Shown: positions 1 to 64,000, numbered from the stretch's first letter. The stretch is DNA of 64,000 bases from an uncultured Gemmatimonadales bacterium (GCA_963851265.1 CAWKNZ010000007.1:640001-704000), one strand, 5' to 3'. Notes: generated by a model not told the origin, from the letters alone. Translations and numbers: made by a program.

Positions 1-906
1 ATGGACGCGCCGTGGGACGACGTGGGGCGCGCGGGCGAGTGGCTGCTCGGTCTGGAGCGCGCGCTCGCTCCGGACGTGGTGCAGGTGAACGGCTACGCGC
101 ACGGCGCCGTGCCGTGGCGCGCACCGTCCGTGGTGGTGGCGCACTCGGACGTGTGCTCGTGGTGGGCGGCGGTGCGGGGGGAGGCCGCGCCCGCGTCGTG
201 GGACCGGTACCGCGCGGCCGTCACGGCGGGGCTGGCCGGGGCGGGGGCGGTGGTCGCGCCGACGCGCGCCGTCGCCCGGGACCTCGCGCGGCATTACGGC
301 TTCGCGGTGGATCGGGTGCGGGTGGTCCCCAACGCGCGCCGCGCGGACGCGTACCCGCCGGTGGCCGCGAAGGAGCCGTTCGTGCTCGCCGCGGGGCGGC
401 TGTGGGACGAGGCGAAGAACGTGGCCGCCCTCGCCCGCGTCGCCGCCGGGCTGCCCTGGCCGGTCTACCTGGCCGGCGACGCGGCGAGCCCGGACGGGCG
501 CGCGGCGGGCTGGGACGCCGCGGCCGTGCGGCCGTTAGGCACGCTCGCGCCGGGCGCGCTGGCGGCGTGGATGGGTCGTGCGGCCGTCTACGCGCTGCCG
601 GCGCGCTACGAGCCGTTCGGGCTCTCGGCGCTCGAGGCCGGGCTGGCGGGGTGCGCCCTCGTGTTGGGCGACGTTCCGAGCCTGCGCGAGGTGTGGGGCG
701 ACGCGGCGACCTACGTCGCGCCGGACGACGACGCGGGGCTCGTCGCCGCGCTGCGCACGCTCGCTGCGGACGACGCGGGCCGCGCCGCGCGCGGGGCGCG
801 CGCGCGACGCCGCGCCCTCACCTTCCCCCCGGAACGCATGGCCGACGGGTACCTCGCCGCGTACGCCGCGGCCGCCCGCGCGGGGACGGCCGTCGAGGCG
901 GCGTGA
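1..906 (+). CDS. Glycosyltransferase family 4 (GT-B), probably 5'-truncated by the window edge
   Basis: GT4 signature PARYEPFGLSALEAGLAG and GRLWDEAKN; the N-terminal domain appears to be missing; TGA overlaps the next ATG. Confidence 0.85.
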   Translation: MDAPWDDVGRAGEWLLGLERALAPDVVQVNGYAHGAVPWRAPSVVVAHSDVCSWWAAVRGEAAPASWDRYRAAVTAGLAGAGAVVAPTRAVARDLARHYGFAVDRVRVVPNARRADAYPPVAAKEPFVLAAGRLWDEAKNVAALARVAAGLPWPVYLAGDAASPDGRAAGWDAAAVRPLGTLAPGALAAWMGRAAVYALPARYEPFGLSALEAGLAGCALVLGDVPSLREVWGDAATYVAPDDDAGLVAALRTLAADDAGRAARGARARRRALTFPPERMADGYLAAYAAAARAGTAVEAA

Positions 907-2018
907 TGCGGATCGTCATCTTCTGCCACTCGCTCGCCTCCGACTGGAACCACGGGAACGCGCACTTCCTGCGCGGCACCGCGCGCGAGCTGCAGGCGCG
1001 CGGCCACGACGTGCGCGTGTGGGAGCCGGCCGGCGCGTGGAGCGCGAGCAACCTCGCCGCCGAGTACGGCGCGGCCGCGCTCGAGGGGTGGCTCGCCGCG
1101 TACCCGGCGCTCGCGCGCGTGCGGCACGTGTACGACCCTGCGCGCCTCGACGCGGCGCTCGACGAGGCGCTCGACGGCGCGGACCTCGTGCTGGTGCACG
1201 AGTGGAGCGAGCACGCGCTCGTCGCCGCGGTCGGCGCGCGGCGCGCGGCGGGCAGCGGGCGATTCCGCCTTCTCTTCCACGACACGCACCACCGCTCGGT
1301 GACCGAGCCGGAGTCGATGCGCGCGTACGACCTGCGCGCGTACGACGGCGTGCTCGCCTTCGGCGAGGCGGTGCGGCAGGTCTACCTGACCAACGGCTGG
1401 GCCGCGCGCGCGTGGACGTGGCACGAGGCGGCGGACGTCGAGGTGTTCCGCCCGCGCCCGGGCGAGCGGCGCGCCGGCGACCTCGTGTGGGTCGGCAACT
1501 GGGGGGACGAGGAGCGCACCGAGGAGTTGCGCGAGTTCCTGTTAGGCCCGGTGCACGACCTGGGGCTCAGGGCGCGCGTGCACGGCGTGCGATACCCCGA
1601 GTACGCGCGGCGGGAGCTCGCAGCCGCGGGAATCGACTACGAGGGCTGGCTCCCCAACTACGAGGCGCCGCGCGTCTTCGCGCGCTACGGCGTGACGGTG
1701 CACGTGCCGCGGCGCCCGTACGTGCGCGCGCTCCCGGGCGTCCCGACCATCCGCGTGTTCGAGGCGCTCGCGTGCGGCATTCCGCTCGTGAGCGCGCCGT
1801 GGGACGACACCGAGGGGCTGTTCACGCCCGGCGAGGACTTCCTCGTTGCGCGCGACGGCGCCGAGATGCGCGGGCGGCTCCGCGACGTGCTCGGCGACCC
1901 GGCGCTCGCGCGGGCGCTGGCCGAGCGCGGCCGGGCGACGATCCTCGCGCGCCACACCTGCGGCCACCGCGCGGAGGAGTTGCTCGCCGTCGCCCGCGCG
2001 TTAGGAATCTCGCCATGA
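906..2018 (+). CDS. CgeB-like glycosyltransferase (spore maturation protein CgeB family)
   Basis: MRIVIFCHSLASDWNHGNAHFLRG start at a TGATG overlap; C-terminal RVFEALACG...HT motif of Glyco_trans_1_2. Confidence 0.85.
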   Translation: MRIVIFCHSLASDWNHGNAHFLRGTARELQARGHDVRVWEPAGAWSASNLAAEYGAAALEGWLAAYPALARVRHVYDPARLDAALDEALDGADLVLVHEWSEHALVAAVGARRAAGSGRFRLLFHDTHHRSVTEPESMRAYDLRAYDGVLAFGEAVRQVYLTNGWAARAWTWHEAADVEVFRPRPGERRAGDLVWVGNWGDEERTEELREFLLGPVHDLGLRARVHGVRYPEYARRELAAAGIDYEGWLPNYEAPRVFARYGVTVHVPRRPYVRALPGVPTIRVFEALACGIPLVSAPWDDTEGLFTPGEDFLVARDGAEMRGRLRDVLGDPALARALAERGRATILARHTCGHRAEELLAVARALGISP

Positions 2019-3091
2019 ACATCGCCTTCTTCGGCTCGTCGATCGTCTCCGCGTACTGGAACGGCGCGGCCACCTACTACCGCGGCATCGTGCGCGCGCT
2101 GCACGACCGCGGACACCGGGTCACGTTCTACGAGCCCGACGCGTACCAGCGGCAGCAGCACCGCGACATCGCCGACCCCGACTACGCGACCGTGGTCGTC
2201 TACCCGGGCGAGGGCGAGGACGGCGTGCACGGAGTGCTCGAACGCGCGCGGTCGGCCGACCTCGTGGTCAAGGCGAGCGGCGTGGGCGTGTTCGACGCGC
2301 TGCTGGAGCGCGAGGTGGCGCGGCTCCGTGCGCCCGGACGGCTCGTCGCCTTCTGGGACGTCGACGCGCCCGCGACGCTGCAGCGCGTGCACGAGGCGGG
2401 CGCCGGCCCCGGCGCGGACCCGTTCCGCGCGCTCGTGCCAGACTACGACCTCGTGCTGACGTACGGCGGCGGCGACCCGGTCGTCGCCGCGTACGCGGCG
2501 TTGGGCGCGCGGCGCTGCGTCCCGATCTACAACGCGCTCGACCCCGAAACGCACCACCCCGTGCCGCCCGAGGAGCGGTTCCGCTCCGACTGCGTGCTGC
2601 TCGCCAACCGGCTGCCCGACCGCGAGGCGCGCATCGACGAGTTCTTCTTCCGCGCGGCGGAATCCGCGCGGGGGCGCCGCTTCCTGCTCGGCGGCAACGG
2701 CTGGCACGACCGCGCGCTGCCGCCCAACGTCGCGGCACTCGGCCACGTCTACACCGGCGACCACAACGCGGTCAACTGCTCCACGCTCGCCGTGCTCAAC
2801 GTGCACCGCGACAGCATGGTCGCCAACGGCTGGTCGCCGGCGACGCGGCTGTTCGAGGCGGCGGGGGCGGGGGCCTGCCAGATCACCGACGCGTGGCGCG
2901 GGATCGAGGAGTTCCTCGAGCCCGGGCGCGAGGTGCTCGTGGCGGACGACGGCGCGGCGGTGGCGGCGCACGTCGACGCGCTCACCCCCGATCGGGCGCG
3001 CACGATCGGCGAGGCGGCGCTCCGCCGCGTGCTGGCGCACCACACGTACGCGCACCGCGCCGCGCAGGTCGAGGCCGTACTCTGCGGATGA
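2015..3091 (+). CDS. CgeB-like glycosyltransferase
   Basis: ATGA overlap; MNIAFFGSSIVSAYWNGAATYYRG, DVDAP, RLFEAAGAG, HTYAHRA. Confidence 0.85.
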   Translation: MNIAFFGSSIVSAYWNGAATYYRGIVRALHDRGHRVTFYEPDAYQRQQHRDIADPDYATVVVYPGEGEDGVHGVLERARSADLVVKASGVGVFDALLEREVARLRAPGRLVAFWDVDAPATLQRVHEAGAGPGADPFRALVPDYDLVLTYGGGDPVVAAYAALGARRCVPIYNALDPETHHPVPPEERFRSDCVLLANRLPDREARIDEFFFRAAESARGRRFLLGGNGWHDRALPPNVAALGHVYTGDHNAVNCSTLAVLNVHRDSMVANGWSPATRLFEAAGAGACQITDAWRGIEEFLEPGREVLVADDGAAVAAHVDALTPDRARTIGEAALRRVLAHHTYAHRAAQVEAVLCG

Positions 3092-3101
3092 GTGGTCGCA
3101 C

Positions 3102-4178
3102 ATGAACGTGGTCTTCCTCGGCCTGTCGATCACGTCGTCGTGGGGCAACGGCCACGCGACGACGTACCGCGGCCTCGTGCGCGAGCTGGCCGCGCGCGGG
3201 CACCGCGTCACGTTCCTCGAGCGGGACGTGCTGTGGTACCGCGACAACCGCGACATGCCCAACCCGGCCGGGTGCACCACGCTGCTTTACGCCTCGCTCG
3301 ACGAGCTGCGCGCGGAGCACGCCGAGCGCGTGCGCGACGCGGACGTGGTGGTCGTCGGCTCGTACGTACCCGAGGGGGTCGCGGTGGGCGAGTGGGCGGT
3401 GGCCACCGCGCGCGGGCTCGTCGGGTTCTACGACATCGACACGCCGGTCACGCTCGCCAAGCTCGCGCGCGGCGACCACGAGTACCTCACGCCCGCGCTC
3501 GTCGCACGCTACGGGCTCTACCTGTCGTTCACCGGCGGGCCCACGCTGCGGCGGATCGAGCGCGAGTTCGGCTCGCCGATGGCGCGCGCACTCTACTGCT
3601 CGGTCGACCCTGCGCTCTACTTCCCCGACCCGGGCGCCGAGCTGCGCTACGACCTCGGCTATATGGGTACCTACAGCGACGACCGGCAGCCAACGCTCGA
3701 CCGGCTGCTCGTGGAGCCCGCGCGCGCGTGGGGCGGCGGGCGATTCGTCGTCGCGGGACCGCAGTACCCCGCGTCGATCGCGTGGCCGCCCAACGTCGAG
3801 CGGACGACGCACCTCGCCCCGCGCGAGCACCGCGCGTTCTACTGCGCGCAGCGGTTCACGCTCAACGTGACGCGCGCGGACATGATCGCCGCGGGGTGGA
3901 GCCCCAGCGTGCGCCTGTTCGAGGCCGCCGCGTGCGCGACGCCGATCGTGAGCGACGCGTGGGCGGGGCTCGACGAGGTGCTCGCGCCGGGGCGGGAGAT
4001 CGTCGTCGCCGACGGGACCGACGACGTGCTCCGCGTGCTGCGCGGGATGGGCGACGCCGAGCGGCGAGCGCTGGGCGAGGCGGCCCGGGCGCGCGTGCTC
4101 GCGTCGCACACGGCGGCGCACCGAGCGGCGGAGTTCGAAGGGTACGCGCGCGAGGCGATGGCCGTGCTAGGTTCGTAG
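3102..4178 (+). CDS. CgeB-like glycosyltransferase
   Basis: SSWGNGHATTYRG, DIDTP, SVRLFEAAAC, HTAAHRA; paralog of the two upstream genes. Confidence 0.85.
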   Translation: MNVVFLGLSITSSWGNGHATTYRGLVRELAARGHRVTFLERDVLWYRDNRDMPNPAGCTTLLYASLDELRAEHAERVRDADVVVVGSYVPEGVAVGEWAVATARGLVGFYDIDTPVTLAKLARGDHEYLTPALVARYGLYLSFTGGPTLRRIEREFGSPMARALYCSVDPALYFPDPGAELRYDLGYMGTYSDDRQPTLDRLLVEPARAWGGGRFVVAGPQYPASIAWPPNVERTTHLAPREHRAFYCAQRFTLNVTRADMIAAGWSPSVRLFEAAACATPIVSDAWAGLDEVLAPGREIVVADGTDDVLRVLRGMGDAERRALGEAARARVLASHTAAHRAAEFEGYAREAMAVLGS

Positions 4179-4180
4179 CG

Positions 4181-5026
4181 ATGACCCGCCTTCTCCAGCA
4201 GCACGCGTCCGCCGGTTCTGCGGAGCGCGAGGCCGAGATCCTCGCGCTCGGGCCGTGGTTCCACAACCTGCACCTGCCCGACGGCGCGCAGACCGCGCCC
4301 GGCCACGCGTTAGGCGACTTCCCGCGCTTCAAGTGGCTGGAGCTCGCGCCGCACCTGCCCGACGACCTGACGGGCTGGACCGCGCTCGACATCGGCTGCA
4401 ACGCGGGCTTCTACGCCTTCGAGCTGGCCAAGCGCGGCGCGCGCGTCACCGGGATCGACGTCGAGCCGCTCTTCCTCCGCCAGGCCGAATGGGCGGCGCG
4501 CGAGTACGGGCTCACCGACCGCGTCGAGTTCCGGCGGCAGGCCGTCTACGACCTCGCGCAGACCGACGGGCAGTTCGACCTCGTCCTGTTCATGGGGGTG
4601 CTCTACCATCTGCGCTACCCGATGCTCGGCCTGGACCTCGTGACCGAGAAGGTGCGGCGCCTGATGGTGTTCCAGACGCTCACCGCGCCGGGAATGGAGG
4701 TGCACCCCGACACGGCGCGCGACCGCGACGTGCTGGAGCGCGACGACTTCTCCGCGGCGGGGTGGCCCAAGCTGTCGTTCATCGAGCACCCCTTCGCGGG
4801 CGACGAGACCAACTGGTGGGCGCCGAACCACGCGGGCGTGGAGGCCATGCTGCGCGCGAGCGGCATGCGCGTGACCGCGCGCCCCGGGCACGAGATTTAC
4901 TTCTGCGAGCCGGACGCCCGGGCCGACGCGTGGCCGCGCGGCCGCGGGCGCGCGGAGCTACTCTCAGCGACGGGGCGCGCGTGGCAGGCGGAGGCCGACC
5001 GGCGCGACGCCGGGACCGACAGCTGA
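4181..5026 (+). CDS. Class I SAM-dependent methyltransferase (TIGR04290-like)
   Basis: GPWFHNLHLP N-terminus, LDIGCNAG SAM-binding motif, FMGVLYHLRYP, DETNWWAPN. Confidence 0.85.
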   Translation: MTRLLQQHASAGSAEREAEILALGPWFHNLHLPDGAQTAPGHALGDFPRFKWLELAPHLPDDLTGWTALDIGCNAGFYAFELAKRGARVTGIDVEPLFLRQAEWAAREYGLTDRVEFRRQAVYDLAQTDGQFDLVLFMGVLYHLRYPMLGLDLVTEKVRRLMVFQTLTAPGMEVHPDTARDRDVLERDDFSAAGWPKLSFIEHPFAGDETNWWAPNHAGVEAMLRASGMRVTARPGHEIYFCEPDARADAWPRGRGRAELLSATGRAWQAEADRRDAGTDS

Positions 5027-5066
5027 CCGCGGCCACGCCGCGTTCGACAGGCATGCAGGGGAGGGG

Positions 5067-6965
5067 ATGACGATGATCGTGTACCGTTCCGCAACGCGTC
5101 GCGAGGCGCCGGAAGAGATGACCGAAGCGCTCGTCGACGCGGCCGCCGCCGTCGCGCGAGCGGCCGACGCGCCGGGCCCGGAGGCGCCGGGCCGGGAGGC
5201 GCCGGAGCCGGACGCGACGGGCCCGACCGCGACCGGCCCGACCGCGACGGCCCGGCGCGATCCGGTGGACTGGTGGACCGAGCGCCTCATCGAGGCCGGC
5301 GAGTTGGAGGCCGCGGTGCTCGACGCGCTGCATGCGGACGAGGACGCCGCGACGCCCGCCGCCGCGCCGCTCCGGCGGCTGACCCGCGCCGCCGCGCGCG
5401 GGCTGGCCGTCGCGCACGCCGCCGAGCGCGCCCCGGCGCGCGGCGTCGACGCGGGCCCGTCGCTCGCCCGCGCGCACGCCGCCCTCGCGGCCGCGGCGCA
5501 CGTGGCGGCCGTCGCGGTGCGCGACGCGGCCGCGGCGCTGCCGGGCGACGTGAGCGTCGGCGTGCCCGAGGGCTACGCCTACTACGGTCTCTACCCCGAG
5601 ACGTACGCGGCCGCGGCGCGGGAGTTCGCCACGCGCGTGGGGCCGCCGCGCGCGCTCGTCGTCGGGATCCGCGGCATCGGCACCGGGCTCGCCGCCGTCG
5701 TCGCCGACACGCTCGGCCGGCGCGGCGTCGACGTGCAGAGCGTGTCGGTCCGCCCGCGCGGCCACCCGTTCGACCGCACGCTCGCCCTCGACGCCGCGCT
5801 CGACGCGCTCCTGCGCGAGTACGCGACGCGCCCCGGCGCGTGGGTCGCGGTCGTCGACGAGGGGCCGGGCCTCAGCGGGTCGTCGCTCGCCGGCACCGCC
5901 GCGGCGCTCGCGGCGCGCGGGTTCGACGACGCGCGCATCGTGCTCTTCCCGAGCTGGGACACCGACGGCACCGGTCTGGTCAGCGACGCGGCGCGCGCGC
6001 GGTGGCCCCGCCACCGCCGGTTCGTCGCGAGCTTCGACGACGTGGTGATGGGGCGCGGCGGCCCGCGCTGGCCAGAGCACGGCGACGGTCCGCTCGAGAA
6101 CGTGGGCGGCGGGGCGTGGCGCGACCGGCACTGGGCGGCCGACCACCCCGACCGCCCCGCGATCCACCCGCATCACGAGTCGCGCAAGTACCGGCATGCG
6201 GCGCCCGACGGCGAGGACGCGCCGGTGTGGCACACGTTCGCCGGCCTCGGGCGGTACGGCCGCGCGCGAATGGCGATGGCCGAGCGGCTGGCCGCGGCCG
6301 GCTTCGGACCGCGCGTGCTCGGGTTGCGGCGCGGCTTCCTCGCCACCGCCGAGCACGCGGGGCGGCCGCTCGGGAGGCAGGACGCGTCGCCCGAGGTGCT
6401 CGACGCAATGGCGCGCTACCTCGCCTGGCGCCGGCGCGAGCTGCCGGGCACGCGCACGGTCTCGCTCGACGCGCTGCGCGAGATGGTCGGCCACAACGTG
6501 CGCCTCGCGCTCGGCGACGCGCTGGCCGACCGCGCGCTCGGCGTCGCGCGCGTCACGCCGGCGATCGAAGCGGCGCCGGTGGTGGCGATCGACGGCCGCA
6601 TGCAGCCGCACGAGTGGGTGCGCGGGCCTGCGGGACTCGTCAAGACCGACGGTCACGCGCACGGCGACGACCACTTCCTCCCCGGCGCGCAGGACGTGGC
6701 GTGGGACGTGGCCGGCGCGTGCGTCGAGTGGGAGCTCGCGCCCGAGGCGCGCGCGCGCTTCGTCGACGCGTACGCGGGGGCGGCGGACGACGCGGGCATC
6801 CGCGACCGGCTGCCGTTCCACGAGGTGGCCTACCTCGCCTTCCGGCTCGGCTACGCGACGCTCGGCGCGCAGGGACTCGGCGACCACGCCGACGCGGCGG
6901 GGCTGCGCGCGGCGGGCGGCCGCTACGCGGAGCGCCTGCGCGCGCTCCTGGCCGACCCCGCCTAA
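5067..6965 (+). CDS. Hypothetical protein with PRTase-like N-terminal and APH/kinase-like C-terminal motifs
   Basis: 632-aa ORF in the operon; VVGIRGIG and VVDEGPGLSGSSL (PRPP-loop-like); DGRMQPHEW/KTDG/DVAWDVA (phosphotransferase-like). Confidence 0.65.
   Translation: MTMIVYRSATRREAPEEMTEALVDAAAAVARAADAPGPEAPGREAPEPDATGPTATGPTATARRDPVDWWTERLIEAGELEAAVLDALHADEDAATPAAAPLRRLTRAAARGLAVAHAAERAPARGVDAGPSLARAHAALAAAAHVAAVAVRDAAAALPGDVSVGVPEGYAYYGLYPETYAAAAREFATRVGPPRALVVGIRGIGTGLAAVVADTLGRRGVDVQSVSVRPRGHPFDRTLALDAALDALLREYATRPGAWVAVVDEGPGLSGSSLAGTAAALAARGFDDARIVLFPSWDTDGTGLVSDAARARWPRHRRFVASFDDVVMGRGGPRWPEHGDGPLENVGGGAWRDRHWAADHPDRPAIHPHHESRKYRHAAPDGEDAPVWHTFAGLGRYGRARMAMAERLAAAGFGPRVLGLRRGFLATAEHAGRPLGRQDASPEVLDAMARYLAWRRRELPGTRTVSLDALREMVGHNVRLALGDALADRALGVARVTPAIEAAPVVAIDGRMQPHEWVRGPAGLVKTDGHAHGDDHFLPGAQDVAWDVAGACVEWELAPEARARFVDAYAGAADDAGIRDRLPFHEVAYLAFRLGYATLGAQGLGDHADAAGLRAAGGRYAERLRALLADPA
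5171..5253. repeat. Degenerate in-frame 15-bp tandem repeat (about 5.5 units)
   Basis: gccgggcccggaggc/gccgggccgggaggc/gccggagccggacgc/gacgggcccgaccgc/gaccggcccgaccgc, encoding PGPEA-PGREA-PEPDA-TGPTA-TGPTA. Confidence 0.75.
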
Positions 6966-6974
6966 CACGCCGCC

Positions 6975-7580
6975 GTGCGCGGACGGGGGCGCCCGGTCGA
7001 CTGGCGCGCGTGGCGGCTCGTGGTCTTCGACGCCGACGACACGCTGCGCACGACGCTCGTCGCCGGACAGCCGTGCCCGCGCGCGCCGGGCGAGTGGGCG
7101 CTGCTGCCGGGCGTGCGGGAGGCCCTCGGCGGCGTCCCGTGGGGAGCGTCCGGCGCGCCCGCGCTCGCGGTCGCGTCCAACCAGGACCAGGTCGCGTACG
7201 GGCACCTCACCGAGGGCGCGTCGCGGCGCCTGCTGGGCGACGCGGCCGAGGCGGCGAGCGGGTACCGGCCGCCCGACGCGCTCCTGCTGCTCTGTCCGCA
7301 CGCCCTCGGCGTGCGGTGCGACTGCCGCAAGCCCGCCCCCGGGATGCTGCACGCGGCGATGCGGTACGCCGGCGCGGCCCCGCACGAAACGCTGTTCGTC
7401 GGCAACGCCGAGAGCGACGCCGCGGCCGCGCGTGCCGCCGGGACGGCGTTCGCGTGGGCGTGGGACGCGTTCGGGTGGGGCGATCCCATCACCGCCGGGC
7501 TCTCGACCGACAGGCCCCTCGCTCCGCTCGGGACGACATCGTCGCCAGCTCCCGCCCACCACCCCGCTCCGCCACGATGA
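6975..7580 (+). CDS. HAD-IIIA family phosphatase (GmhB/histidinol-phosphatase-like)
   Basis: FDADDTL motif I, ASNQ, Zn-binding CPH...CDCRKPAPGM, FVGNAESD. Confidence 0.75.
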   Translation: MRGRGRPVDWRAWRLVVFDADDTLRTTLVAGQPCPRAPGEWALLPGVREALGGVPWGASGAPALAVASNQDQVAYGHLTEGASRRLLGDAAEAASGYRPPDALLLLCPHALGVRCDCRKPAPGMLHAAMRYAGAAPHETLFVGNAESDAAAARAAGTAFAWAWDAFGWGDPITAGLSTDRPLAPLGTTSSPAPAHHPAPPR

Positions 7581-8563
7581 TCGAAGCCGTCAAGCTCTGG
7601 AACGAGCCCAACAATCAGTCCCACTGGGACTTCCACATCGACCCGCGCTGGGAGCGCTTCTCCGAGATGGCCGGCGGTGCGGCGCGGCGCATCAAGGCGC
7701 TCGCCCCGGAGCTGCCGATCGTGTTGGGCGGCATGTCGCCCATCGACGCGAGCTGGCTGCGCCTCGTGGGGAGCCACGGTCTGCTCGACCTCGTCGACGT
7801 CGTCGCCGTTCACGGCTTCCCGCTCGACTGGAACCACTGGAACATCAATCAGTGGCCCGACAAGATCGCCGAGATCGAGCGCGAGACGTCGAAGCCGGTG
7901 TGGGTGACCGAGGTGGGGGTGTCGACGTTCGGCGCCGACGAGGTGCAGGAGTTCGGGCTTCGGCGCACCACCGAGCTGCTGGCCGACCGCGTGCCGCGCG
8001 CGTTCTGGTACTCGCTGCTCGACCTGCCGCCGACGTGGGAGGCCACCACGCGCCACCGCGAGAGCGAGGGGAGCGCGTACTACCGGCACTTCTACATGGG
8101 GCTCATCCGCGACGACCGAACCTTCAAGCCGTCGGCGGCGCACTTCGACCCGCGGTTAGGCATCTGCCAGTGGTTCCACTACGAGGACCACCGGCTCGAC
8201 TTCGCCGTCGGCGCGCTCAAGCAGCTCGGCGTGAAGAAGCTGCGCACCGGCCTGTCCTGGGCCGACTGGCACCGCCCCAACGCCCTCGCCTGGTTCGACC
8301 GGCAGATGGAGGCACTCGCCGACTTCGACGTCACGGTCACGCTCTGCTTCACGCCGCCGTCGCGCGGCATCAAGGAGCACCACACGAGCCCCCCGCGCGA
8401 GCCCGCCGAGTTCGGCGACTTCGCCGAGGCCATGGTGCGGCGCTACGTGCTCGGCCAGCGCGACGCCGGGGCGGTCGGCGCGCCCGTCGTGGCGGACGCG
8501 GAGGGCCCGGCGGGGGCGGAGACGCTGCTCGTGAGTCGCGACGTGGTGGAGGCGGCGCCGTGA
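7577..8563 (+). CDS. Clan GH-A glycoside hydrolase ('beta-xylosidase'-like), apparently circularly permuted
   Basis: ATGA overlap; WNEPNN acid/base motif at the N-terminus, VWVTEVG nucleophile motif, LGVKKLRTGLSW near the C-terminus. Confidence 0.8.
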   Translation: MIEAVKLWNEPNNQSHWDFHIDPRWERFSEMAGGAARRIKALAPELPIVLGGMSPIDASWLRLVGSHGLLDLVDVVAVHGFPLDWNHWNINQWPDKIAEIERETSKPVWVTEVGVSTFGADEVQEFGLRRTTELLADRVPRAFWYSLLDLPPTWEATTRHRESEGSAYYRHFYMGLIRDDRTFKPSAAHFDPRLGICQWFHYEDHRLDFAVGALKQLGVKKLRTGLSWADWHRPNALAWFDRQMEALADFDVTVTLCFTPPSRGIKEHHTSPPREPAEFGDFAEAMVRRYVLGQRDAGAVGAPVVADAEGPAGAETLLVSRDVVEAAP

Positions 8564-8573
8564 GCGGGGGAGC

Positions 8574-9629
8574 ATGATCATGGCGCCGCGGAGCGGCGTG
8601 TTCGCCGTGTCGGCGCTCGCGCTCTGGGCACGGGCGCTCGCCGGGCAGGCGGCACGTCCCACCGCGGCCTCCGTTGCGGCGACCGTCGATTCGCTCGTCG
8701 CCGACTTTCAGCGCGCCACCGGGGTGCCGGGCGTCTCGGTCGCGGTCATCCGCGCGGGACGCGACACCCTGGCGTACAAGGGGTACGGCCTCGCCGACGT
8801 CGAGAACGACGTGCCGGCCACGCCTCGCACGGTGTACCGCATCGGCTCGATCACGAAGCAGTTCACGTCGGCCGCGGTGCTGCAACTCGCCGAGCAGGGA
8901 CGGCTCTCGCTCGACGCCGCCCTGGGCACGGTATTGCCGCAGGTGCCGGCGGCGTGGCGCGGCGTGACCATCCGCCAGCTACTCAGCCACACGTCGGGCA
9001 TCCGGAGCTACACCGACATCGGACCGCGCTGGCAGCGCCGGTGGGGCGAGGACATGGTCCCCGACACGATCCTTTCACTCGTCCGTGACGACACGCTCGA
9101 CTTCGCCCCGGGCACCCGGTGGCATTACGACAACACAGGCTACGTGGTGCTCGGAATGGTCGTCGAGAAGGTCGCGGGCCAGCCATACGCCGAGTACCTG
9201 CGGGAGCACCTCTGGCAACCGCTCGGTCTGACGAGCACGTACTACTGCGACGCCGCGCCGATCGTTCCGCACCGCGCGCGGGGCTACGACGCGGCACGCG
9301 GCGCGCTCGTGAACGCGGCTTATCTCCGCGTGACGCAGCCGTTCGCGGCGGGCGCGCTCTGCTCCACCGTGGGCGACCTCGCGGCGTGGAACCGCGCGCT
9401 CGCGACGGGCCGTGTCGTCCGGGCGGCCTCGTGGACGCGCATGACCACGCCCGAGGGGGCCGCCGCGCACACGCGTTCGGTGCGGCGTTCGACGCGGCGT
9501 TCCGTGTCACGTTCACGGTGGAGGGCGACGCCGCGACCGCGATCGACGTGCGCCAGGGCGGCGGCCGCTTCGGCGGCCGGCGCGTGCCGTGAGCGTCGGT
9601 TGACCAACGTCGGTCGCGCCGCGCGGTAG
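8574..9629 (+). pseudogene. Serine hydrolase (beta-lactamase/AmpC-like) with internal deletion and frameshift
   Basis: Signal peptide, GSITKQF (SxxK) and YDN (YxN) present; the frame runs into R/S-rich junk after TPEGAAAH with no HxG/KTG motif; a plausible native C-terminus lies in another frame ending at 9592. Confidence 0.65.
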
Positions 9630-9638
9630 CCGCCGGCC

Positions 9639-10238
9639 GTGCGTCTGTTCCTCGTCCGCCACGCGCTGGTCGACCCGGTCGGGGTCTCGCTCCCGGGCCG
9701 CACGCCGGGCGTCTCGCTCAACGCGGCCGGGCGCGCGCAGCTCGCGCCGTTAGGCGCGCGCGTCGCCCGCCGGCTCGCCGGCGCGCCGCTCGACGCGGTG
9801 CTCGCCAGCCCTCTCGCGCGCGCGCAGGAGACGGCGGCCGCGATCGCCGGGCGGTACGGGCTGCCGGTCACCGTCGAACCCGCGCTCCACGAACTCGACC
9901 TCGGCCGCTGGACGGGGCGCGCCCTCGCGGGCCTGGGCGACGACCCGGATTGGGTGCCGTTCAACACGTACCGGAGCGGCACGCCGGCCGGTGGCGGCGA
10001 GCTCGCGGCGGTGGCGCAGGCGCGCGCCGTAGCGGCACTGCTCGCGCGCGCGCGTGCGACGCCCGACGCCGCCGTCGCGGCGGTGAGTCACGGCGACGTC
10101 GTGCGGGCCGTGCTCGCGTACGTGCTGGGCGTCCCCATCGACCTGCAGCTGCGGATCGAGGTCGCGCCGGCCTCGGTGAGCGAGATCGAACTGCGACCCT
10201 GGGGACCGCGCGTCCTGGCTCTGAACGACGTATCCTAG
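9639..10238 (+). CDS. Histidine phosphatase (phosphoglycerate mutase) family protein
   Basis: LVRHA, SPLARAQETA, ELDLGRW, VSHGDVVR. Confidence 0.85.
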   Translation: MRLFLVRHALVDPVGVSLPGRTPGVSLNAAGRAQLAPLGARVARRLAGAPLDAVLASPLARAQETAAAIAGRYGLPVTVEPALHELDLGRWTGRALAGLGDDPDWVPFNTYRSGTPAGGGELAAVAQARAVAALLARARATPDAAVAAVSHGDVVRAVLAYVLGVPIDLQLRIEVAPASVSEIELRPWGPRVLALNDVS

Positions 10239-10278
10239 AGGCGTAGCGTCCCCGACCATCCCCCGTGCCTAGACCCCC

Positions 10279-11346
<1,068 letters not shown>

Positions 11347-11361
11347 TCGGCGGCGACGTCG

Positions 11362-12249
11362 TCAGCGCGCGAGGGAAAAGGAGAACGGCAACTGCACGAG
11401 CTGTTTCACCTTGCACCCGGCAATCTCGGCCGGGTAAAACCGCGCGCGCCGGATGCCGTCGACTGAGGCCTCGAGGAAGGCGTCGTAGTGCCGCCGCAGC
11501 TCGCCGGTCAGGCGGGGCCGATCGGCCGGCCACACGTCGTGCACCGTGGTCACGTCCGCGCGCCCGCTCGTGTCGACCACGAACTGCAGGGCAAGGAGTC
11601 CCTCCGCGTGGCCCATTCGTGCACCCTCCGGGTACGTCGCGCGCAACGTCCCCGGCACCGCAGCCGCCTGCTTCTCGACGGCGGTGCGGAGCGTGAACGC
11701 GACGAGCGTCGCGGGCCCCGCAGGGCGCGCGACGACGCGGCCGCGGACCACGTCGGACTTGCGGACGTAGCCGAGCGTGAACGGCATCGAGTCCGCCGTG
11801 AAGCTCTCCGGCATGATGAACGTCTCGTCGTGCTGCTGCGCCTCGGCCAGCGCGCGCCCGAGGACCGCCGCGGCCGGCGACTCCGGCGAATGGACCGGCG
11901 TCCAGTGCAGCGTTCCGTCCCGCCTGGCGACCACGCGCACCCCCGCACTGTCGATCCCGCCAACCCACAGCGCGGCCGTCGCGCCGTCGCGCCGTGGTCT
12001 AACGACGAGCGAGTCGCCGCGCGGCAGGACGTCCGGCGAGCCGGCCAGCGCCGTGCGGATCCGGGCCGCCACGGCCTCCCCGATCAGGAGCAGGCTCGTC
12101 GCGGCGGCCGTATCGGCACGGTTCACGACCGTGACGCGGACGTAGACCGGAACGGGGGTAAAGAGGCTGTCGGCGCCGCACGCGCGTGGGGCAGCGCCCG
12201 ACACCGCGCCCGTATCAGCGAGCGCGGCAGTAAGGGCAAGCAGGAACAT
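11362..12249 (-). CDS. Secreted protein with TonB C-terminal domain
   Basis: YPEGAR...EG...LQFVVDTSGR...RFYPAEIAGCKVKQLVQLPFSF resembles TonB_C; hydrophobic N-terminus. Confidence 0.7.
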   Translation of the reverse strand: MFLLALTAALADTGAVSGAAPRACGADSLFTPVPVYVRVTVVNRADTAAATSLLLIGEAVAARIRTALAGSPDVLPRGDSLVVRPRRDGATAALWVGGIDSAGVRVVARRDGTLHWTPVHSPESPAAAVLGRALAEAQQHDETFIMPESFTADSMPFTLGYVRKSDVVRGRVVARPAGPATLVAFTLRTAVEKQAAAVPGTLRATYPEGARMGHAEGLLALQFVVDTSGRADVTTVHDVWPADRPRLTGELRRHYDAFLEASVDGIRRARFYPAEIAGCKVKQLVQLPFSFSLAR

Positions 12250-12292
12250 GCGTCAGCTTGCTACGAGGTTCGGCCACGGTCAAGCTTCGCCC

Positions 12293-13213
12293 ATGCCTAC
12301 GCGCACGCGCCTCGACCCGCGACTCGGTCTCCTGCTGGCCGCCGTCCTCTTCTCGACCGGCGGTGCGGCCATCAAGTCGGCCGCGCTCACCAGCTGGCAG
12401 ATCGCGAGCTTCCGCTCGGGGATCGCGGCCGTGGTCGTGTGGCTACTCGTTCCCCGCGCGCGCGCCCGCTGGACCCCGCGCATCCTGCTGGTCGCCGCCG
12501 TGTACGCGGCCACGATGGTGCTCTTCGTGGCCGCCAACAAGCTCACCACGTCGGCCAACACCATCTTCCTGCAGTCGACGGCGCCGCTCTACGTGCTGCT
12601 CGCCGGCCCGCTGTTGCTGCACGAACGCGTGACGCGCGCCGACCTCGCACTCGTCGCGGCCGTGGCGCTCGGCATGGCGCTCTTCTTCGTCGCCCCCGGA
12701 CCGCCGCAGGCCACCGCCCCCGACCCGGCGCGCGGGAACCTGCTCGCGGCGGTGAGCGGCGTCGCCTGGGGTGGCACGGTGCTCGGCCTGCGCTGGATCG
12801 GACGGGCCGACCCGACCGCGGCCGCAGCGACCGGCGACGCGGCTGCAGGCGGCGCGCCCGCGCTCGTCACCGTCGTCGCGGGAAACGCGCTCGCCTGCCT
12901 CGCGTGCCTCCCCGCCGCGCTGCCCGTGGTGCACCCGTCGGCCGCGAGCGTCGGCGTCGTGCTGTACCTCGGGATCGTCCAGATCGGGATCGCCTACCTC
13001 TCGCTTGCCGCGGCGATGCCGCACGTACCCGCGCTCGAAGCGAGCACGCTCCTCCTGGTCGAGCCCGCCCTCAACCCCGCGTGGGCCTATCTCGTTCACG
13101 GCGAACGGCCGTCGGTCCTCGCGTGGCTCGGCGGCGGGGTGATCCTGCTCTCCGCGCTCGCCAAGACGTGGTGGGACGTCCGCCATCCGTCGCGCGTCTA
13201 CTCCACGAGTTGA
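12293..13213 (+). CDS. DMT/EamA family transporter
   Basis: About 10 hydrophobic segments; TTSANTIFLQSTAP, LLHER, LVEPALNP, GERP. Confidence 0.85.
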   Translation: MPTRTRLDPRLGLLLAAVLFSTGGAAIKSAALTSWQIASFRSGIAAVVVWLLVPRARARWTPRILLVAAVYAATMVLFVAANKLTTSANTIFLQSTAPLYVLLAGPLLLHERVTRADLALVAAVALGMALFFVAPGPPQATAPDPARGNLLAAVSGVAWGGTVLGLRWIGRADPTAAAATGDAAAGGAPALVTVVAGNALACLACLPAALPVVHPSAASVGVVLYLGIVQIGIAYLSLAAAMPHVPALEASTLLLVEPALNPAWAYLVHGERPSVLAWLGGGVILLSALAKTWWDVRHPSRVYSTS

Positions 13214-13236
13214 TTCAGCCGCCACGACGCCCACCC

Positions 13237-13719
13237 ATGACGCCCCGCATGCTGCTCGCGCTCGCGAGCCTCGTCAACGCGCTCGTCGCGTTCTACCTGC
13301 ACCTCTGGAAGCTCGGCCTCGTCGGCTCGCTCGCCTGCACGTCGAGCGGCGGGTGCGAGTACGTCCAGGGCAGTCGCTACGGCTGGTTCCTCGGCACCGA
13401 CGTCGCGCTCATCGGCGCGGTGGGGTGGGCGATCGTCTTCGTCATCGCGTTCGTCGGTACCCTGCCGCGTTGGACCGACGACGCCCGCGTCACCCGCGCG
13501 CTCACGGCGCTCGTCGGGTTCGCGCTGCTGTTCACGCTCCGCCTCAAATACGGCGAGTTCGTGGTCCTGCGCTCGTTCTGCCCATGGTGCGCCGTGAACG
13601 CGATCGTCGTCGTGCTGTCGAGCATCCTCGTCTGGCGCGACTGGGTACGTCTGCGTACCGAGCGGCGGGACGCGGACGACTACGCGTTCAACCAGGACGC
13701 CCGAAGCACGACGGCATGA
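13237..13719 (+). CDS. Vitamin K epoxide reductase (VKOR) family protein
   Basis: Loop cysteines C...GGC..VQGS and active-site CPWC among transmembrane segments. Confidence 0.85.
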   Translation: MTPRMLLALASLVNALVAFYLHLWKLGLVGSLACTSSGGCEYVQGSRYGWFLGTDVALIGAVGWAIVFVIAFVGTLPRWTDDARVTRALTALVGFALLFTLRLKYGEFVVLRSFCPWCAVNAIVVVLSSILVWRDWVRLRTERRDADDYAFNQDARSTTA

Positions 13720-13924
13720 AGTACCAGAGCGCCGCCATCTGCAGCGTGGCCATGATGACGCCGAACACGAGCGGATGGCAGCCGCGGGGCAGGGGACGCT
13801 CGGCCGCCGACGGCGTGTGAAACGGGGCTAACGGCGGCAGAGCCTCGGGCGGGGCGCCCGAGGCAGCGTCGGGGAGCGGATCGGGCGCGTCGTTCGACGC
13901 GTGGGGCGGCTCGTCGGGCGGCAT
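13688..13924 (-). CDS. Small hypothetical membrane protein
   Basis: 78 aa; Pro/Asp-rich N-terminus and one hydrophobic helix (GCHPLVFGVIMATLQMAALWYF). Confidence 0.45.
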   Translation of the reverse strand: MPPDEPPHASNDAPDPLPDAASGAPPEALPPLAPFHTPSAAERPLPRGCHPLVFGVIMATLQMAALWYFMPSCFGRPG

Positions 13925-14169
13925 GCGCGCAATCTGTGTGGGCGTACGTCACGGACGCACCGCGCCCGAATCCCGTACTCGGTGACGCTCGCACCACTCG
14001 CAGGGTGCCTCATATGACCCGGCGCGTGTAACATGACAGGGTAAGGTTGTTCGCCGCCGGTCGCTGTCGCCTTGGGCGCACGTTGCCCGCATGGCGTAGG
14101 ACCCGGCTCCGCGGCCCCGCGCGCCGGAATGTCCGTCTGCGCGGGGCCGTTCCGTTTCTACCCCACTGC

Positions 14170-15615
14170 ATGTCGTTTTCGACTTTCGAGCTCACCCCCG
14201 ACCTGCTTCGCGGCGTCGAGGCGATGGGCTTCACGGCCCCGACGCCCATCCAGGCCCAGGCCATTCCGCCGGCGGTCGCCGGCCGCGACCTCCTCGCGTG
14301 CGCGATGACCGGGAGCGGGAAGACCGCGGCGTTCGTGCTGCCGCTGCTCAACCGGCTGCTCGCCACGCGCGCCACGGCCGACGCGGGTCGCCGCGGTCCA
14401 CGCGCCCTCGTCCTCACGCCCACGCGTGAGCTGGCCGCGCAGGTGCTCGAGCACCTCTCGGCCCTCGCGCGGTTCACCCCGCTCACCTCCGCCGCGGTGT
14501 TCGGCGGCGTCGCGATGGGGCCGCAGGAGCAGGCGTTCCGCCGCAACGTCGACGTGATCGTCGCCACGCCGGGCCGGCTGCTCGACCACCTGAAGCAGCC
14601 CTACGCGAAGCTGGAGCGGGTCGAGGTGCTCGTGCTCGACGAGGCCGACCGGATGCTCGACATGGGCTTCCTCCCCGACATCCGCCGCGTGCTCTCGCAC
14701 CTGCCGCGCCAGCGGCAGACGCTGTTCTTCTCGGCGACGATGCCCGGCCCCATCGCGGAGCTCTCGCGCGAGCTGCTGCAGAACCCCGTGTTCCTCAACC
14801 AGGAGCGCACGGCCAAGCCCGCCGTCGGGGTCACGCAGGCGCTGTACCCGGTGCGCGAGGAGCTCAAGGCCGCGCTCTTTCTCGAGCTGCTCAAGCGCGG
14901 CACGCTCAAGGACGTGATCGTCTTCACGCGCACCAAGCACCGTTCCAACCGCCTCGCCGAGTACCTGACGAAGCAGGGCGTCGCGTGCGAGCGCATCCAC
15001 GGCAACCGGTCGCAGGCGCAGCGCACGCAGGCGCTCGCGGGCTTCAAGGACGGCCGGGTGCAGGTGCTGGTCGCGACCGACATCGTCGCGCGCGGCATCG
15101 ACGTCGAGGAGCTGAGCCACGTGGTCAACTTCGACGTGCCGCACCTCCCGGAGGATTACATCCACCGCGTGGGCCGCACGGCGCGCGCGGAGGCCACCGG
15201 CGACGCGTTCACGTTCGTCGCGCCGGAGGAGGAGACCGACCTGCGCGCCATCGAGAAGGCGATCGGCCGCAAGCTGCCGCGCCTCACGGTCGAGAACTTC
15301 GACTACGCGTCGAGGCCGGCCGAGCGCTTCGAGGTGCCCATCGCCGAGCGCATCGCGGAGATCCGCAAGCGCAAGGCGGAGGAGCGCGCGCGCGCCAAGG
15401 AGAAGGCGGACCGCCGAGCGCAGCACTCGGCCGCCGAGGAGGCGCGCCGCGGCACGCGTCCCGCGGCCGCGGGCCGGCCCAACGGCGGCGGGTATTCGCC
15501 TAACGCCTCGTCGGGCGCCGGCGGCACCGCGCTGGCCGAGGCGCCCGCGCGCCGCCGGAGCGGCGGGCGTGGGGGCCGCGGCCGCGGCGGGAACGGCGGC
15601 GGCCGACACGGCTGA
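14170..15615 (+). CDS. DEAD-box RNA helicase (RhlE-like)
   Basis: Q motif PTPIQ, TGSGKT, PTREL, DEAD, SAT, HGNRSQ, HRVGRTAR; RG-rich tail. Confidence 0.92.
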   Translation: MSFSTFELTPDLLRGVEAMGFTAPTPIQAQAIPPAVAGRDLLACAMTGSGKTAAFVLPLLNRLLATRATADAGRRGPRALVLTPTRELAAQVLEHLSALARFTPLTSAAVFGGVAMGPQEQAFRRNVDVIVATPGRLLDHLKQPYAKLERVEVLVLDEADRMLDMGFLPDIRRVLSHLPRQRQTLFFSATMPGPIAELSRELLQNPVFLNQERTAKPAVGVTQALYPVREELKAALFLELLKRGTLKDVIVFTRTKHRSNRLAEYLTKQGVACERIHGNRSQAQRTQALAGFKDGRVQVLVATDIVARGIDVEELSHVVNFDVPHLPEDYIHRVGRTARAEATGDAFTFVAPEEETDLRAIEKAIGRKLPRLTVENFDYASRPAERFEVPIAERIAEIRKRKAEERARAKEKADRRAQHSAAEEARRGTRPAAAGRPNGGGYSPNASSGAGGTALAEAPARRRSGGRGGRGRGGNGGGRHG

Positions 15616-15634
15616 CGCGGTCGCGCCGCGGCCG

Positions 15635-15698
15635 CGGGTGACACAGACGAGGGGGCGCCGGACCAGATGGTCCGGCGCCCCCTCGTCTGTGTCACCCG
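15635..15698. terminator. 31-bp perfect inverted repeat between convergent genes (putative bidirectional terminator)
   Basis: CGGGTGACACAGACGAGGGGGCGCCGGACCA-ga-TGGTCCGGCGCCCCCTCGTCTGTGTCACCCG. Confidence 0.7.
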
Positions 15699-15706
15699 GC
15701 CTGACG

Positions 15707-16711
15707 TTAGGCCAGGTTCCCCGTCGCGATGAGTTTCGTGACGTCCTGGACGACGAACGGCTGCACGATCGCCGCGACCTGGCCGGCCGCGAGCGGCTCG
15801 TCGAAGGCGAGCGTGACGTCCGTGCCCGTCGCGAGCCCGGCCAGCCCGGACGCGTCGATCACCACGTCGGACGTACCGTTGTTGACGGTGTGCTTCGTGT
15901 TGCCCTCGCCCGCGTAGATGAGGGCGAACGCCGACACGACCGCGGCCGGCAGCGTCACGCCGCTCGGTGCGCCCGCGGCCGCGGCGCCGTCACCCTTCAC
16001 GGTGCCGCTGTACCGGACCTGCGTATTGGCGCTGTCGAGCGTGCGGCGGAGGCGGCGGATGCGCGAGGCGTGGCGCGCCTCGAGGGCGTGGATCTGCAGC
16101 GCGGGCTTGAGCGCGGCCGTTCCGAGCAGCTTGCCGGCCTGGCCCTTGTACGCGCGGACGCCGGTGTCCTCGAAGCCCTGCGTCGCGGCGAGCAGGAACA
16201 CCGGGTCGGTCGTCGCCGGGGCGAACGGGCCGTTGCCGGCGCCGCGACCGCCGGTGAAGTCGAACGTCGCGGCCGGGTCGTACACCCCAGCCGTCCCGCC
16301 GAGCGCCTTGATCGTCGTCTGCAGGAAGGCGACGTGCGCCGTCTCGTGCTGGCTGAGGAGCTGCAGCGTCGGGACGATCGTGGCGTTCGTCGCGGGCAGC
16401 TTGCCGCGGACGGTGGCGAACGCCGTGTTGAACGCGGCGACCGTGCTGGTGCCGAGTACCGCCTTGTAGAACTCGCTCTCGAGGTTCTCGAGGAGGAGGG
16501 CGTAGTTGAGCACGTCGAGCACGGTCTGCGAAGTGGTCTGCGCGACGGCGGTCGAGGCGAGCGCGCCCAACATGATCGGCACGGAGCCGAGGGCGATGGC
16601 GGCCTTGACGAGGTCGTTCGGCTTGTCGCCATCGGCGATCGCTTCGGCGCGCTCGACGATCGCGTCCATCACCTTCGGCTCGATCGCGTCGAGAATTGAC
16701 TGGTTTTCCAT
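15707..16711 (-). CDS. Ferritin-like domain protein (Ferritin_2, desiccation-related type)
   Basis: VLNYALLLENLESEFY, HETAHV, FEDTGVRAYKG, IHALEARHA. Confidence 0.85.
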   Translation of the reverse strand: MENQSILDAIEPKVMDAIVERAEAIADGDKPNDLVKAAIALGSVPIMLGALASTAVAQTTSQTVLDVLNYALLLENLESEFYKAVLGTSTVAAFNTAFATVRGKLPATNATIVPTLQLLSQHETAHVAFLQTTIKALGGTAGVYDPAATFDFTGGRGAGNGPFAPATTDPVFLLAATQGFEDTGVRAYKGQAGKLLGTAALKPALQIHALEARHASRIRRLRRTLDSANTQVRYSGTVKGDGAAAAGAPSGVTLPAAVVSAFALIYAGEGNTKHTVNNGTSDVVIDASGLAGLATGTDVTLAFDEPLAAGQVAAIVQPFVVQDVTKLIATGNLA

Positions 16712-16730
16712 GGGTTGGGTTCTCGGACGG

Positions 16731-17483
16731 TCAGGCCGTGAGGGTGATCGTGTTCTTGATGAACGGCTGCGCGTTGCCGGCCACCGTCGACTCGGACGCC
16801 ACCGCGGCGTCGAGCGCGTTCGTCGGGTCGGCGCCGAGCCCGTTGAGGACGCCCGCGGTGAGGTCGGCGTAGGCCTTGCCGGTGGCGTCGAGCGAGTCGG
16901 CGATGGCGGCGGTGTGGCGCGCCTCGATCGACACGATCTTGCCGGCGACGAGCAGGTTGTTGGCGTTCTTGATCGCCGGGCCCGCGCCGTTGTAGGCGGC
17001 GATGCCGTTGGTCTCGAGCGTGAGTGCCGTCGTGAGCAGCGGCCCGCGGCTCGGGTTGGTCAGCACCGACGAGAAGTCGAACGTCAGGTTCGGGTACGCC
17101 GAGCCGAGCGCGGCCTTGAAGAAGGCGCGGTGCGTGACCTCGTCGTTCCGGATGTCGGTCAGCATCTCCTGCTCGGGCGCGCTGAACAGCGTCGAGAACG
17201 ACGGGAGCGCGACGACCTGCTCGTAGAAGCTCGACTCGAGCCCTTCGAGCGCCGCCGCGAAGGTGAAGATCCCGATGTCGCTCCCGAGGCTGATCGTAAC
17301 GCCGCTGGTCAGCGCCGGGTCGGTCGTGATGATGCGGCCCGTGTCGTCCGTGCAGGCCGCGAACAGCGCCGGCATGAGGACGAGCGAGCCGCCTAGGCCG
17401 AGCGCCTTCAGAAAGTTGCGACGTGTCGGCAGCGCGAGAAGCTCCGCCGTATTGTGGACGACGACCGTCCGTTCGTCTTGCAT
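16731..17483 (-). CDS. Tat-exported lipoprotein with ferritin-like domain
   Basis: TRRNFLK twin-arginine motif, LFAAC lipobox; LEGLESSFY, DEVTHR, LETNGIAAYNG, SIEARH. Confidence 0.85.
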   Translation of the reverse strand: MQDERTVVVHNTAELLALPTRRNFLKALGLGGSLVLMPALFAACTDDTGRIITTDPALTSGVTISLGSDIGIFTFAAALEGLESSFYEQVVALPSFSTLFSAPEQEMLTDIRNDEVTHRAFFKAALGSAYPNLTFDFSSVLTNPSRGPLLTTALTLETNGIAAYNGAGPAIKNANNLLVAGKIVSIEARHTAAIADSLDATGKAYADLTAGVLNGLGADPTNALDAAVASESTVAGNAQPFIKNTITLTA

Positions 17484-17626
17484 GATTCCGCCCCTCACCA
17501 CGTGAATGTCCAGAACGGCGCAGACATCCGTCGACACCGCTGTCGGTACTGCCCGCCACCGTGCCCCGGGCAACCGGCATCCCCTAAGCTAAACGCGTGC
17601 CGTGAGAACTGCTTGGTGTCGTATGA

Positions 17627-17659
17627 GGCAGTTCATGACGAGTCATGACGGGAACTGCC
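17627..17659. promoter_or_regulatory. Nested palindrome, candidate operator in a divergent promoter region
   Basis: TCATGAC-ga-GTCATGA overlapped by an outer GGCAGTTC...GAACTGCC pair, between the ferritin operon and the GntR gene. Confidence 0.35.
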
Positions 17660-17968
17660 GAGCGCCCGTGATGGTTAGGCAAAACTGCTACGCCGCGTTT
17701 CGGCAGCTGATGCGTTGCGCGAGCCCGGCGGACGCGCGAGCCGGCAGGCGCCGGGCGCCGCGACGGCGGCCCCAGGTACGACTCCGGCGCGGCGCGTGGA
17801 TGGCGGCCGCGCGGACACGGCGCGGATTGACGCGGTCCGCGACGACGCCCTGTTCTGTGGCGCTTTCCGCGATCCAGTGGTGGTGTGAATGGGTTCGCGG
17901 CAGTAAACCTTTGTCGCCGGACGCGCAACCCTCTTGGCCGTTCGTGCACCACGTCACACTGTAGCGCC

Positions 17969-18892
17969 ATGGAACTCGCCCCCCGCCGACGCCGCCTCGA
18001 ACTCGCCGATGCACTGCGTAGGCGCGTCGTCGGCGCGCTGGCGTCGGGCTCCATCCGGCGCGGTGAGCGACTGCCCAGCGCGCGAGAGGTGGCCGCGGAG
18101 GTCGACGCGGATCCGCGGCTCGTGCTGGCCGCGTACCGCATCCTCGCCAAGGAGGGTGTGGTCGAGATTCGGCGCCGGTCGGGGATCTACGTCGCGCGCT
18201 CGCCCGAGGTCTCGGGCGGCCCCGCGGTCGTCGCCGACGGTTGGGTGGTCGACGTGCTCGCCGAGGGGATCGAGCACGGCATCGCCGCCCCGCGGCTCGG
18301 CGAATGGCTCAAGCGCTGCGCCGCCACGCGCCGTGTGCGCGCCGCCGTGGTCGCCGACACGATCGACCAACTCGAGGCGTTCTGCGCCGAGCTGCGCGAG
18401 GACTACGGCGTCGACGCCGTCCCGTTCGCGCCCGAGGCGGTCCGCGGCTCCGCGCTGCCGCCCGAGATGTATTCGGCCGACTTCATCCTCACGGCCGACG
18501 GCTACGCCGAGCGGCTGCGCGGGATGGTGGGCACGACGGGCCGCCCGGTGATCGCCGTCCAGGTGCGCCCGGTCCTCCCTACCGCGTGGCGGCGCATCCT
18601 GACGCGCACGTCGATCCACGCCGTCGTGGCGGACGCGCGCTCGATGCAGGGGCTCGACGGCGCGCTCGGCGAACTCGCGCCGCGCCTCAAGGTGTACGTC
18701 GTGGGCCGCGACGACGTTCGCCAGATCCCGCCGGCGAGCCACGTGTACGTCTCCCGCAGCGCGCGGCGGCGGCTGGGCTCGACCGCGATCGCCGGGCGGC
18801 TGCTGCCGACGGAGCGCGCGTTCTCGGGCGAGACCGTCCGCGAGGTGTTGGGCGTCGTGGTCGAGTTGAACCTGCGGGCGATGGTGAGCTGA
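17969..18892 (+). CDS. GntR family transcriptional regulator with unrecognised C-terminal domain
   Basis: GERLPSAREVA...AYRILAKEGVVEIRRRSGIYV winged HTH. Confidence 0.8.
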   Translation: MELAPRRRRLELADALRRRVVGALASGSIRRGERLPSAREVAAEVDADPRLVLAAYRILAKEGVVEIRRRSGIYVARSPEVSGGPAVVADGWVVDVLAEGIEHGIAAPRLGEWLKRCAATRRVRAAVVADTIDQLEAFCAELREDYGVDAVPFAPEAVRGSALPPEMYSADFILTADGYAERLRGMVGTTGRPVIAVQVRPVLPTAWRRILTRTSIHAVVADARSMQGLDGALGELAPRLKVYVVGRDDVRQIPPASHVYVSRSARRRLGSTAIAGRLLPTERAFSGETVREVLGVVVELNLRAMVS

Positions 18893-18933
18893 GGCGTCAG
18901 GCGCGCGACCGCCGCGCGCCTAACGCCTCCCGG

Positions 18934-20337
18934 TCAGCAGCCCCGCTTCGCCTGGTACGTCAACTCGTCGTCGACGTCGCCCAGCACCACCCGGTTCACC
19001 CACTCGACCCCCTGCGCGACCGAGTGGTCCATGTTCCCCACCTCGTAGCGCCACGCCCCGAACCGCCCGCGCGAGTAGACCCCCCGCTCGTGCAGCCACG
19101 GGTGCACCGTGCGCAGCACCCCGTCGCGCTCGAGCGACGGCGTCGGGTACGTGTAGTCGCGCTCGATCACGAACGTGTCCGCGATGCGCGACTCGACGTC
19201 CTCCTCGGTGAGCAGGCGCGTGCTCACCATCCCGTCGAGCGTCTGCTGCACGATCGTGTTCCGGTCCTCGGGCTTGAACTCCGAGTGCGAGATCTCGGCG
19301 AGCAGCGAGTGCTGGCGCGTGTGGTCGGGTACGACCTCGGGCGAGTAGTTGGACAGGTACGTGACGCGGTAGAACGGCGCGTCCTCCTCGGGGAAGTACA
19401 TCCAGCACTTGCTCGTCTCGGCCGGTCGGTCGACGCCGACCCCGACGATGAACGAGCCCGAGTGGCGGAGCCGCTTCGTCTCGGCGCGGATGTGGTCCGG
19501 CGCGTCGGTGGTGAGGGCGACGAACTTGTCCATCGGGAGCGTCGACATGAGCACGTCGTACGACTCCTCACGCCCGTCGGCGAAGCGCACCGTCTTGCGC
19601 CCGGTGTCGACCGCGACCGCCGCCGCCTCCAGTGCGAGGTGCTCCTTGATGTAGGGCACGATGCGCTCGAACAGCCCGCCGGTGCCGCCGAAGCGCGGGT
19701 ACTTGAACGTGTTGTTGGGCCCCCAGCCGGCGTCGTCGCGGTTGAGGATCACGTTGCCCAGCACCCGCTCGAGTGACGGCAGCGCGACGCGCTCGCCGAT
19801 CCACTCCTTGTTCATCATGCGCGGCGGGTGCGCCCACACCTTGAAGTTGTACGGCATCATGAAGTACTTGGCCAACCCCGCGCCGAACTGCTTCATGATT
19901 AGTTGCTCGAAATTCTCGATCTTGTCCAACTCCAGCGGCGTCCGCTGCGCCTCGACGAGCCCGAGCACGCACTCCAGCACGACCTCCTTCGGGAGGTTGC
20001 GGATGTTGTTCTGCAGCGGGTACGGCAGGAAGCGCCCGCACATCCACACCCAGGCCTCGCGCACGAGCTCCTGGTACTCGTCGCCCATCAGCTTGTCGAA
20101 GAGCGCGTCGAAATACTTGTAGTGCGAGAAGAGGACGTGCCCGCCGATGTCGTACGTGAAGCCGTTGGGACTCCGCTCGCTCGAGGCGAGGCCGCCCACC
20201 TTGTCGCGCGCCTCGTACACCCGAAAGTTGCGGTAGCCGAGTTCCTGCAGTCGGTACGCGGCGGCGAGACCGGTGGGGCCGGCGCCGAGGATGACGATCT
20301 TCTGCTCGGACTGCGGAACGGACGTCGAATCGGACAC
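18934..20337 (-). CDS. FAD-dependent oxidoreductase; eukaryote-type UDP-galactopyranose mutase
   Basis: GAGPTG; GGHVLFSHYKYFD, PYNFKVWA, WIGERVA, WGPNNTFKYP, PFYR, YPTP, RGRFGAWRYEVGNMDHS. Confidence 0.75.
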   Translation of the reverse strand: MSDSTSVPQSEQKIVILGAGPTGLAAAYRLQELGYRNFRVYEARDKVGGLASSERSPNGFTYDIGGHVLFSHYKYFDALFDKLMGDEYQELVREAWVWMCGRFLPYPLQNNIRNLPKEVVLECVLGLVEAQRTPLELDKIENFEQLIMKQFGAGLAKYFMMPYNFKVWAHPPRMMNKEWIGERVALPSLERVLGNVILNRDDAGWGPNNTFKYPRFGGTGGLFERIVPYIKEHLALEAAAVAVDTGRKTVRFADGREESYDVLMSTLPMDKFVALTTDAPDHIRAETKRLRHSGSFIVGVGVDRPAETSKCWMYFPEEDAPFYRVTYLSNYSPEVVPDHTRQHSLLAEISHSEFKPEDRNTIVQQTLDGMVSTRLLTEEDVESRIADTFVIERDYTYPTPSLERDGVLRTVHPWLHERGVYSRGRFGAWRYEVGNMDHSVAQGVEWVNRVVLGDVDDELTYQAKRGC

Positions 20338-20373
20338 GAATAGGGCTCAGTCAGAGATTTAAACAAGCGAGCC

Positions 20374-22689
20374 CTACGGTCTTTCTGCGGGCTGCGCGGC
20401 GACGTATTCGCAAATTGCGTTCTCAATCGGGCCGAGGAGCAGCCCGCGCGAGGTGCCGAGGACCGCGCGCCGCGGGCGCGCCGCGGCGAGGCCGAAGTGG
20501 TCGAGCGGCACGCTCTCGACCAGCGCGCCGTCCAGGCCCGCGGCCTCGGCGACTCGGCGCGCGAACTCCGCCCAGGTGAACGCGCCCTGGTTCGCCAGGT
20601 GCCACACGCCCGACGCCCCGTCCACGACGAGGTCGAGCACGGCGTGGGCGAGCGCGGGCACGTACGTCGGACTCACGACGACGTCCGCGAGCGCCCGGAA
20701 CGGGCGCCCCGCGGCCAGCTCGCGCCGCGCGACGGTGGCGAAATTCCACGCGTCCCACGGCCCGAAGAACGCGCTCGTGCGCACGACGAGCGCCGACGGC
20801 AACGCGTCCAACACCCGCGCCTCGGCCTCGGCCTTCGTCGCGCCATACACGTTCAGCGGCACCGGCGCGTCGTCCTCGATGTAGTCCCGGTCGAGCGAGC
20901 CGTCGAAGACGAGGTCGCTCGAGAAGGTGGAGAGCTGCACGCCGCGACGCGCGCACGCGGCGGCGAGGACCGACGGGCCGCACACGTTCTCCCGATAGCA
21001 GGCGTCCCGCTCCCGCTCGGCGTCGTCGACGCGCACGTAGCCGGCGGCGTTCACGACGGCCCACGGGCGCCACGCGACCATCGCGTCGTCCACCGCACGC
21101 GCGTCGGCGACGTCGAGCTCGGCACGCGTCGTCAAGCGGTACGCGAGCCCGCGCTCCTCGCACAGCCGCGCGACCGCGCGGGCGAGCGTGCCTGCACCGC
21201 CCGTGATGAGCAGCGGCCGCGCGTTGCGGTAGCGCGCGTCACGCCGTCGCGCGGCGACCCCCGCGGGACGCAGCGCACGCCGCAGCGCGGGGGCGAGCGG
21301 CGAGCGCGGCTCCCACCCCCGCGCCTGCCGGTGCGCGAAACGCCGCGGCTCCTGCCACCAACCGGGGCCGTCGAGCGCGGGATGGTCGTGCGTTCCGTGC
21401 TCGGCGAGGGCGCGCACCATCGCGGCGAGCGCGGTGGGGCGGGGCGCGGGGCCGCGCGTATCGAACAACCCCGTCTCGTACACGCCGTCCTCGCGCGTCA
21501 GCAGACTCGCCCAGTCGTGCGCGCCGAACGCGGACCACGCGGTGACGGCGCGAACGTCCACCCCCGCGTCGCGCACACGGCAGGCCGCGTCCCAGACGTC
21601 CGCGAGCCAGCGCAGCTGCTGCTCGCGCGTGCAGCCGAGGTGCGCCTCGGTGATGGCGAGCGGGCGCCCGAAGCGCGTCCACGCCTCGGCGAGCAGGGTC
21701 GCGGGGCCGTCGCAGCCACGCGCGCGCACGCGGACCGCCTCGACGTCCGCGTAGCGCGCCCACGTGGTGCCACCGTGCGTGTGCGGCGGATAACGCCCCA
21801 GACGCCGGTCGAGGAACCGCTCGCTCGTGACGTAGTAGTTGAGGCCGATCACGTCGGGCGGGCACGGATCGTCGCGCAGGTCGTGTAGCACTCGCTCGTC
21901 GATGCCGGCCGCCGACAGGAACGTCCACATCGGGTCGCCCGGGGCGAGCTGGCCGGTGAGCAGGTCGTACGTCACCCACCGCCGCTCGTTGTCGAACCAG
22001 ACCTGCTGCGCGAGCGTGGCCGTGCCGTGCGTCTTGCCGAGGTCTTCGGTCTGCACGAGCTGAGCGGCCGGGTTCACCGCGCGGATGGCGCGCATCGCCG
22101 CGCGCACGCCGAGCACCTGGGCGACGAGGGCGGTCGCGAACGTCGCGTCGTCGCGCCCGTGCGGGTACCAGTGGCCGTACAGCCCGGCGAAGCGCGCCGT
22201 GGTGAGTGGCTCGTTCACCGGCGTCCACCGGTCGATCCACGGGAACCGCTCGGCGACCGCGCCCGCGTAGCGTCCGAGGCGTTCGGGAAAGCGCGGGTCG
22301 ACGAGGCTCGTGCCCATCGGCCCGCTGCCGTGGTGTAAGAGTCCGACGATCGGGTGCACGCCGAGTTCGCGCAGGCGGGCCAGGCGCCGGTCGGCCCAAC
22401 GCCAGTCCGTGTGCCGGACGTCCACGTCGGCCGTGCGCTCCCAGAGGATGGGGTAGCGCAGTGCCGAGATGCCGAGGGCGGCCAGCCGGTCGAGGTCATC
22501 CTCGCGCGCGGCGTGTCCGCCGCGTTCGAGCTGGTCGGAGAAGGTGTCGCCGACGCGGTTGACCGTACACTCGACGCCGGCCCACACCTCGGGGCGCGCG
22601 TTGGGGGTGGGGGCGGTACGCATCATCGAGCTCCGGGGTGTCGAGAGGACCATGCCGGCGCAACGCGACAGCGTCGATCGTTTGGTCAC
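20374..22689 (-). CDS. GH1 glycoside hydrolase / dTDP-4-dehydrorhamnose reductase (RmlD-like) fusion (start uncertain: 22689, 22653 or 22626)
   Basis: GH1 VNEP and ITEA motifs; C-terminal TGGAGTL, NAAGY..VD.AE, SSDLVFDG, YGATK, SPTY. Confidence 0.8.
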   Translation of the reverse strand: MTKRSTLSRCAGMVLSTPRSSMMRTAPTPNARPEVWAGVECTVNRVGDTFSDQLERGGHAAREDDLDRLAALGISALRYPILWERTADVDVRHTDWRWADRRLARLRELGVHPIVGLLHHGSGPMGTSLVDPRFPERLGRYAGAVAERFPWIDRWTPVNEPLTTARFAGLYGHWYPHGRDDATFATALVAQVLGVRAAMRAIRAVNPAAQLVQTEDLGKTHGTATLAQQVWFDNERRWVTYDLLTGQLAPGDPMWTFLSAAGIDERVLHDLRDDPCPPDVIGLNYYVTSERFLDRRLGRYPPHTHGGTTWARYADVEAVRVRARGCDGPATLLAEAWTRFGRPLAITEAHLGCTREQQLRWLADVWDAACRVRDAGVDVRAVTAWSAFGAHDWASLLTREDGVYETGLFDTRGPAPRPTALAAMVRALAEHGTHDHPALDGPGWWQEPRRFAHRQARGWEPRSPLAPALRRALRPAGVAARRRDARYRNARPLLITGGAGTLARAVARLCEERGLAYRLTTRAELDVADARAVDDAMVAWRPWAVVNAAGYVRVDDAERERDACYRENVCGPSVLAAACARRGVQLSTFSSDLVFDGSLDRDYIEDDAPVPLNVYGATKAEAEARVLDALPSALVVRTSAFFGPWDAWNFATVARRELAAGRPFRALADVVVSPTYVPALAHAVLDLVVDGASGVWHLANQGAFTWAEFARRVAEAAGLDGALVESVPLDHFGLAAARPRRAVLGTSRGLLLGPIENAICEYVAAQPAERP

Positions 22690-22770
22690 AAGACACGCGC
22701 CGCGTGATCGACGAGGATCACGCGGCGCGTGTGGCGCACCGGGCAGGTGCGGCGGCCCTGGTGGGGCCGG

Positions 22771-24045
22771 TCAGGCGGTGAGTTCTTCGCCGACGCTGCG
22801 GTTGCTGCGCCCGCCGGCCACCGCGAGGCGACTCGTCCCGGTAGAGGCGACCGTCGGACTGACGGTGGGCGTATTGCTCTCGACGGCCTCGCCGACGAGG
22901 CGGCGCATCTTGGTGACGATCGATTCCCACGAGGCGTCGGCGGCCATGCCAATGCCGCGCGCGACGAGCGCGGGGTCGGGCGTGTTGACCGCGGCGCGTA
23001 CCGCCGCCGCGAACCCGTCATAGCTCCGCGCGACCTTGACCACGGGGGTGAAGTTGCGGACGACGTCGGCCACGGCGGTCGAGACGATCGGCTTGCCGGC
23101 GGCCATGTACTCGAGGGTCTTCGTCGGGTTGATGTACTCCGTCGCCTCGTTGAGCGCGAACGGCATCAGGCAGACGTCGAACGCCTTGGCGTACATCGGC
23201 AGCTCGGCGTACTGCTTCTGGCCGAGCCAGACGATGTTGGGCGCCTTGGGCAGGTCCTTCGGATCGACCTTGACCACAGGGCCGGCCATCGCGACGGTCG
23301 CGCGGGGGAACGCCGCGGCGAGGTGCGCGATGAGCGCGTAGTCGAGCCGCTCGTCGATCACGCCGTAGAAGCCGAAGATCGGCGCGTCCTGCTCGGGGAG
23401 GTCGGCGGGGCGGGGCGTGCTGTCGAGGCGGGCCTTCGCGAAGTGGGCCGAGTCGACGCCGCAGCCGAAGAAGTGCACGTTGGGGTGCAGCTTCGACTTG
23501 CTCTGCCAGAGCTTGTAGCCGCCGGTGAACACGAGGTCGGCGCGCGACATGAGCAGCTGCTCGCGCGCGACGAGCTCGGGCGGGGCGAACTTGAACTGCG
23601 CGAGCTCGTCCATGCAGTCGTAGACGACCGCGCGCTCGCCGAAGGCGCCGAGCATCGCCGGGGCCGGCATCGGCGTGTAGAACCACTGCACCGGCGCGGC
23701 GAACTGGCCGTTGCCGAGCGCCCCGCCACGGGCGAGCGCCTGCTGCAACGTCTTGCGCACGACCGCCAGCGCACCGTCGGCGTCATGGAACAGCGTGCTC
23801 GGCAGGCGCGGGATCACCCGGGTCACGCCGCGCACCGGCTGCGTGATGTCGAGCGAGGGAGTCGTGAGGTCGTCGACGAACACGGCCTCTTCGACGAAGA
23901 GGACGGGCGCGTGCTGGGCGAAGCGCGACAGAAGTTGCTGCGGACGTTGCCAGACGAAGTCCCAGCGCAGGTGGCTGTGGACGAGGAGTGGCGCGTCCGA
24001 GAGGACGGCGAGCGGAGCGGCGCGGTCGTGACGGATCATGGGCAC
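22771..24045 (-). CDS. Glycosyltransferase (GT-B) of the type usually found beside UDP-galactopyranose mutase
   Basis: SHLRWDFVWQRPQQLLSRF, YDCMDEL, GVIDERLD, NPTKTLEYMAAGKPIVST. Confidence 0.85.
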   Translation of the reverse strand: MPMIRHDRAAPLAVLSDAPLLVHSHLRWDFVWQRPQQLLSRFAQHAPVLFVEEAVFVDDLTTPSLDITQPVRGVTRVIPRLPSTLFHDADGALAVVRKTLQQALARGGALGNGQFAAPVQWFYTPMPAPAMLGAFGERAVVYDCMDELAQFKFAPPELVAREQLLMSRADLVFTGGYKLWQSKSKLHPNVHFFGCGVDSAHFAKARLDSTPRPADLPEQDAPIFGFYGVIDERLDYALIAHLAAAFPRATVAMAGPVVKVDPKDLPKAPNIVWLGQKQYAELPMYAKAFDVCLMPFALNEATEYINPTKTLEYMAAGKPIVSTAVADVVRNFTPVVKVARSYDGFAAAVRAAVNTPDPALVARGIGMAADASWESIVTKMRRLVGEAVESNTPTVSPTVASTGTSRLAVAGGRSNRSVGEELTA

Positions 24046-24126
24046 GGCGTCGTGGGCGCGCAGACCGACACCAGACAGGCCACGGCAGCGCGGGGGCGGA
24101 AACAGGCGGGCACAAGGCCCGACGCG

Positions 24127-24193
24127 CGTCGAGCCGGATGCACGACGTCAGACGGAGGGAATTCCCTCCGGACGTCGCGCATCCGGCTCGACG
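24127..24193. repeat. Long imperfect inverted repeat (hairpin)
   Basis: cgtcgagccggatgc...cggagggaa|ttccctccg...gcatccggctcgacg, with one mismatch and a 3-nt bulge. Confidence 0.65.
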
Positions 24194-24279
24194 AGGACGT
24201 CTTCGTGCCAACCCTTAACGCAAGCCTTGTTCCCGAATAGCGCTGTCGAGGCCGCTGTTGATTGGATTACAAACTAATC

Positions 24280-25293
24280 TCAGCCGCCCGCCGTGCCCGA
24301 ATCACCGGCCGAATCACCCGCCGCAGCGAGCAGTCGGCGGGCACCCAGCCACCGCCGGAAGAGCGAACGGTTGCGGTCGATCGTCGTCTCGATGACCTGG
24401 CCGTGGCTCACGCTGGCGTGGATGAAGCGCCCCTCGCCGAGGTAAATGCCGACGTGCGACACGTGGCTCCGGCTGCCGAACGTGAGCAGGTCGCCCGGGC
24501 GCAGCATGTTGGGGTCGCGCGGGATCGCGCGCCCGATCTGCGCCTGCTGGTTGGCGGTTCGCGGCAGGCGGATGCCGAGGGCCTCCATCGTGTAGCGCGC
24601 GAAGCTGCTGCAATCGAGGCCCGCACCCGGCTGGGAGCCGCCAAACACGTAGCGCGTGCCGACCTGGCTGCGCGCGCGGCTCACGAGGGCGTCCAGGAGC
24701 GACGCCGCGGAGTGCGTGATCGCGGCGAGCGTGCGCGCGGCGGCCGCCGGGGGCACCATCGCCGTCTCGGGCGGCCCGCCGAAGCCGGCGAGCGAGCGGC
24801 CGGCCGGGTAGCTCGTGGCCGCCAAGGCGAGGTCGGGCAGCGCAAACTGTGGAATCGCGAGGGCTGGGGGCGCCTGCTGGGCGACCTCGGCGGCCTCCTC
24901 GTGCCGCACGCCGCCGTGGTGACGGGTCTTGTGCGCGTGGGCTCGCTCGTGCTCGGCGTGCCGACCGCCGGCGTGCTTCGCACGTGACGTCTTCCGACTG
25001 GCTACGCCCCCGTGTGTGACGTGGGCCGCGTGGGCCCCCTTGTGCCGCGGGTGGGACGCCGCCGCGGGCGCCGCATCGATCGCGAGCGCTACCCCGGCCA
25101 TCGTCACCGCGAGCAGTGCCGAGCGGGCCACCGAGCGCGCCGCCGACCGCGACGACACGCGCTTCGCGGAGGCGTGCCTCGCAGATGGGCGCGACGGGAA
25201 CGCGCGCAGAAGGGGGAGGAAGACCACGAGGAGGATGGGACGGAGGGAGGACTGCGTGGCGGGCCGTGTGACGGCGGGGAACCGTCGCCCCAC
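24280..25293 (-). CDS. NlpC/P60 (C40) peptidoglycan endopeptidase, secreted (start uncertain)
   Basis: LDCSSF, LPRTA, PGDLLTF, SHVGIYLGEGRFIHAS; His-rich linker. Confidence 0.85.
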   Translation of the reverse strand: MGRRFPAVTRPATQSSLRPILLVVFLPLLRAFPSRPSARHASAKRVSSRSAARSVARSALLAVTMAGVALAIDAAPAAASHPRHKGAHAAHVTHGGVASRKTSRAKHAGGRHAEHERAHAHKTRHHGGVRHEEAAEVAQQAPPALAIPQFALPDLALAATSYPAGRSLAGFGGPPETAMVPPAAAARTLAAITHSAASLLDALVSRARSQVGTRYVFGGSQPGAGLDCSSFARYTMEALGIRLPRTANQQAQIGRAIPRDPNMLRPGDLLTFGSRSHVSHVGIYLGEGRFIHASVSHGQVIETTIDRNRSLFRRWLGARRLLAAAGDSAGDSGTAGG

Positions 25294-25385
25294 CAGAGGA
25301 CACGATCGAACCTAGACCACGTATCAGATCCGTCGTGCCTGCGTAGCAGTCGAACTACTCGAGATCCTGGCCACCCGGTCAGGCG

Positions 25386-26060
25386 TTAGCGAATTCCGGT
25401 GACCTTGTGGGTCTGGACGGAGAGGCGCCACCGCGGATTTGCCAGGCAATAGTCCACGGCCGCGGCGGTGTTCGCCGCGACCACCGCACGGTCGGCGCCG
25501 TCCATCGGCTGGAGCCAGAAGTGCCGGAATCGCAACCCCTCGAAGCGCGCCGGCTGCGCCGCGGCCTCGCTCTGCGGGTAGACGAGCTTCAACTCGTCGC
25601 CCGACTCGAGCCGGAGCGGCGCGCCGGCCTTCGGACTCACGCAGACCCAGTCGAGGCCGGGGGGTGCCGGCTGCGTGCCGTTCGTCTCGACGGCAACCTC
25701 GAAGCCGGCCGCGTGCAGGGCGTCGACGCACGCCGCGTCCAGTTGGAGGAGCGGCTCGCCGCCGGTACACACCACGAGCGGCACCACGCCGTCCGCGCGG
25801 GCGTCCGAGGGGACGCGACCCGTGCCGCCCTCCCAGCGGTCCGCGACGGCCGCGGCGAGCGCAGGTGCGTCGGCGAAGCGTCCGCCGTCAGGGCCGACGC
25901 CGACGAAATCCGTGTCGCAGAATCGGCAGACCGCGCGGTCTCGGTCGGCCTCGCGCCCCGTCCACAGATTGCACCCGGAGAAGCGGCAGAACACGGCCGC
26001 GCGCCCGGCGTTGGCGCCCTCGCCCTGCAGCGTGTAGAAGATCTCCTTGACGGTATACAT
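25386..26060 (-). CDS. queE: 7-carboxy-7-deazaguanine synthase (Cx14Cx2C-type radical SAM)
   Basis: KEIFYTLQGEG, CNLWTGREADRDRAVCRFC, TGGEP, ETNG, VSPK, SVQTHK. Confidence 0.93.
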   Translation of the reverse strand: MYTVKEIFYTLQGEGANAGRAAVFCRFSGCNLWTGREADRDRAVCRFCDTDFVGVGPDGGRFADAPALAAAVADRWEGGTGRVPSDARADGVVPLVVCTGGEPLLQLDAACVDALHAAGFEVAVETNGTQPAPPGLDWVCVSPKAGAPLRLESGDELKLVYPQSEAAAQPARFEGLRFRHFWLQPMDGADRAVVAANTAAAVDYCLANPRWRLSVQTHKVTGIR

Positions 26061-26069
26061 CGCCGGCTG

Positions 26070-26843
26070 CTACCCCGCCGCGGCCGCCGCGTAGCGCGTC
26101 GGGTCGGGAATGCCGGCCTCCTCGAATCCCTTGCGGCGCAGGATGCACGCGTCGCAGTGGCCGCACGCGCCGCCCGTCGCGTCGGGGTCGTAGCAGCTCG
26201 TGGTCGCGCCGTAGTCGACGCCGAGCGAGGCGCCGAGCCGGATCGTCGCGGCCTTCGAGAGGTGAAGGAGGGGGGTGCGGACGCGGAGCGCGACCTCTCC
26301 GCGGGCGGCCGCCTCGACGCCGGCGCGCGTGGCGAGGTTCGCCATGCGTTCGAACGCCTCGACGTACTCGGGGCGGCAATCCGGGTACCCGGAGTAGTCG
26401 ACGGCCGACACGCCGAGGAAGATGTCGCCCGCGCCGCTCGTCTCGGCGAGGGCGAGGGCGTACGACAGGAAGATCGTGTTCCGCGCCGGCACGTAGGTGA
26501 TCGGCACCTCGTGCTCGGCCATCGCCTCCGGGGCGCGGTCCTTGGGCACGGGAAGATCGCCGGTGAGCGCGGAGCCGCCGAACGTGCGAAGGTCGATGTC
26601 GACGACGACGTGGCGCGCGACGCCTGCCGCGGCGGCGATTCGGCGCGCGGCCTCCACCTCGTGCGCGTGCCGCTGGCCGTAGCGGAAGCTGAGCGCCTGC
26701 ACCGCGAACCCCTCGCGCCGGGCCAGGGCCAGGCAGGTGGTCGAATCGAGCCCGCCCGAGAGCAGGACGACGGCGGGCGCGGGGGCGGCCGGCGTAGGAG
26801 CTGACGGTGCGGCGGGTGGGGCGGCGGGTGGCGCGGCAGACAT
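26070..26843 (-). CDS. queC: 7-cyano-7-deazaguanine synthase
   Basis: SGGLDS, YGQRH, TYVPARN, YPDCR, SCY...CGHCDAC. Confidence 0.93.
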
Positions 26844-26895
26844 GCGCGGAAGGTACGCCGTTCCGGTGGCCCTGTCGTTGCCACGAGGACCGGGC

Positions 26896-27696
26896 ATGAA
26901 CGCGCTCACCGACCCGTCGGTCTGGCTCGGGCTCCTGACGCTCACGGCGCTGGAGATCGTGCTCGGCATCGACAACGTGATCTTCCTGTCGATCCTCGCC
27001 GGCAAGTTACCGCCCGAGGAGCAGGCGACCGGCCGGCGTCTGGGTCTCGCGATGGCGTTCGTCACGCGCGTCCTGCTCCTGCTGAGCATCAGCTGGCTCG
27101 CGCGGCTCACGGCTCCACTCTTCACGGTGAGCGCCCTGTCGTTCCTCGAACTCGAGGCGCGCGAGATCACGGGGCGCGACCTGATCCTGATCGTCGGCGG
27201 ACTCTTCCTGATCGGGAAGTCGACCTACGAGATCCACCACAAGCTCGACGCGCGCGACGAGGCGACGGCCGCCGGGTCGGCGCGGCGTACGGCGTCGCTC
27301 GCCGCGGTGGTCGCGCAGATCGCGGTGGTCGACATCGTCTTCTCGCTCGACTCGGTGATCACCGCGGTCGGGATGGTCAACAACATCCCGGTGATGATCG
27401 CGGCCAACGTCCTCGCGCTCGTGTTCATGCTCGGCGCCTCGGGCCCGATCGCGGCGTTCGTCGATCGCCACCCGACCGTGAAGATGCTGGCGCTCAGCTT
27501 TTTGGTCCTCATCGGAACGAATCTCGTGGCCGAGGGCTTCGGGCAGCACATCCCCAAGGGGTACACATACTTCGCGATGTTCTTCTCGGTCGCGGTCGAG
27601 CTGCTGAACCTGCGGCTGCGCGGGCGGGACGCGGCGGCCGAGCGGCCGCTGCGAGCCGGCGGCACGGTGGAGCAGGCGCTCGTGGGGGAGGAGTAG
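26896..27696 (+). CDS. TerC family membrane protein
   Basis: [38 protein letters not shown]. Confidence 0.9.
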
Positions 27697-27698
27697 CG

Positions 27699-29279
27699 GT
27701 GCGCGTACTCGTCACGGGCGGCACCGGCGTGGTGGGCCACGCCGCGGTACACGCGCTGCTCGCGCGCGGGCACCGCGTGCGGCTGCTGGCGCGGCACGCG
27801 CGCGACGACGCGCGCGCGTGGCCGGCGCCGGGGGACGCGGACGCGCCGGGCGGCCCGCGCTCGGGCGCGGGCGTCGAGGCGCACGACGGCGACGTCACCG
27901 ACCCGGCGTCGCTCGGCGGCGCGGCCCGCGGGTGCGACGTGGTCCTGCACCTCGTCGGCACCGTGGCCGAACGGCCGCCGGAGGTGACGTACGAGCGGGT
28001 GAACGTGGAGGGGACGCGGCACGTGGTGGACGAGGCGGCGCGGGCGGGGGTGCCGCGCCTCGTCTACGTGTCGTCGTTAGGCGCGGACCGCGGGTCGTCG
28101 CCGTACCATCGCAGCAAGTTCGCCGGAGAGCAGGAGGCGGCGCGGTTCCCGGGCGCGTGGACGGTGGTGCGCCTCGCCAACGTGTACGGGCCGGGCGACG
28201 CGGTGGTCTCGCTGCTGCTGCGCATGGTCCGCGCGCTGCCGGTGATGCCGATGCTCGGCGGGGGTGACATTCCGTTCCAGCCGCTCTGGGCCGACGACTG
28301 CGGCGAGGTGCTCGCGCGCGCGTGCGAGCGCGACGACCTCGCGGGCGCGGCGTTCGACGTGGCCGGCGACGAGCGCACGTCCATGCGAGACCTGCTCGAC
28401 CGCTTCGCCGGACTCACCGGGCGCGAGCCGCTGCGGGCGCCGATGCCGCTCCCGCTGGCCCGGGTCGGCGTGGCGCTCGCCGACGCGGCCGGGCTGGACC
28501 TCGGCATCAACGACAGTCAGCTGACGATGCTGGCCGAGGGCAACGTGATCGACCCGCCGCGGGAGAACGCGCTGACGGCGGTGTTCGGGGTGGCCGCGAC
28601 GCCGCTCGACGAGGGGCTACGCCGGCTGGTCGACGAACTCCCGGAACAGCTGCCCGACGCGGGGCTCGGCGCGCTGCACCACAAGCGGTACTGGGCCGAC
28701 GTGGCCGCGCCGCGCGAGGCGGCGCCCGAGCTGTTCCGACGGTTCTGCGCGCGCTTTCACGCCCTGACGCCCGCGGCGATGGACCTCACGGCGGAGCCGG
28801 ACACGCCCACCGCGGTACTCACGCTTCACCAGACGGTCACGATGGCGCTGCCGCTCCGGGGGAACGTGCAGGTGAGGGTCGCGGAGCTCGGGCCGCTGTC
28901 GCTCACGCTCCAGACGGTGGAGGGGCACCCACTCGCGGGCGCGGTGCGGTTCACCTTCACCGAGCGGGGCGGCGACGCGGTCGCGCCGTTCGGCTTCGAG
29001 GTGGAGGTGTTCGAGCGTGCGGCGGACCCGTTCGACTGGGCGGCGATGGCGCTGTTAGGCAGCGTGCTGCAGCGGGCGAACTGGAAGGAGATGGTGAGGA
29101 CGGTGGTCGAGGAGAGCGGGGGGGAGGGGACGCTGGAGAGCGAGGAGGGGACGTTGGAGGGGGACGACGTTCGGCGCGTGGAAGCGTGGCTTCGCGAGCT
29201 GGCCCTGCAGAGGGCGCGCAGGGAGGAGGGGGAACGTCTGGCGGAGCCGACCGGGGACCCGCCGCCGCGCGCTGCCTAA
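27699..29279 (+). CDS. NAD(P)-binding atypical SDR (NDUFA9-like) with an extra C-terminal domain
   Basis: TGGTGVVG, VNVEGT, YHRSK, FQPLWADD; C-terminal about 190 aa containing TVEGHPLAG. Confidence 0.75.
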   Translation: MRVLVTGGTGVVGHAAVHALLARGHRVRLLARHARDDARAWPAPGDADAPGGPRSGAGVEAHDGDVTDPASLGGAARGCDVVLHLVGTVAERPPEVTYERVNVEGTRHVVDEAARAGVPRLVYVSSLGADRGSSPYHRSKFAGEQEAARFPGAWTVVRLANVYGPGDAVVSLLLRMVRALPVMPMLGGGDIPFQPLWADDCGEVLARACERDDLAGAAFDVAGDERTSMRDLLDRFAGLTGREPLRAPMPLPLARVGVALADAAGLDLGINDSQLTMLAEGNVIDPPRENALTAVFGVAATPLDEGLRRLVDELPEQLPDAGLGALHHKRYWADVAAPREAAPELFRRFCARFHALTPAAMDLTAEPDTPTAVLTLHQTVTMALPLRGNVQVRVAELGPLSLTLQTVEGHPLAGAVRFTFTERGGDAVAPFGFEVEVFERAADPFDWAAMALLGSVLQRANWKEMVRTVVEESGGEGTLESEEGTLEGDDVRRVEAWLRELALQRARREEGERLAEPTGDPPPRAA

Positions 29280-29307
29280 CGGCGCCCCTCGGGTGCAGGG
29301 GGTCGGG

Positions 29308-29808
29308 CTACTCCGGGTGGTACGCGCAGTGCTCGCCGCACCCGAGACGGTAGCGGTTGCGCGCGAACCACCGGTAGAACCGATCCGCACCCGCTCGCAC
29401 ACCCGGCAGCGTGAACATCCACCCCAGCAGCCCCCCGCGCGGTAGCACGTCGATCAGACGCTCGACCGCGGCCGCGCGCTCCCAGGTCTGCCCGCCCGGC
29501 CCGATCACCTGCAACGACTCGAGGTAGTGGCTCGGCGGGATCCACGGAAAGCGCTCGGCCAACCCCGGCATCTGGGACGGCACGATCTCCAGCATGCGCG
29601 ACCGCCGGTCCCACCAGCGGAGCACTCCGACCATCCGCCCGCACACCTTGCAGTGCCCGTCGTACACCACCGTGTACCGCCGACCCTCGCCGACGCCCGA
29701 GTAGCCGGCAGTCGAGTAGAAACCTCCGCCCTCGACCCCGTCCGTCGGAGAGCGCGGCACCCCCTGCACGGTGAAGCGCACCACCGGGTAGCTCGGGGCG
29801 GCACTCAC
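29308..29808 (-). CDS. DCC1-like thiol-disulfide oxidoreductase (DUF393)
   Basis: VYDGHCKVC and YRWFARNRY; GTG start overlaps the upstream TGA. Confidence 0.8.
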   Translation of the reverse strand: MSAAPSYPVVRFTVQGVPRSPTDGVEGGGFYSTAGYSGVGEGRRYTVVYDGHCKVCGRMVGVLRWWDRRSRMLEIVPSQMPGLAERFPWIPPSHYLESLQVIGPGGQTWERAAAVERLIDVLPRGGLLGWMFTLPGVRAGADRFYRWFARNRYRLGCGEHCAYHPE

Positions 29809-30230
29809 GCGGCCACCGCGGTCGACGGCGGGGTCGCTGGCGCTCTGCTGCCGGCCGGGCCAGCCGTGCCCGCGATCGTCATCGCCGGCGGACGTTCGAG
29901 CGTCACGTGTACGGGGCACATCGCGGCCACCCGCTTCGCCGCTTCGAGGCGCTCGGCTGGCAGGCTCGGCCATGCGAACGTCAGGTCGAAGCGTCCGACC
30001 CGATGCGGCTTCTCCTCGAACGTCCACTCCACCTCGAGCGTGAGATCGTCCGCGCGCAGGTCGACGTGCTCGCCCCAGGAGGCCAGGATCGAGTACGTGC
30101 ACGCCGCGAGTCCGCTCGCGACCATCTGGAAGGGCGTGAACGGCCGATCCGCCGCCGGCGCGTCCACGGTCAGCGGGCCCGCGCTGGGCTCGTAGCGAAT
30201 GCGGGTCTCGTCGAGCAGGGAGATCTTCAC
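29805..30230 (-). CDS. OsmC-like protein
   Basis: TPFQMVASGLAAC and CPVHVTL two-cysteine pattern. Confidence 0.75.
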   Translation of the reverse strand: MKISLLDETRIRYEPSAGPLTVDAPAADRPFTPFQMVASGLAACTYSILASWGEHVDLRADDLTLEVEWTFEEKPHRVGRFDLTFAWPSLPAERLEAAKRVAAMCPVHVTLERPPAMTIAGTAGPAGSRAPATPPSTAVAA

Positions 30231-30338
30231 GGGCGCTTCAGTGGCGCTTCACGGGCGCTTCGGGGAAGAGGGCGGCGCGGCGCGCGAGGCCGACGGCCGA
30301 CCGTGCAAGAGGAGGGCCCCGCACATAGGGTTCTGCGC

Positions 30339-30899
30339 ATGCATCCTCCTCTGCAGGAAATCGCGGACCGGCTCGCCCGCTCGCGGGCCGCGGTGCTCGC
30401 CACGTGGGAGTCGATTCCCGGCGACCGCAGGGAACGGCGGCCGGCGCCCGGACGATGGACGCCGGCCGAGGTGCTCGAGCACCTGCGCCTCGTCGAGACG
30501 GGCTCGGCCGCGCTGCTGGCCAAGCGGCTGCAGCGCGCGCGTGAGGCCGGGCTCGGGCCCGAGACCGACCACCGGTCCCGGCTCGACAGCTTCGACGTGC
30601 CCGCGCTCGTGAACCTGCAGCCGTTCGACGCGCCCGAAGCGATGCTGCCCACGCCGGACGTCCGCGCCGCCGACGCGGAGACGGGGCTCCGCGCCTCGCG
30701 CGAAGCGCTCGACCGCGTCATGGCCGACGCGTCGGGGCTGGCGCTCGGCGAGGTCAGGGCGCGGCACCTGCGATTCGGCGAGATCGACTTCTACCAGTGG
30801 CTGCTCTTCATCGCCGGGCACGAGGAGCGGCACCTTCGCCAACTCACCGCGTTGCGCGACGACCTCGCCGCACCCGCGACCCCGACCACCCCCGCATGA
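30339..30899 (+). CDS. DinB family protein
   Basis: WTPAEVLEHL, H.RFG, HEERHLRQ. Confidence 0.8.
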   Translation: MHPPLQEIADRLARSRAAVLATWESIPGDRRERRPAPGRWTPAEVLEHLRLVETGSAALLAKRLQRAREAGLGPETDHRSRLDSFDVPALVNLQPFDAPEAMLPTPDVRAADAETGLRASREALDRVMADASGLALGEVRARHLRFGEIDFYQWLLFIAGHEERHLRQLTALRDDLAAPATPTTPA

Positions 30900-31450
30900 C
30901 GCCCCCAACTCCGTTCGCCACGCTGCCGCCGCGTCCCGATGGGGCCGCGCCCGAGCGCGTGCACGTCGTCGTCGAAACGCCCAAGGGCAGCCGCAACAAG
31001 TTCGACTACGAGCCGCGCCTCGGAGTGTTCGCGCTCAAGAAGGAGATGCCTGCCGGCCACGTGTTCCCGTTCGACTTCGGCTTCATTCCTGGCACGCTGG
31101 GCGGCGACGGCGACCCGCTCGACGTGCTCGTGCTGATGGACGACGCGACGTATCCGGGGGTGCTCGTCGACGCGCGCCTGATCGGCGTATTCGAGGCCGA
31201 CCAGACGGAGCGCGACGGCGCGCGCACGGAGAACGACCGGCTCGTGGCGGTGGCGGCGTGCTCGCGCCGGCACGCGGAGGTCCGGACCCTCGACGACGTG
31301 GGGCGTGCGGCGCTCGACGAGATCGAGCATTTCTTCCGATCGTACAACGAGGAGACGGGCAAGCGGTTCGCGGTCCGCGCGCGCACCGGGCCCGAGCGGG
31401 CCGCCGCGATCCTGGACGAGGGGATCGCGCGGGCGAAGCCCGCGACCTGA
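30896..31450 (+). CDS. ppa: Inorganic pyrophosphatase (family I)
   Basis: ETPKGSRNK, FGFIPGT, DGDPLDV, IEHFFRSY. Confidence 0.85.
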   Translation: MTPPTPFATLPPRPDGAAPERVHVVVETPKGSRNKFDYEPRLGVFALKKEMPAGHVFPFDFGFIPGTLGGDGDPLDVLVLMDDATYPGVLVDARLIGVFEADQTERDGARTENDRLVAVAACSRRHAEVRTLDDVGRAALDEIEHFFRSYNEETGKRFAVRARTGPERAAAILDEGIARAKPAT

Positions 31451-31474
31451 CACGCGGCGCGTTCCGCCGGACTG

Positions 31475-32806
31475 CTACGCCGCCGCGTCGAACAGCTCGA
31501 GCTGTGACGGCGCACGCGGGGCGGCGCGGGGCGCCGCGAGGGTGCGCGCGCCGGCGCGACCTGGGACGTGCTCCGGCGTGACCACGAACGGCAGCACGCG
31601 CGCGACCGACACGCGTAGTTTCGCGAGCAGCTCCAGCCGCACGGCGTGCCACGGCCGGAGCGCGAGGATTCGCTCCACCGTGCGGTGGCCGAGTCCGGGC
31701 ACGCGCAGGAGGAGCTCGCGAGGCGCCGTGTTGAGGTCGACCGGGAACCACTCCGGATGGCGGAGAGCCCAGGCGAGCTTCGGGTCGACGTCGGGTGCGA
31801 GGTTCGGCGCGTCGGGCGGCGCGAGCTCGTCGACGCGGAACCCGTACAGCCGCACGAGCCAGTCCGCCTCGTACAGCCGGCGCTCACGCACGGCGGGCGA
31901 CGGAGCGTCGACGAGCAGGCCGCTCGCGCCGTCGACCGGCTGGTAGCTGCCGAAGTAGACGCGCCGCAGCCCCTGCCGCTGGTAGAGCGACGCGGCCGTG
32001 TGCAGCACGTCGGCGTCGGTGGCCCGCGCGATCCCGGCGGCGTCCGCGCCGACGACGAGCTGCGTGACCTGCCCTGCGGGCGCGAAGCGCGGCACGTGGT
32101 CCCACCGCGCGCGCCGCGCGGTCGTCAGCGGCCCGCCCCATCGCGCGCCGCGGGCGCGCTCGGTCTCGTACGCGTCGGCAATGCCGTCGCGCAGTTGAGT
32201 CATCGCGGCGCGCATCGTCGCGTGCGTGCGACCGGGCGCGAGCGCGTCGAGATCGGCCTGCCGCGCGAGCTCGACGTTCACGCTCACCCGATCGGCCCAC
32301 CGACCGGCCTCGTCGATCAGCTCCGGGCTCGCCTCGGGGATGACCTTGAGGTGAACGTACCCCGCGAACTGGTGCGCGCGGCGCAGCGTGCGTGCGACGG
32401 CGACCAGCCGCTCCATCGTCGCATCGGCGCTGCCGTCGACGGCCGCGCTCAGAAACAGGCCGTCGACCAACCCCCGCCGATGATAGTCGAGCGTGAGGCG
32501 GACGACCTCGTGCACCTCGAGACGCGCACGCTCGGTGTCCGCCGACCGGCGGAGCGGGCAGTATGCGCAGTCGTGGATGCAGTGGTTGCTGAGGAGGAGC
32601 TTGAGAAGCGGGATGCGGCGCCCGTCGGCCGCGACGGCGTGGTAGATCGCCGCTGGCTCCACGTCGGACGCCACCAGGGACGGCAGCGGCCGCCGGGAGC
32701 CGGAGGCCGCCGCACCGGTCCGCGCGGCGCACGGAGCGTCGAAGCGCGCCGCGTCGGCAAGGACGGTGAGGCGCCGACGGACGGGGAGCGGGGCGGAGCT
32801 GCGCAC
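31475..32806 (-). CDS. Putative DNA modification/repair radical SAM protein with C-terminal HhH
   Basis: CIHDCAYC, GLFLS, GYVHLK, SVNVE, FAPAGQ, RE.RLY.ADWL, LLRVPGLG. Confidence 0.8.
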   Translation of the reverse strand: MRSSAPLPVRRRLTVLADAARFDAPCAARTGAAASGSRRPLPSLVASDVEPAAIYHAVAADGRRIPLLKLLLSNHCIHDCAYCPLRRSADTERARLEVHEVVRLTLDYHRRGLVDGLFLSAAVDGSADATMERLVAVARTLRRAHQFAGYVHLKVIPEASPELIDEAGRWADRVSVNVELARQADLDALAPGRTHATMRAAMTQLRDGIADAYETERARGARWGGPLTTARRARWDHVPRFAPAGQVTQLVVGADAAGIARATDADVLHTAASLYQRQGLRRVYFGSYQPVDGASGLLVDAPSPAVRERRLYEADWLVRLYGFRVDELAPPDAPNLAPDVDPKLAWALRHPEWFPVDLNTAPRELLLRVPGLGHRTVERILALRPWHAVRLELLAKLRVSVARVLPFVVTPEHVPGRAGARTLAAPRAAPRAPSQLELFDAAA

Positions 32807-32824
32807 CCCGAATATACCCCGAAC
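32806..32824 (-). promoter_or_regulatory. Candidate -10 element overlapped by a direct-repeat operator (SOS-box-like)
   Basis: CCCCGAA-TATA-CCCCGAA on + (contains GAAT-N7-GAAC) abutting the GTG start; TATATT on the coding strand. Confidence 0.4.
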
Positions 32825-32919
32825 GTGAAGCCCGGTTCTCGCCCGAAGAGGGCCGTCGGCGCCCTACGGACCGCGTTCGACGTCGGGAGCGCTCCGACGG
32901 GAGCGCCCCCGTGCGCGGT

Positions 32920-33522
32920 TCAGCCGCCGCTCACCCGGTACACGACCTCGAGCAGCATCACGCCGAGAATTCCCATCCCGACCGCACGCCAACTCACTCC
33001 GCCTACGCGCCCGAGCAGCGGGAGCGCCGCGTCGGCCGAGGGCGACCGCGGCACGACGACCTTGATGGCCGCCTGCGCACGCCGGAACAGGAGGTAGTTG
33101 GCCGTCCCGCCCGCGAGGATGGCGAGCGAGAGGAGGATGCCCATGATGAGCAGCGTCGGCTCGGGCGCGAGCACGGTCACCGGCCGCCCACCGACGATCG
33201 GGTTCGGCACCGTCTGGGTCGGCACCTCGGCGCTTCCCCACAGCAGCCCGAACACCACGCTCGGCGCGAACAGGAAGAACGCGAAGGGGACGTACAGCTT
33301 GCGGTAGAGGAACCACACCGGCACGAGCGGAAACACGAGCGCTGCGGCCCAGTTCCACGTGGGCACGAACTGCGGGTCGTCGAAGAAGGGCGTGAACTTG
33401 CGGCGGTAGGTGGCCCAGCGCGGACCGACGAAGGCCGCGAGCTGCTGGTCGCTGGGCGAGCCGGGTGGCGGGCCGCCACGCGTCGGGCGGGTGGCCCACG
33501 AAGGGAGCGGAGGAACGGTCAC
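32920..33522 (-). CDS. DUF2628-like membrane protein
   Basis: WNWAA...WFLYRKLY and ANYL motifs with transmembrane segments. Confidence 0.65.
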   Translation of the reverse strand: MTVPPLPSWATRPTRGGPPPGSPSDQQLAAFVGPRWATYRRKFTPFFDDPQFVPTWNWAAALVFPLVPVWFLYRKLYVPFAFFLFAPSVVFGLLWGSAEVPTQTVPNPIVGGRPVTVLAPEPTLLIMGILLSLAILAGGTANYLLFRRAQAAIKVVVPRSPSADAALPLLGRVGGVSWRAVGMGILGVMLLEVVYRVSGG

Positions 33523-33531
33523 AGTGGGAAA

Positions 33532-34716
33532 CTACCGAGTCCGGGACGCAGACTGGGCCGCGGGCTGCTGCTGCGTGAGGCAGTGCAGGGTGCCGAGGCC
33601 CCAGACGAGGTCGACGGCGTGGATGCCGACCACCTGGCGGTCTGGCATCAGCTCGGCCAGGATGTTGAGCGCGCGCCGGTCGTTGGGGTCGTTGAAGGTG
33701 GGCACGAGCACCACCCCGTTGGCCACGTAGAAATTGGCGTAGCTGGCCGGCAGCCGCTCGCCGCGCATCACCACGGGACGCGGGAAGGGGAGCGTGACGA
33801 CGCGCAGCGCGCCGCGGTCGCCGCCCGCACGCTGCAGCCGGCGCAGGTTGTCGAGCGAGCGGCGGTGGTTCTCGTCGGCGGGATCCTCTTCGTGCGCGAG
33901 CACGACCACCCCGGGCGCGACGAAGCGCGCGACGTCGTCGATGTGGCCGTGCGTGTCGTCGCCCACGCACCCCTCGCCGAGCCAGAGCGTCTGACGCACG
34001 CCGAGCCAGTCGCGGAAGACGCGCTCGTAGTCGTCGCGGCCGAGGCCCGGATTGCGGACCTGCACGTCGCTCAGCAGCCATTCCTCGGTGACGAGCATCA
34101 GTCCCTGCCCGTCGACCTCGATCCCGCCGCCCTCGAGTACGAGGCGGGCGTCGGGCGCGTCGGGGCGCGCGGGGGCGAGACGGGGCACGCCGCTGATCTC
34201 GGCGAAGGTCTCGGCCACGCGCGCGTCGAGCTGGTAGTTGTCGTACTTCGCCCAGGCGTTGAATTCCCAGTCGAGCCAGAGCGGGGTGCCGTCGGCGCGG
34301 AGCACGCCGGTGGGGCCCGAGTCGCGCACCCACACGCGGTCGTTGCGCGTCACGTGCAGCCGGTAGCCGTCGGGCGACACCGCGTGCGCGTCTAGCGCGT
34401 CGCGCGCGGCCGCGCGCACCGCCTCGTCGTGGCAGAGGATCTCGACGCGCTCGTGCGCGTGCAGGGCGCGCACGATCTCGGCGTACACCCACGGGATCGG
34501 CCCCAACTTGCCGGGCCAGTCGGGCTCGTGGTGCGGCCAGGCGAGCCAGGTCGCCGCATGCGGCTCCCACTCGGCCGGCATGCGCAGCGGCTCGACCGGG
34601 GAGGGGGCGAGGAGCGCCTCGGGGACCGGGGGGAAGTCGCGCGCGCTCGCGGGGGTGCGGGCGCGCGTGGGGCCCAGCTCGCCGTCGCCGAGGTCGCCGC
34701 GCAGGGGGCCGGTCAT
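33532..34716 (-). CDS. aguA: Agmatine/peptidylarginine deiminase
   Basis: MPAEWEPH, WVRDSGP, LEGGG, DDTHGHIDD, ASYANF, GTLHCLTQQQP. Confidence 0.88.
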   Translation of the reverse strand: MTGPLRGDLGDGELGPTRARTPASARDFPPVPEALLAPSPVEPLRMPAEWEPHAATWLAWPHHEPDWPGKLGPIPWVYAEIVRALHAHERVEILCHDEAVRAAARDALDAHAVSPDGYRLHVTRNDRVWVRDSGPTGVLRADGTPLWLDWEFNAWAKYDNYQLDARVAETFAEISGVPRLAPARPDAPDARLVLEGGGIEVDGQGLMLVTEEWLLSDVQVRNPGLGRDDYERVFRDWLGVRQTLWLGEGCVGDDTHGHIDDVARFVAPGVVVLAHEEDPADENHRRSLDNLRRLQRAGGDRGALRVVTLPFPRPVVMRGERLPASYANFYVANGVVLVPTFNDPNDRRALNILAELMPDRQVVGIHAVDLVWGLGTLHCLTQQQPAAQSASRTR

Positions 34717-34719
34717 CGC

Positions 34720-35655
34720 CTAACGCGGCGCTCCCGCGCCGAGCCACCGGTTAAGGATCGGCTTGTACGCGTCCACGCGCCGGTCGCGCAGGAACGGCCA
34801 GTTGCGCCGCACCTCCTCCTGCAGCCGCGGGTCGCACGTGTGCACCAGGACGGCCTCCTCGGTGCCCGCCTCCGCGACCACGCGCCCGAACGGGTCGGCG
34901 ATGAACGAGTGGCCGAAGAACTCGAGTCCGTTGGTCCCCGGCTCGTCCTCGTGCCCGACGCGGTTGGGCGACGCCGTCCACACGCCGTTGGCGATCGCGT
35001 GCGCGCGCTGCGCCGTGCGCCACGCCTCGACCTGCGCCTGCCCCCACTCGTCCTTCTCGGCCGGGTGCCAGCCGATGGCCGTCGGGTAGAAGAGCACGTC
35101 CGCGCCTAACAGCGCGGTGATGCGCGCCGCCTCCGGGTACCACTGGTCCCAGCAGACGAGGACGCCGACGGTCGCGTAGCGCGTCTTCCAGACCATGAAG
35201 CCGTTGGCGCGGCCCGGCTGCTCGCCGTGGTAGTCGAGGTGCGCGTCGCCCGGCGTGAAGTAGTACTTCTCCTCGAACATCGGGTCGTGCGGGATGTGCA
35301 TCTTGTCGTACACGCCGAGCAGCGAGCCGTCGGCGTCGATCACGACCGCCGAGTTCATGTAGAGGCCCGCGGCGCGCCGCACGAACAGCGGCACGATGAT
35401 CACCACGGCCAGCTCCCGCGCGAGCGCCTGGAAGCGGTCGGTCGTCGGCCCCGGCACCGGCTCGGCCAGGTCGAAGTGCTCGACCTTCGTCGACTTGGCG
35501 AAGTAGGGCGTGTTGAAGAGTTCCTTGAGGCAGATGATCTGCGCGCCGCGGCGCGCCGCCTCGCGGACGAGGGCCTCAGCACGCGCGACGTTCGCCGGGG
35601 CGTCGTCGCTCGCGTGGTCCTGGATGATGCCGATGGTGAACGGGTCGCGGCGCAT
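34720..35655 (-). CDS. aguB: Carbon-nitrogen hydrolase, probable N-carbamoylputrescine amidase
   Basis: EL, KMHIP, EKYYFTPGD, CWDQWYPE, YPTAIGW; adjacent to agmatine deiminase. Confidence 0.85.
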   Translation of the reverse strand: MRRDPFTIGIIQDHASDDAPANVARAEALVREAARRGAQIICLKELFNTPYFAKSTKVEHFDLAEPVPGPTTDRFQALARELAVVIIVPLFVRRAAGLYMNSAVVIDADGSLLGVYDKMHIPHDPMFEEKYYFTPGDAHLDYHGEQPGRANGFMVWKTRYATVGVLVCWDQWYPEAARITALLGADVLFYPTAIGWHPAEKDEWGQAQVEAWRTAQRAHAIANGVWTASPNRVGHEDEPGTNGLEFFGHSFIADPFGRVVAEAGTEEAVLVHTCDPRLQEEVRRNWPFLRDRRVDAYKPILNRWLGAGAPR

Positions 35656-35798
35656 GGCGGGCAATGTAGCCCCCATCGGTAACGCGGGACCGCGCGGCCC
35701 CGCGTCCGGACGCCCGGCCGCGCGGACACCCGGGCAACGCTTAACGCCCGCGCCGCCAGGGCGTCGAACGCGCGGTACACACCTTCCGGACTCCGCGC

Positions 35799-36473
35799 AT
35801 GCCCCGTCGCCTCTCCTCCCGCTTCGCGCCTCGCCAACTCGCGTTCGGCGCCGTCTCGCTCGCCGTTCTCGCGGGCTGCGCGCAACGGCCGGAGGCCCCA
35901 CCCGCAAGCGCCGACACCGCGCTGAACAACGACCTCGCACTCGCCGGGCAGCAGCAGCGCGCGACGCAGGTGGTCTCACCCCAGGAGCTGACCGCCGCGC
36001 CGGCACGCGCACCGGAGCCGGCGCGGCGGCCGGAACGCACGCGCGTGATCGAACACGTGATCTACCGGACCGCGCCCGCCGCACCCGCCGCGTATGCCTC
36101 GCCGAGCTATGCGGCCGCCGCCCCGGCGCCCGTGGAGCGGCCCACGTACACGCCGTACCCGCCGCCGCGGCGCGAAGAGACCTACGGCGGCGGCTACGGG
36201 GGCAACGGTGGCTACGGCGGTGGCTACGGGAACGGCAACTACGGCCGCGGAGGGTACGGCAACGGCGGGACTTACGGCGCGGCCCCACGCCCGGTCTACC
36301 GCCCGCCGCAGGGTCACGCACAGCGCGACGGCGCGATCGGCGCCGTGGCCGGCGCGATGGTCGGCGTCGCGGCCAGCCACCGCAAGGATCGGCTCCGCGG
36401 CGGCCTGATCGGCGCCGTCGCCGGTGGGGCGCTCGGCGCGATCTACGGCCACTCGGTCGACCGCACGCCGTAA
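35799..36473 (+). CDS. Lipoprotein with C-terminal glycine zipper and GGY-rich linker
   Basis: LAGC lipobox, LNNDLALA/VVSPQEL, GAIGAVAGAMVG...GGLIGAVAGGALG. Confidence 0.75.
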   Translation: MPRRLSSRFAPRQLAFGAVSLAVLAGCAQRPEAPPASADTALNNDLALAGQQQRATQVVSPQELTAAPARAPEPARRPERTRVIEHVIYRTAPAAPAAYASPSYAAAAPAPVERPTYTPYPPPRREETYGGGYGGNGGYGGGYGNGNYGRGGYGNGGTYGAAPRPVYRPPQGHAQRDGAIGAVAGAMVGVAASHRKDRLRGGLIGAVAGGALGAIYGHSVDRTP

Positions 36474-36597
36474 CGCGTTCGCGGCGACCGGGCGCCGCAG
36501 TAGGTCGGGCACACGGGGGAACGTTTTGGCGTCATCTGTTTATCAAGTGACGAATCATTAACGGTCGACCCGTCCGCCCACCTTCGGAGGAGTCCCG

Positions 36598-37386
36598 ATG
36601 CGCCGTGCCATGCGCGCCCTATGCCCCGCGCTCTCCGTCGCGGCGCTCTCGTTTGCCGGAGCCTGCGCGCGACGTCCGATCGCGGCCGACACGGGGCTCA
36701 ATAAGGACTTCGCGCTCGCCGATCAGATGCAGCGGCAGAATGCGCCCGCGCTCGTCGCGGCGCCCGAGCTGGCGCCCGTGCCCGATTCGGCGCCCGTCCG
36801 ACCGGCGCAGATGCGACGTCCGATGGTGGTCACGCGCGTCGTCACGCGCACGATCACCGTCGTGCGCCCGCCCGCTCGCTCCGACGCCGGGACGGCGTAC
36901 AACGTGGAGGGTGCGGTTCCGGCGTCGCACGACGTTCGGACGTCCGGCGGGGCGATGGGCGGCGACGTGGTCGCGAGCGGAGCGGAGCGTCGGGGCGCGC
37001 GCCGAGATGCGGAAGCGACGGGCTCGTACGGCGTCGACGTGCCCGCGTCGGATGCGGGCACGTATGCCGGCGCGACGTCGGCGGGCGCGAACGCGGGTAC
37101 CGTCGTGTCTCCGACGAGCGCGCCGGACGGCGAGTACGGTTCGAACGTGCCGGTTTCGCGGCAGCCGCAGGCGCACGCGGCACGCGACGGCGTGTTCGGG
37201 TCGCTCGCCGGCGCGATCCTCGGAGCCGCCGCGAGTGGGCGTGGCAATCGCGTGCGCGGCGGTCTCATCGGCGCGGTGGCCGGCGGGGCGCTCGGCGCGA
37301 TCTACGGCGGGGCGGTCGACCGCACGACCTCGGGATACGGTTACGGATCGGCGTATCGGAGCCCTCGAGCGTACCGGACGTACTGA
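36598..37386 (+). CDS. Lipoprotein with C-terminal glycine zipper (paralog of the upstream gene)
   Basis: GGAGG RBS, AGAC lipobox, LNKDFALA, RGGLIGAVAGGALGAIYG. Confidence 0.72.
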   Translation: MRRAMRALCPALSVAALSFAGACARRPIAADTGLNKDFALADQMQRQNAPALVAAPELAPVPDSAPVRPAQMRRPMVVTRVVTRTITVVRPPARSDAGTAYNVEGAVPASHDVRTSGGAMGGDVVASGAERRGARRDAEATGSYGVDVPASDAGTYAGATSAGANAGTVVSPTSAPDGEYGSNVPVSRQPQAHAARDGVFGSLAGAILGAAASGRGNRVRGGLIGAVAGGALGAIYGGAVDRTTSGYGYGSAYRSPRAYRTY

Positions 37387-37693
37387 GGCCGACCGCCTGG
37401 CGCCGTCGCCCTAGTGGTCCGAATCCGAAGTTCGCCGCCAGTTCTTCCGCACCCGTGCCGCTGTGTCGCGGCCGACTACACGGGCGGAGCACGTCGGACA
37501 CACGCGCGCCGCACGACGCCGCCCCGTGACGTGGGCGAGCGCCGCGGTGCCCTGCCGAGCGCCCGCCCCGCGCTTACGCCCGGGACCCGGCCCGCAGCAG
37601 TCCTGCTGCTTGCGTGCCGGAGCTGACGGTGGTACCGTGGCGCACCCCGCTTCCCGGGCAAGCCACGGCTTCGGGCGCAGGCGCCGTCCCTTG

Positions 37694-38689
37694 ATGGTGT
37701 ACCCAGTCCCCCCGCCCGTGCCCGCCGTCCGTCTGTCCCGCGCGCGCGCCCACGTCGCGCTCGCCCCCCTCGCGGCCGTCGCGCTCGCGGCCGCCCCGCT
37801 CGCCTCGCACGCCCAAGGCTACACGTACACCTCGTTCAACGCGCCTGGGGCGCGGGAATTCACCGCTGGCAGCGGCATCAACGACGCCGGGCAGATTGTC
37901 GGGAACTACGACGGCGGCACGGGCAGCTTCCTCTACAGCGCGGGGACATTCAGCCCCGTCACCGCGCCCGGGGCGAGCTACACCTTCGCTACCGGCATCA
38001 ACGCGGCCGGGCAGATCGTCGGGTACTATGACGACGCGTCGTACCACACTCACGGCTTCCTCGACAACGCCGGGACGTTCAGCACCTTCGACGTGCCCGG
38101 GGCGAGCTACACCTTCGCCACCGGCATCAATGCGGCCGGGCAGATCGTCGGGTCCTACACCGACGCCACGGGCAACGATCACGGCTTCCTCGACAACGCC
38201 GGGACGTTCAGCACCTTCGACGTGCCCGGCGCGACGCGCGGCACCTACGCCTCTGCCATGAACGCGGCCGGGGAGATCGTCGGGTACTACCACGACGCCT
38301 CGGGCTACCACGCCTTCCTCGACAACGCCGGGACGTTCACCACCCTCGGCGCGCCCGGGGCGACCAACACCTACGCCTACGGCATCAACGCGGCCGGGCA
38401 GATCGTCGGGTCCTACACCGACGCCACGGGCACCCACGGCTTCCTCGACAACGCCGGGACGTTCACCACCCTCGACGCGCTCGGGGCATCCTCGACGCAA
38501 GCCTACGGAATCAACACAGCCGGGCAGATCGTCGGAACCTACTACTTGCCCTCGTCGTACCCCGGCCACGGTTTCGAGGCCACCCCGAACGTGCCCGCGA
38601 CGACGACGCCCGAGCCTGCCATACTCGCGCTCGTCGGCGCGGGGCTGCTCGCCGTCGGCGGCCTGGCCCGGCGCTCGCGCATCGGCTGA
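37694..38689 (+). CDS. PEP-CTERM surface protein with HAF-type extracellular repeats
   Basis: Signal peptide ending SHA-Q; repeats GINAAGQIVG...HGFL/HAFL; C-terminal TPEP + TM helix + RRSR. Confidence 0.85.
   Translation: MVYPVPPPVPAVRLSRARAHVALAPLAAVALAAAPLASHAQGYTYTSFNAPGAREFTAGSGINDAGQIVGNYDGGTGSFLYSAGTFSPVTAPGASYTFATGINAAGQIVGYYDDASYHTHGFLDNAGTFSTFDVPGASYTFATGINAAGQIVGSYTDATGNDHGFLDNAGTFSTFDVPGATRGTYASAMNAAGEIVGYYHDASGYHAFLDNAGTFTTLGAPGATNTYAYGINAAGQIVGSYTDATGTHGFLDNAGTFTTLDALGASSTQAYGINTAGQIVGTYYLPSSYPGHGFEATPNVPATTTPEPAILALVGAGLLAVGGLARRSRIG
37873..38540 (+). repeat. About 6 tandem coding repeats of roughly 120 bp
   Basis: Recurring ggcatcaacgcggccgggcagatcgtcggg and cacggcttcctcgacaacgccgggacgttca blocks. 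Confidence 0.85.
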
Positions 38690-38907
38690 GCGCCGGCAGA
38701 ACGTCGAAGGACCGAGTGGACGAGGGCGCATCGGCGTCCCCGTTCGGGGTCACGGGCGCCACTGCCCGTCTGCGAGGGCACACGGCGGTCGGCGGTGTGG
38801 CAATGGCGTGCGCGGGGGCTGCTTCCGACGTTCGTGGCCCGTGCGGCGGGGCGAGGCGCGACGGCGGCCGAACGCACGAACTGGCCGCGATCTTCGGATT
38901 CAGACCA

Positions 38908-40260
38908 CTAGCTCGTCCTGATCGCGACGACCACGTCCGCGACGTTCGTTCCGGTCGGAGCCGCGGGCAGCAGCGCGCCGGCCGCCCCGAGCGCGTCGGA
39001 GCTGCGGTGCGCGGCGAGGTCGGCGTCCGGGTCGCGGCCCGCCGCGCGCACACGCGCCCAGGTCGCGCCGTCGACCACCGCACCGGCCGCGTCGGTCGGG
39101 CCGTCGCGCCCGTCCGTGCCGGCGGCGAGCAGCGTCACCTCGCTCGCGTGCGGCGCGGCCGCATGGAGCGTGGCGGCGGCCGCGAGCGCGAATTCCTGCA
39201 TTCGACCGCCGCGAGCGTCCGGGGCTCCGCCGAGCGTGACGACCGGCTCGCCGCCCCAGACGTGCACCGTGTCGGGGGGACTCTCGAGCAGCACACCGGC
39301 GAGCGATCTGCCGAGCACGGCCGCCTCGCCCGCGAGCCAGTCGGCGTGGTCGATGACGGCATAGCCTAACGCGCGCGCCGCATCGGCCGCCGCGGCCCGG
39401 GCGTCGGCGTTGGCGCGCACGATCTGCAGCCGGACGCCCGCGAACGCCGGGTCGCCCGGCTTGGGCGTTTCGGCGCGCCACCTCTCGTCGGTCGCGTCGG
39501 CGACCGCCGCGACGGGCGGCGTGAGGTACCGCCGCACCGCGGGCGGGAGTGCCGGCCACACCGGGCCCGGCGCGAGCGTGTCGTGCAGCAGCGCCGCGGT
39601 CCACGGGTCGGGCGCGCACGGCCCCGAGCCGATCACGGCGGGCTCGTCGCCCGGAACGTCGCTCAGCATGAGGCAGAGGACGCGCGCGGGGGCGAGGGCC
39701 CGGGCGAGGCGCCCCGCGCCCCATCGACTCACGCGCTTGCGGACCGCGTTCACGACGTCGATCGGCACGCCGGCGCCGAGCAGGGTGCTGGACGTCGCGG
39801 CGACGTCGGCGGGCGTGAGCAGGGGGTCGACCGGCGCGCCGATCAGGCTCGACGTGCCGCCCGAGACGAGCACGAGGGCGAGGTCGAGCGGCCCGACGCG
39901 GGCAGCCGCGTCGCCGAGTGCGGCCGCGGCCGCGACCGAGCGGTCGCCGGGAATCGGATGGTCACCGACCACCACGCGCACGGCGGAGTTCGGCGGCGGG
40001 GCGTCACGGTGCGCGACCACGACGCCTCCGGCAACGTCCACGCCGCGCTCGGCGAGTGCGTCGACGGCGGCGCGGGCCATCTCGTGCGCGGCCTTGCCGA
40101 CGGCCAGCAGGTGCACGGCGTCGTCGCCCGTGAGGGCGTACGACGCGAGCGCGGCCGCGACCGCCGGGCCCGGTTGGGCGCCTGCGATCGCGGCCGCGTG
40201 GCAGGTCGAGAGGGCCGACCGTGCGCGCGACTCCGGAGAGATCGGCCGCGGGTCGGTCAC
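38908..40260 (-). CDS. Glycerate 2-kinase (DUF4147/MOFRL type), start uncertain
   Basis: GKAA.EMA, DHPIP, SGGTSSL, SDVPGD, GGE, GGRMQE, GTDGRDGPT, TGTNVAD. Confidence 0.85.
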   Translation of the reverse strand: MTDPRPISPESRARSALSTCHAAAIAGAQPGPAVAAALASYALTGDDAVHLLAVGKAAHEMARAAVDALAERGVDVAGGVVVAHRDAPPPNSAVRVVVGDHPIPGDRSVAAAAALGDAAARVGPLDLALVLVSGGTSSLIGAPVDPLLTPADVAATSSTLLGAGVPIDVVNAVRKRVSRWGAGRLARALAPARVLCLMLSDVPGDEPAVIGSGPCAPDPWTAALLHDTLAPGPVWPALPPAVRRYLTPPVAAVADATDERWRAETPKPGDPAFAGVRLQIVRANADARAAAADAARALGYAVIDHADWLAGEAAVLGRSLAGVLLESPPDTVHVWGGEPVVTLGGAPDARGGRMQEFALAAAATLHAAAPHASEVTLLAAGTDGRDGPTDAAGAVVDGATWARVRAAGRDPDADLAAHRSSDALGAAGALLPAAPTGTNVADVVVAIRTS

Positions 40261-40280
40261 CGCGTCGACGACCGGTCGCG

Positions 40281-40916
40281 TCAGCGCGACGCCATCATCA
40301 TCTGGTCGTGGATCTGCTTGATCCGGGCGAGATGGCGGACGACGGCCGGGCGCACCTGGTTCTGCAACATCGCCTTCTGGTCGGGGTCCGTCGCGAGCGG
40401 AATCAGGGAGGTGTCGAGCGTGTTGAGCGTGACGTCGTGCGACTCGATCTGCTGGAGCACGTACGCCTTGTCGAACTCCACGCCCTGCTTGCTCTGCAGC
40501 GAGTCGAGCGTCGGCTTCGCGTTCCGCTTGAGCTGGAGCGAGAGCGCGTTGTCCTCCTCGACCATCTTCTTCTTGTCGAGCATCGACCGGAGCTGCTGCT
40601 CGAGCATCGTGTGCTCGCTGACCATGTCGCGGGCGTACGCCTGGATCGCCGGATTCCGCGAATTCGTGAGCGCGAGGCGGCTGGGGTCGATCTCGTTGAT
40701 GTTCGAGATCGTCGCGACGGCCGCGATCTTGGCGGGGGTGAACATCTTCTCCGGCGAGTCGCCCGGGGCGAGCGTCAGCGGCGGAAGGCGATCGACGCCC
40801 CTGGAAGCCGCGGCGCCCTGCATGGCGGGCGTGGTGCCGCCGTTCTGTGCGAGCGCCGACCCTGCGGCGAGCCCGAGCGCGGAGAGAAGCGTGACGGAGG
40901 TGTTGACGAAACGCAT
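40281..40916 (-). CDS. DUF4142 domain secreted protein
   Basis: Signal peptide; NINEI, YARDMVSEH, FDKAY..QQIESH, VVRHL. Confidence 0.8.
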   Translation of the reverse strand: MRFVNTSVTLLSALGLAAGSALAQNGGTTPAMQGAAASRGVDRLPPLTLAPGDSPEKMFTPAKIAAVATISNINEIDPSRLALTNSRNPAIQAYARDMVSEHTMLEQQLRSMLDKKKMVEEDNALSLQLKRNAKPTLDSLQSKQGVEFDKAYVLQQIESHDVTLNTLDTSLIPLATDPDQKAMLQNQVRPAVVRHLARIKQIHDQMMMASR

Positions 40917-41059
40917 GATGTAGTCCCGGAAGAAACGTTGGTTCAGTGCCTATCGAGCGATTTGCGCACGGGCTAAGGCAAAATCGGTGCACATGTTGCG
41001 CGAACGCTGCGGTTTTCTCGCATCGGCTACGGGATCTGCTCGGGGCGTCGAGCGGGACC

Positions 41060-41121
41060 GTGGTGGGCGTCCTGTGGTGGGCGTCGTGGTGGGCGTCCTG
41101 TGGTGGGCGTCCTGTGGTGGG
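41060..41121. repeat. 14-bp tandem repeat (about 4.5 units, one unit 12 bp)
   Basis: GTGGTGGGCGTCCT units in a divergent intergenic region. Confidence 0.85.
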
Positions 41122-41286
41122 GTCACGGCACGACGCACCGGGGTGACGGTCCCGACACGACGGAGCGGCGTCACGGCGCCGTGCAGAGGCAGGCACGGAC
41201 GGGTGCGCGCGCCCGCGACGCGTGGCCCGCGCTATGCCACTAGCGGTGTCAGCAACCGAACCCGACGCTCCCGAGGATCCCCGACC

Positions 41287-41889
41287 ATGCAGCTCTCGTC
41301 CACCATTCGTTCGACGTCGCGTGTGCGCACCGCGTTCGCGCTGACCGCTCTCACCCTGGCTGCCGCGTGCGGCGGTCAGAGTTCCGATTCCGACCGCGCG
41401 CTGCGCAACGACCTGTCGCTCGCCGGCAAGCCGGGCGCGGCGCAGCAGGTGGTTTCGCCGCAGGAGATGACGCCAGCCGCTCCCGCCGCGGCCGCGCCGG
41501 TTCCCGCCGCGGGCGCCACCGGGGTGCCTGCCACGGCGTTGGCCGCGCCGGCGCCGGCCCCGGCACCTGCGCCCATCATCGATACGGTGTACCGCGACCG
41601 GCCGACGCACACGGCCTCGCACACGCGCGGGCACCACTCCTCGAATGCGGATTCGCGCAGCGGGCATTACAGCAACGGCGACGCGGTGGCGGCCGCGCCG
41701 GCGCCCGTGCCGACGGTACGGAAGAGTCACACGCAGCAGGGCGCGCTGATCGGCGGTGCCGCGGGCGCCGTGCTCGGTGCGGTGACGGGTGGCGGCATCA
41801 AGGGCGGGATCGTCGGAGGCCTCCTGGGCGCCGGCGCGGGCGCGGTGATCGGCAACAACACCGGCGTCAAGCACGTGCCGCAGCAGTAA
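41287..41889 (+). CDS. Lipoprotein with C-terminal glycine zipper (third paralog)
   Basis: AAAC lipobox, LRNDLSLA/VVSPQEM, GALIGGAAGAVLG. Confidence 0.75.
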   Translation: MQLSSTIRSTSRVRTAFALTALTLAAACGGQSSDSDRALRNDLSLAGKPGAAQQVVSPQEMTPAAPAAAAPVPAAGATGVPATALAAPAPAPAPAPIIDTVYRDRPTHTASHTRGHHSSNADSRSGHYSNGDAVAAAPAPVPTVRKSHTQQGALIGGAAGAVLGAVTGGGIKGGIVGGLLGAGAGAVIGNNTGVKHVPQQ

Positions 41890-41955
41890 CCGCGGCGAAC
41901 GTGGGCCGGCGCGCGCGGGGACAGCCCCGCGCGCGCCGCTCTATTTTTGTCGCCC

Positions 41956-43032
41956 ATGCCGTCCGCCTCTCGCGTCGCGCACGGGTCCGAGGGCCTCGCG
42001 GACGCCCGCCCCGACGACGCCAGCACCGCCGAACGCCGCGGCAGCCCGCGCCAGCCGTCGGCCGCGCCGCTCATGAGCTTCAGCCGCGCCCAGTGGGCGA
42101 AGCTGCGCGCCAACACGCCGCTCCCCCTGAGCGAAGCCGAGTTGCTCGGACTGCGGGGGCTGAACGAACCGATGTCGGTCGACGAGGTCGGGGAGGTGCT
42201 GCTCCCGCTCACGCGCCTCATCAACCTGTACGTCGTCGCCGCGCGCGAGTTGCTGCAGGTCAGCGACACGTTCCTCGGCCGCCCCTCGCTCGTGCCGCCG
42301 TTCGTGATCGGCGTCGCCGGGAGCGTCGCGGCGGGCAAGAGCACCGTCGCGCGCGTGCTCCGCGCCGTGCTCGCCCGGTGGCCCGCCCACCCGCGCGTGG
42401 ATCTCGTCACCACCGACGGATTTCTCTATCCCAACGCCGTGCTCGAGGCGCGTGGACTGATGCGCCGCAAGGGGTTTCCGGAGAGCTACGACGTCGGCCG
42501 GCTCCTCCGTTTCCTCAGCGAAGTGAAGGCGGGGGCGCCGGCGGTCGAGGCGCCCGTCTACTCCCACCTCGTCTACGACGTCGTCGCGGGCGAGCGCGCG
42601 GTGGTGCACCGCCCCGACATTCTGATCGTCGAGGGGATCAACGTGCTCCAGGCGCCCTCGCGCGCGCCCAACGACGGCGAGGCGCGCCCGCGGCAGGTCG
42701 TGAGCGACTTCTTCGACTTCTCGATCTATGTCGACGCCGCGGAGCCCGACCTGCGGCGGTGGTACGTGAATCGATTCCTCGCCCTGCGGGATACGGCGTT
42801 CCGCGATCCGCAGTCGTACTTCCACCGCTACGCGACGATGAGCACCGACGAGGCGACGGCGACGGCGGAGCGGATCTGGGAGGAGATCAACCTCGTCAAC
42901 CTCGTCGAGAACATCGAGGGGACGCGCGAGCGGGCGAGCGTCGTGCTGCGCAAGGGCCCGACGCACGCGGTGCAGGAGGTGCGGCTGAAGCGCACGGCGT
43001 TGGAGCCGGGCCCGGGGCGGCGGGAGCAGTAG
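41956..43032 (+). CDS. coaA: Type I pantothenate kinase
   Basis: [50 protein letters not shown]. Confidence 0.93.
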
Positions 43033-43067
43033 CACCGACCAGTAGCACCGACCGGTAGCGCCGGCCT
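43029..43067. repeat. Degenerate 13-bp tandem triplication around the coaA stop codon
   Basis: GTAGCACCGACCA/GTAGCACCGACCG/GTAGCGCCGGCCT. Confidence 0.55.
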
Positions 43068-43079
43068 CCTACGACGCGA

Positions 43080-43113
43080 TCGGGGCGGCGGGCCACCCGG
43101 CCCGCCGCCCCGA
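43080..43113. terminator. 15-bp GC-rich stem-loop between convergent coaA and acnA
   Basis: TCGGGGCGGCGGGCC-accc-GGCCCGCCGCCCCGA. Confidence 0.65.
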
Positions 43114-43140
43114 CGTATGTGCCCGCGGCCCCGCGGCCGG

Positions 43141-45939
<2,799 letters not shown>

Positions 45940-46087
45940 GCGTAGCCCGGTGTCCGCGGCCGGCGGGTCCCTGCCCGCGTCGGGGCCGCGATGTTCTGGA
46001 CGGAGCCGCTGCGCGCACGTCGGAGGGCGCGCAGGCTACGTCAATGTATACGCCGTCTCCGGAGCGCCCGGGGTCGCCCGCGCCGAC

Positions 46088-47626
46088 CTACGGGTCGCGC
46101 GCGTCGGCGCTGTCAGGAGTCGCGCGCGGAAAAAAGAGGTGGAACGCCGTTCCCTCGCCCGCCAGGCTCTCGACCTCCACCCGCCCCCCCACGCCCGTGA
46201 CCACCCCGTACACGGTCGCGAGCCCCAGTCCGTATCCGTCGACCTTCGTCGTGAAGAACGGCTCGAAGAGGTGCGGGCGCACGTCGGGCGGAATGCCCAC
46301 GCCCGTGTCGCGCACGCTGAGCCGCACCTCGCCGTCGAGCGGGGCGGTCTCGACCGTGACCGTGCCGCCGTGCGGCAGCGCGTCGCGCGCGTTGGTCACG
46401 AGGTTGAGCAGCACCTGCTCCATCTGCGCCGGGTCCGCGGCCACCACGCCGGCGTCGGCGGCCAGCGCGGCTATCAAGGTCACGCGGGGCCCGGCGATCC
46501 GCCGCAGCAGGTCGGTCATGTTCTGCACGACCTCGTTCACCGCAACGGCGGTCCGGCGCGACTCCTGGTGCCGCGCGAACGTGAGCAGCTGCCGCGTGAG
46601 CGCGCGGCCCCGTCGCGCGGCGTCGGCCGCGTCGGCGAGATCCTCGTGCAGCGGGCTGTCGGGCGGGGTCGCCGCCGCGGCGGACTCGACCGCCATGAGC
46701 ATGACGCCGAGCAGGTTGTTGAAGTCGTGCGCCACGCCCGCCGCGAGGCGGCCGAGCGACTCCATCCGTTGCGCGCGGAGTCGCTCGGCGTCCGCCTGGC
46801 GGCGCTGGGTGACGTCGCGCCCGAAGCAGTGCACCGCGGGGCGTCCGTTGAGGCGCACGGCGGTCGACACGCCTTCGACGTCCACCCGCCGCCCGTCGGG
46901 CCAGCGGAAGCGGACGTCGTACGCGCGCACCGCGCCCTCGGGGCCCGCCTCGAGCTCCTCGAACATGCCGGCGTACGCCGCCTGGTCCTCCGGGTCGACG
47001 AACTCGGTCAGCGCGTGCCCTTCCACGTCGGCGGGCGTGAAGCCCGGTCCACGCATCGCCGCGCCCGCCGGGTTGATGAACTCGTACCGTCCGCCCACGC
47101 ACACGGCGACGCACTCCGGCAACCGTTCGACGAGCACGTGGTAGATCGTCTCGCCCTCGCGCAGTTTCTGCTCGGCCGCGCGGGCGTCCGTGACGTCCTG
47201 CGAGGTGGCGAAGACGCCGGCGACGACGCCGTCAACGACCACGGGCATCATGATCTCGCGCAGGTGCACCAGGCGGCCGTCGCGGTGTCGCATCACGCAC
47301 TCGCAGACGGACGCGCGACCGGCCATCGCCTCGCCGAACGAGTGCAGCGCCAGGCCGCGCGACTCGGGCGCCTCGAACTCCGTGATCGAACGGCCGCGCA
47401 CCTCCTCCAGGGTGTAGCCCAGCACGTCCGTCAGCCGCGCGTTCGCGCGCCGCACGGTGCCGTCGACGTCGAACTCCCACACGAGCTCGGGATTCCCGAC
47501 GAACAGCGCGGCGTCGAGCGCGGCGAGGTACGCGGCGTCCGCCGCCGCCGCAGCCGCCCCGTGCTCCCCGGGACTCGCCTGGAGAACCGCCCCGTCCGCG
47601 TCCGGCCCGGCGTCCATCTCCCGCAT
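46088..47626 (-). CDS. Cytoplasmic PAS-PAS sensor histidine kinase (no receiver domain)
   Basis: GGGAGG RBS; two PAS-like blocks; AHDFNN H-box, NLVTNARDA, DTGVG, FEPFFTTK, GLGL. Confidence 0.88.
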   Translation of the reverse strand: MREMDAGPDADGAVLQASPGEHGAAAAAADAAYLAALDAALFVGNPELVWEFDVDGTVRRANARLTDVLGYTLEEVRGRSITEFEAPESRGLALHSFGEAMAGRASVCECVMRHRDGRLVHLREIMMPVVVDGVVAGVFATSQDVTDARAAEQKLREGETIYHVLVERLPECVAVCVGGRYEFINPAGAAMRGPGFTPADVEGHALTEFVDPEDQAAYAGMFEELEAGPEGAVRAYDVRFRWPDGRRVDVEGVSTAVRLNGRPAVHCFGRDVTQRRQADAERLRAQRMESLGRLAAGVAHDFNNLLGVMLMAVESAAAATPPDSPLHEDLADAADAARRGRALTRQLLTFARHQESRRTAVAVNEVVQNMTDLLRRIAGPRVTLIAALAADAGVVAADPAQMEQVLLNLVTNARDALPHGGTVTVETAPLDGEVRLSVRDTGVGIPPDVRPHLFEPFFTTKVDGYGLGLATVYGVVTGVGGRVEVESLAGEGTAFHLFFPRATPDSADARDP

Positions 47627-47839
47627 GGTTCCTCCCGACGTGAGGCGGCACGACTCTCGCCCGTGCCGGCCGACTGCGCGCTGAAATGTCTGCTTCTCGT
47701 ACAAAAATCGTGATGCCCGACCAACGACCCGACGTGACACCCAACCATCATACGCCCGCCCGATCCCGGCCGCTGGCCCGGCGCGGGGCGCAGCGCGTCG
47801 CCAGCGCCCGCGTGCCGACCGCCGCCGCGGGTGTGCTCC

Positions 47840-48916
47840 ATGCCTAATGCCGCACACGGCGCGCCACACGCGCCCGAGTTAGACGTCGTGGACGTCGCTT
47901 TGCGTCTATTACGCGCCGAATCGACGAGCGGCGCGGAGGCGCCGGCGGTGGACGCGACCGAGGCGATGCTGCGCGAACGCGGGTGGCGCGTCACGCGCAT
48001 TCCCGTGAGCGAAGGCCGTGACGATATCTTCACGGAAGCGGACGACTTGCCGGCGGAGGTCGTGCTCTCGACACACCTCGACACGGTGCCGCCGTACATC
48101 CCGCCGCGCCTCGACGGCGGGCGGCTCTGGGGCCGCGGGGCGTGCGACGCGAAGGGCATCGCCGCGGCGATGATCTGCGCGGCCGAGCGGCTGCGCGCTG
48201 CCGGCGTTCCGGTCGGGCTGTTGTTCGTCGTCGGCGAGGAAACCGCACACGACGGCGCGCACGCGGCCGACTCGGCGCGCGCCGTCGTGGCGCCCCGCGC
48301 GCGCGCGCTCGTCAACGGCGAACCCACCGAGAGCACGCTCGCGACCGGGACCAAGGGCGCGCTGCGCTTCCGCCTGCGTACGATCGGGCGCGCGGCGCAC
48401 TCGGCCTACCCGCACCTCGGCGACTCCGCCACGCAGCGGCTCGCGCACCTGCTCGTCGAGCTCGAGGGCCTTCGCCTCCCGCACGACGCCGTGCTCGGCG
48501 CCACGACGGTGAACGTCGGCGGACTCGCGGGCGGCGTGGCAGACAACGTCATCGCGCCGTGGGCCGAGGCGCGCTGCATGGCGCGCCTGGTCACCGACGC
48601 CGACGAGGTGCGTGCCGCGCTGGACGCGTGGGTCGCGCCGCACGTCGAGGCGGGCCGCGTCGAGCTCGGCTACGGCAGCATGGTGCCGCCGGTGCGCCTC
48701 GCCACGGTACCGGGATTTCGCACCGGCGTCGTCGCCTTCGCGACGGACATCCCGGCGATGCCGAGCTGGGGCACCCCGTACCTGTTCGGGCCGGGGTCGA
48801 TCCACGTCGCGCACACCGACGGCGAGTACGTCGACGTGGACGAACTGCGCGCGGCGGTGGACGCGTACGTGCGGATCGCCGAAGCGGCGCTCGCCGCGTC
48901 GGCGGCTACCGGATGA
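47840..48916 (+). CDS. M20/M25/M40 family metallohydrolase (acetylornithine deacetylase-like)
   Basis: THLDTVPP, GRGACDAKG, GEE, GEPT, AHS, GPG...AH..GE. Confidence 0.85.
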   Translation: MPNAAHGAPHAPELDVVDVALRLLRAESTSGAEAPAVDATEAMLRERGWRVTRIPVSEGRDDIFTEADDLPAEVVLSTHLDTVPPYIPPRLDGGRLWGRGACDAKGIAAAMICAAERLRAAGVPVGLLFVVGEETAHDGAHAADSARAVVAPRARALVNGEPTESTLATGTKGALRFRLRTIGRAAHSAYPHLGDSATQRLAHLLVELEGLRLPHDAVLGATTVNVGGLAGGVADNVIAPWAEARCMARLVTDADEVRAALDAWVAPHVEAGRVELGYGSMVPPVRLATVPGFRTGVVAFATDIPAMPSWGTPYLFGPGSIHVAHTDGEYVDVDELRAAVDAYVRIAEAALAASAATG

Positions 48917-49358
48917 ACTGGTAGAGCCCGACGAGCCCGACCACCGCGCCGCCGATGGCGAGCGCGGTGCCGCCGGAGCCGCCGATCACGGCGCCGAGTA
49001 CGAGCGCGACGCCGCCGACGACCATGAGGGCGACCGGGCGGCCGGCGCGCGGGCCGTTCACCGGGACAGCGGTGGCCGAGACGTCGGCAGCCGACGTCGT
49101 GCGCGTCGCGCCGACGCGCGCGCCGTCGAGCGTTGGACCGGCTGGCGCCGTCGTCGTGGACGCGGGCAGAGCGGGCGCGGCGGTGCCGGCCGCGGCAGTA
49201 CCGGACGCGGCGGCGGTGGAGATCGAGGCGGCGGGGCTCGACACGGAATCGGCGGCCGTCTGGCCGAGCGCGAGGCGCGGCGCGAGAAGGGCAGTGGCGA
49301 AGGCGAGCGCGGCGGCCGCGACCTGGGCGGCGCGGCGCTGGGCTGTGCGACGTGGCAT
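48906..49358 (-). CDS. Hypothetical protein with signal peptide and C-terminal membrane hairpin
   Basis: Ala/Thr-rich linker then [18 protein letters not shown]...[14 protein letters not shown]. Confidence 0.6.
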
Positions 49359-49618
49359 CGAATCAGGGTGAGGGTGCGGGGTGGGGTGGGCGGAAACGCG
49401 TCGGAAAGAACCGGGCCAGGGGGGATCCCGGAACCCCGCGGCCGGAACGGCACCGCGTACCGCGGTATTACTTACCCACGCCACGACACACGCCGAGCCG
49501 CCGGCCGGGGCTGCCCCTGGACGGAGGGGGCGACCCGCGCACGACGGCGCAGACGGCGTCGTTGCACTCCCGCTTGCCCCGCTGCCGCACGTTCCACTCT
49601 TCCACGTTCGAGGGCCGC

Positions 49619-51205
49619 ATGTCTGCCACGATCGATCCGACCACCACCGGGACCGCGGGCGCCGACGACGCCGTCCGCCACGCGACGCTTCCCGACGGCG
49701 CGCGCAAGTACGCGATCAGCATCCCGATCAAGGCGCGCTACGACAACTGGATCGGTGGGACGTACGTGCCGCCGGCGAAGGGGCAGTACTTCGGCAACCC
49801 CTCGCCGATCACGGGCCAGCACCTGTGCGACGTGGCCCGCTCGACGGCGGAGGACGTGGAGCGCGCGCTCGACGCGGCGCACGCGGCCGCGCCCGCGTGG
49901 GGCCGGACGTCGCCGGCGGAGCGCGCGAACATGCTGAACAAGATCGCCGACCGGGTGGAGCAGAACCTCGAGGCGCTCGCCGTGATCGAGACGATCGACA
50001 ACGGGAAGCCGGTGCGCGAGACGGTGAACGCCGACCTCGCGCTCGTCGTGGACCACTTCCGCTACTTCGCCGGGTGCATCCGCGCGCAGGAGGGCGGGCT
50101 GTCGCAGCTGGACGACGACACGGTGGCCTACCACTTCCGCGAGCCGTTAGGCGTGGTCGCGCAGATCATCCCGTGGAACTTCCCGCTGCTGATGGCGACG
50201 TGGAAGCTCGCGCCCGCGCTCGCCGCGGGGAACGCGGTGGTGATCAAGCCGGCCGAGCAGACGCCGGTGAGCATCATGGCGTTCGTCGAACTGATGGCCG
50301 ACCTGATTCCGGCGGGCGTGGTGAACGTGGTGCAGGGCTTCGGGGTCGAGGCCGGCAAGCCGCTCGCGTCGAGCAACCGGGTGGCCAAGGTGGCGTTCAC
50401 GGGCGAGACGACGACGGGGCGCCTCATCATGCAGTACGCCTCGGAGAACCTGATCCCGGTCACGCTGGAGCTGGGCGGCAAGTCGCCCAACATCTTCTTC
50501 AGCGACGTGATGCGCGAGGACGACGACTACTTCGACAAGGCGCTCGAGGGGTTCGCCATGTTCGCGCTGAACCAGGGCGAGGTGTGCACCTGCCCGAGCC
50601 GCGCGCTCGTGCAGGAGGACATCTACGACCGGTTCATGGAGCGCGCGCTCGCGCGCGTGGGCAAGATGGTGCAGGGGCACCCGCTCGACCCGACGACGAT
50701 GGTCGGCGCGCAGGCGAGCAACGACCAGCTCGAGAAGATCCTCAGCTACTTCGACATCGGCCGCAAGGAAGGGGCGAAGGTCCTGATCGGCGGCGACCGC
50801 GCGACGCTCGGCGGCGAGCTGGCCGAGGGCTACTACGTGCAGCCGACCGTCTTCGAGGGACACAACAAGATGCGGGTGTTCCAGGAGGAGATCTTCGGGC
50901 CGGTGGTGTCGGTGACCACGTTCAAGACCGCCGACGAGGCGCTCGAGCTCGCGAACGACACGCTGTACGGGTTGGGCGCGGGCGTGTGGTCGCGCGACGG
51001 CAACACGGCGTACCGCATGGGACGCGGCATCAAGGCGGGGCGCGTGTGGACCAACTGCTACCACCTGTACCCGGCGCACGCGGCGTTCGGCGGCTACAAG
51101 CAGAGCGGTGTGGGGCGCGAGAACCACGCGATGATGCTCGACCACTACCAGCAGACGAAGAACCTGCTCGTCAGCTACAGCCCGAAGGCGCTCGGGTTCT
51201 TCTGA
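49619..51205 (+). CDS. NAD-dependent aldehyde dehydrogenase (AldB/ExaC-like)
   Basis: [56 protein letters not shown]. Confidence 0.93.
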
Positions 51206-51207
51206 GG

Positions 51208-51621
51208 ATGACGGCCCCGACCCGCGTCGACGTCACGCCGGCCGCGGCCGCGCTGGTGGAAAAGCTCGCGGCCCAACACGGGCCGCTGCTCTTCCACCAG
51301 AGCGGCGGGTGCTGCGACGGCAGCGCGCCGATGTGCTTCCCGCGCGGCGAGTTCCGCGTGGGCCAGCGCGACGTGTACCTCGGCACGATCGCCGGGGCGC
51401 CGTTCTACATCGGCGACCAGCAGTACGAGTACTGGAAGCACACGCACCTCACGATCGACGTCGTGCCCGGACGCGGGAGCGGGTTCTCGGTCGAGGCGCC
51501 CGAGGGGATGCGGTTCCTCACGCGGTCGCGCCTGTTCGAGGACGCGGAGTGGGCGGCACTCGAGGCCGCGGGGCCGGTCGCCCGCGGTCCCCAGTCCGCG
51601 GGTCCCGACGCCGCGGAGTGA
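51208..51621 (+). CDS. DUF779 domain protein
   Basis: FHQSGGCCDGSAPMC, YWKHT, GRGSGFS; the usual partner of AldB-type aldehyde dehydrogenases. Confidence 0.88.
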   Translation: MTAPTRVDVTPAAAALVEKLAAQHGPLLFHQSGGCCDGSAPMCFPRGEFRVGQRDVYLGTIAGAPFYIGDQQYEYWKHTHLTIDVVPGRGSGFSVEAPEGMRFLTRSRLFEDAEWAALEAAGPVARGPQSAGPDAAE

Positions 51622-53975
51622 GCACGCGCGTCGGCGTACCGCGTCTCGTGGCGCCGCTGGTTGGGCTGTTGGGTGCGGCGGCCGGCGCGCAGGTCCCGGG
51701 CGCGCCCGCGCCACACGCCGCGGCGCGCGACACCGCGACACGTGACTCTGCCACACGTCACGCCGCGGTCCGTGACACGAGCGCGCGGCACGCGCCGGCG
51801 CGGCTCTCGCCCGTGGTCGTCGTCGCCGGGCGCCTGACGCGACCGGCCGGCGGGGCCGGGGCGGCCGCGCGCGTTGACGAGGCCGGGCCCGACGCGCGCA
51901 CGGCCGCGCGGCCGCCGGTGGGCGGGCCTGCGCCCGCGGCCGCCCTGCTGGCGCGCCTGCCCGGCGTGAGCAGCTTCGACGACCAGGGCACGCGCGCGCA
52001 GCCCACCCTCGACGTGCGCGGGTTCACGCTGTCGCCGGTGGTGGGCGTTGGGCAGGGGGTGAGCGTGTTCCTCGACGGCGTGCGCGTGAACGAGGCGGAC
52101 GCGCAGGAGGTGAACTTCGACCTGCTGCCGGCCGAGGCGGTGCGCGGGGCCGAACTCGTGCGCGGGCCGTCGGCGCTGTACGGCAAGAACACGTTAGGCG
52201 GTGCGCTCGTGCTCACGACGCGCCGCGGCGGCGACGGCGGCCCCGCGCTCGACGCCGGTGCGGACGCCGGCGCGTTCGGGCAGCGGGGGGTGCGGTTCGC
52301 GGCGTCGGGCGCGCGCCCGTTGGGCGCGCCGGCCGTGGGCGGCGCGGCCGTCGACGGCTACGTGCTCGCGCGGTCGTCGCGGGAGGACGGGTGGCGCGAC
52401 GCGACCGCGGCGCGGCGGCAGCTGCTGTTCGCGACGGGGGGGCGGCGCGACGCCTCGGGCGACGTCGCGCTCTCGGTGCTCGCGGCCCGCGACTCGCTGG
52501 GCCAGGCCGGCTCGCTGCCCGAGAGCTGGCTCGCCGCGGGGGGCGACGCGGCACGGCGCGCCAACTACACGCCCGGCGACTGGTACGCGCCGACCACCCT
52601 CGAAGTCGCCCTGCGCGGCCGGCGGCGGGTGGGCGCCCCCGACGCGTCCGCGTCCGAGGTGCGCGGCACGCTGTTCGTGCGTGACACCCGGAGCGGGCAG
52701 TTCAACGTGAACGCGGACGCGCCGAGTACGCTGGCGCGGGTGGTCGCGGCCAGCGCGGGCGGGACGGTCGAGGGGGAGCGGCGGACCCGCCTGTTGGGCA
52801 CCCCACTCGTCGCGATCGTGGGGGGCGAGGTCTCGCGCGACGCCGTGCGCTACCGCGTGTTCGAGCGCGCGTCGGGGCCGTCGCGGTCGGCGCAGCCCGA
52901 CGACGCGTGCGCGCCGGCCGCGTCGTCGGGCGGCGACGCGCTCTGCGAGGACGCGACGGCGAACGCGCTCAACGGGGCGGCGTTCGCGCAGGGAGTGCTG
53001 GCGCCGGGCGGGCGCGTCTCGCTCGTCGCGAGTTTGCGCGCCGACTGGGTGCGGGTGCCGTTCGTCGACCGCCAGACCCCGGCGAACTCGGGCACGAGCG
53101 CGTTCCGGCAGCTCTCGCCGCGCGTGGGCGTGACCGTGACGCCGGCGCCCGCCTGGCGCGCGTACGCGACCGTCGGGACGGGATTCCGCGCGCCGGCGGC
53201 GGTCGAGCTCGCCTGCGCCGACCCGTCGAGCCCCTGCCCGCTCCCGTTCTCGTTAGGCGACGACCCGCCGCTGCGGCCCGTCCGCGTGCGCAACGCGGAG
53301 GCGGGCGCGGACTGGACGCCCGCGCCGCTCGTCGCGTTCACGGCGAGCGCGTTCCGCGCCGACGTGCGCGACGAGATCCTGCTCGTCGCGAGCGAACGCA
53401 CCGCGGGGTACTTCACGAACTTCCCGCGCACGCGCCGCGCGGGGCTGGAGCTGACGGCGCGCGCCGGGCCGGCGCCCGGGGGACGCGCCGGCGGCGTGTC
53501 GGCGTTCGCGTCGTGGGCCCTCGTGCGCGCGACCTACGAGGCCGACGGGCTGCTAGCGTCGGCGCGCGCGACGCCGGACTCGGTGCACCCCGGCGACCGG
53601 CTGCCTCTCACGCCCGAGACGCGTGCGACGGCCGGGGTGCGCGCGGAAGGGCGCGCCGGGGGGGTTGCGTTAGGCGCGGAACTGTCGGCGTCGGCCGTCG
53701 GGCCGCAGCGCATGCGCGGCGACGAGGGCGGGGCCGGGGCGCCGCTGCCGGGCTACGCGCTCACCGCGCTCGGCCTCAGCGCGGCGCGCGGCCGGGTGCG
53801 GGCCGACGTGTCGGTGTGCAACCTGTTCGACCGGCGGTACGTGACGTTCGGGACGTGGGCACCGAACGCGCTCGCCCCGGACCGGCAGCGGCTCGTGGGT
53901 GGGGAACGGGTGGAGCGCTTTCTCACACCCGGGTACCCGCGCGCCGTGGCGATCGGCGTGAGCGTGGCCCGGTAG
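51618..53975 (+). CDS. TonB-dependent receptor
   Basis: GTGA overlap; plug motifs LDGVRVN and ELVRGPSALYG; FRAP, NLFDRRY, GYPR near the C-terminus. Confidence 0.82.
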   Translation: MSTRVGVPRLVAPLVGLLGAAAGAQVPGAPAPHAAARDTATRDSATRHAAVRDTSARHAPARLSPVVVVAGRLTRPAGGAGAAARVDEAGPDARTAARPPVGGPAPAAALLARLPGVSSFDDQGTRAQPTLDVRGFTLSPVVGVGQGVSVFLDGVRVNEADAQEVNFDLLPAEAVRGAELVRGPSALYGKNTLGGALVLTTRRGGDGGPALDAGADAGAFGQRGVRFAASGARPLGAPAVGGAAVDGYVLARSSREDGWRDATAARRQLLFATGGRRDASGDVALSVLAARDSLGQAGSLPESWLAAGGDAARRANYTPGDWYAPTTLEVALRGRRRVGAPDASASEVRGTLFVRDTRSGQFNVNADAPSTLARVVAASAGGTVEGERRTRLLGTPLVAIVGGEVSRDAVRYRVFERASGPSRSAQPDDACAPAASSGGDALCEDATANALNGAAFAQGVLAPGGRVSLVASLRADWVRVPFVDRQTPANSGTSAFRQLSPRVGVTVTPAPAWRAYATVGTGFRAPAAVELACADPSSPCPLPFSLGDDPPLRPVRVRNAEAGADWTPAPLVAFTASAFRADVRDEILLVASERTAGYFTNFPRTRRAGLELTARAGPAPGGRAGGVSAFASWALVRATYEADGLLASARATPDSVHPGDRLPLTPETRATAGVRAEGRAGGVALGAELSASAVGPQRMRGDEGGAGAPLPGYALTALGLSAARGRVRADVSVCNLFDRRYVTFGTWAPNALAPDRQRLVGGERVERFLTPGYPRAVAIGVSVAR

Positions 53976-54086
53976 GGCGGGGGTTCCAGTACGGGGGCGG
54001 CTGCCGGGACGGCGCCGCGCGTGCTTTACCTTGTACGCGTCGCACCGAATGCCCGGTGCCCGCCGCTTCTGCCTCTCGCCTCACGC

Positions 54087-55745
54087 ATGCGCCTCCCGTC
54101 CGCCCTCCTCGCGCTCGTGCCCGCGCTGCTCGCGGGCGCCGCACCTTCAGTCCACGCGCAGCGCGCGGCGCGGGCCGCGCCGGCCGCGATCTCCCCCGCC
54201 GAGATCGACGGCGACCTCAAGTTCCTCTCGTCCGACCTGCTGGAGGGCCGCGCCCCCGCCACGCGCGGCGGCCGTCTCGCCGCCGACTACATCGCGAGCC
54301 AGTTGCGCGTGGCCGGCGTCTCGCCCGGCGTTGGTGACTCGTCCTACCTGCAGCGGGTGCCGATCGACGTCGTGAAGGCCGACCCAGCGACGATCCGCGT
54401 CGGCGCGTCGGGCAGGGCGACCGCGACGCTCCGCTTCACCGACGACGTGGTGGTCTGGGCGGGCTCCGCGACCGACTCGAGCGCGGCGCGCGGCGAGGTG
54501 GTCTTCGTCGGCTACGGCGCCGCGGCCCCGGAGTACAGGTGGGACGACTTCAAGGGCGTGGACGTGAAGGGCAAGTGGCTCATGGTCCTCGTCAACGACC
54601 CGCCGGCACCACCCGACGAGCCGACGCTCTTCGGCGGCAAGGCGATGACGTACTACGGGCGGTGGACCTACAAGTACGAGGAGGCCGAGCGGCGCGGCGC
54701 GGCCGGAATGCTGATCGTGCACACCACCGAGCGCGCGGGCTACCCGTGGCAGGTGGTCGTCGGCTCCAACTCGGTCGAGCACCGGCTGCTGCCGCGCGAC
54801 CCCGCCGGCCCCGCCCCGATCGGCGTGCGCGGGTGGATCAAGGACACCGTCGCGGCCTCGTTGCTCAAGCAGGCGGGGCTGGACTTCGATTCGCTGCGGG
54901 CGCGGGCCGCGCGCCGCGACTTCCGCCCGGTGAGCACCGGCATCGTGCTCGACGCGTCGTTCCGCAACCGCGTGTCGCACCTCGCCTCGGAGAACGTGGT
55001 CGGCGTCGTGCGCGGCGCGGCGCGGCCGGGCGAGTACGTCGCGCTGTCGGCCCACTGGGACCACCTCGGCATCGGCCCGGCGGTGAACGGCGACTCGATC
55101 TACAACGGCGCGCTCGACAACGCGTCGGGCGTGGCCGACCTGCTCGCCGTCGCGCGCGCGTCGGCCGCGGCGCCCCGGCCCGCGCGCTCGCTGCTCTTCG
55201 TGTTCGTCACCGCCGAGGAGTCGGGACTGCTCGGCAGCGCGTGGTTCGCCGAGCACCCGACGGTGCCGGCCGCCGGGCTGGTCGCCAACCTCAACCTCGA
55301 TGGCGGCAACCTGCTCGGGCGCGTGCGCGACCTCAACGTCCTGGGCGAGACGAAGAGCGCGTTAGGCCCGATGCTGGCCGCGTTCGCGCGCCCGCGCGGG
55401 CTGCGGCTCGACCCGGAGGAGCACCCCGAGCAGGGGCACTTCTACCGCTCCGACCACTTCTCGTTCGCCAAGGCCGGCGTACCCGCCGTGAGCATCGGCC
55501 CGGGCACCGACTACGTCGGGCGGCCGGCGGGGTGGGGGAAGGCGCAGGACGAGGCGTACACGGCGAAGCACTACCACCAGCCGAGCGACGAGTACCGGCC
55601 CAACTTCGACCTCTCGGGCGCGGTGCAGCTGTCGCAGCTCGTGTTCGATTTCGCGCACTCGCTCGCCAACTCGACCGCGTGGCCGACGTGGAACGCGGAC
55701 GCGGAGTTCAAGCGGCCGGCGGCGGCGCGGACTGCGGCGCGGTGA
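54087..55745 (+). CDS. M28 family aminopeptidase with PA domain, secreted
   Basis: EGR, YYGRWTYKYEEA, AHWDHLG, NGALDNASG, AEESGLLGS, RSDH, YHQPSDE. Confidence 0.9.
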   Translation: MRLPSALLALVPALLAGAAPSVHAQRAARAAPAAISPAEIDGDLKFLSSDLLEGRAPATRGGRLAADYIASQLRVAGVSPGVGDSSYLQRVPIDVVKADPATIRVGASGRATATLRFTDDVVVWAGSATDSSAARGEVVFVGYGAAAPEYRWDDFKGVDVKGKWLMVLVNDPPAPPDEPTLFGGKAMTYYGRWTYKYEEAERRGAAGMLIVHTTERAGYPWQVVVGSNSVEHRLLPRDPAGPAPIGVRGWIKDTVAASLLKQAGLDFDSLRARAARRDFRPVSTGIVLDASFRNRVSHLASENVVGVVRGAARPGEYVALSAHWDHLGIGPAVNGDSIYNGALDNASGVADLLAVARASAAAPRPARSLLFVFVTAEESGLLGSAWFAEHPTVPAAGLVANLNLDGGNLLGRVRDLNVLGETKSALGPMLAAFARPRGLRLDPEEHPEQGHFYRSDHFSFAKAGVPAVSIGPGTDYVGRPAGWGKAQDEAYTAKHYHQPSDEYRPNFDLSGAVQLSQLVFDFAHSLANSTAWPTWNADAEFKRPAAARTAAR

Positions 55746-55790
55746 GTCGCTCGCGACCGACGGGTGCACCCCCGCTTCGGCGGGGATGAC

Positions 55791-57242
55791 GTGACGTCAG
55801 GGCAACCCACTCCCACCGTCGCCCCCGCGCAGGCGGGGGCCCACCCGACCCGGCCGACGGAGCCGGCCCACCCCGCGGGCCCTCGGCTCGTCCGCGCGCT
55901 CGGCCCGCTCGGGCTCGGCGCGGCGATCGTCAACGTGATCGTCGGCGGCGGGATCTTTCGTCTCCCGTCGGGGGCCGCCGCGGCGTTGGGCACGGCCGCG
56001 CCGATCGCCTACGTCGCGTGCGCGGCCGCGATGGCGCTGATCGTCCTCTGCGTCGCCGAGGCGGGGAGCCGCGTGGGGCGCACGGGCGGGCTCTACGCGT
56101 ACGTCGAGGTCGCGTTCGGCCCGTTCGTCGGATTCGTCGCGGGGGTGATGCTCTACGCCTGCATGGCGGCGGCGCTCGGCGCCGTGTCGTCGTTCCTCGC
56201 CGACCTGCTCGGCGCGATCATGCCCGCGCTCGCGGCCGGGGTGCCGCGCGCGGCCGCGCTGCTCGCGATCCTGGCGGCGTTCGCCGCGCTCAACGTGCGC
56301 GGCGTGCGCGCCGCGAACCGGACCAACGCGGTGCTCACGGCCGCCAAGCTCGTGCCCCTCGCGCTGTTCGTCGTGCTCGGCGCGTTCGCGGTGCGCGCGC
56401 CCAACCTCGCGATCCGCGCGCTCCCGTCGGGCGGCGACGTCGCGCGCACGGCGACGTTCCTCATCTTCGCCTTCCTCGGCGTCGAGAGCGCGCTGGCGCC
56501 GAGCGGCGAGGTGCGCGACCCGGCGCGGACCGTGCCGCGCGCGCTCTTCGGCGCGATGGCCGCGGTGACCGTGATCTACCTCGCCGTGCACCTCGTCGCC
56601 GAGGGCGTGCTGGGCGCCGCGCTCGCGACGAGCAAGACGCCCGTGGCCGACGCGGCAGGCGTGGCGTTAGGCGGCTGGGGGCGCGCGCTCGTCCTCGCCG
56701 GGTCGCTCGTGTCGATGCTCGGCTACGTGGGCGGGATGACGTTCGCGGCCCCGCGCATGCTGTTCGCCCTCGGCCGCGACGGCTTCCTCCCGCGCGGGCT
56801 CGCCGCGGTGCACCCGCGCTTCCGGACGCCGTACGTGGCCGTGCTCGCGCAGACGGCCGTCACCGCCGTGCTCGCCCTCGGCGGCGCCTTCGAGCGGTTG
56901 GCCCTCGTCGCGAACGGGGCCGCCCTGCTCGTGTACGCCGCGTGCTGCGCGGCCGCGTGGGAGCTGCGGCGGCGCGACGTGCGCGAGGGCGGGGGAGAGC
57001 CGCTCCGGACGCGCGTGGGTGCCGTGGCGCCGTGGGCGGCGATCCTGGTCATCGCCTGGCTGCTGAGCGGCCTCAAGCGCGACGAGTTGATGTGGGTCGG
57101 CGGGACCGCGCTCGCGGCCGTCGCGGTGTACGCCGTGGTGGGCGTGCGGCGCGCTACCGGCGGCGTGGCGCGAGCGGTCATCGCGGGGGCGAGCGCGGGC
57201 ACGCCGGGCGGCGGTCGTTCGTCGCCGCCCGGCTCGGGGTGA
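55791..57242 (+). CDS. APC family amino acid permease (start uncertain)
   Basis: IVGGGIF, GGLYAY, FAFLGVE, EVRDPARTVPRA, HPRFRTP; about 12 TM segments. Confidence 0.88.
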   Translation: MTSGQPTPTVAPAQAGAHPTRPTEPAHPAGPRLVRALGPLGLGAAIVNVIVGGGIFRLPSGAAAALGTAAPIAYVACAAAMALIVLCVAEAGSRVGRTGGLYAYVEVAFGPFVGFVAGVMLYACMAAALGAVSSFLADLLGAIMPALAAGVPRAAALLAILAAFAALNVRGVRAANRTNAVLTAAKLVPLALFVVLGAFAVRAPNLAIRALPSGGDVARTATFLIFAFLGVESALAPSGEVRDPARTVPRALFGAMAAVTVIYLAVHLVAEGVLGAALATSKTPVADAAGVALGGWGRALVLAGSLVSMLGYVGGMTFAAPRMLFALGRDGFLPRGLAAVHPRFRTPYVAVLAQTAVTAVLALGGAFERLALVANGAALLVYAACCAAAWELRRRDVREGGGEPLRTRVGAVAPWAAILVIAWLLSGLKRDELMWVGGTALAAVAVYAVVGVRRATGGVARAVIAGASAGTPGGGRSSPPGSG

Positions 57243-57258
57243 CAGATTGCACCCCGTG

Positions 57259-58491
57259 ATGCATCCCGACCCCCTCCTGCGCTTCCGCCCCGAGTTCCCG
57301 ACACTCGCGAACTCGACGTACCTCGTCTCCAACTCGCTCGGCGCGATGCCGCGCGCGACGCGCGACCGCCTCAACGCGTACGCCGACGCGTGGACGGCGC
57401 GCGGCGTGCGCGCGTGGGCCGACGCGTGGTGGGAGCTGCCCGTCTCGGTCGGTGACGTCGTCGCCCCGCTCATCGGCGCGCCCGCCGGCACCGTCGCGAT
57501 GACGCCCACCGTGACGCTCGCGCACGCGGCCGTGGTCACGGCCCTCGACTTCGGCGGCGCGGCGGGCGGCGCGGCCGGCGGCACGCCGCGCGACACGATC
57601 GTGATGACCGCGCTCGACTTCCCCAGCGTGCGCTACGCCGTCGAGGCGATGGCGGCCCGGCTCGGCGCGCGCGTCGTCGTCGTCGAGAGCGAGGACGGGA
57701 TCACCGTCGACGCCGACGCCGTGTGCGCGGCCGTGGACGAGCGCACGCGGCTCGTCGCGGTGTCGCACGTGCTCTTCCGGTCCGCGTTCGTCATGGACGC
57801 CGAGCGGATCGTGCGGCACGCGCACGCGGCGGGCGCGCTGGTGATGCTCGACGCGTACCACTCGGCGGGGGTGATGCCGGTGGACGTGGTCGCGTTAGGC
57901 GTGGATTTCCTGGCGGGTGGCGTGCTCAAGTGGCTCTGCGGTGGGCCGGGCGGGAGCTTCCTGTACGTGTCGCCCGAGGTCGAGGCGCGGGCCGGGGCGC
58001 CCGTGCGCCCCGCGCTCACCGGGTGGCAGGCGCACGCGCGGCCGTTCGCGTTCGACACCGCGATGGAGCGCGCCAACGGCGCGTGGGGGTGGCTGGGCGG
58101 GACGCCGGTCGTGCCCGCCCTGTACGCCGCCATCGAGGGCCCGCGGATCCTCGCCGCGGCCGGCATGGACGCGGTGCGCGCGAAGAGCACGCGGCAGACC
58201 GGGCGGCTGATCGCGCTCGCCGACGCGCGCGGCTACCCGGTCCGTGCGCCGCGCGATCCGGAGCGCCGCGGCGGTACGGTCGCCTTCGACGTGCCGCACG
58301 GCTACGAGGTCGCGCAGGCGCTGCTCGCGCGCGACGTGGTGATCGACTACCGGCCGGGGGCGGGGATCCGCGTCGCCCCGCATTTCTACACGAGCGACGA
58401 GGAGCTCGAGGGCGCGGTCGGAGCGATCGACGAGATCCTGGAGCAGGGAGCCTGGCGCGCGTTCGAGGGGCGGCGCGCGGTCGTGACCTGA
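57259..58491 (+). CDS. PLP-dependent class V aminotransferase, kynureninase-like
   Basis: NSLG, DFPS, DAYHSAG, KWLCGGPG, GW, RVAPHFY. Confidence 0.8.
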   Translation: MHPDPLLRFRPEFPTLANSTYLVSNSLGAMPRATRDRLNAYADAWTARGVRAWADAWWELPVSVGDVVAPLIGAPAGTVAMTPTVTLAHAAVVTALDFGGAAGGAAGGTPRDTIVMTALDFPSVRYAVEAMAARLGARVVVVESEDGITVDADAVCAAVDERTRLVAVSHVLFRSAFVMDAERIVRHAHAAGALVMLDAYHSAGVMPVDVVALGVDFLAGGVLKWLCGGPGGSFLYVSPEVEARAGAPVRPALTGWQAHARPFAFDTAMERANGAWGWLGGTPVVPALYAAIEGPRILAAAGMDAVRAKSTRQTGRLIALADARGYPVRAPRDPERRGGTVAFDVPHGYEVAQALLARDVVIDYRPGAGIRVAPHFYTSDEELEGAVGAIDEILEQGAWRAFEGRRAVVT

Positions 58492-58608
58492 CGGGCGGCG
58501 GGGTGACGCGGCGGCCGTGCTCGCGCTCGCGTTCCCTTGACGCATCTTTCCCGCGCACGCTCTATTCGACCCGCGCCTGCCCGTCCCGTCCCCCACCGCC
58601 CGCGACCC

Positions 58609-58842
58609 ATGGCCACCGCCCCGAAGCGCGTCCGCAAGCAGTACGTGAACCACGACTACCCGCTCGTCCTCCTGCGCTTCGAGGACGGCCACGAGATCAA
58701 GGTCTACAAGGGCACCGGCAAGGAGTTCGACGCCTACCCGGGCGAGACCGTGCGGGTGCTCGCCCTGTACGACCCGACGTCGACCGAGCGCGAGCTCGTC
58801 GCTTCGCGCAAGACCGAAGACTTCGAGGACGCCGCGGAGTGA
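58609..58842 (+). CDS. Small hypothetical protein (77 aa)
   Basis: Strong GC3 codon bias and globular composition; stop overlaps the next start (GTGA). Confidence 0.7.
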   Translation: MATAPKRVRKQYVNHDYPLVLLRFEDGHEIKVYKGTGKEFDAYPGETVRVLALYDPTSTERELVASRKTEDFEDAAE

Positions 58843-59795
58843 TCGCGCGGCGCGCGGCCGCCGCGGCGCTGGTGCTGAGCGCGGCGGCCGCGCCCGGGCG
58901 CGCACAGGCACCCGGGCGCCGCGCCGCGGTCGACGCCGCGCGCGCCGACACCGGCGTGCTGCGACGCGCGCTCGACTCGCTCGTCGCGCCGTACGAGGGG
59001 GCCCGCCGCGGCGTCGTGGGCTACGCCGTCCGCAACCTCGACACCGGCGAGCGCCTCGACCATCGCGCCGACGAGACCTTCCCGACCGCGTCGCTCATCA
59101 AGGTCGGCATCCTCGTCACGGTGTTCGACCTCGTCGAGCAGAAGCAGCTCGCGCTCGACGACCCGCTCACCGTGCTCAAGATCGACCAGGTGCCCGGGAG
59201 CGGTCAGCTGCAATGGATGCACCCGGGGCTCGCGGTCACCGTGCGCGACGCGGCGTGGCTGATGAGCACGACGAGCGACAACACGGCCACCAACCTGCTG
59301 CTCGACCGGATCGTGATCCGGCGCGTGTGGCAGAAGATGGAGGCGCTCGGGCTGCCGCACACGAAGGTGCACTCCAAGGTGTACCTCCGTCTCGCGAGCG
59401 TCGCCCCCGACAGCTCGGCCAAGTACGGGCTCGGGGTCTCGACGCCCGGCGAGATGGCCTCCCTGTTCGCGATGCTCGCCGGCGGCCGCGCCGTGAGCCC
59501 CGCCGCCGACTCCGCGATGCTCGACATCCTCGCGCACAACGAGGACGAGCAGCTGCTGCAGCGCTACGTCGACGGCATCCGCGCGCCGCACAAGACCGGC
59601 GCGGTCGACGCGGCGCGCACCGAGTGCACGCTCTGGTACCTGCAGTCGCGCGTGGTCGCGTGCGTGTTCACGAAGGAGAACCAGGACCAGCGCTGGGTGA
59701 TCGACACCGAACCGCAACTGCTCATGGCGCGCATGGGCCAGCGCATCGCCGCGGCCTGGCCCGCCCCCGCCGTCCGCCAGCCGCCCCCGCCGTGA
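58839..59795 (+). CDS. Serine hydrolase, class A beta-lactamase fold (PBP-A-like)
   Basis: FPTASLIK, SDN, HKTG; signal peptide. Confidence 0.82.
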   Translation: MIARRAAAAALVLSAAAAPGRAQAPGRRAAVDAARADTGVLRRALDSLVAPYEGARRGVVGYAVRNLDTGERLDHRADETFPTASLIKVGILVTVFDLVEQKQLALDDPLTVLKIDQVPGSGQLQWMHPGLAVTVRDAAWLMSTTSDNTATNLLLDRIVIRRVWQKMEALGLPHTKVHSKVYLRLASVAPDSSAKYGLGVSTPGEMASLFAMLAGGRAVSPAADSAMLDILAHNEDEQLLQRYVDGIRAPHKTGAVDAARTECTLWYLQSRVVACVFTKENQDQRWVIDTEPQLLMARMGQRIAAAWPAPAVRQPPPP

Positions 59796-59806
59796 CGCAT
59801 CTCCGT

Positions 59807-60262
59807 ATGACCGACCCTCCGTGCCGCGCGCCCGTCCGGGCCGCGGCGGCGCTCGCCGGCGCGCTCGCCCTGGCGGCCCTCGTGCCCTGCGCCCGCGCGA
59901 ACGCGCAGATCGCCGGCGTGCTCACGCCCCCGCGCGCCGTGCGCCCGGCCCCCGACTCGGTCGCGGGCGCCGACAGCACGGTCCGCGTCGGGCGCGCCCA
60001 GGCGAAGGTGCCCGTGGACGAGCGCCAGCGCCTCGACATCCAGGCCTGGGTCGACTCCGCGGCGGGCGCGCTCGCACAGTCGCCGCCGGCGCCGATCCCC
60101 GCGCCGGGTACCGGGTCGATCTTCACCGCGCCCGCGGTGCCCGACAGTCTGCGTCCGCCGCCGGCGCCCGCACCGCGAGCCCGCGCCCGCGCGAACGCGC
60201 GCGCCCGGACGCGTCCGGGTGCGCGTCCCCGCGCCGCGCGTGCGCCCGCGCGCGCGGGATGA
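59807..60262 (+). CDS. Hypothetical secreted Pro/Arg-rich protein
   Basis: Signal peptide ending ANA-Q; central RLDIQAWVDSAAGAL segment; fills the operon gap. Confidence 0.5.
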   Translation: MTDPPCRAPVRAAAALAGALALAALVPCARANAQIAGVLTPPRAVRPAPDSVAGADSTVRVGRAQAKVPVDERQRLDIQAWVDSAAGALAQSPPAPIPAPGTGSIFTAPAVPDSLRPPPAPAPRARARANARARTRPGARPRAARAPARAG

Positions 60263-60283
60263 ACCGCCGGGCATGAGCTCGGG

Positions 60284-61255
60284 ATGAACGGCGCCCTCCT
60301 CCGCGAATCAACCGCCGTCCGCACCGCGCGAGCGTCGGGGCGGCCGGTGGTCCTCCTCGAGAGTTCGGTGCTCGCGCAGGGGCTGCCCATTCCCGCCAAC
60401 CGCGAGGCCGCGGACCGCATGGTCGCGGCCGTGCGCGGCGCCGGCGCCGAGCCCGCGATCAGCGCCGTCGTGCGCGGCAGGCCCGCGCTCGGGCTCGAGG
60501 ACGACGAGCTCGAACGGTTCCTCGCCCGCGACGGCGTGCGCAAGGTGAGCGCGCGCGACCTCGCCGCCGCCATGCTCGACCGGGCCGACGGGGCGACCAC
60601 GGTCGCGGCCTCGCTCGCCCTCGGCCGGCTCGCGGGCGTGCCGGTGTTCGCCACGGGCGGAATCGGCGGCGTGCACCGCGATCTGCCCGGGACGCCCGGC
60701 GCGGGCGCGCCGACGGCCGGCGGGGTGCGCGACGAGTCCGCCGACCTGCTCGAGCTGGCGCGCGCGCCGATGGTCGTCGTCTGCGCCGGGGCGAAGTCGA
60801 TCCTCGACCTGCCCGCGACGCTCGAGCGGCTCGAGACGCTCGGCGTGCCCGTGGTCGGGTACCGCACGCGCCGGCTGCCGGGCTTCTTCACGGCCGACGC
60901 GGGGCTCCCGGTGCCGCACACGGTCGAGCGCGCGGGCGACGTCGCGGCGCTCTGGCGCCACCAGCAAGCGTTAGGCAGGTCGGAGGCCGTGCTCGTCGTG
61001 CAGCCGCCGCCCGCGGACGCGGCGCTGCCGGCCGCCGTGGTCGACGGCGCGGTGGCCGAAGCGCTCGCCGCGGCGGGGCGCGACGGGGTGAGCGGGGCGG
61101 CGGTGACGCCCTACCTCCTCGGCGCGGTGGAGCGCGCCACGGGCGGTCGTTCGCTCGCCGCCAACCTCGCCCTGCTCGAAGCCAACGCGCGGCTGGCCGC
61201 CGAGATCGCGCGCGAGATCGCGCGCGATCTGGCGGCGGCCCCGCCCGACGCCTAA
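60284..61255 (+). CDS. psuG: Pseudouridine-5'-phosphate glycosidase
   Basis: LES...GLP.P.N, KVSARD, GATTVA, FATGGIGGVHR, DESADL, CAGAKSILD, VTPYLL. Confidence 0.9.
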   Translation: MNGALLRESTAVRTARASGRPVVLLESSVLAQGLPIPANREAADRMVAAVRGAGAEPAISAVVRGRPALGLEDDELERFLARDGVRKVSARDLAAAMLDRADGATTVAASLALGRLAGVPVFATGGIGGVHRDLPGTPGAGAPTAGGVRDESADLLELARAPMVVVCAGAKSILDLPATLERLETLGVPVVGYRTRRLPGFFTADAGLPVPHTVERAGDVAALWRHQQALGRSEAVLVVQPPPADAALPAAVVDGAVAEALAAAGRDGVSGAAVTPYLLGAVERATGGRSLAANLALLEANARLAAEIAREIARDLAAAPPDA

Positions 61256-61502
61256 CGCATCGCCGCGGTTCGGGCGCGCCGGGCGGCGCGCGAACCGGTT
61301 CGGCCGTTCGGCGCCGCGTTCGAGGGAGCGCTCGCCGCGGGGCCCGGCGGCGGCGGCGACCATTTGTTTACATCTCGCACACAAAGAATCGTGTGCGCGG
61401 TGACGCCGCCGGGGGCGGTCGGGTCCGCTCTTCCGTTGCGCCCGCGTCCGGTCGCCGTCGCCGTTGACGCGCGGGCACCGCCCCCCCCGCGCAGGAGAAA
61501 GC

Positions 61503-64000
61503 GTGAGAGACTTCCGGAGGCCAGTCCCCGCGGCCGCCGTCGCCGTCGCCGTCTCGCTCACCGCCGTGTCCCTCGCCGCGGCGCGGGCGCAGGCCCAGCG
61601 CCGGGTGACGGGGAGCGTCACCGGCGAGGGCGGGGTGCCACTCGCCGGCGCGACCGTACAGGTGGTCGGCACGCAGGCCGGGACGTACACGACCGAGGCC
61701 GGGCGTTTCACGATCCCGGTCGGCGCGGGCGCGCAGACGCTGCGCGTGCGACGCATCGGCTACCAGGCGCGCACGGTCACGGTCGCGGCCGGCCAGACCG
61801 ACGCCGGCGCCCTCGCGCTCGCGCGCGACGTGCTCCAACTCGAGGCGCAGGTGGTCACCGGCGTGGGCACGACCATCGCGCGGCGCAACGCGGCCAACGA
61901 CGTCGCCGTCGTGTCGGGCGCGGAGCTCAACGCGGTGCCGCAGCCCACGGTCGACAACGCGCTGCAGGGCAAGATCGCCGGCGCCGTGGTGTCGCAGAAC
62001 TCGGGGGCGCCGGGCGGCGGCGCGCAGTTCCGCATCCGCGGCGCCAACTCCATCCTCGGCAACACCGACCCGCTGCTCATCGTCGACGGCGTCATCGTCT
62101 CCAACGACGTCATCCAGCCGGGGACCAACGCCGTGCTGCAGGCGTCGACGGCGACGCGCAACGCGTCGAGCCAGGACAACGGCGTCAACCGCATCGCGGA
62201 CCTCAACCCCAACGACATCGAGAACATCGAGGTGCTCAAGGGCGCCTCGGCGTCGCAGATCTACGGCTCGCGCGCGTCCAACGGCGTCATCATCATCACC
62301 ACGCGCAAGGGCCAGGCGGGGCGGCCGCAGTTCAACCTCTCGCAGCGCGTGGGCGGCGCCAGCATCCTGCGCACGCTCGACGAGCGGCACTACTCGCTCG
62401 CCGAGGCGTTCGCGAGCGGGATCGGCGCCGGCCTCGACTCGGCGGCGGTGCGGGCGAACTACGCACAGTGCAACGGCTTCTGCGACCACCAGACGGAGCT
62501 GTTCGACCACGCCGGCGCGTCGTACGAGACCGACCTCTCGGTGCGCGGCGGCGGCAACACGGCGCAGTACTACGTGTCCGGACTCGCCAAGCGCGACGGC
62601 GGGCTCGCCATCCGCACCGGCTACGACAAGCAGTCGCTGCGCGCCAACCTCACCACCGCGCTCAGCTCGCGGTTCAACGCGCAGGTGAGTGCCAACTTCG
62701 TGCACTCGCTCGCGGAGCGCGGGTTCTCGAACAACGACAACGTCAACGTCACGCCGTACTTCGTGTTCCCGGCCACGCCCACGTGGTTCGACCTGCGGCC
62801 CGTGAACGGCGTGTTCCCCGTCAACCCGTTCACCTCGTCCAACCCGCTGCAGACCTTCTCGCTGTCGCGCACGCCCGAGGAGGTGTGGCGCGAGATCGGC
62901 GCCGTCACCGCCGACTACGCGCTGCTGGCGCAGGAGCGGCAGACGCTCACCCTGCGCTTCAACGGCGGGATCGACTTCTACAACCAGCAGGACAACCTCA
63001 GCGCCCCGGCCTTCCTGCAGTTCGAGGCCGCGCAGCCCAACCCCGGCATCCTCACGCTGCAGTCCGGGAACAACATCTACGGCAACTCCGCCGTCACGCT
63101 CGCGCACACGTACCGGCCCGGCGCGGGCACGTCGCTCACGACGTCGGCCGGCGCGCAGTACGAGTACCGGTCGCAGCGCGTGGGCAACATCGTCGGGCAG
63201 AACGTCCTCGCCGGGCAGCAGAACCTGCAGAACGCGTCGACCATCAACGCGTACGACTTCCGGCTGCGCCAGATCGACCTCGCGTACTTCGCGCAGGAGG
63301 AGTTCCTCACGCTCGGCGAGCGGCTGCTGCTCACGGCCGCCCTGCGCGCGCAGCGCTCGACGGTCAACGGCAACCAGGACAAGTACTACGTCTTCCCCAA
63401 GGCCTCGGCGTCGTACCGCATCCCCGGCCTGCCGAGCGCGATCAACGAGGCGAAGCTGCGGCTGGCGTACGGCGTGGCCGGGAACCCCCCGCTCATCACG
63501 TCGCAGTTCACCCCCGTGACGACCACCGTGTACGGCGGGCAGAACGCGGTGATCCCCGGGCTGCGGCTCGGCGCCCCGAGCATCCACCCCGAACTCCAGC
63601 GCGAGATCGAGGGCGGCGTCGACCTCACCCTCTTCAACAGCCGCGCCAGCGTCGGCATCACCGGCTACAACCGGTCGATCAGCGACCTCCTGCTCGAGCC
63701 CACCGTGGCCTCGTCGCGCGGGTTCACGACCCTCGACATCAACGGCGGCCGCATGTACAACCGCGGCATCGAGCTCAACGCGTCGGGCACGCTGGTGCAG
63801 ACGCGCGACGTGACGTGGGTGCCGCGGCTCGTTTTCTCGCGGAACGTCAACAAGGTCACCGCGCTGCCCGACGTCGTCGGGCACATCCAGTGCCTGACGG
63901 CGGCGGGCGACGGGTTGCAGACCGACCCGCTGCAATGCCCCCGCGGGTTCACCGTGGGCACGTTCGGGTTCGACCTCGGGCAGGGGCGCGTGCAGGAGGG
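61503..64000 (+). CDS. SusC/RagA-type TonB-linked outer membrane protein (3'-truncated by the window edge)
   Basis: Read directly; missing from the ORF track because no stop is reached. AGGAG RBS, GTG start, signal peptide, RIGY domain, LQGKIAG, DIENIEVLKGASASQIYGSRASNGVIIITT. Confidence 0.9.
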   Translation, partial: MRDFRRPVPAAAVAVAVSLTAVSLAAARAQAQRRVTGSVTGEGGVPLAGATVQVVGTQAGTYTTEAGRFTIPVGAGAQTLRVRRIGYQARTVTVAAGQTDAGALALARDVLQLEAQVVTGVGTTIARRNAANDVAVVSGAELNAVPQPTVDNALQGKIAGAVVSQNSGAPGGGAQFRIRGANSILGNTDPLLIVDGVIVSNDVIQPGTNAVLQASTATRNASSQDNGVNRIADLNPNDIENIEVLKGASASQIYGSRASNGVIIITTRKGQAGRPQFNLSQRVGGASILRTLDERHYSLAEAFASGIGAGLDSAAVRANYAQCNGFCDHQTELFDHAGASYETDLSVRGGGNTAQYYVSGLAKRDGGLAIRTGYDKQSLRANLTTALSSRFNAQVSANFVHSLAERGFSNNDNVNVTPYFVFPATPTWFDLRPVNGVFPVNPFTSSNPLQTFSLSRTPEEVWREIGAVTADYALLAQERQTLTLRFNGGIDFYNQQDNLSAPAFLQFEAAQPNPGILTLQSGNNIYGNSAVTLAHTYRPGAGTSLTTSAGAQYEYRSQRVGNIVGQNVLAGQQNLQNASTINAYDFRLRQIDLAYFAQEEFLTLGERLLLTAALRAQRSTVNGNQDKYYVFPKASASYRIPGLPSAINEAKLRLAYGVAGNPPLITSQFTPVTTTVYGGQNAVIPGLRLGAPSIHPELQREIEGGVDLTLFNSRASVGITGYNRSISDLLLEPTVASSRGFTTLDINGGRMYNRGIELNASGTLVQTRDVTWVPRLVFSRNVNKVTALPDVVGHIQCLTAAGDGLQTDPLQCPRGFTVGTFGFDLGQGRVQE

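Follow-up and report, generated by a model that had tools for sequence, protein, structure and literature searches.

Uptake sequences dispersed over bacterial chromosomes have been described as DUS in Neisseriaceae and USS in Pasteurellaceae. Recently acquired genes are reported to be without DUS (PMC2397512), and according to another account neisserial islands are poor in DUS, while prophages of Pasteurellaceae are reported to acquire USS with residence (PMC7371117). A second USS within 100 bp reportedly gives no extra uptake in Haemophilus (PMC7811141), and the GC content of genes has been described as rising with recombination (10.1101/011023). The cyanobacterial word HIP1 was recently linked to transformation (PMC13756078), and in integrons the core of the attC site is given as GTTRRRY (PMC7370490). 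Here we describe a dispersed word, GTTAGGC, on which our literature search retrieved no paper. We consider it about evenly balanced whether Y-GTTAGGC-R is a putative DNA-uptake-sequence-like tag, spread by recombination drive and possibly first tuned to cassette DNA, and this is the reading that we favour.

The window, a stretch of 64,000 nucleotides, belongs to the genome labelled G000, whose source organism is a Gemmatirosa-like Gemmatimonadaceae. It holds 29 copies, 18 starting as GTTAGGC and 11 as GCCTAAC, each at the coordinate listed in the initial annotation, which had put the chance expectation at roughly 5; base composition gives 5.4 and a second-order model 1.5. With dicodon gene calls the copies fell exactly into the classes proposed before. 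Twenty-one are in-frame nnG-TTA-GGC: after GCG on the + strand (4309..4315, 53669..53675, 55361..55367, 56666..56672, 57894..57900 and 60970..60976) and on the - strand (39364..39370 and 45604..45610), after CCG (+ 534..540, 9749..9755 and 50146..50152; - 45145..45151), after CTG (+ 1541..1547 and 29054..29060; - 35104..35110), after ACG (+ 11211..11217 and 52193..52199; - 43354..43360), after TCG (+ 28076..28082 and 53252..53258) and after CGG (+ 8155..8161). The gene with three of these copies (43354, 45145 and 45604) indeed encodes the aconitase AcnA, and that at 50146 an ExaC-type aldehyde dehydrogenase. Four copies form GCC-TAA-C stops, three of them on the - strand at the ends of + strand genes (6960..6966, gene 5118-6965; 29274..29280, gene 27699-29279; 61250..61256, gene 60347-61255) and one on the + strand at the end of a - strand gene (15706..15712, gene 15707-16711). 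One forms a CGT-TAG-GC stop (34718..34724, -, in the - strand gene 34720-35655), one is read as Ser-Pro-Asn (15498..15504, -, in the + strand gene 14170-15615) and two are intergenic (17674..17680, +, and 18918..18924, -). TTA codons outside the word are few, as had been noticed: 21 of the 27 TTA codons of the window genes lie inside GTTAGGC, and genome-wide the same is true of 993 of 1,287.

Throughout the genome GTTAGGC occurs 1,762 times, compared to 96 expected from an order 2 Markov model (18x), under which it is the top-ranked 7-mer, or 127 at order 3. At orders 4 and 5 the expectation rises to 1,047 and 1,722, since the motif itself generates the sub-words on which these models rest. 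Synonymous shuffles, which the initial annotation had called for, yielded 57-61 copies in genes with a genome-wide codon pool and 72-80 with a within-gene pool, against 1,288 observed. The copies include 993 in-frame TTA-GGC, 272 that lie antisense within genes, 278 between genes and 196 that overlap stops. Leucine is written TTA in 27% of nCG-Leu-GGC contexts, compared to no more than 1.9% where any other codon follows. Where a gene ends GCC-stop-C, the stop is TAA in 129 of 264 cases; with a base other than C in the next position, TAA is used in 4 of 81.

The base at -1 is Y (C 79%, T 14%) and the base at +1, in spacers, is a purine in 76%, giving the full word Y-GTTAGGC-R; this flank preference had escaped the initial annotation. 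The word behaves as exact and all-or-none. Between genes the exact word is present 202 times against 10 expected, and inner one-base variants do not exceed 1.6x. The suggestion that GTTGGGC is a relaxed form holds weakly: TTG accounts for 8.8% before GGC and for 0.6-4.9% before the other codons that start with G, but the enrichment of CGTTGGGC in spacers, 1.6x, is on a par with that of CGTTCGGC (1.5x), compared to 20x for the exact word.

Neighbouring copies keep apart. Gaps below 300 bp number 77, where an eligible-site null predicts 186. In G000, G012, G001, G004 and the plasmids of G. kalamazoonensis, over the pair distances examined, up to 2 kb, the pair correlation between 60 and 250 bp is mostly 0.2-0.6. 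This avoidance is present in all orientations where it was counted, opposite-strand pairs included. The avoidance extends to about 300 bp. A replichore strand bias, which the initial annotation had proposed to test, was not found on C1 and C2, the 2.1 of 4.6 Mb covered (co-oriented 210/1349, head-on 139/775; in spacers 42:39; for KOPS as the control 221:118), and word use is flat along the replichore, at 12-21%. Within the genus, orthologous sites are kept above chance: retention is 22/37 with G001 (19 against 9.2 expected) and 21/33 with G004 (16 against 6.4), with four-fold codons 59% identical in this comparison. Between genera, position conservation does not go beyond chance (4 against 3.6, a small sample), which counts against uptake. 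Enrichment, shuffles, orthologous retention and spacers together uphold the earlier view of a signal at the DNA level, silent in genes and restricted to lineages.

An uptake sequence, one of the options named in the initial annotation, agrees with most of these features. In the uptake-tag reading that we favour, the bacteria would be naturally competent, some competence component would read the word on double-stranded DNA with uptake preferring it, and biased uptake followed by homologous recombination would spread the word through the chromosome. Short fragments of about 300 bp would make close copies redundant, the preference may have arisen for cassette DNA, with two copies per attC, and prophages would gain the word with residence. 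Word use climbs with codon typicality (4% to 31%) and with GC3 (6% to 30%), both taken as proxies for residence; the GC3 gradient may reflect residence time rather than recombination. Spacers carry 14.7 copies per 10 kb when convergent, 5.0 when tandem and 3.1 when divergent, and copies are fewer near gene starts. A core stretch of 45 kb has zero copies and is tolerated, therefore no site is essential. The genome contains a comEA-like, pilB, pilT and pilC cluster, comEC and pilins, and so do motif-poor kin. Several observations speak against uptake. Competence genes and candidate pilins fail to track the word between rich and poor genomes: comEC is found in 40 of 41 genomes and in 5/5 of a same-genus panel, comEA-like matches, all below the family cut-off, in 35/36 rich and 38/44 poor genomes, and a PilX-like pilin in 28/36 rich and 25/44 poor ones, though not in the motif-rich G303. 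Inverted pairs within 30 bp are few (6, five of them just past gene ends), single copies being enriched at convergent ends, and the frequency of the tripeptides is not raised (ALG 1.12, TLG 1.03, PLG 0.97, SLG 1.19).

The word is patchy across the order Gemmatimonadales, even inside one genus (1 copy in 77 kb of G292, 105 in 93 kb of G400), and a minority of the phylum carries it enriched. The label 'lineage-specific' was right as to restriction to lineages and too narrow as to extent, since two contigs of Chthoniobacterales, a group in a second phylum, also have it dispersed along them. On the plasmids of G. kalamazoonensis its density is 42 and 38 per 50 kb. Some phage contigs of unassigned host, chosen for several copies of the word, reach 20-35 copies per 10 kb, above the 10-16 of the densest host stretches examined, which again counts against uptake. 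A tag common to two phyla and to cassettes is, moreover, a poor 'self' mark.

The main rival to the uptake reading holds that an intracellular sequence-specific DNA-binding protein (a nucleoid organiser, a counter-silencer or a defence 'self' reader), horizontally spread among soil lineages, acts over about 300 bp, with weak selection keeping the sites and phages mimicking them; we regard it as possible, though on balance unlikely. In tailed phages that are not related to one another, genes for terminase, portal and virion proteins contain the word in frame. Whole phage records hold 39 copies over 44 kb, 28 over 50 kb and 27 over 25 kb, where controls have 9, 7 and 6, although the record G419 barely exceeds its control (28 against 20). 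The prophages of Pasteurellaceae reported to gain USS with residence (PMC7371117) indicate, however, that phage copies need no intracellular reader. The similar exclusion distance across a 3.5-fold density range suits such a protein, as do the paucity of copies near gene starts and in divergent spacers, and the contrast between G292 and G400 suits a mobile reader gene. Conversely, copies lie 2.6 kb apart on average, therefore most DNA is outside any 300-bp zone, and the copy-free 45-kb stretch adds to this difficulty. Three genomes of the source genus have a motif-poor parS block, but this exclusion is absent in G012, G303, G400, G322 and G291. Our search returned no candidate protein as reader of the word, be it inside the cell or in uptake. 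A nucleoid-protein site, among the earlier suggestions, may be what the word represents.

Extending the uptake reading, soil lineages of Gemmatimonadales and Chthoniobacterales might share, by convergence or receptor-gene transfer, a putative uptake system with the attC core as address label, which would fish the cassettes of any neighbour from environmental DNA; molecular drive would then have spread the label over chromosomes, megaplasmids and phages. We put this forward as a doubtful proposal; if true, no earlier uptake sequence would have had foreign mobile DNA as its target, and none would have been common to more than one phylum.

GTTAGGC fits the attC core pattern GTTRRRY / RYYYAAC, and among the R boxes of local attC sites the word, Y and R flanks included, is the most frequent: 6 of 8 attC R' boxes are spelled as the word in G000 and 8 of 10 in the motif-poor G027. 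In spelling, the earlier proposal of a recombinase site stood, but as a matter of genes it did not, since integrase genes do not track the word. That an integron integrase or derived tyrosine recombinase is the reader, the dispersed copies being its binding or secondary recombination sites, seems to us improbable. An integrase scores above the cut-off in 25 of 41 genomes. However, the densest genome surveyed, G012, has broken integrase pieces only, that of G001 is below the cut-off and has a stop, none was found in G008, G016, G018, G002 (two of them 78-79% complete) or G400, and intact integrases occur in the motif-poor G007, G009, G014 and G292. In G000 the integrase-type N-terminal domains are those of IntI, XerC, XerD and one genus-level recombinase, with no extra one. 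The paired hairpin layout of attC (R''-L''-L'-R', 55-150 bp) is confined to small arrays on C6 and C10 and fails for the dispersed copies; over the whole genome the 1,762 copies form only 12 GCCTAAC...GTTAGGC pairs no more than 160 bp apart. Other GTTRRRY words reach at most 3.6x in spacers, and insertion into genes should select against such sites.

A methyltransferase or repair site had been another of the earlier suggestions. An origin or fixation of the word through a methyltransferase or methyl-directed repair, on the lines of the proposal made for HIP1, which is reported to raise transformation in a methylation-dependent way (PMC13756078), is very improbable and was largely refuted by the methylome and the methylase distribution. 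G000 does have an orphan Eco57I/MmeI-like adenine methyltransferase gene, but so have 40 of 41 genomes, rich or poor alike; no C5 methylase turned up in the 5/5 genomes searched, three of them motif-rich; and the SMRT methylome of motif-rich G. kalamazoonensis lists only RGATCY, ATGCAC and CCAGN7TCA (PMC3974934). Still less credible is a Chi-like site for AddAB/RecBCD, to which the initial annotation had likened the word, or a KOPS/XerD-like signal of replication architecture. An addAB-like pair is present in G000, and Chi is reported to be dense in phages at times and, in H. influenzae, orientation-independent in one assay (10.1101/2021.07.08.451572). Yet the absence of polarity and the flat use reported above speak against it, an AddAB locus was found in 5/36 rich against 17/44 poor genomes (several incomplete; p=0.02, kin not being independent), in genus g48 it was found in the poor member only, and the XerD arm of dif, TTATGTAAACC, differs from the word. 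A signal acting in translation or on the mRNA, such as control by the rare TTA codon or a codon-pair effect, deserves almost no credence: more than half of the copies are in-frame TTA-GGC and a tRNA-Leu(taa) is present, but the antisense, intergenic and stop-overlapping copies, a stop choice set by the base after the stop, and the mutual avoidance of opposite-strand pairs all contradict it.

Compared to known systems, GTTAGGC resembles Chi as a non-palindromic 7-8-mer in core genes that is also found in phages, and differs from it in having no polarity, in not being explained by codon usage and in that AddAB was not found in most of the motif-rich genomes. Like HIP1 (GCGATCGC; cyanobacteria), as described in PMC5861425 and PMC13756078, it is hyper-abundant, conserved in and between genes and graded across its phylum, HIP1 too having long been of unclear function; unlike HIP1, it is not its own reverse complement, goes without methylation in a motif-rich strain, is carried by a minority of the phylum and shows exclusion near 300 bp. 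With the attC R'/R'' cores it shares its letters, including the Y/R flanks of local arrays, and the GCC-TAA-C stops as at cassette ends, whereas the dispersed copies are single, sit within core genes and need no intact integrase. From DUS and USS it differs in its shorter word (7-9 bp against 9-12), in using the rarest codon with tripeptides not raised (xLG 0.97-1.19x; compared with the account in PMC2817400), in its few inverted terminator pairs, in its patchiness inside a genus and presence in a second phylum, in being identical to the attC core and in its density in some phages. What it has in common with DUS and USS is a short non-palindromic word in thousands of copies, on both strands and mostly genic, with orthologous conservation, scarcity in recently acquired genes, an excess at gene ends, a putative redundancy of close pairs, a comparable density (as high as 1 per 0.7 kb) and a host with type IV pilus and competence genes.

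All 29 copies of GTTAGGC or its complement GCCTAAC that the initial annotation had reported in the window were recovered, every coordinate matching, and our own gene calls reproduced their distribution over 21 in-frame nnG-TTA-GGC, four GCC-TAA-C, one CGT-TAG-GC, one Ser-Pro-Asn and two intergenic copies. The enrichment is real and extends over the whole 4.6-Mb assembly of this organism (G000), in which all 12 contigs carry the word at 33-55 per 100 kb and the total of 1,762 copies, against 96 expected under a Markov model of order 2, makes it the top-ranked 7-mer. With genes predicted by a self-trained dicodon caller (3,805 genes, 88% coding), 1,288 genic copies were counted compared to 57-80 in six synonymous, codon-preserving shuffles, and 993 of the 1,287 TTA codons fall in the word. 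Leucine between nCG and GGC is encoded by TTA in 27.1% of cases (n=2,876), against at most 1.9% when other codons follow. Since the excess over shuffles and the context dependence of TTA are both seen genome-wide, the dispersed signal proposed initially stands. Amino-acid preference was tried as a cause and rejected, and so was an assembly artefact, because independent genomes carry the word at orthologous positions and a cultured strain has it as well. Based on FtsA, which shares 93% identity with entries labelled Gemmatirosa sp. and uncultured Gemmatimonadales, G000 is a Gemmatirosa-like member of the Gemmatimonadaceae; all 80 loci kept from this search bear titles of Gemmatimonadota or of bacteria without a name.

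In spacers, which are free of codon constraint, 202 copies of the exact 8-mer were counted where 10 are expected, and the consensus reads Y-GTTAGGC-R, with C (72%) or T (16%) at -1, a purine (76%) at +1 and flanks otherwise without strong signal. One-base variants reach at most 1.6x in spacers at the five inner positions and up to 3.6x at the last two, so that GTTGGGC, initially thought to be perhaps a relaxed form, rather resembles a mutational neighbour. The signal resides in DNA and not in mRNA, because 272 copies of G000 lie antisense inside genes, 278 are intergenic and 196 overlap stop codons, and because the choice of TAA depends on the next base (129 of 264 genes with a GCC-stop-C end, compared to 4 of 81 where the base after the stop is not C). 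These antisense and intergenic copies leave a translational or mRNA cause an almost negligible probability. GTTAGGC is an exact, strand-neutral word that is maintained against codon preference.

A second copy within about 300 bp has diminishing value: neighbour gaps of 0-50, 50-100, 100-200 and 200-300 bp were observed 18, 7, 20 and 32 times in G000, compared to 36.5, 32.4, 61.7 and 55.6 expected when used sites are redrawn among eligible sites. This soft exclusion, ending at 250-400 bp, is also found in G012 (a further Gemmatimonadales genome), in G001 and G004 (same genus as G000) and in the G. kalamazoonensis plasmids, and holds for opposite-strand pairs too (G000, G012). The use of eligible sites in G000 rises from 4% to 31% over codon-typicality deciles and from 6% to 30% over GC3 quintiles calculated with motif codons removed, and such sites are used less in the opening 270 bases of a gene. 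Density in spacers peaks between convergent genes (14.7 per 10 kb, vs 5.0 in tandem and 3.1 in divergent spacers), and stops are overlapped more in convergent genes (100/1070 vs 112/2725). Comparison of orthologous positions, as the initial annotation had advised, showed sites to be kept within the genus (22/37 and 21/33, four-fold codons being 59% identical); retention between G000 and G012 is at chance level. No single site is essential, and density is graded across genomes.

For the replichores of G000, we took C2:1,368,968, where gene orientation switches, to be dif, and C1:13.1 kb to carry a DnaA-box cluster, both located with consensus patterns. On C1 and C2 there is no replichore polarity (210/1349 co-oriented vs 139/775 head-on, p=0.16), and spacer copies split 42:39, compared to 221:118 for the KOPS control; a polarity hint from a partial test (16.8% vs 13.1%) was reversed and not significant in this fuller test. 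In G000:C2:1000000-1600000, where core genes cluster, 67-94% of genes are co-oriented toward dif on both terminus sides, an orientation described for Gemmatimonadota. A 45-kb stretch around parS (G000:C1:182877-227963) is devoid of the word, with a chance of about 5e-5, and contains, beside parA/parB, two perfect palindromes TGTGGCACGTGCCACA, a parS variant that recurs in three further genomes of this genus. At four-fold codons, this stretch is less similar to relatives (identity 0.55 vs 0.62-0.68). The orthologous genes carry 4 copies in 32 genes vs 17 in 43 flanking genes in G001, and 3 in 31 vs 27 in 45 in G004. Exclusion from parS or the origin was rejected as a general rule, being striking in G000, partial in the G001 and G004 orthologues and absent in five genomes (G303, G012, G400, G322, G291).

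At least 40 YGTTAGGC per Mb are found in 15 of 41 relatives (G000 counted in), belonging to two of three sampled families, the densest reaching about 1,400 per Mb. Of 401 genomes sampled evenly over the phylum, 23 reach 40 CGTTAGGC per Mb by hand count; by group, at least 40 per Mb occur in 16/96 genomes of this family, 7/166 of the second, 0/5 of the third and 0/134 outside the order. These tallies take in one unpublished, motif-poor genome (G011), on which alone no claim depends. The word is absent from a 5-kb Roseisolibacter locus and from a 15-kb locus of similar GC. Within a single genus (g48), G292 has 1 copy in 77 kb vs 105 in 93 kb in G400, 63 in 62 kb in G239 and 31 in 20 kb in G296, and over 52 site comparisons, which are not independent, the aligned codons of G292 are never TTA. 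Of the G. kalamazoonensis plasmids, one 50-kb stretch has 42 copies and another has 38, compared to about 1 expected.

Viral contigs were scanned for the pattern in sets of 122, 6 and 100 stretches, and 79 of 119 metagenome stretches were analysed. Most matches were not dispersed copies: the viral scans gave mostly chance pairs and attC-like arrays, and the metagenome scan many attC arrays and repeats, besides five contigs on which one or several genes match G000 at 55-66% identity. Dispersed in-frame copies do occur in unrelated tailed phages, picked for carrying several copies (L400, 32 in 16 kb; L491, 21 in 5.9 kb; L497, 18 in 7.1 kb). In whole phage records, 39 copies in 44 kb stand against 9 in the control, 28 in 50 kb against 7, 27 in the 25 kb of a Mu-like provirus against 6, and 28 in 57 kb against 20. 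A protein of one motif-bearing phage matches a G000 protein at 47% identity; no host emerged from the terminase relatives of the dense phage. L400, the densest phage contig, has 23 copies in its 9-kb non-structural part (1-9100) and 9 in the 7 kb of terminase-portal-capsid genes (9100-16067). Short-gene arrays with attC-like GCCTAAC...GTTAGGC pairs every 300-400 bp on viral contigs L310 (6576-11390), L326, L396 (8591-10556) and L398 are apparently phage-borne cassette arrays. In L271 (G303:C4), a small element with integrase and primase genes that the assembly duplicates in part, the density of the word is close to that of the host, and attC-like pairs are among the copies. Two metagenome contigs carry housekeeping genes with products that fall into 90% clusters with entries named Spartobacteria and Chthoniobacterales. 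One has 13 copies over 7.0 kb and the other 8 over 5.3 kb, three on each having been required by the pattern; all 21 have C at -1, and 17 have T at -2. A pair of contigs is too little to establish a genome-wide pattern in Chthoniobacterales.

We infer that a sequence-specific protein reads GTTAGGC, and give an uptake-like drive, by analogy with uptake sequences, about an even chance of being its source. Biased uptake of DNA carrying the word, followed by recombination, would yield most features at once. The redundancy of close copies fits such uptake, because uptake gains nothing from a second USS within 100 bp (PMC7811141), and so do the low use in atypical genes and the conservation in core genes, since uptake sequences are scarce in newcomer genes and conserved in the core (PMC2397512). 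The GC3 gradient would follow if GC3 tracks recombination (10.1101/011023), the 45-kb hole would be tolerated, and phage copies could be gained by resident prophages, which are reported to acquire uptake sequences (PMC7371117). What speaks against uptake is that some phages are very dense in the word, that competence genes do not follow its distribution, and that, unlike DUS/USS, it employs the rarest codon with tripeptide frequencies unchanged. G000 has comEA-like, pilB, pilT, pilC and comEC genes and four pilin loci; comEC, comEA-like genes and a PilX-like pilin are present in rich and poor genomes alike, and minor-pilin clusters, comEC and comEA were rejected as reader since none tracks GTTAGGC. 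Of the 41 genomes, comEC is missing only from motif-poor G021 (2.5 Mb, 96% complete), where no comEA-like match was found either. The minor-pilin cluster G000:C3:171436-175722 (L155:6436-10722) ends in the 636-aa PilX-like protein, found in 53/80 genomes, which may resemble the Thermus tip pilin ComZ. Its Atlas neighbours are of the PilX_N/DUF4900 type, PDB gave no sequence match, and a single-sequence model (pLDDT 30) was set aside. An intracellular reader is the next candidate, possible and distinctly less probable.

GTTAGGC also fits the attC core consensus GTTRRRY/RYYYAAC (PMC7370490) and forms the R' box in 6/8 attC sites of the C10 array of G000 and 8/10 in G027. The motif-poor genomes G027 and G029 have few copies, many of them in inverted pairs spaced 80-125 bp that recur about every 500 bp and represent attC arrays; integrons are already known in Gemmatimonadota (PMC8618304). 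Of the two G000 loci with attC arrays, C6:1-6230 (L007) is an integron with a short cassette array and an integrase gene interrupted by a serine-recombinase element, and C10:188936-211285 (L008) is a second cluster without integrase. No more than a few dozen of the 1,762 copies belong to such arrays. The probability of a fortuitous match is 16 in 8,192 with the consensus and 1 in 8,192 with the modal box, uncorrected for the many known motifs that might have been hit, and we judge coincidence rather unlikely. Under the uptake reading, the attC identity together with the second phylum suggests cassette DNA as the external template. The integron integrase itself is a quite improbable reader and was rejected, as the presence of its genes does not track the word.

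Methylation as the cause is highly improbable, the published G. kalamazoonensis methylome comprising RGATCY, ATGCAC and CCAGN7TCA only (PMC3974934), and no C5 methylase was found in five of five genomes searched. A single-copy orphan Eco57I/MmeI-like adenine methyltransferase gene occurs in 40/41 Gemmatimonadales genomes, rich or poor; in G000 it lies outside the window (C7:582086-585511, L006:7087-10512, minus strand), encodes about 1,100 aa with an NPPW motif and adjoins a helicase-like gene. A Chi-like site is even less probable, given the missing polarity and an AddAB locus in 5/36 rich vs 17/44 poor genomes (kin not independent); by two queries the locus was found in 22/80 Gemmatimonadales genomes, many near-complete ones showing none. 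A XerD-type site was rejected because the XerD arm at dif differs from the word. The probability remaining beyond these readings belongs to causes we have not thought of.

If the uptake reading is true, GTTAGGC would be a third tag system, in abundant soil phyla, making sequence-tagged DNA exchange wider than thought, and its identity with the integron core would link natural transformation to gene-cassette movement between soil bacteria. With an intracellular reader, the word would instead represent an undescribed chromosome or self-recognition code, copied by phages. On either reading, a cultured strain carries GTTAGGC, the rich/poor contrast within one genus is useful for the reader search, and the word is a simple sequence marker for host-phage assignment. 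We found no description of this enrichment in the literature covered, which lies outside subscription journals and supplementary tables. To our knowledge, no more than two proteobacterial families have established uptake sequences, and the cyanobacterial palindrome HIP1 is the sole other hyper-abundant word of such kind. GTTAGGC resembles HIP1 (PMC5861425; PMC13756078), and differs from DUS/USS in using the rarest codon and leaving tripeptide frequencies unchanged (PMC2817400). As it lacks the tripeptide excess of DUS and two features of HIP1, we do not class it as a member of either; by analogy, it appears to work most like the DUS/USS of Neisseriaceae and Pasteurellaceae.
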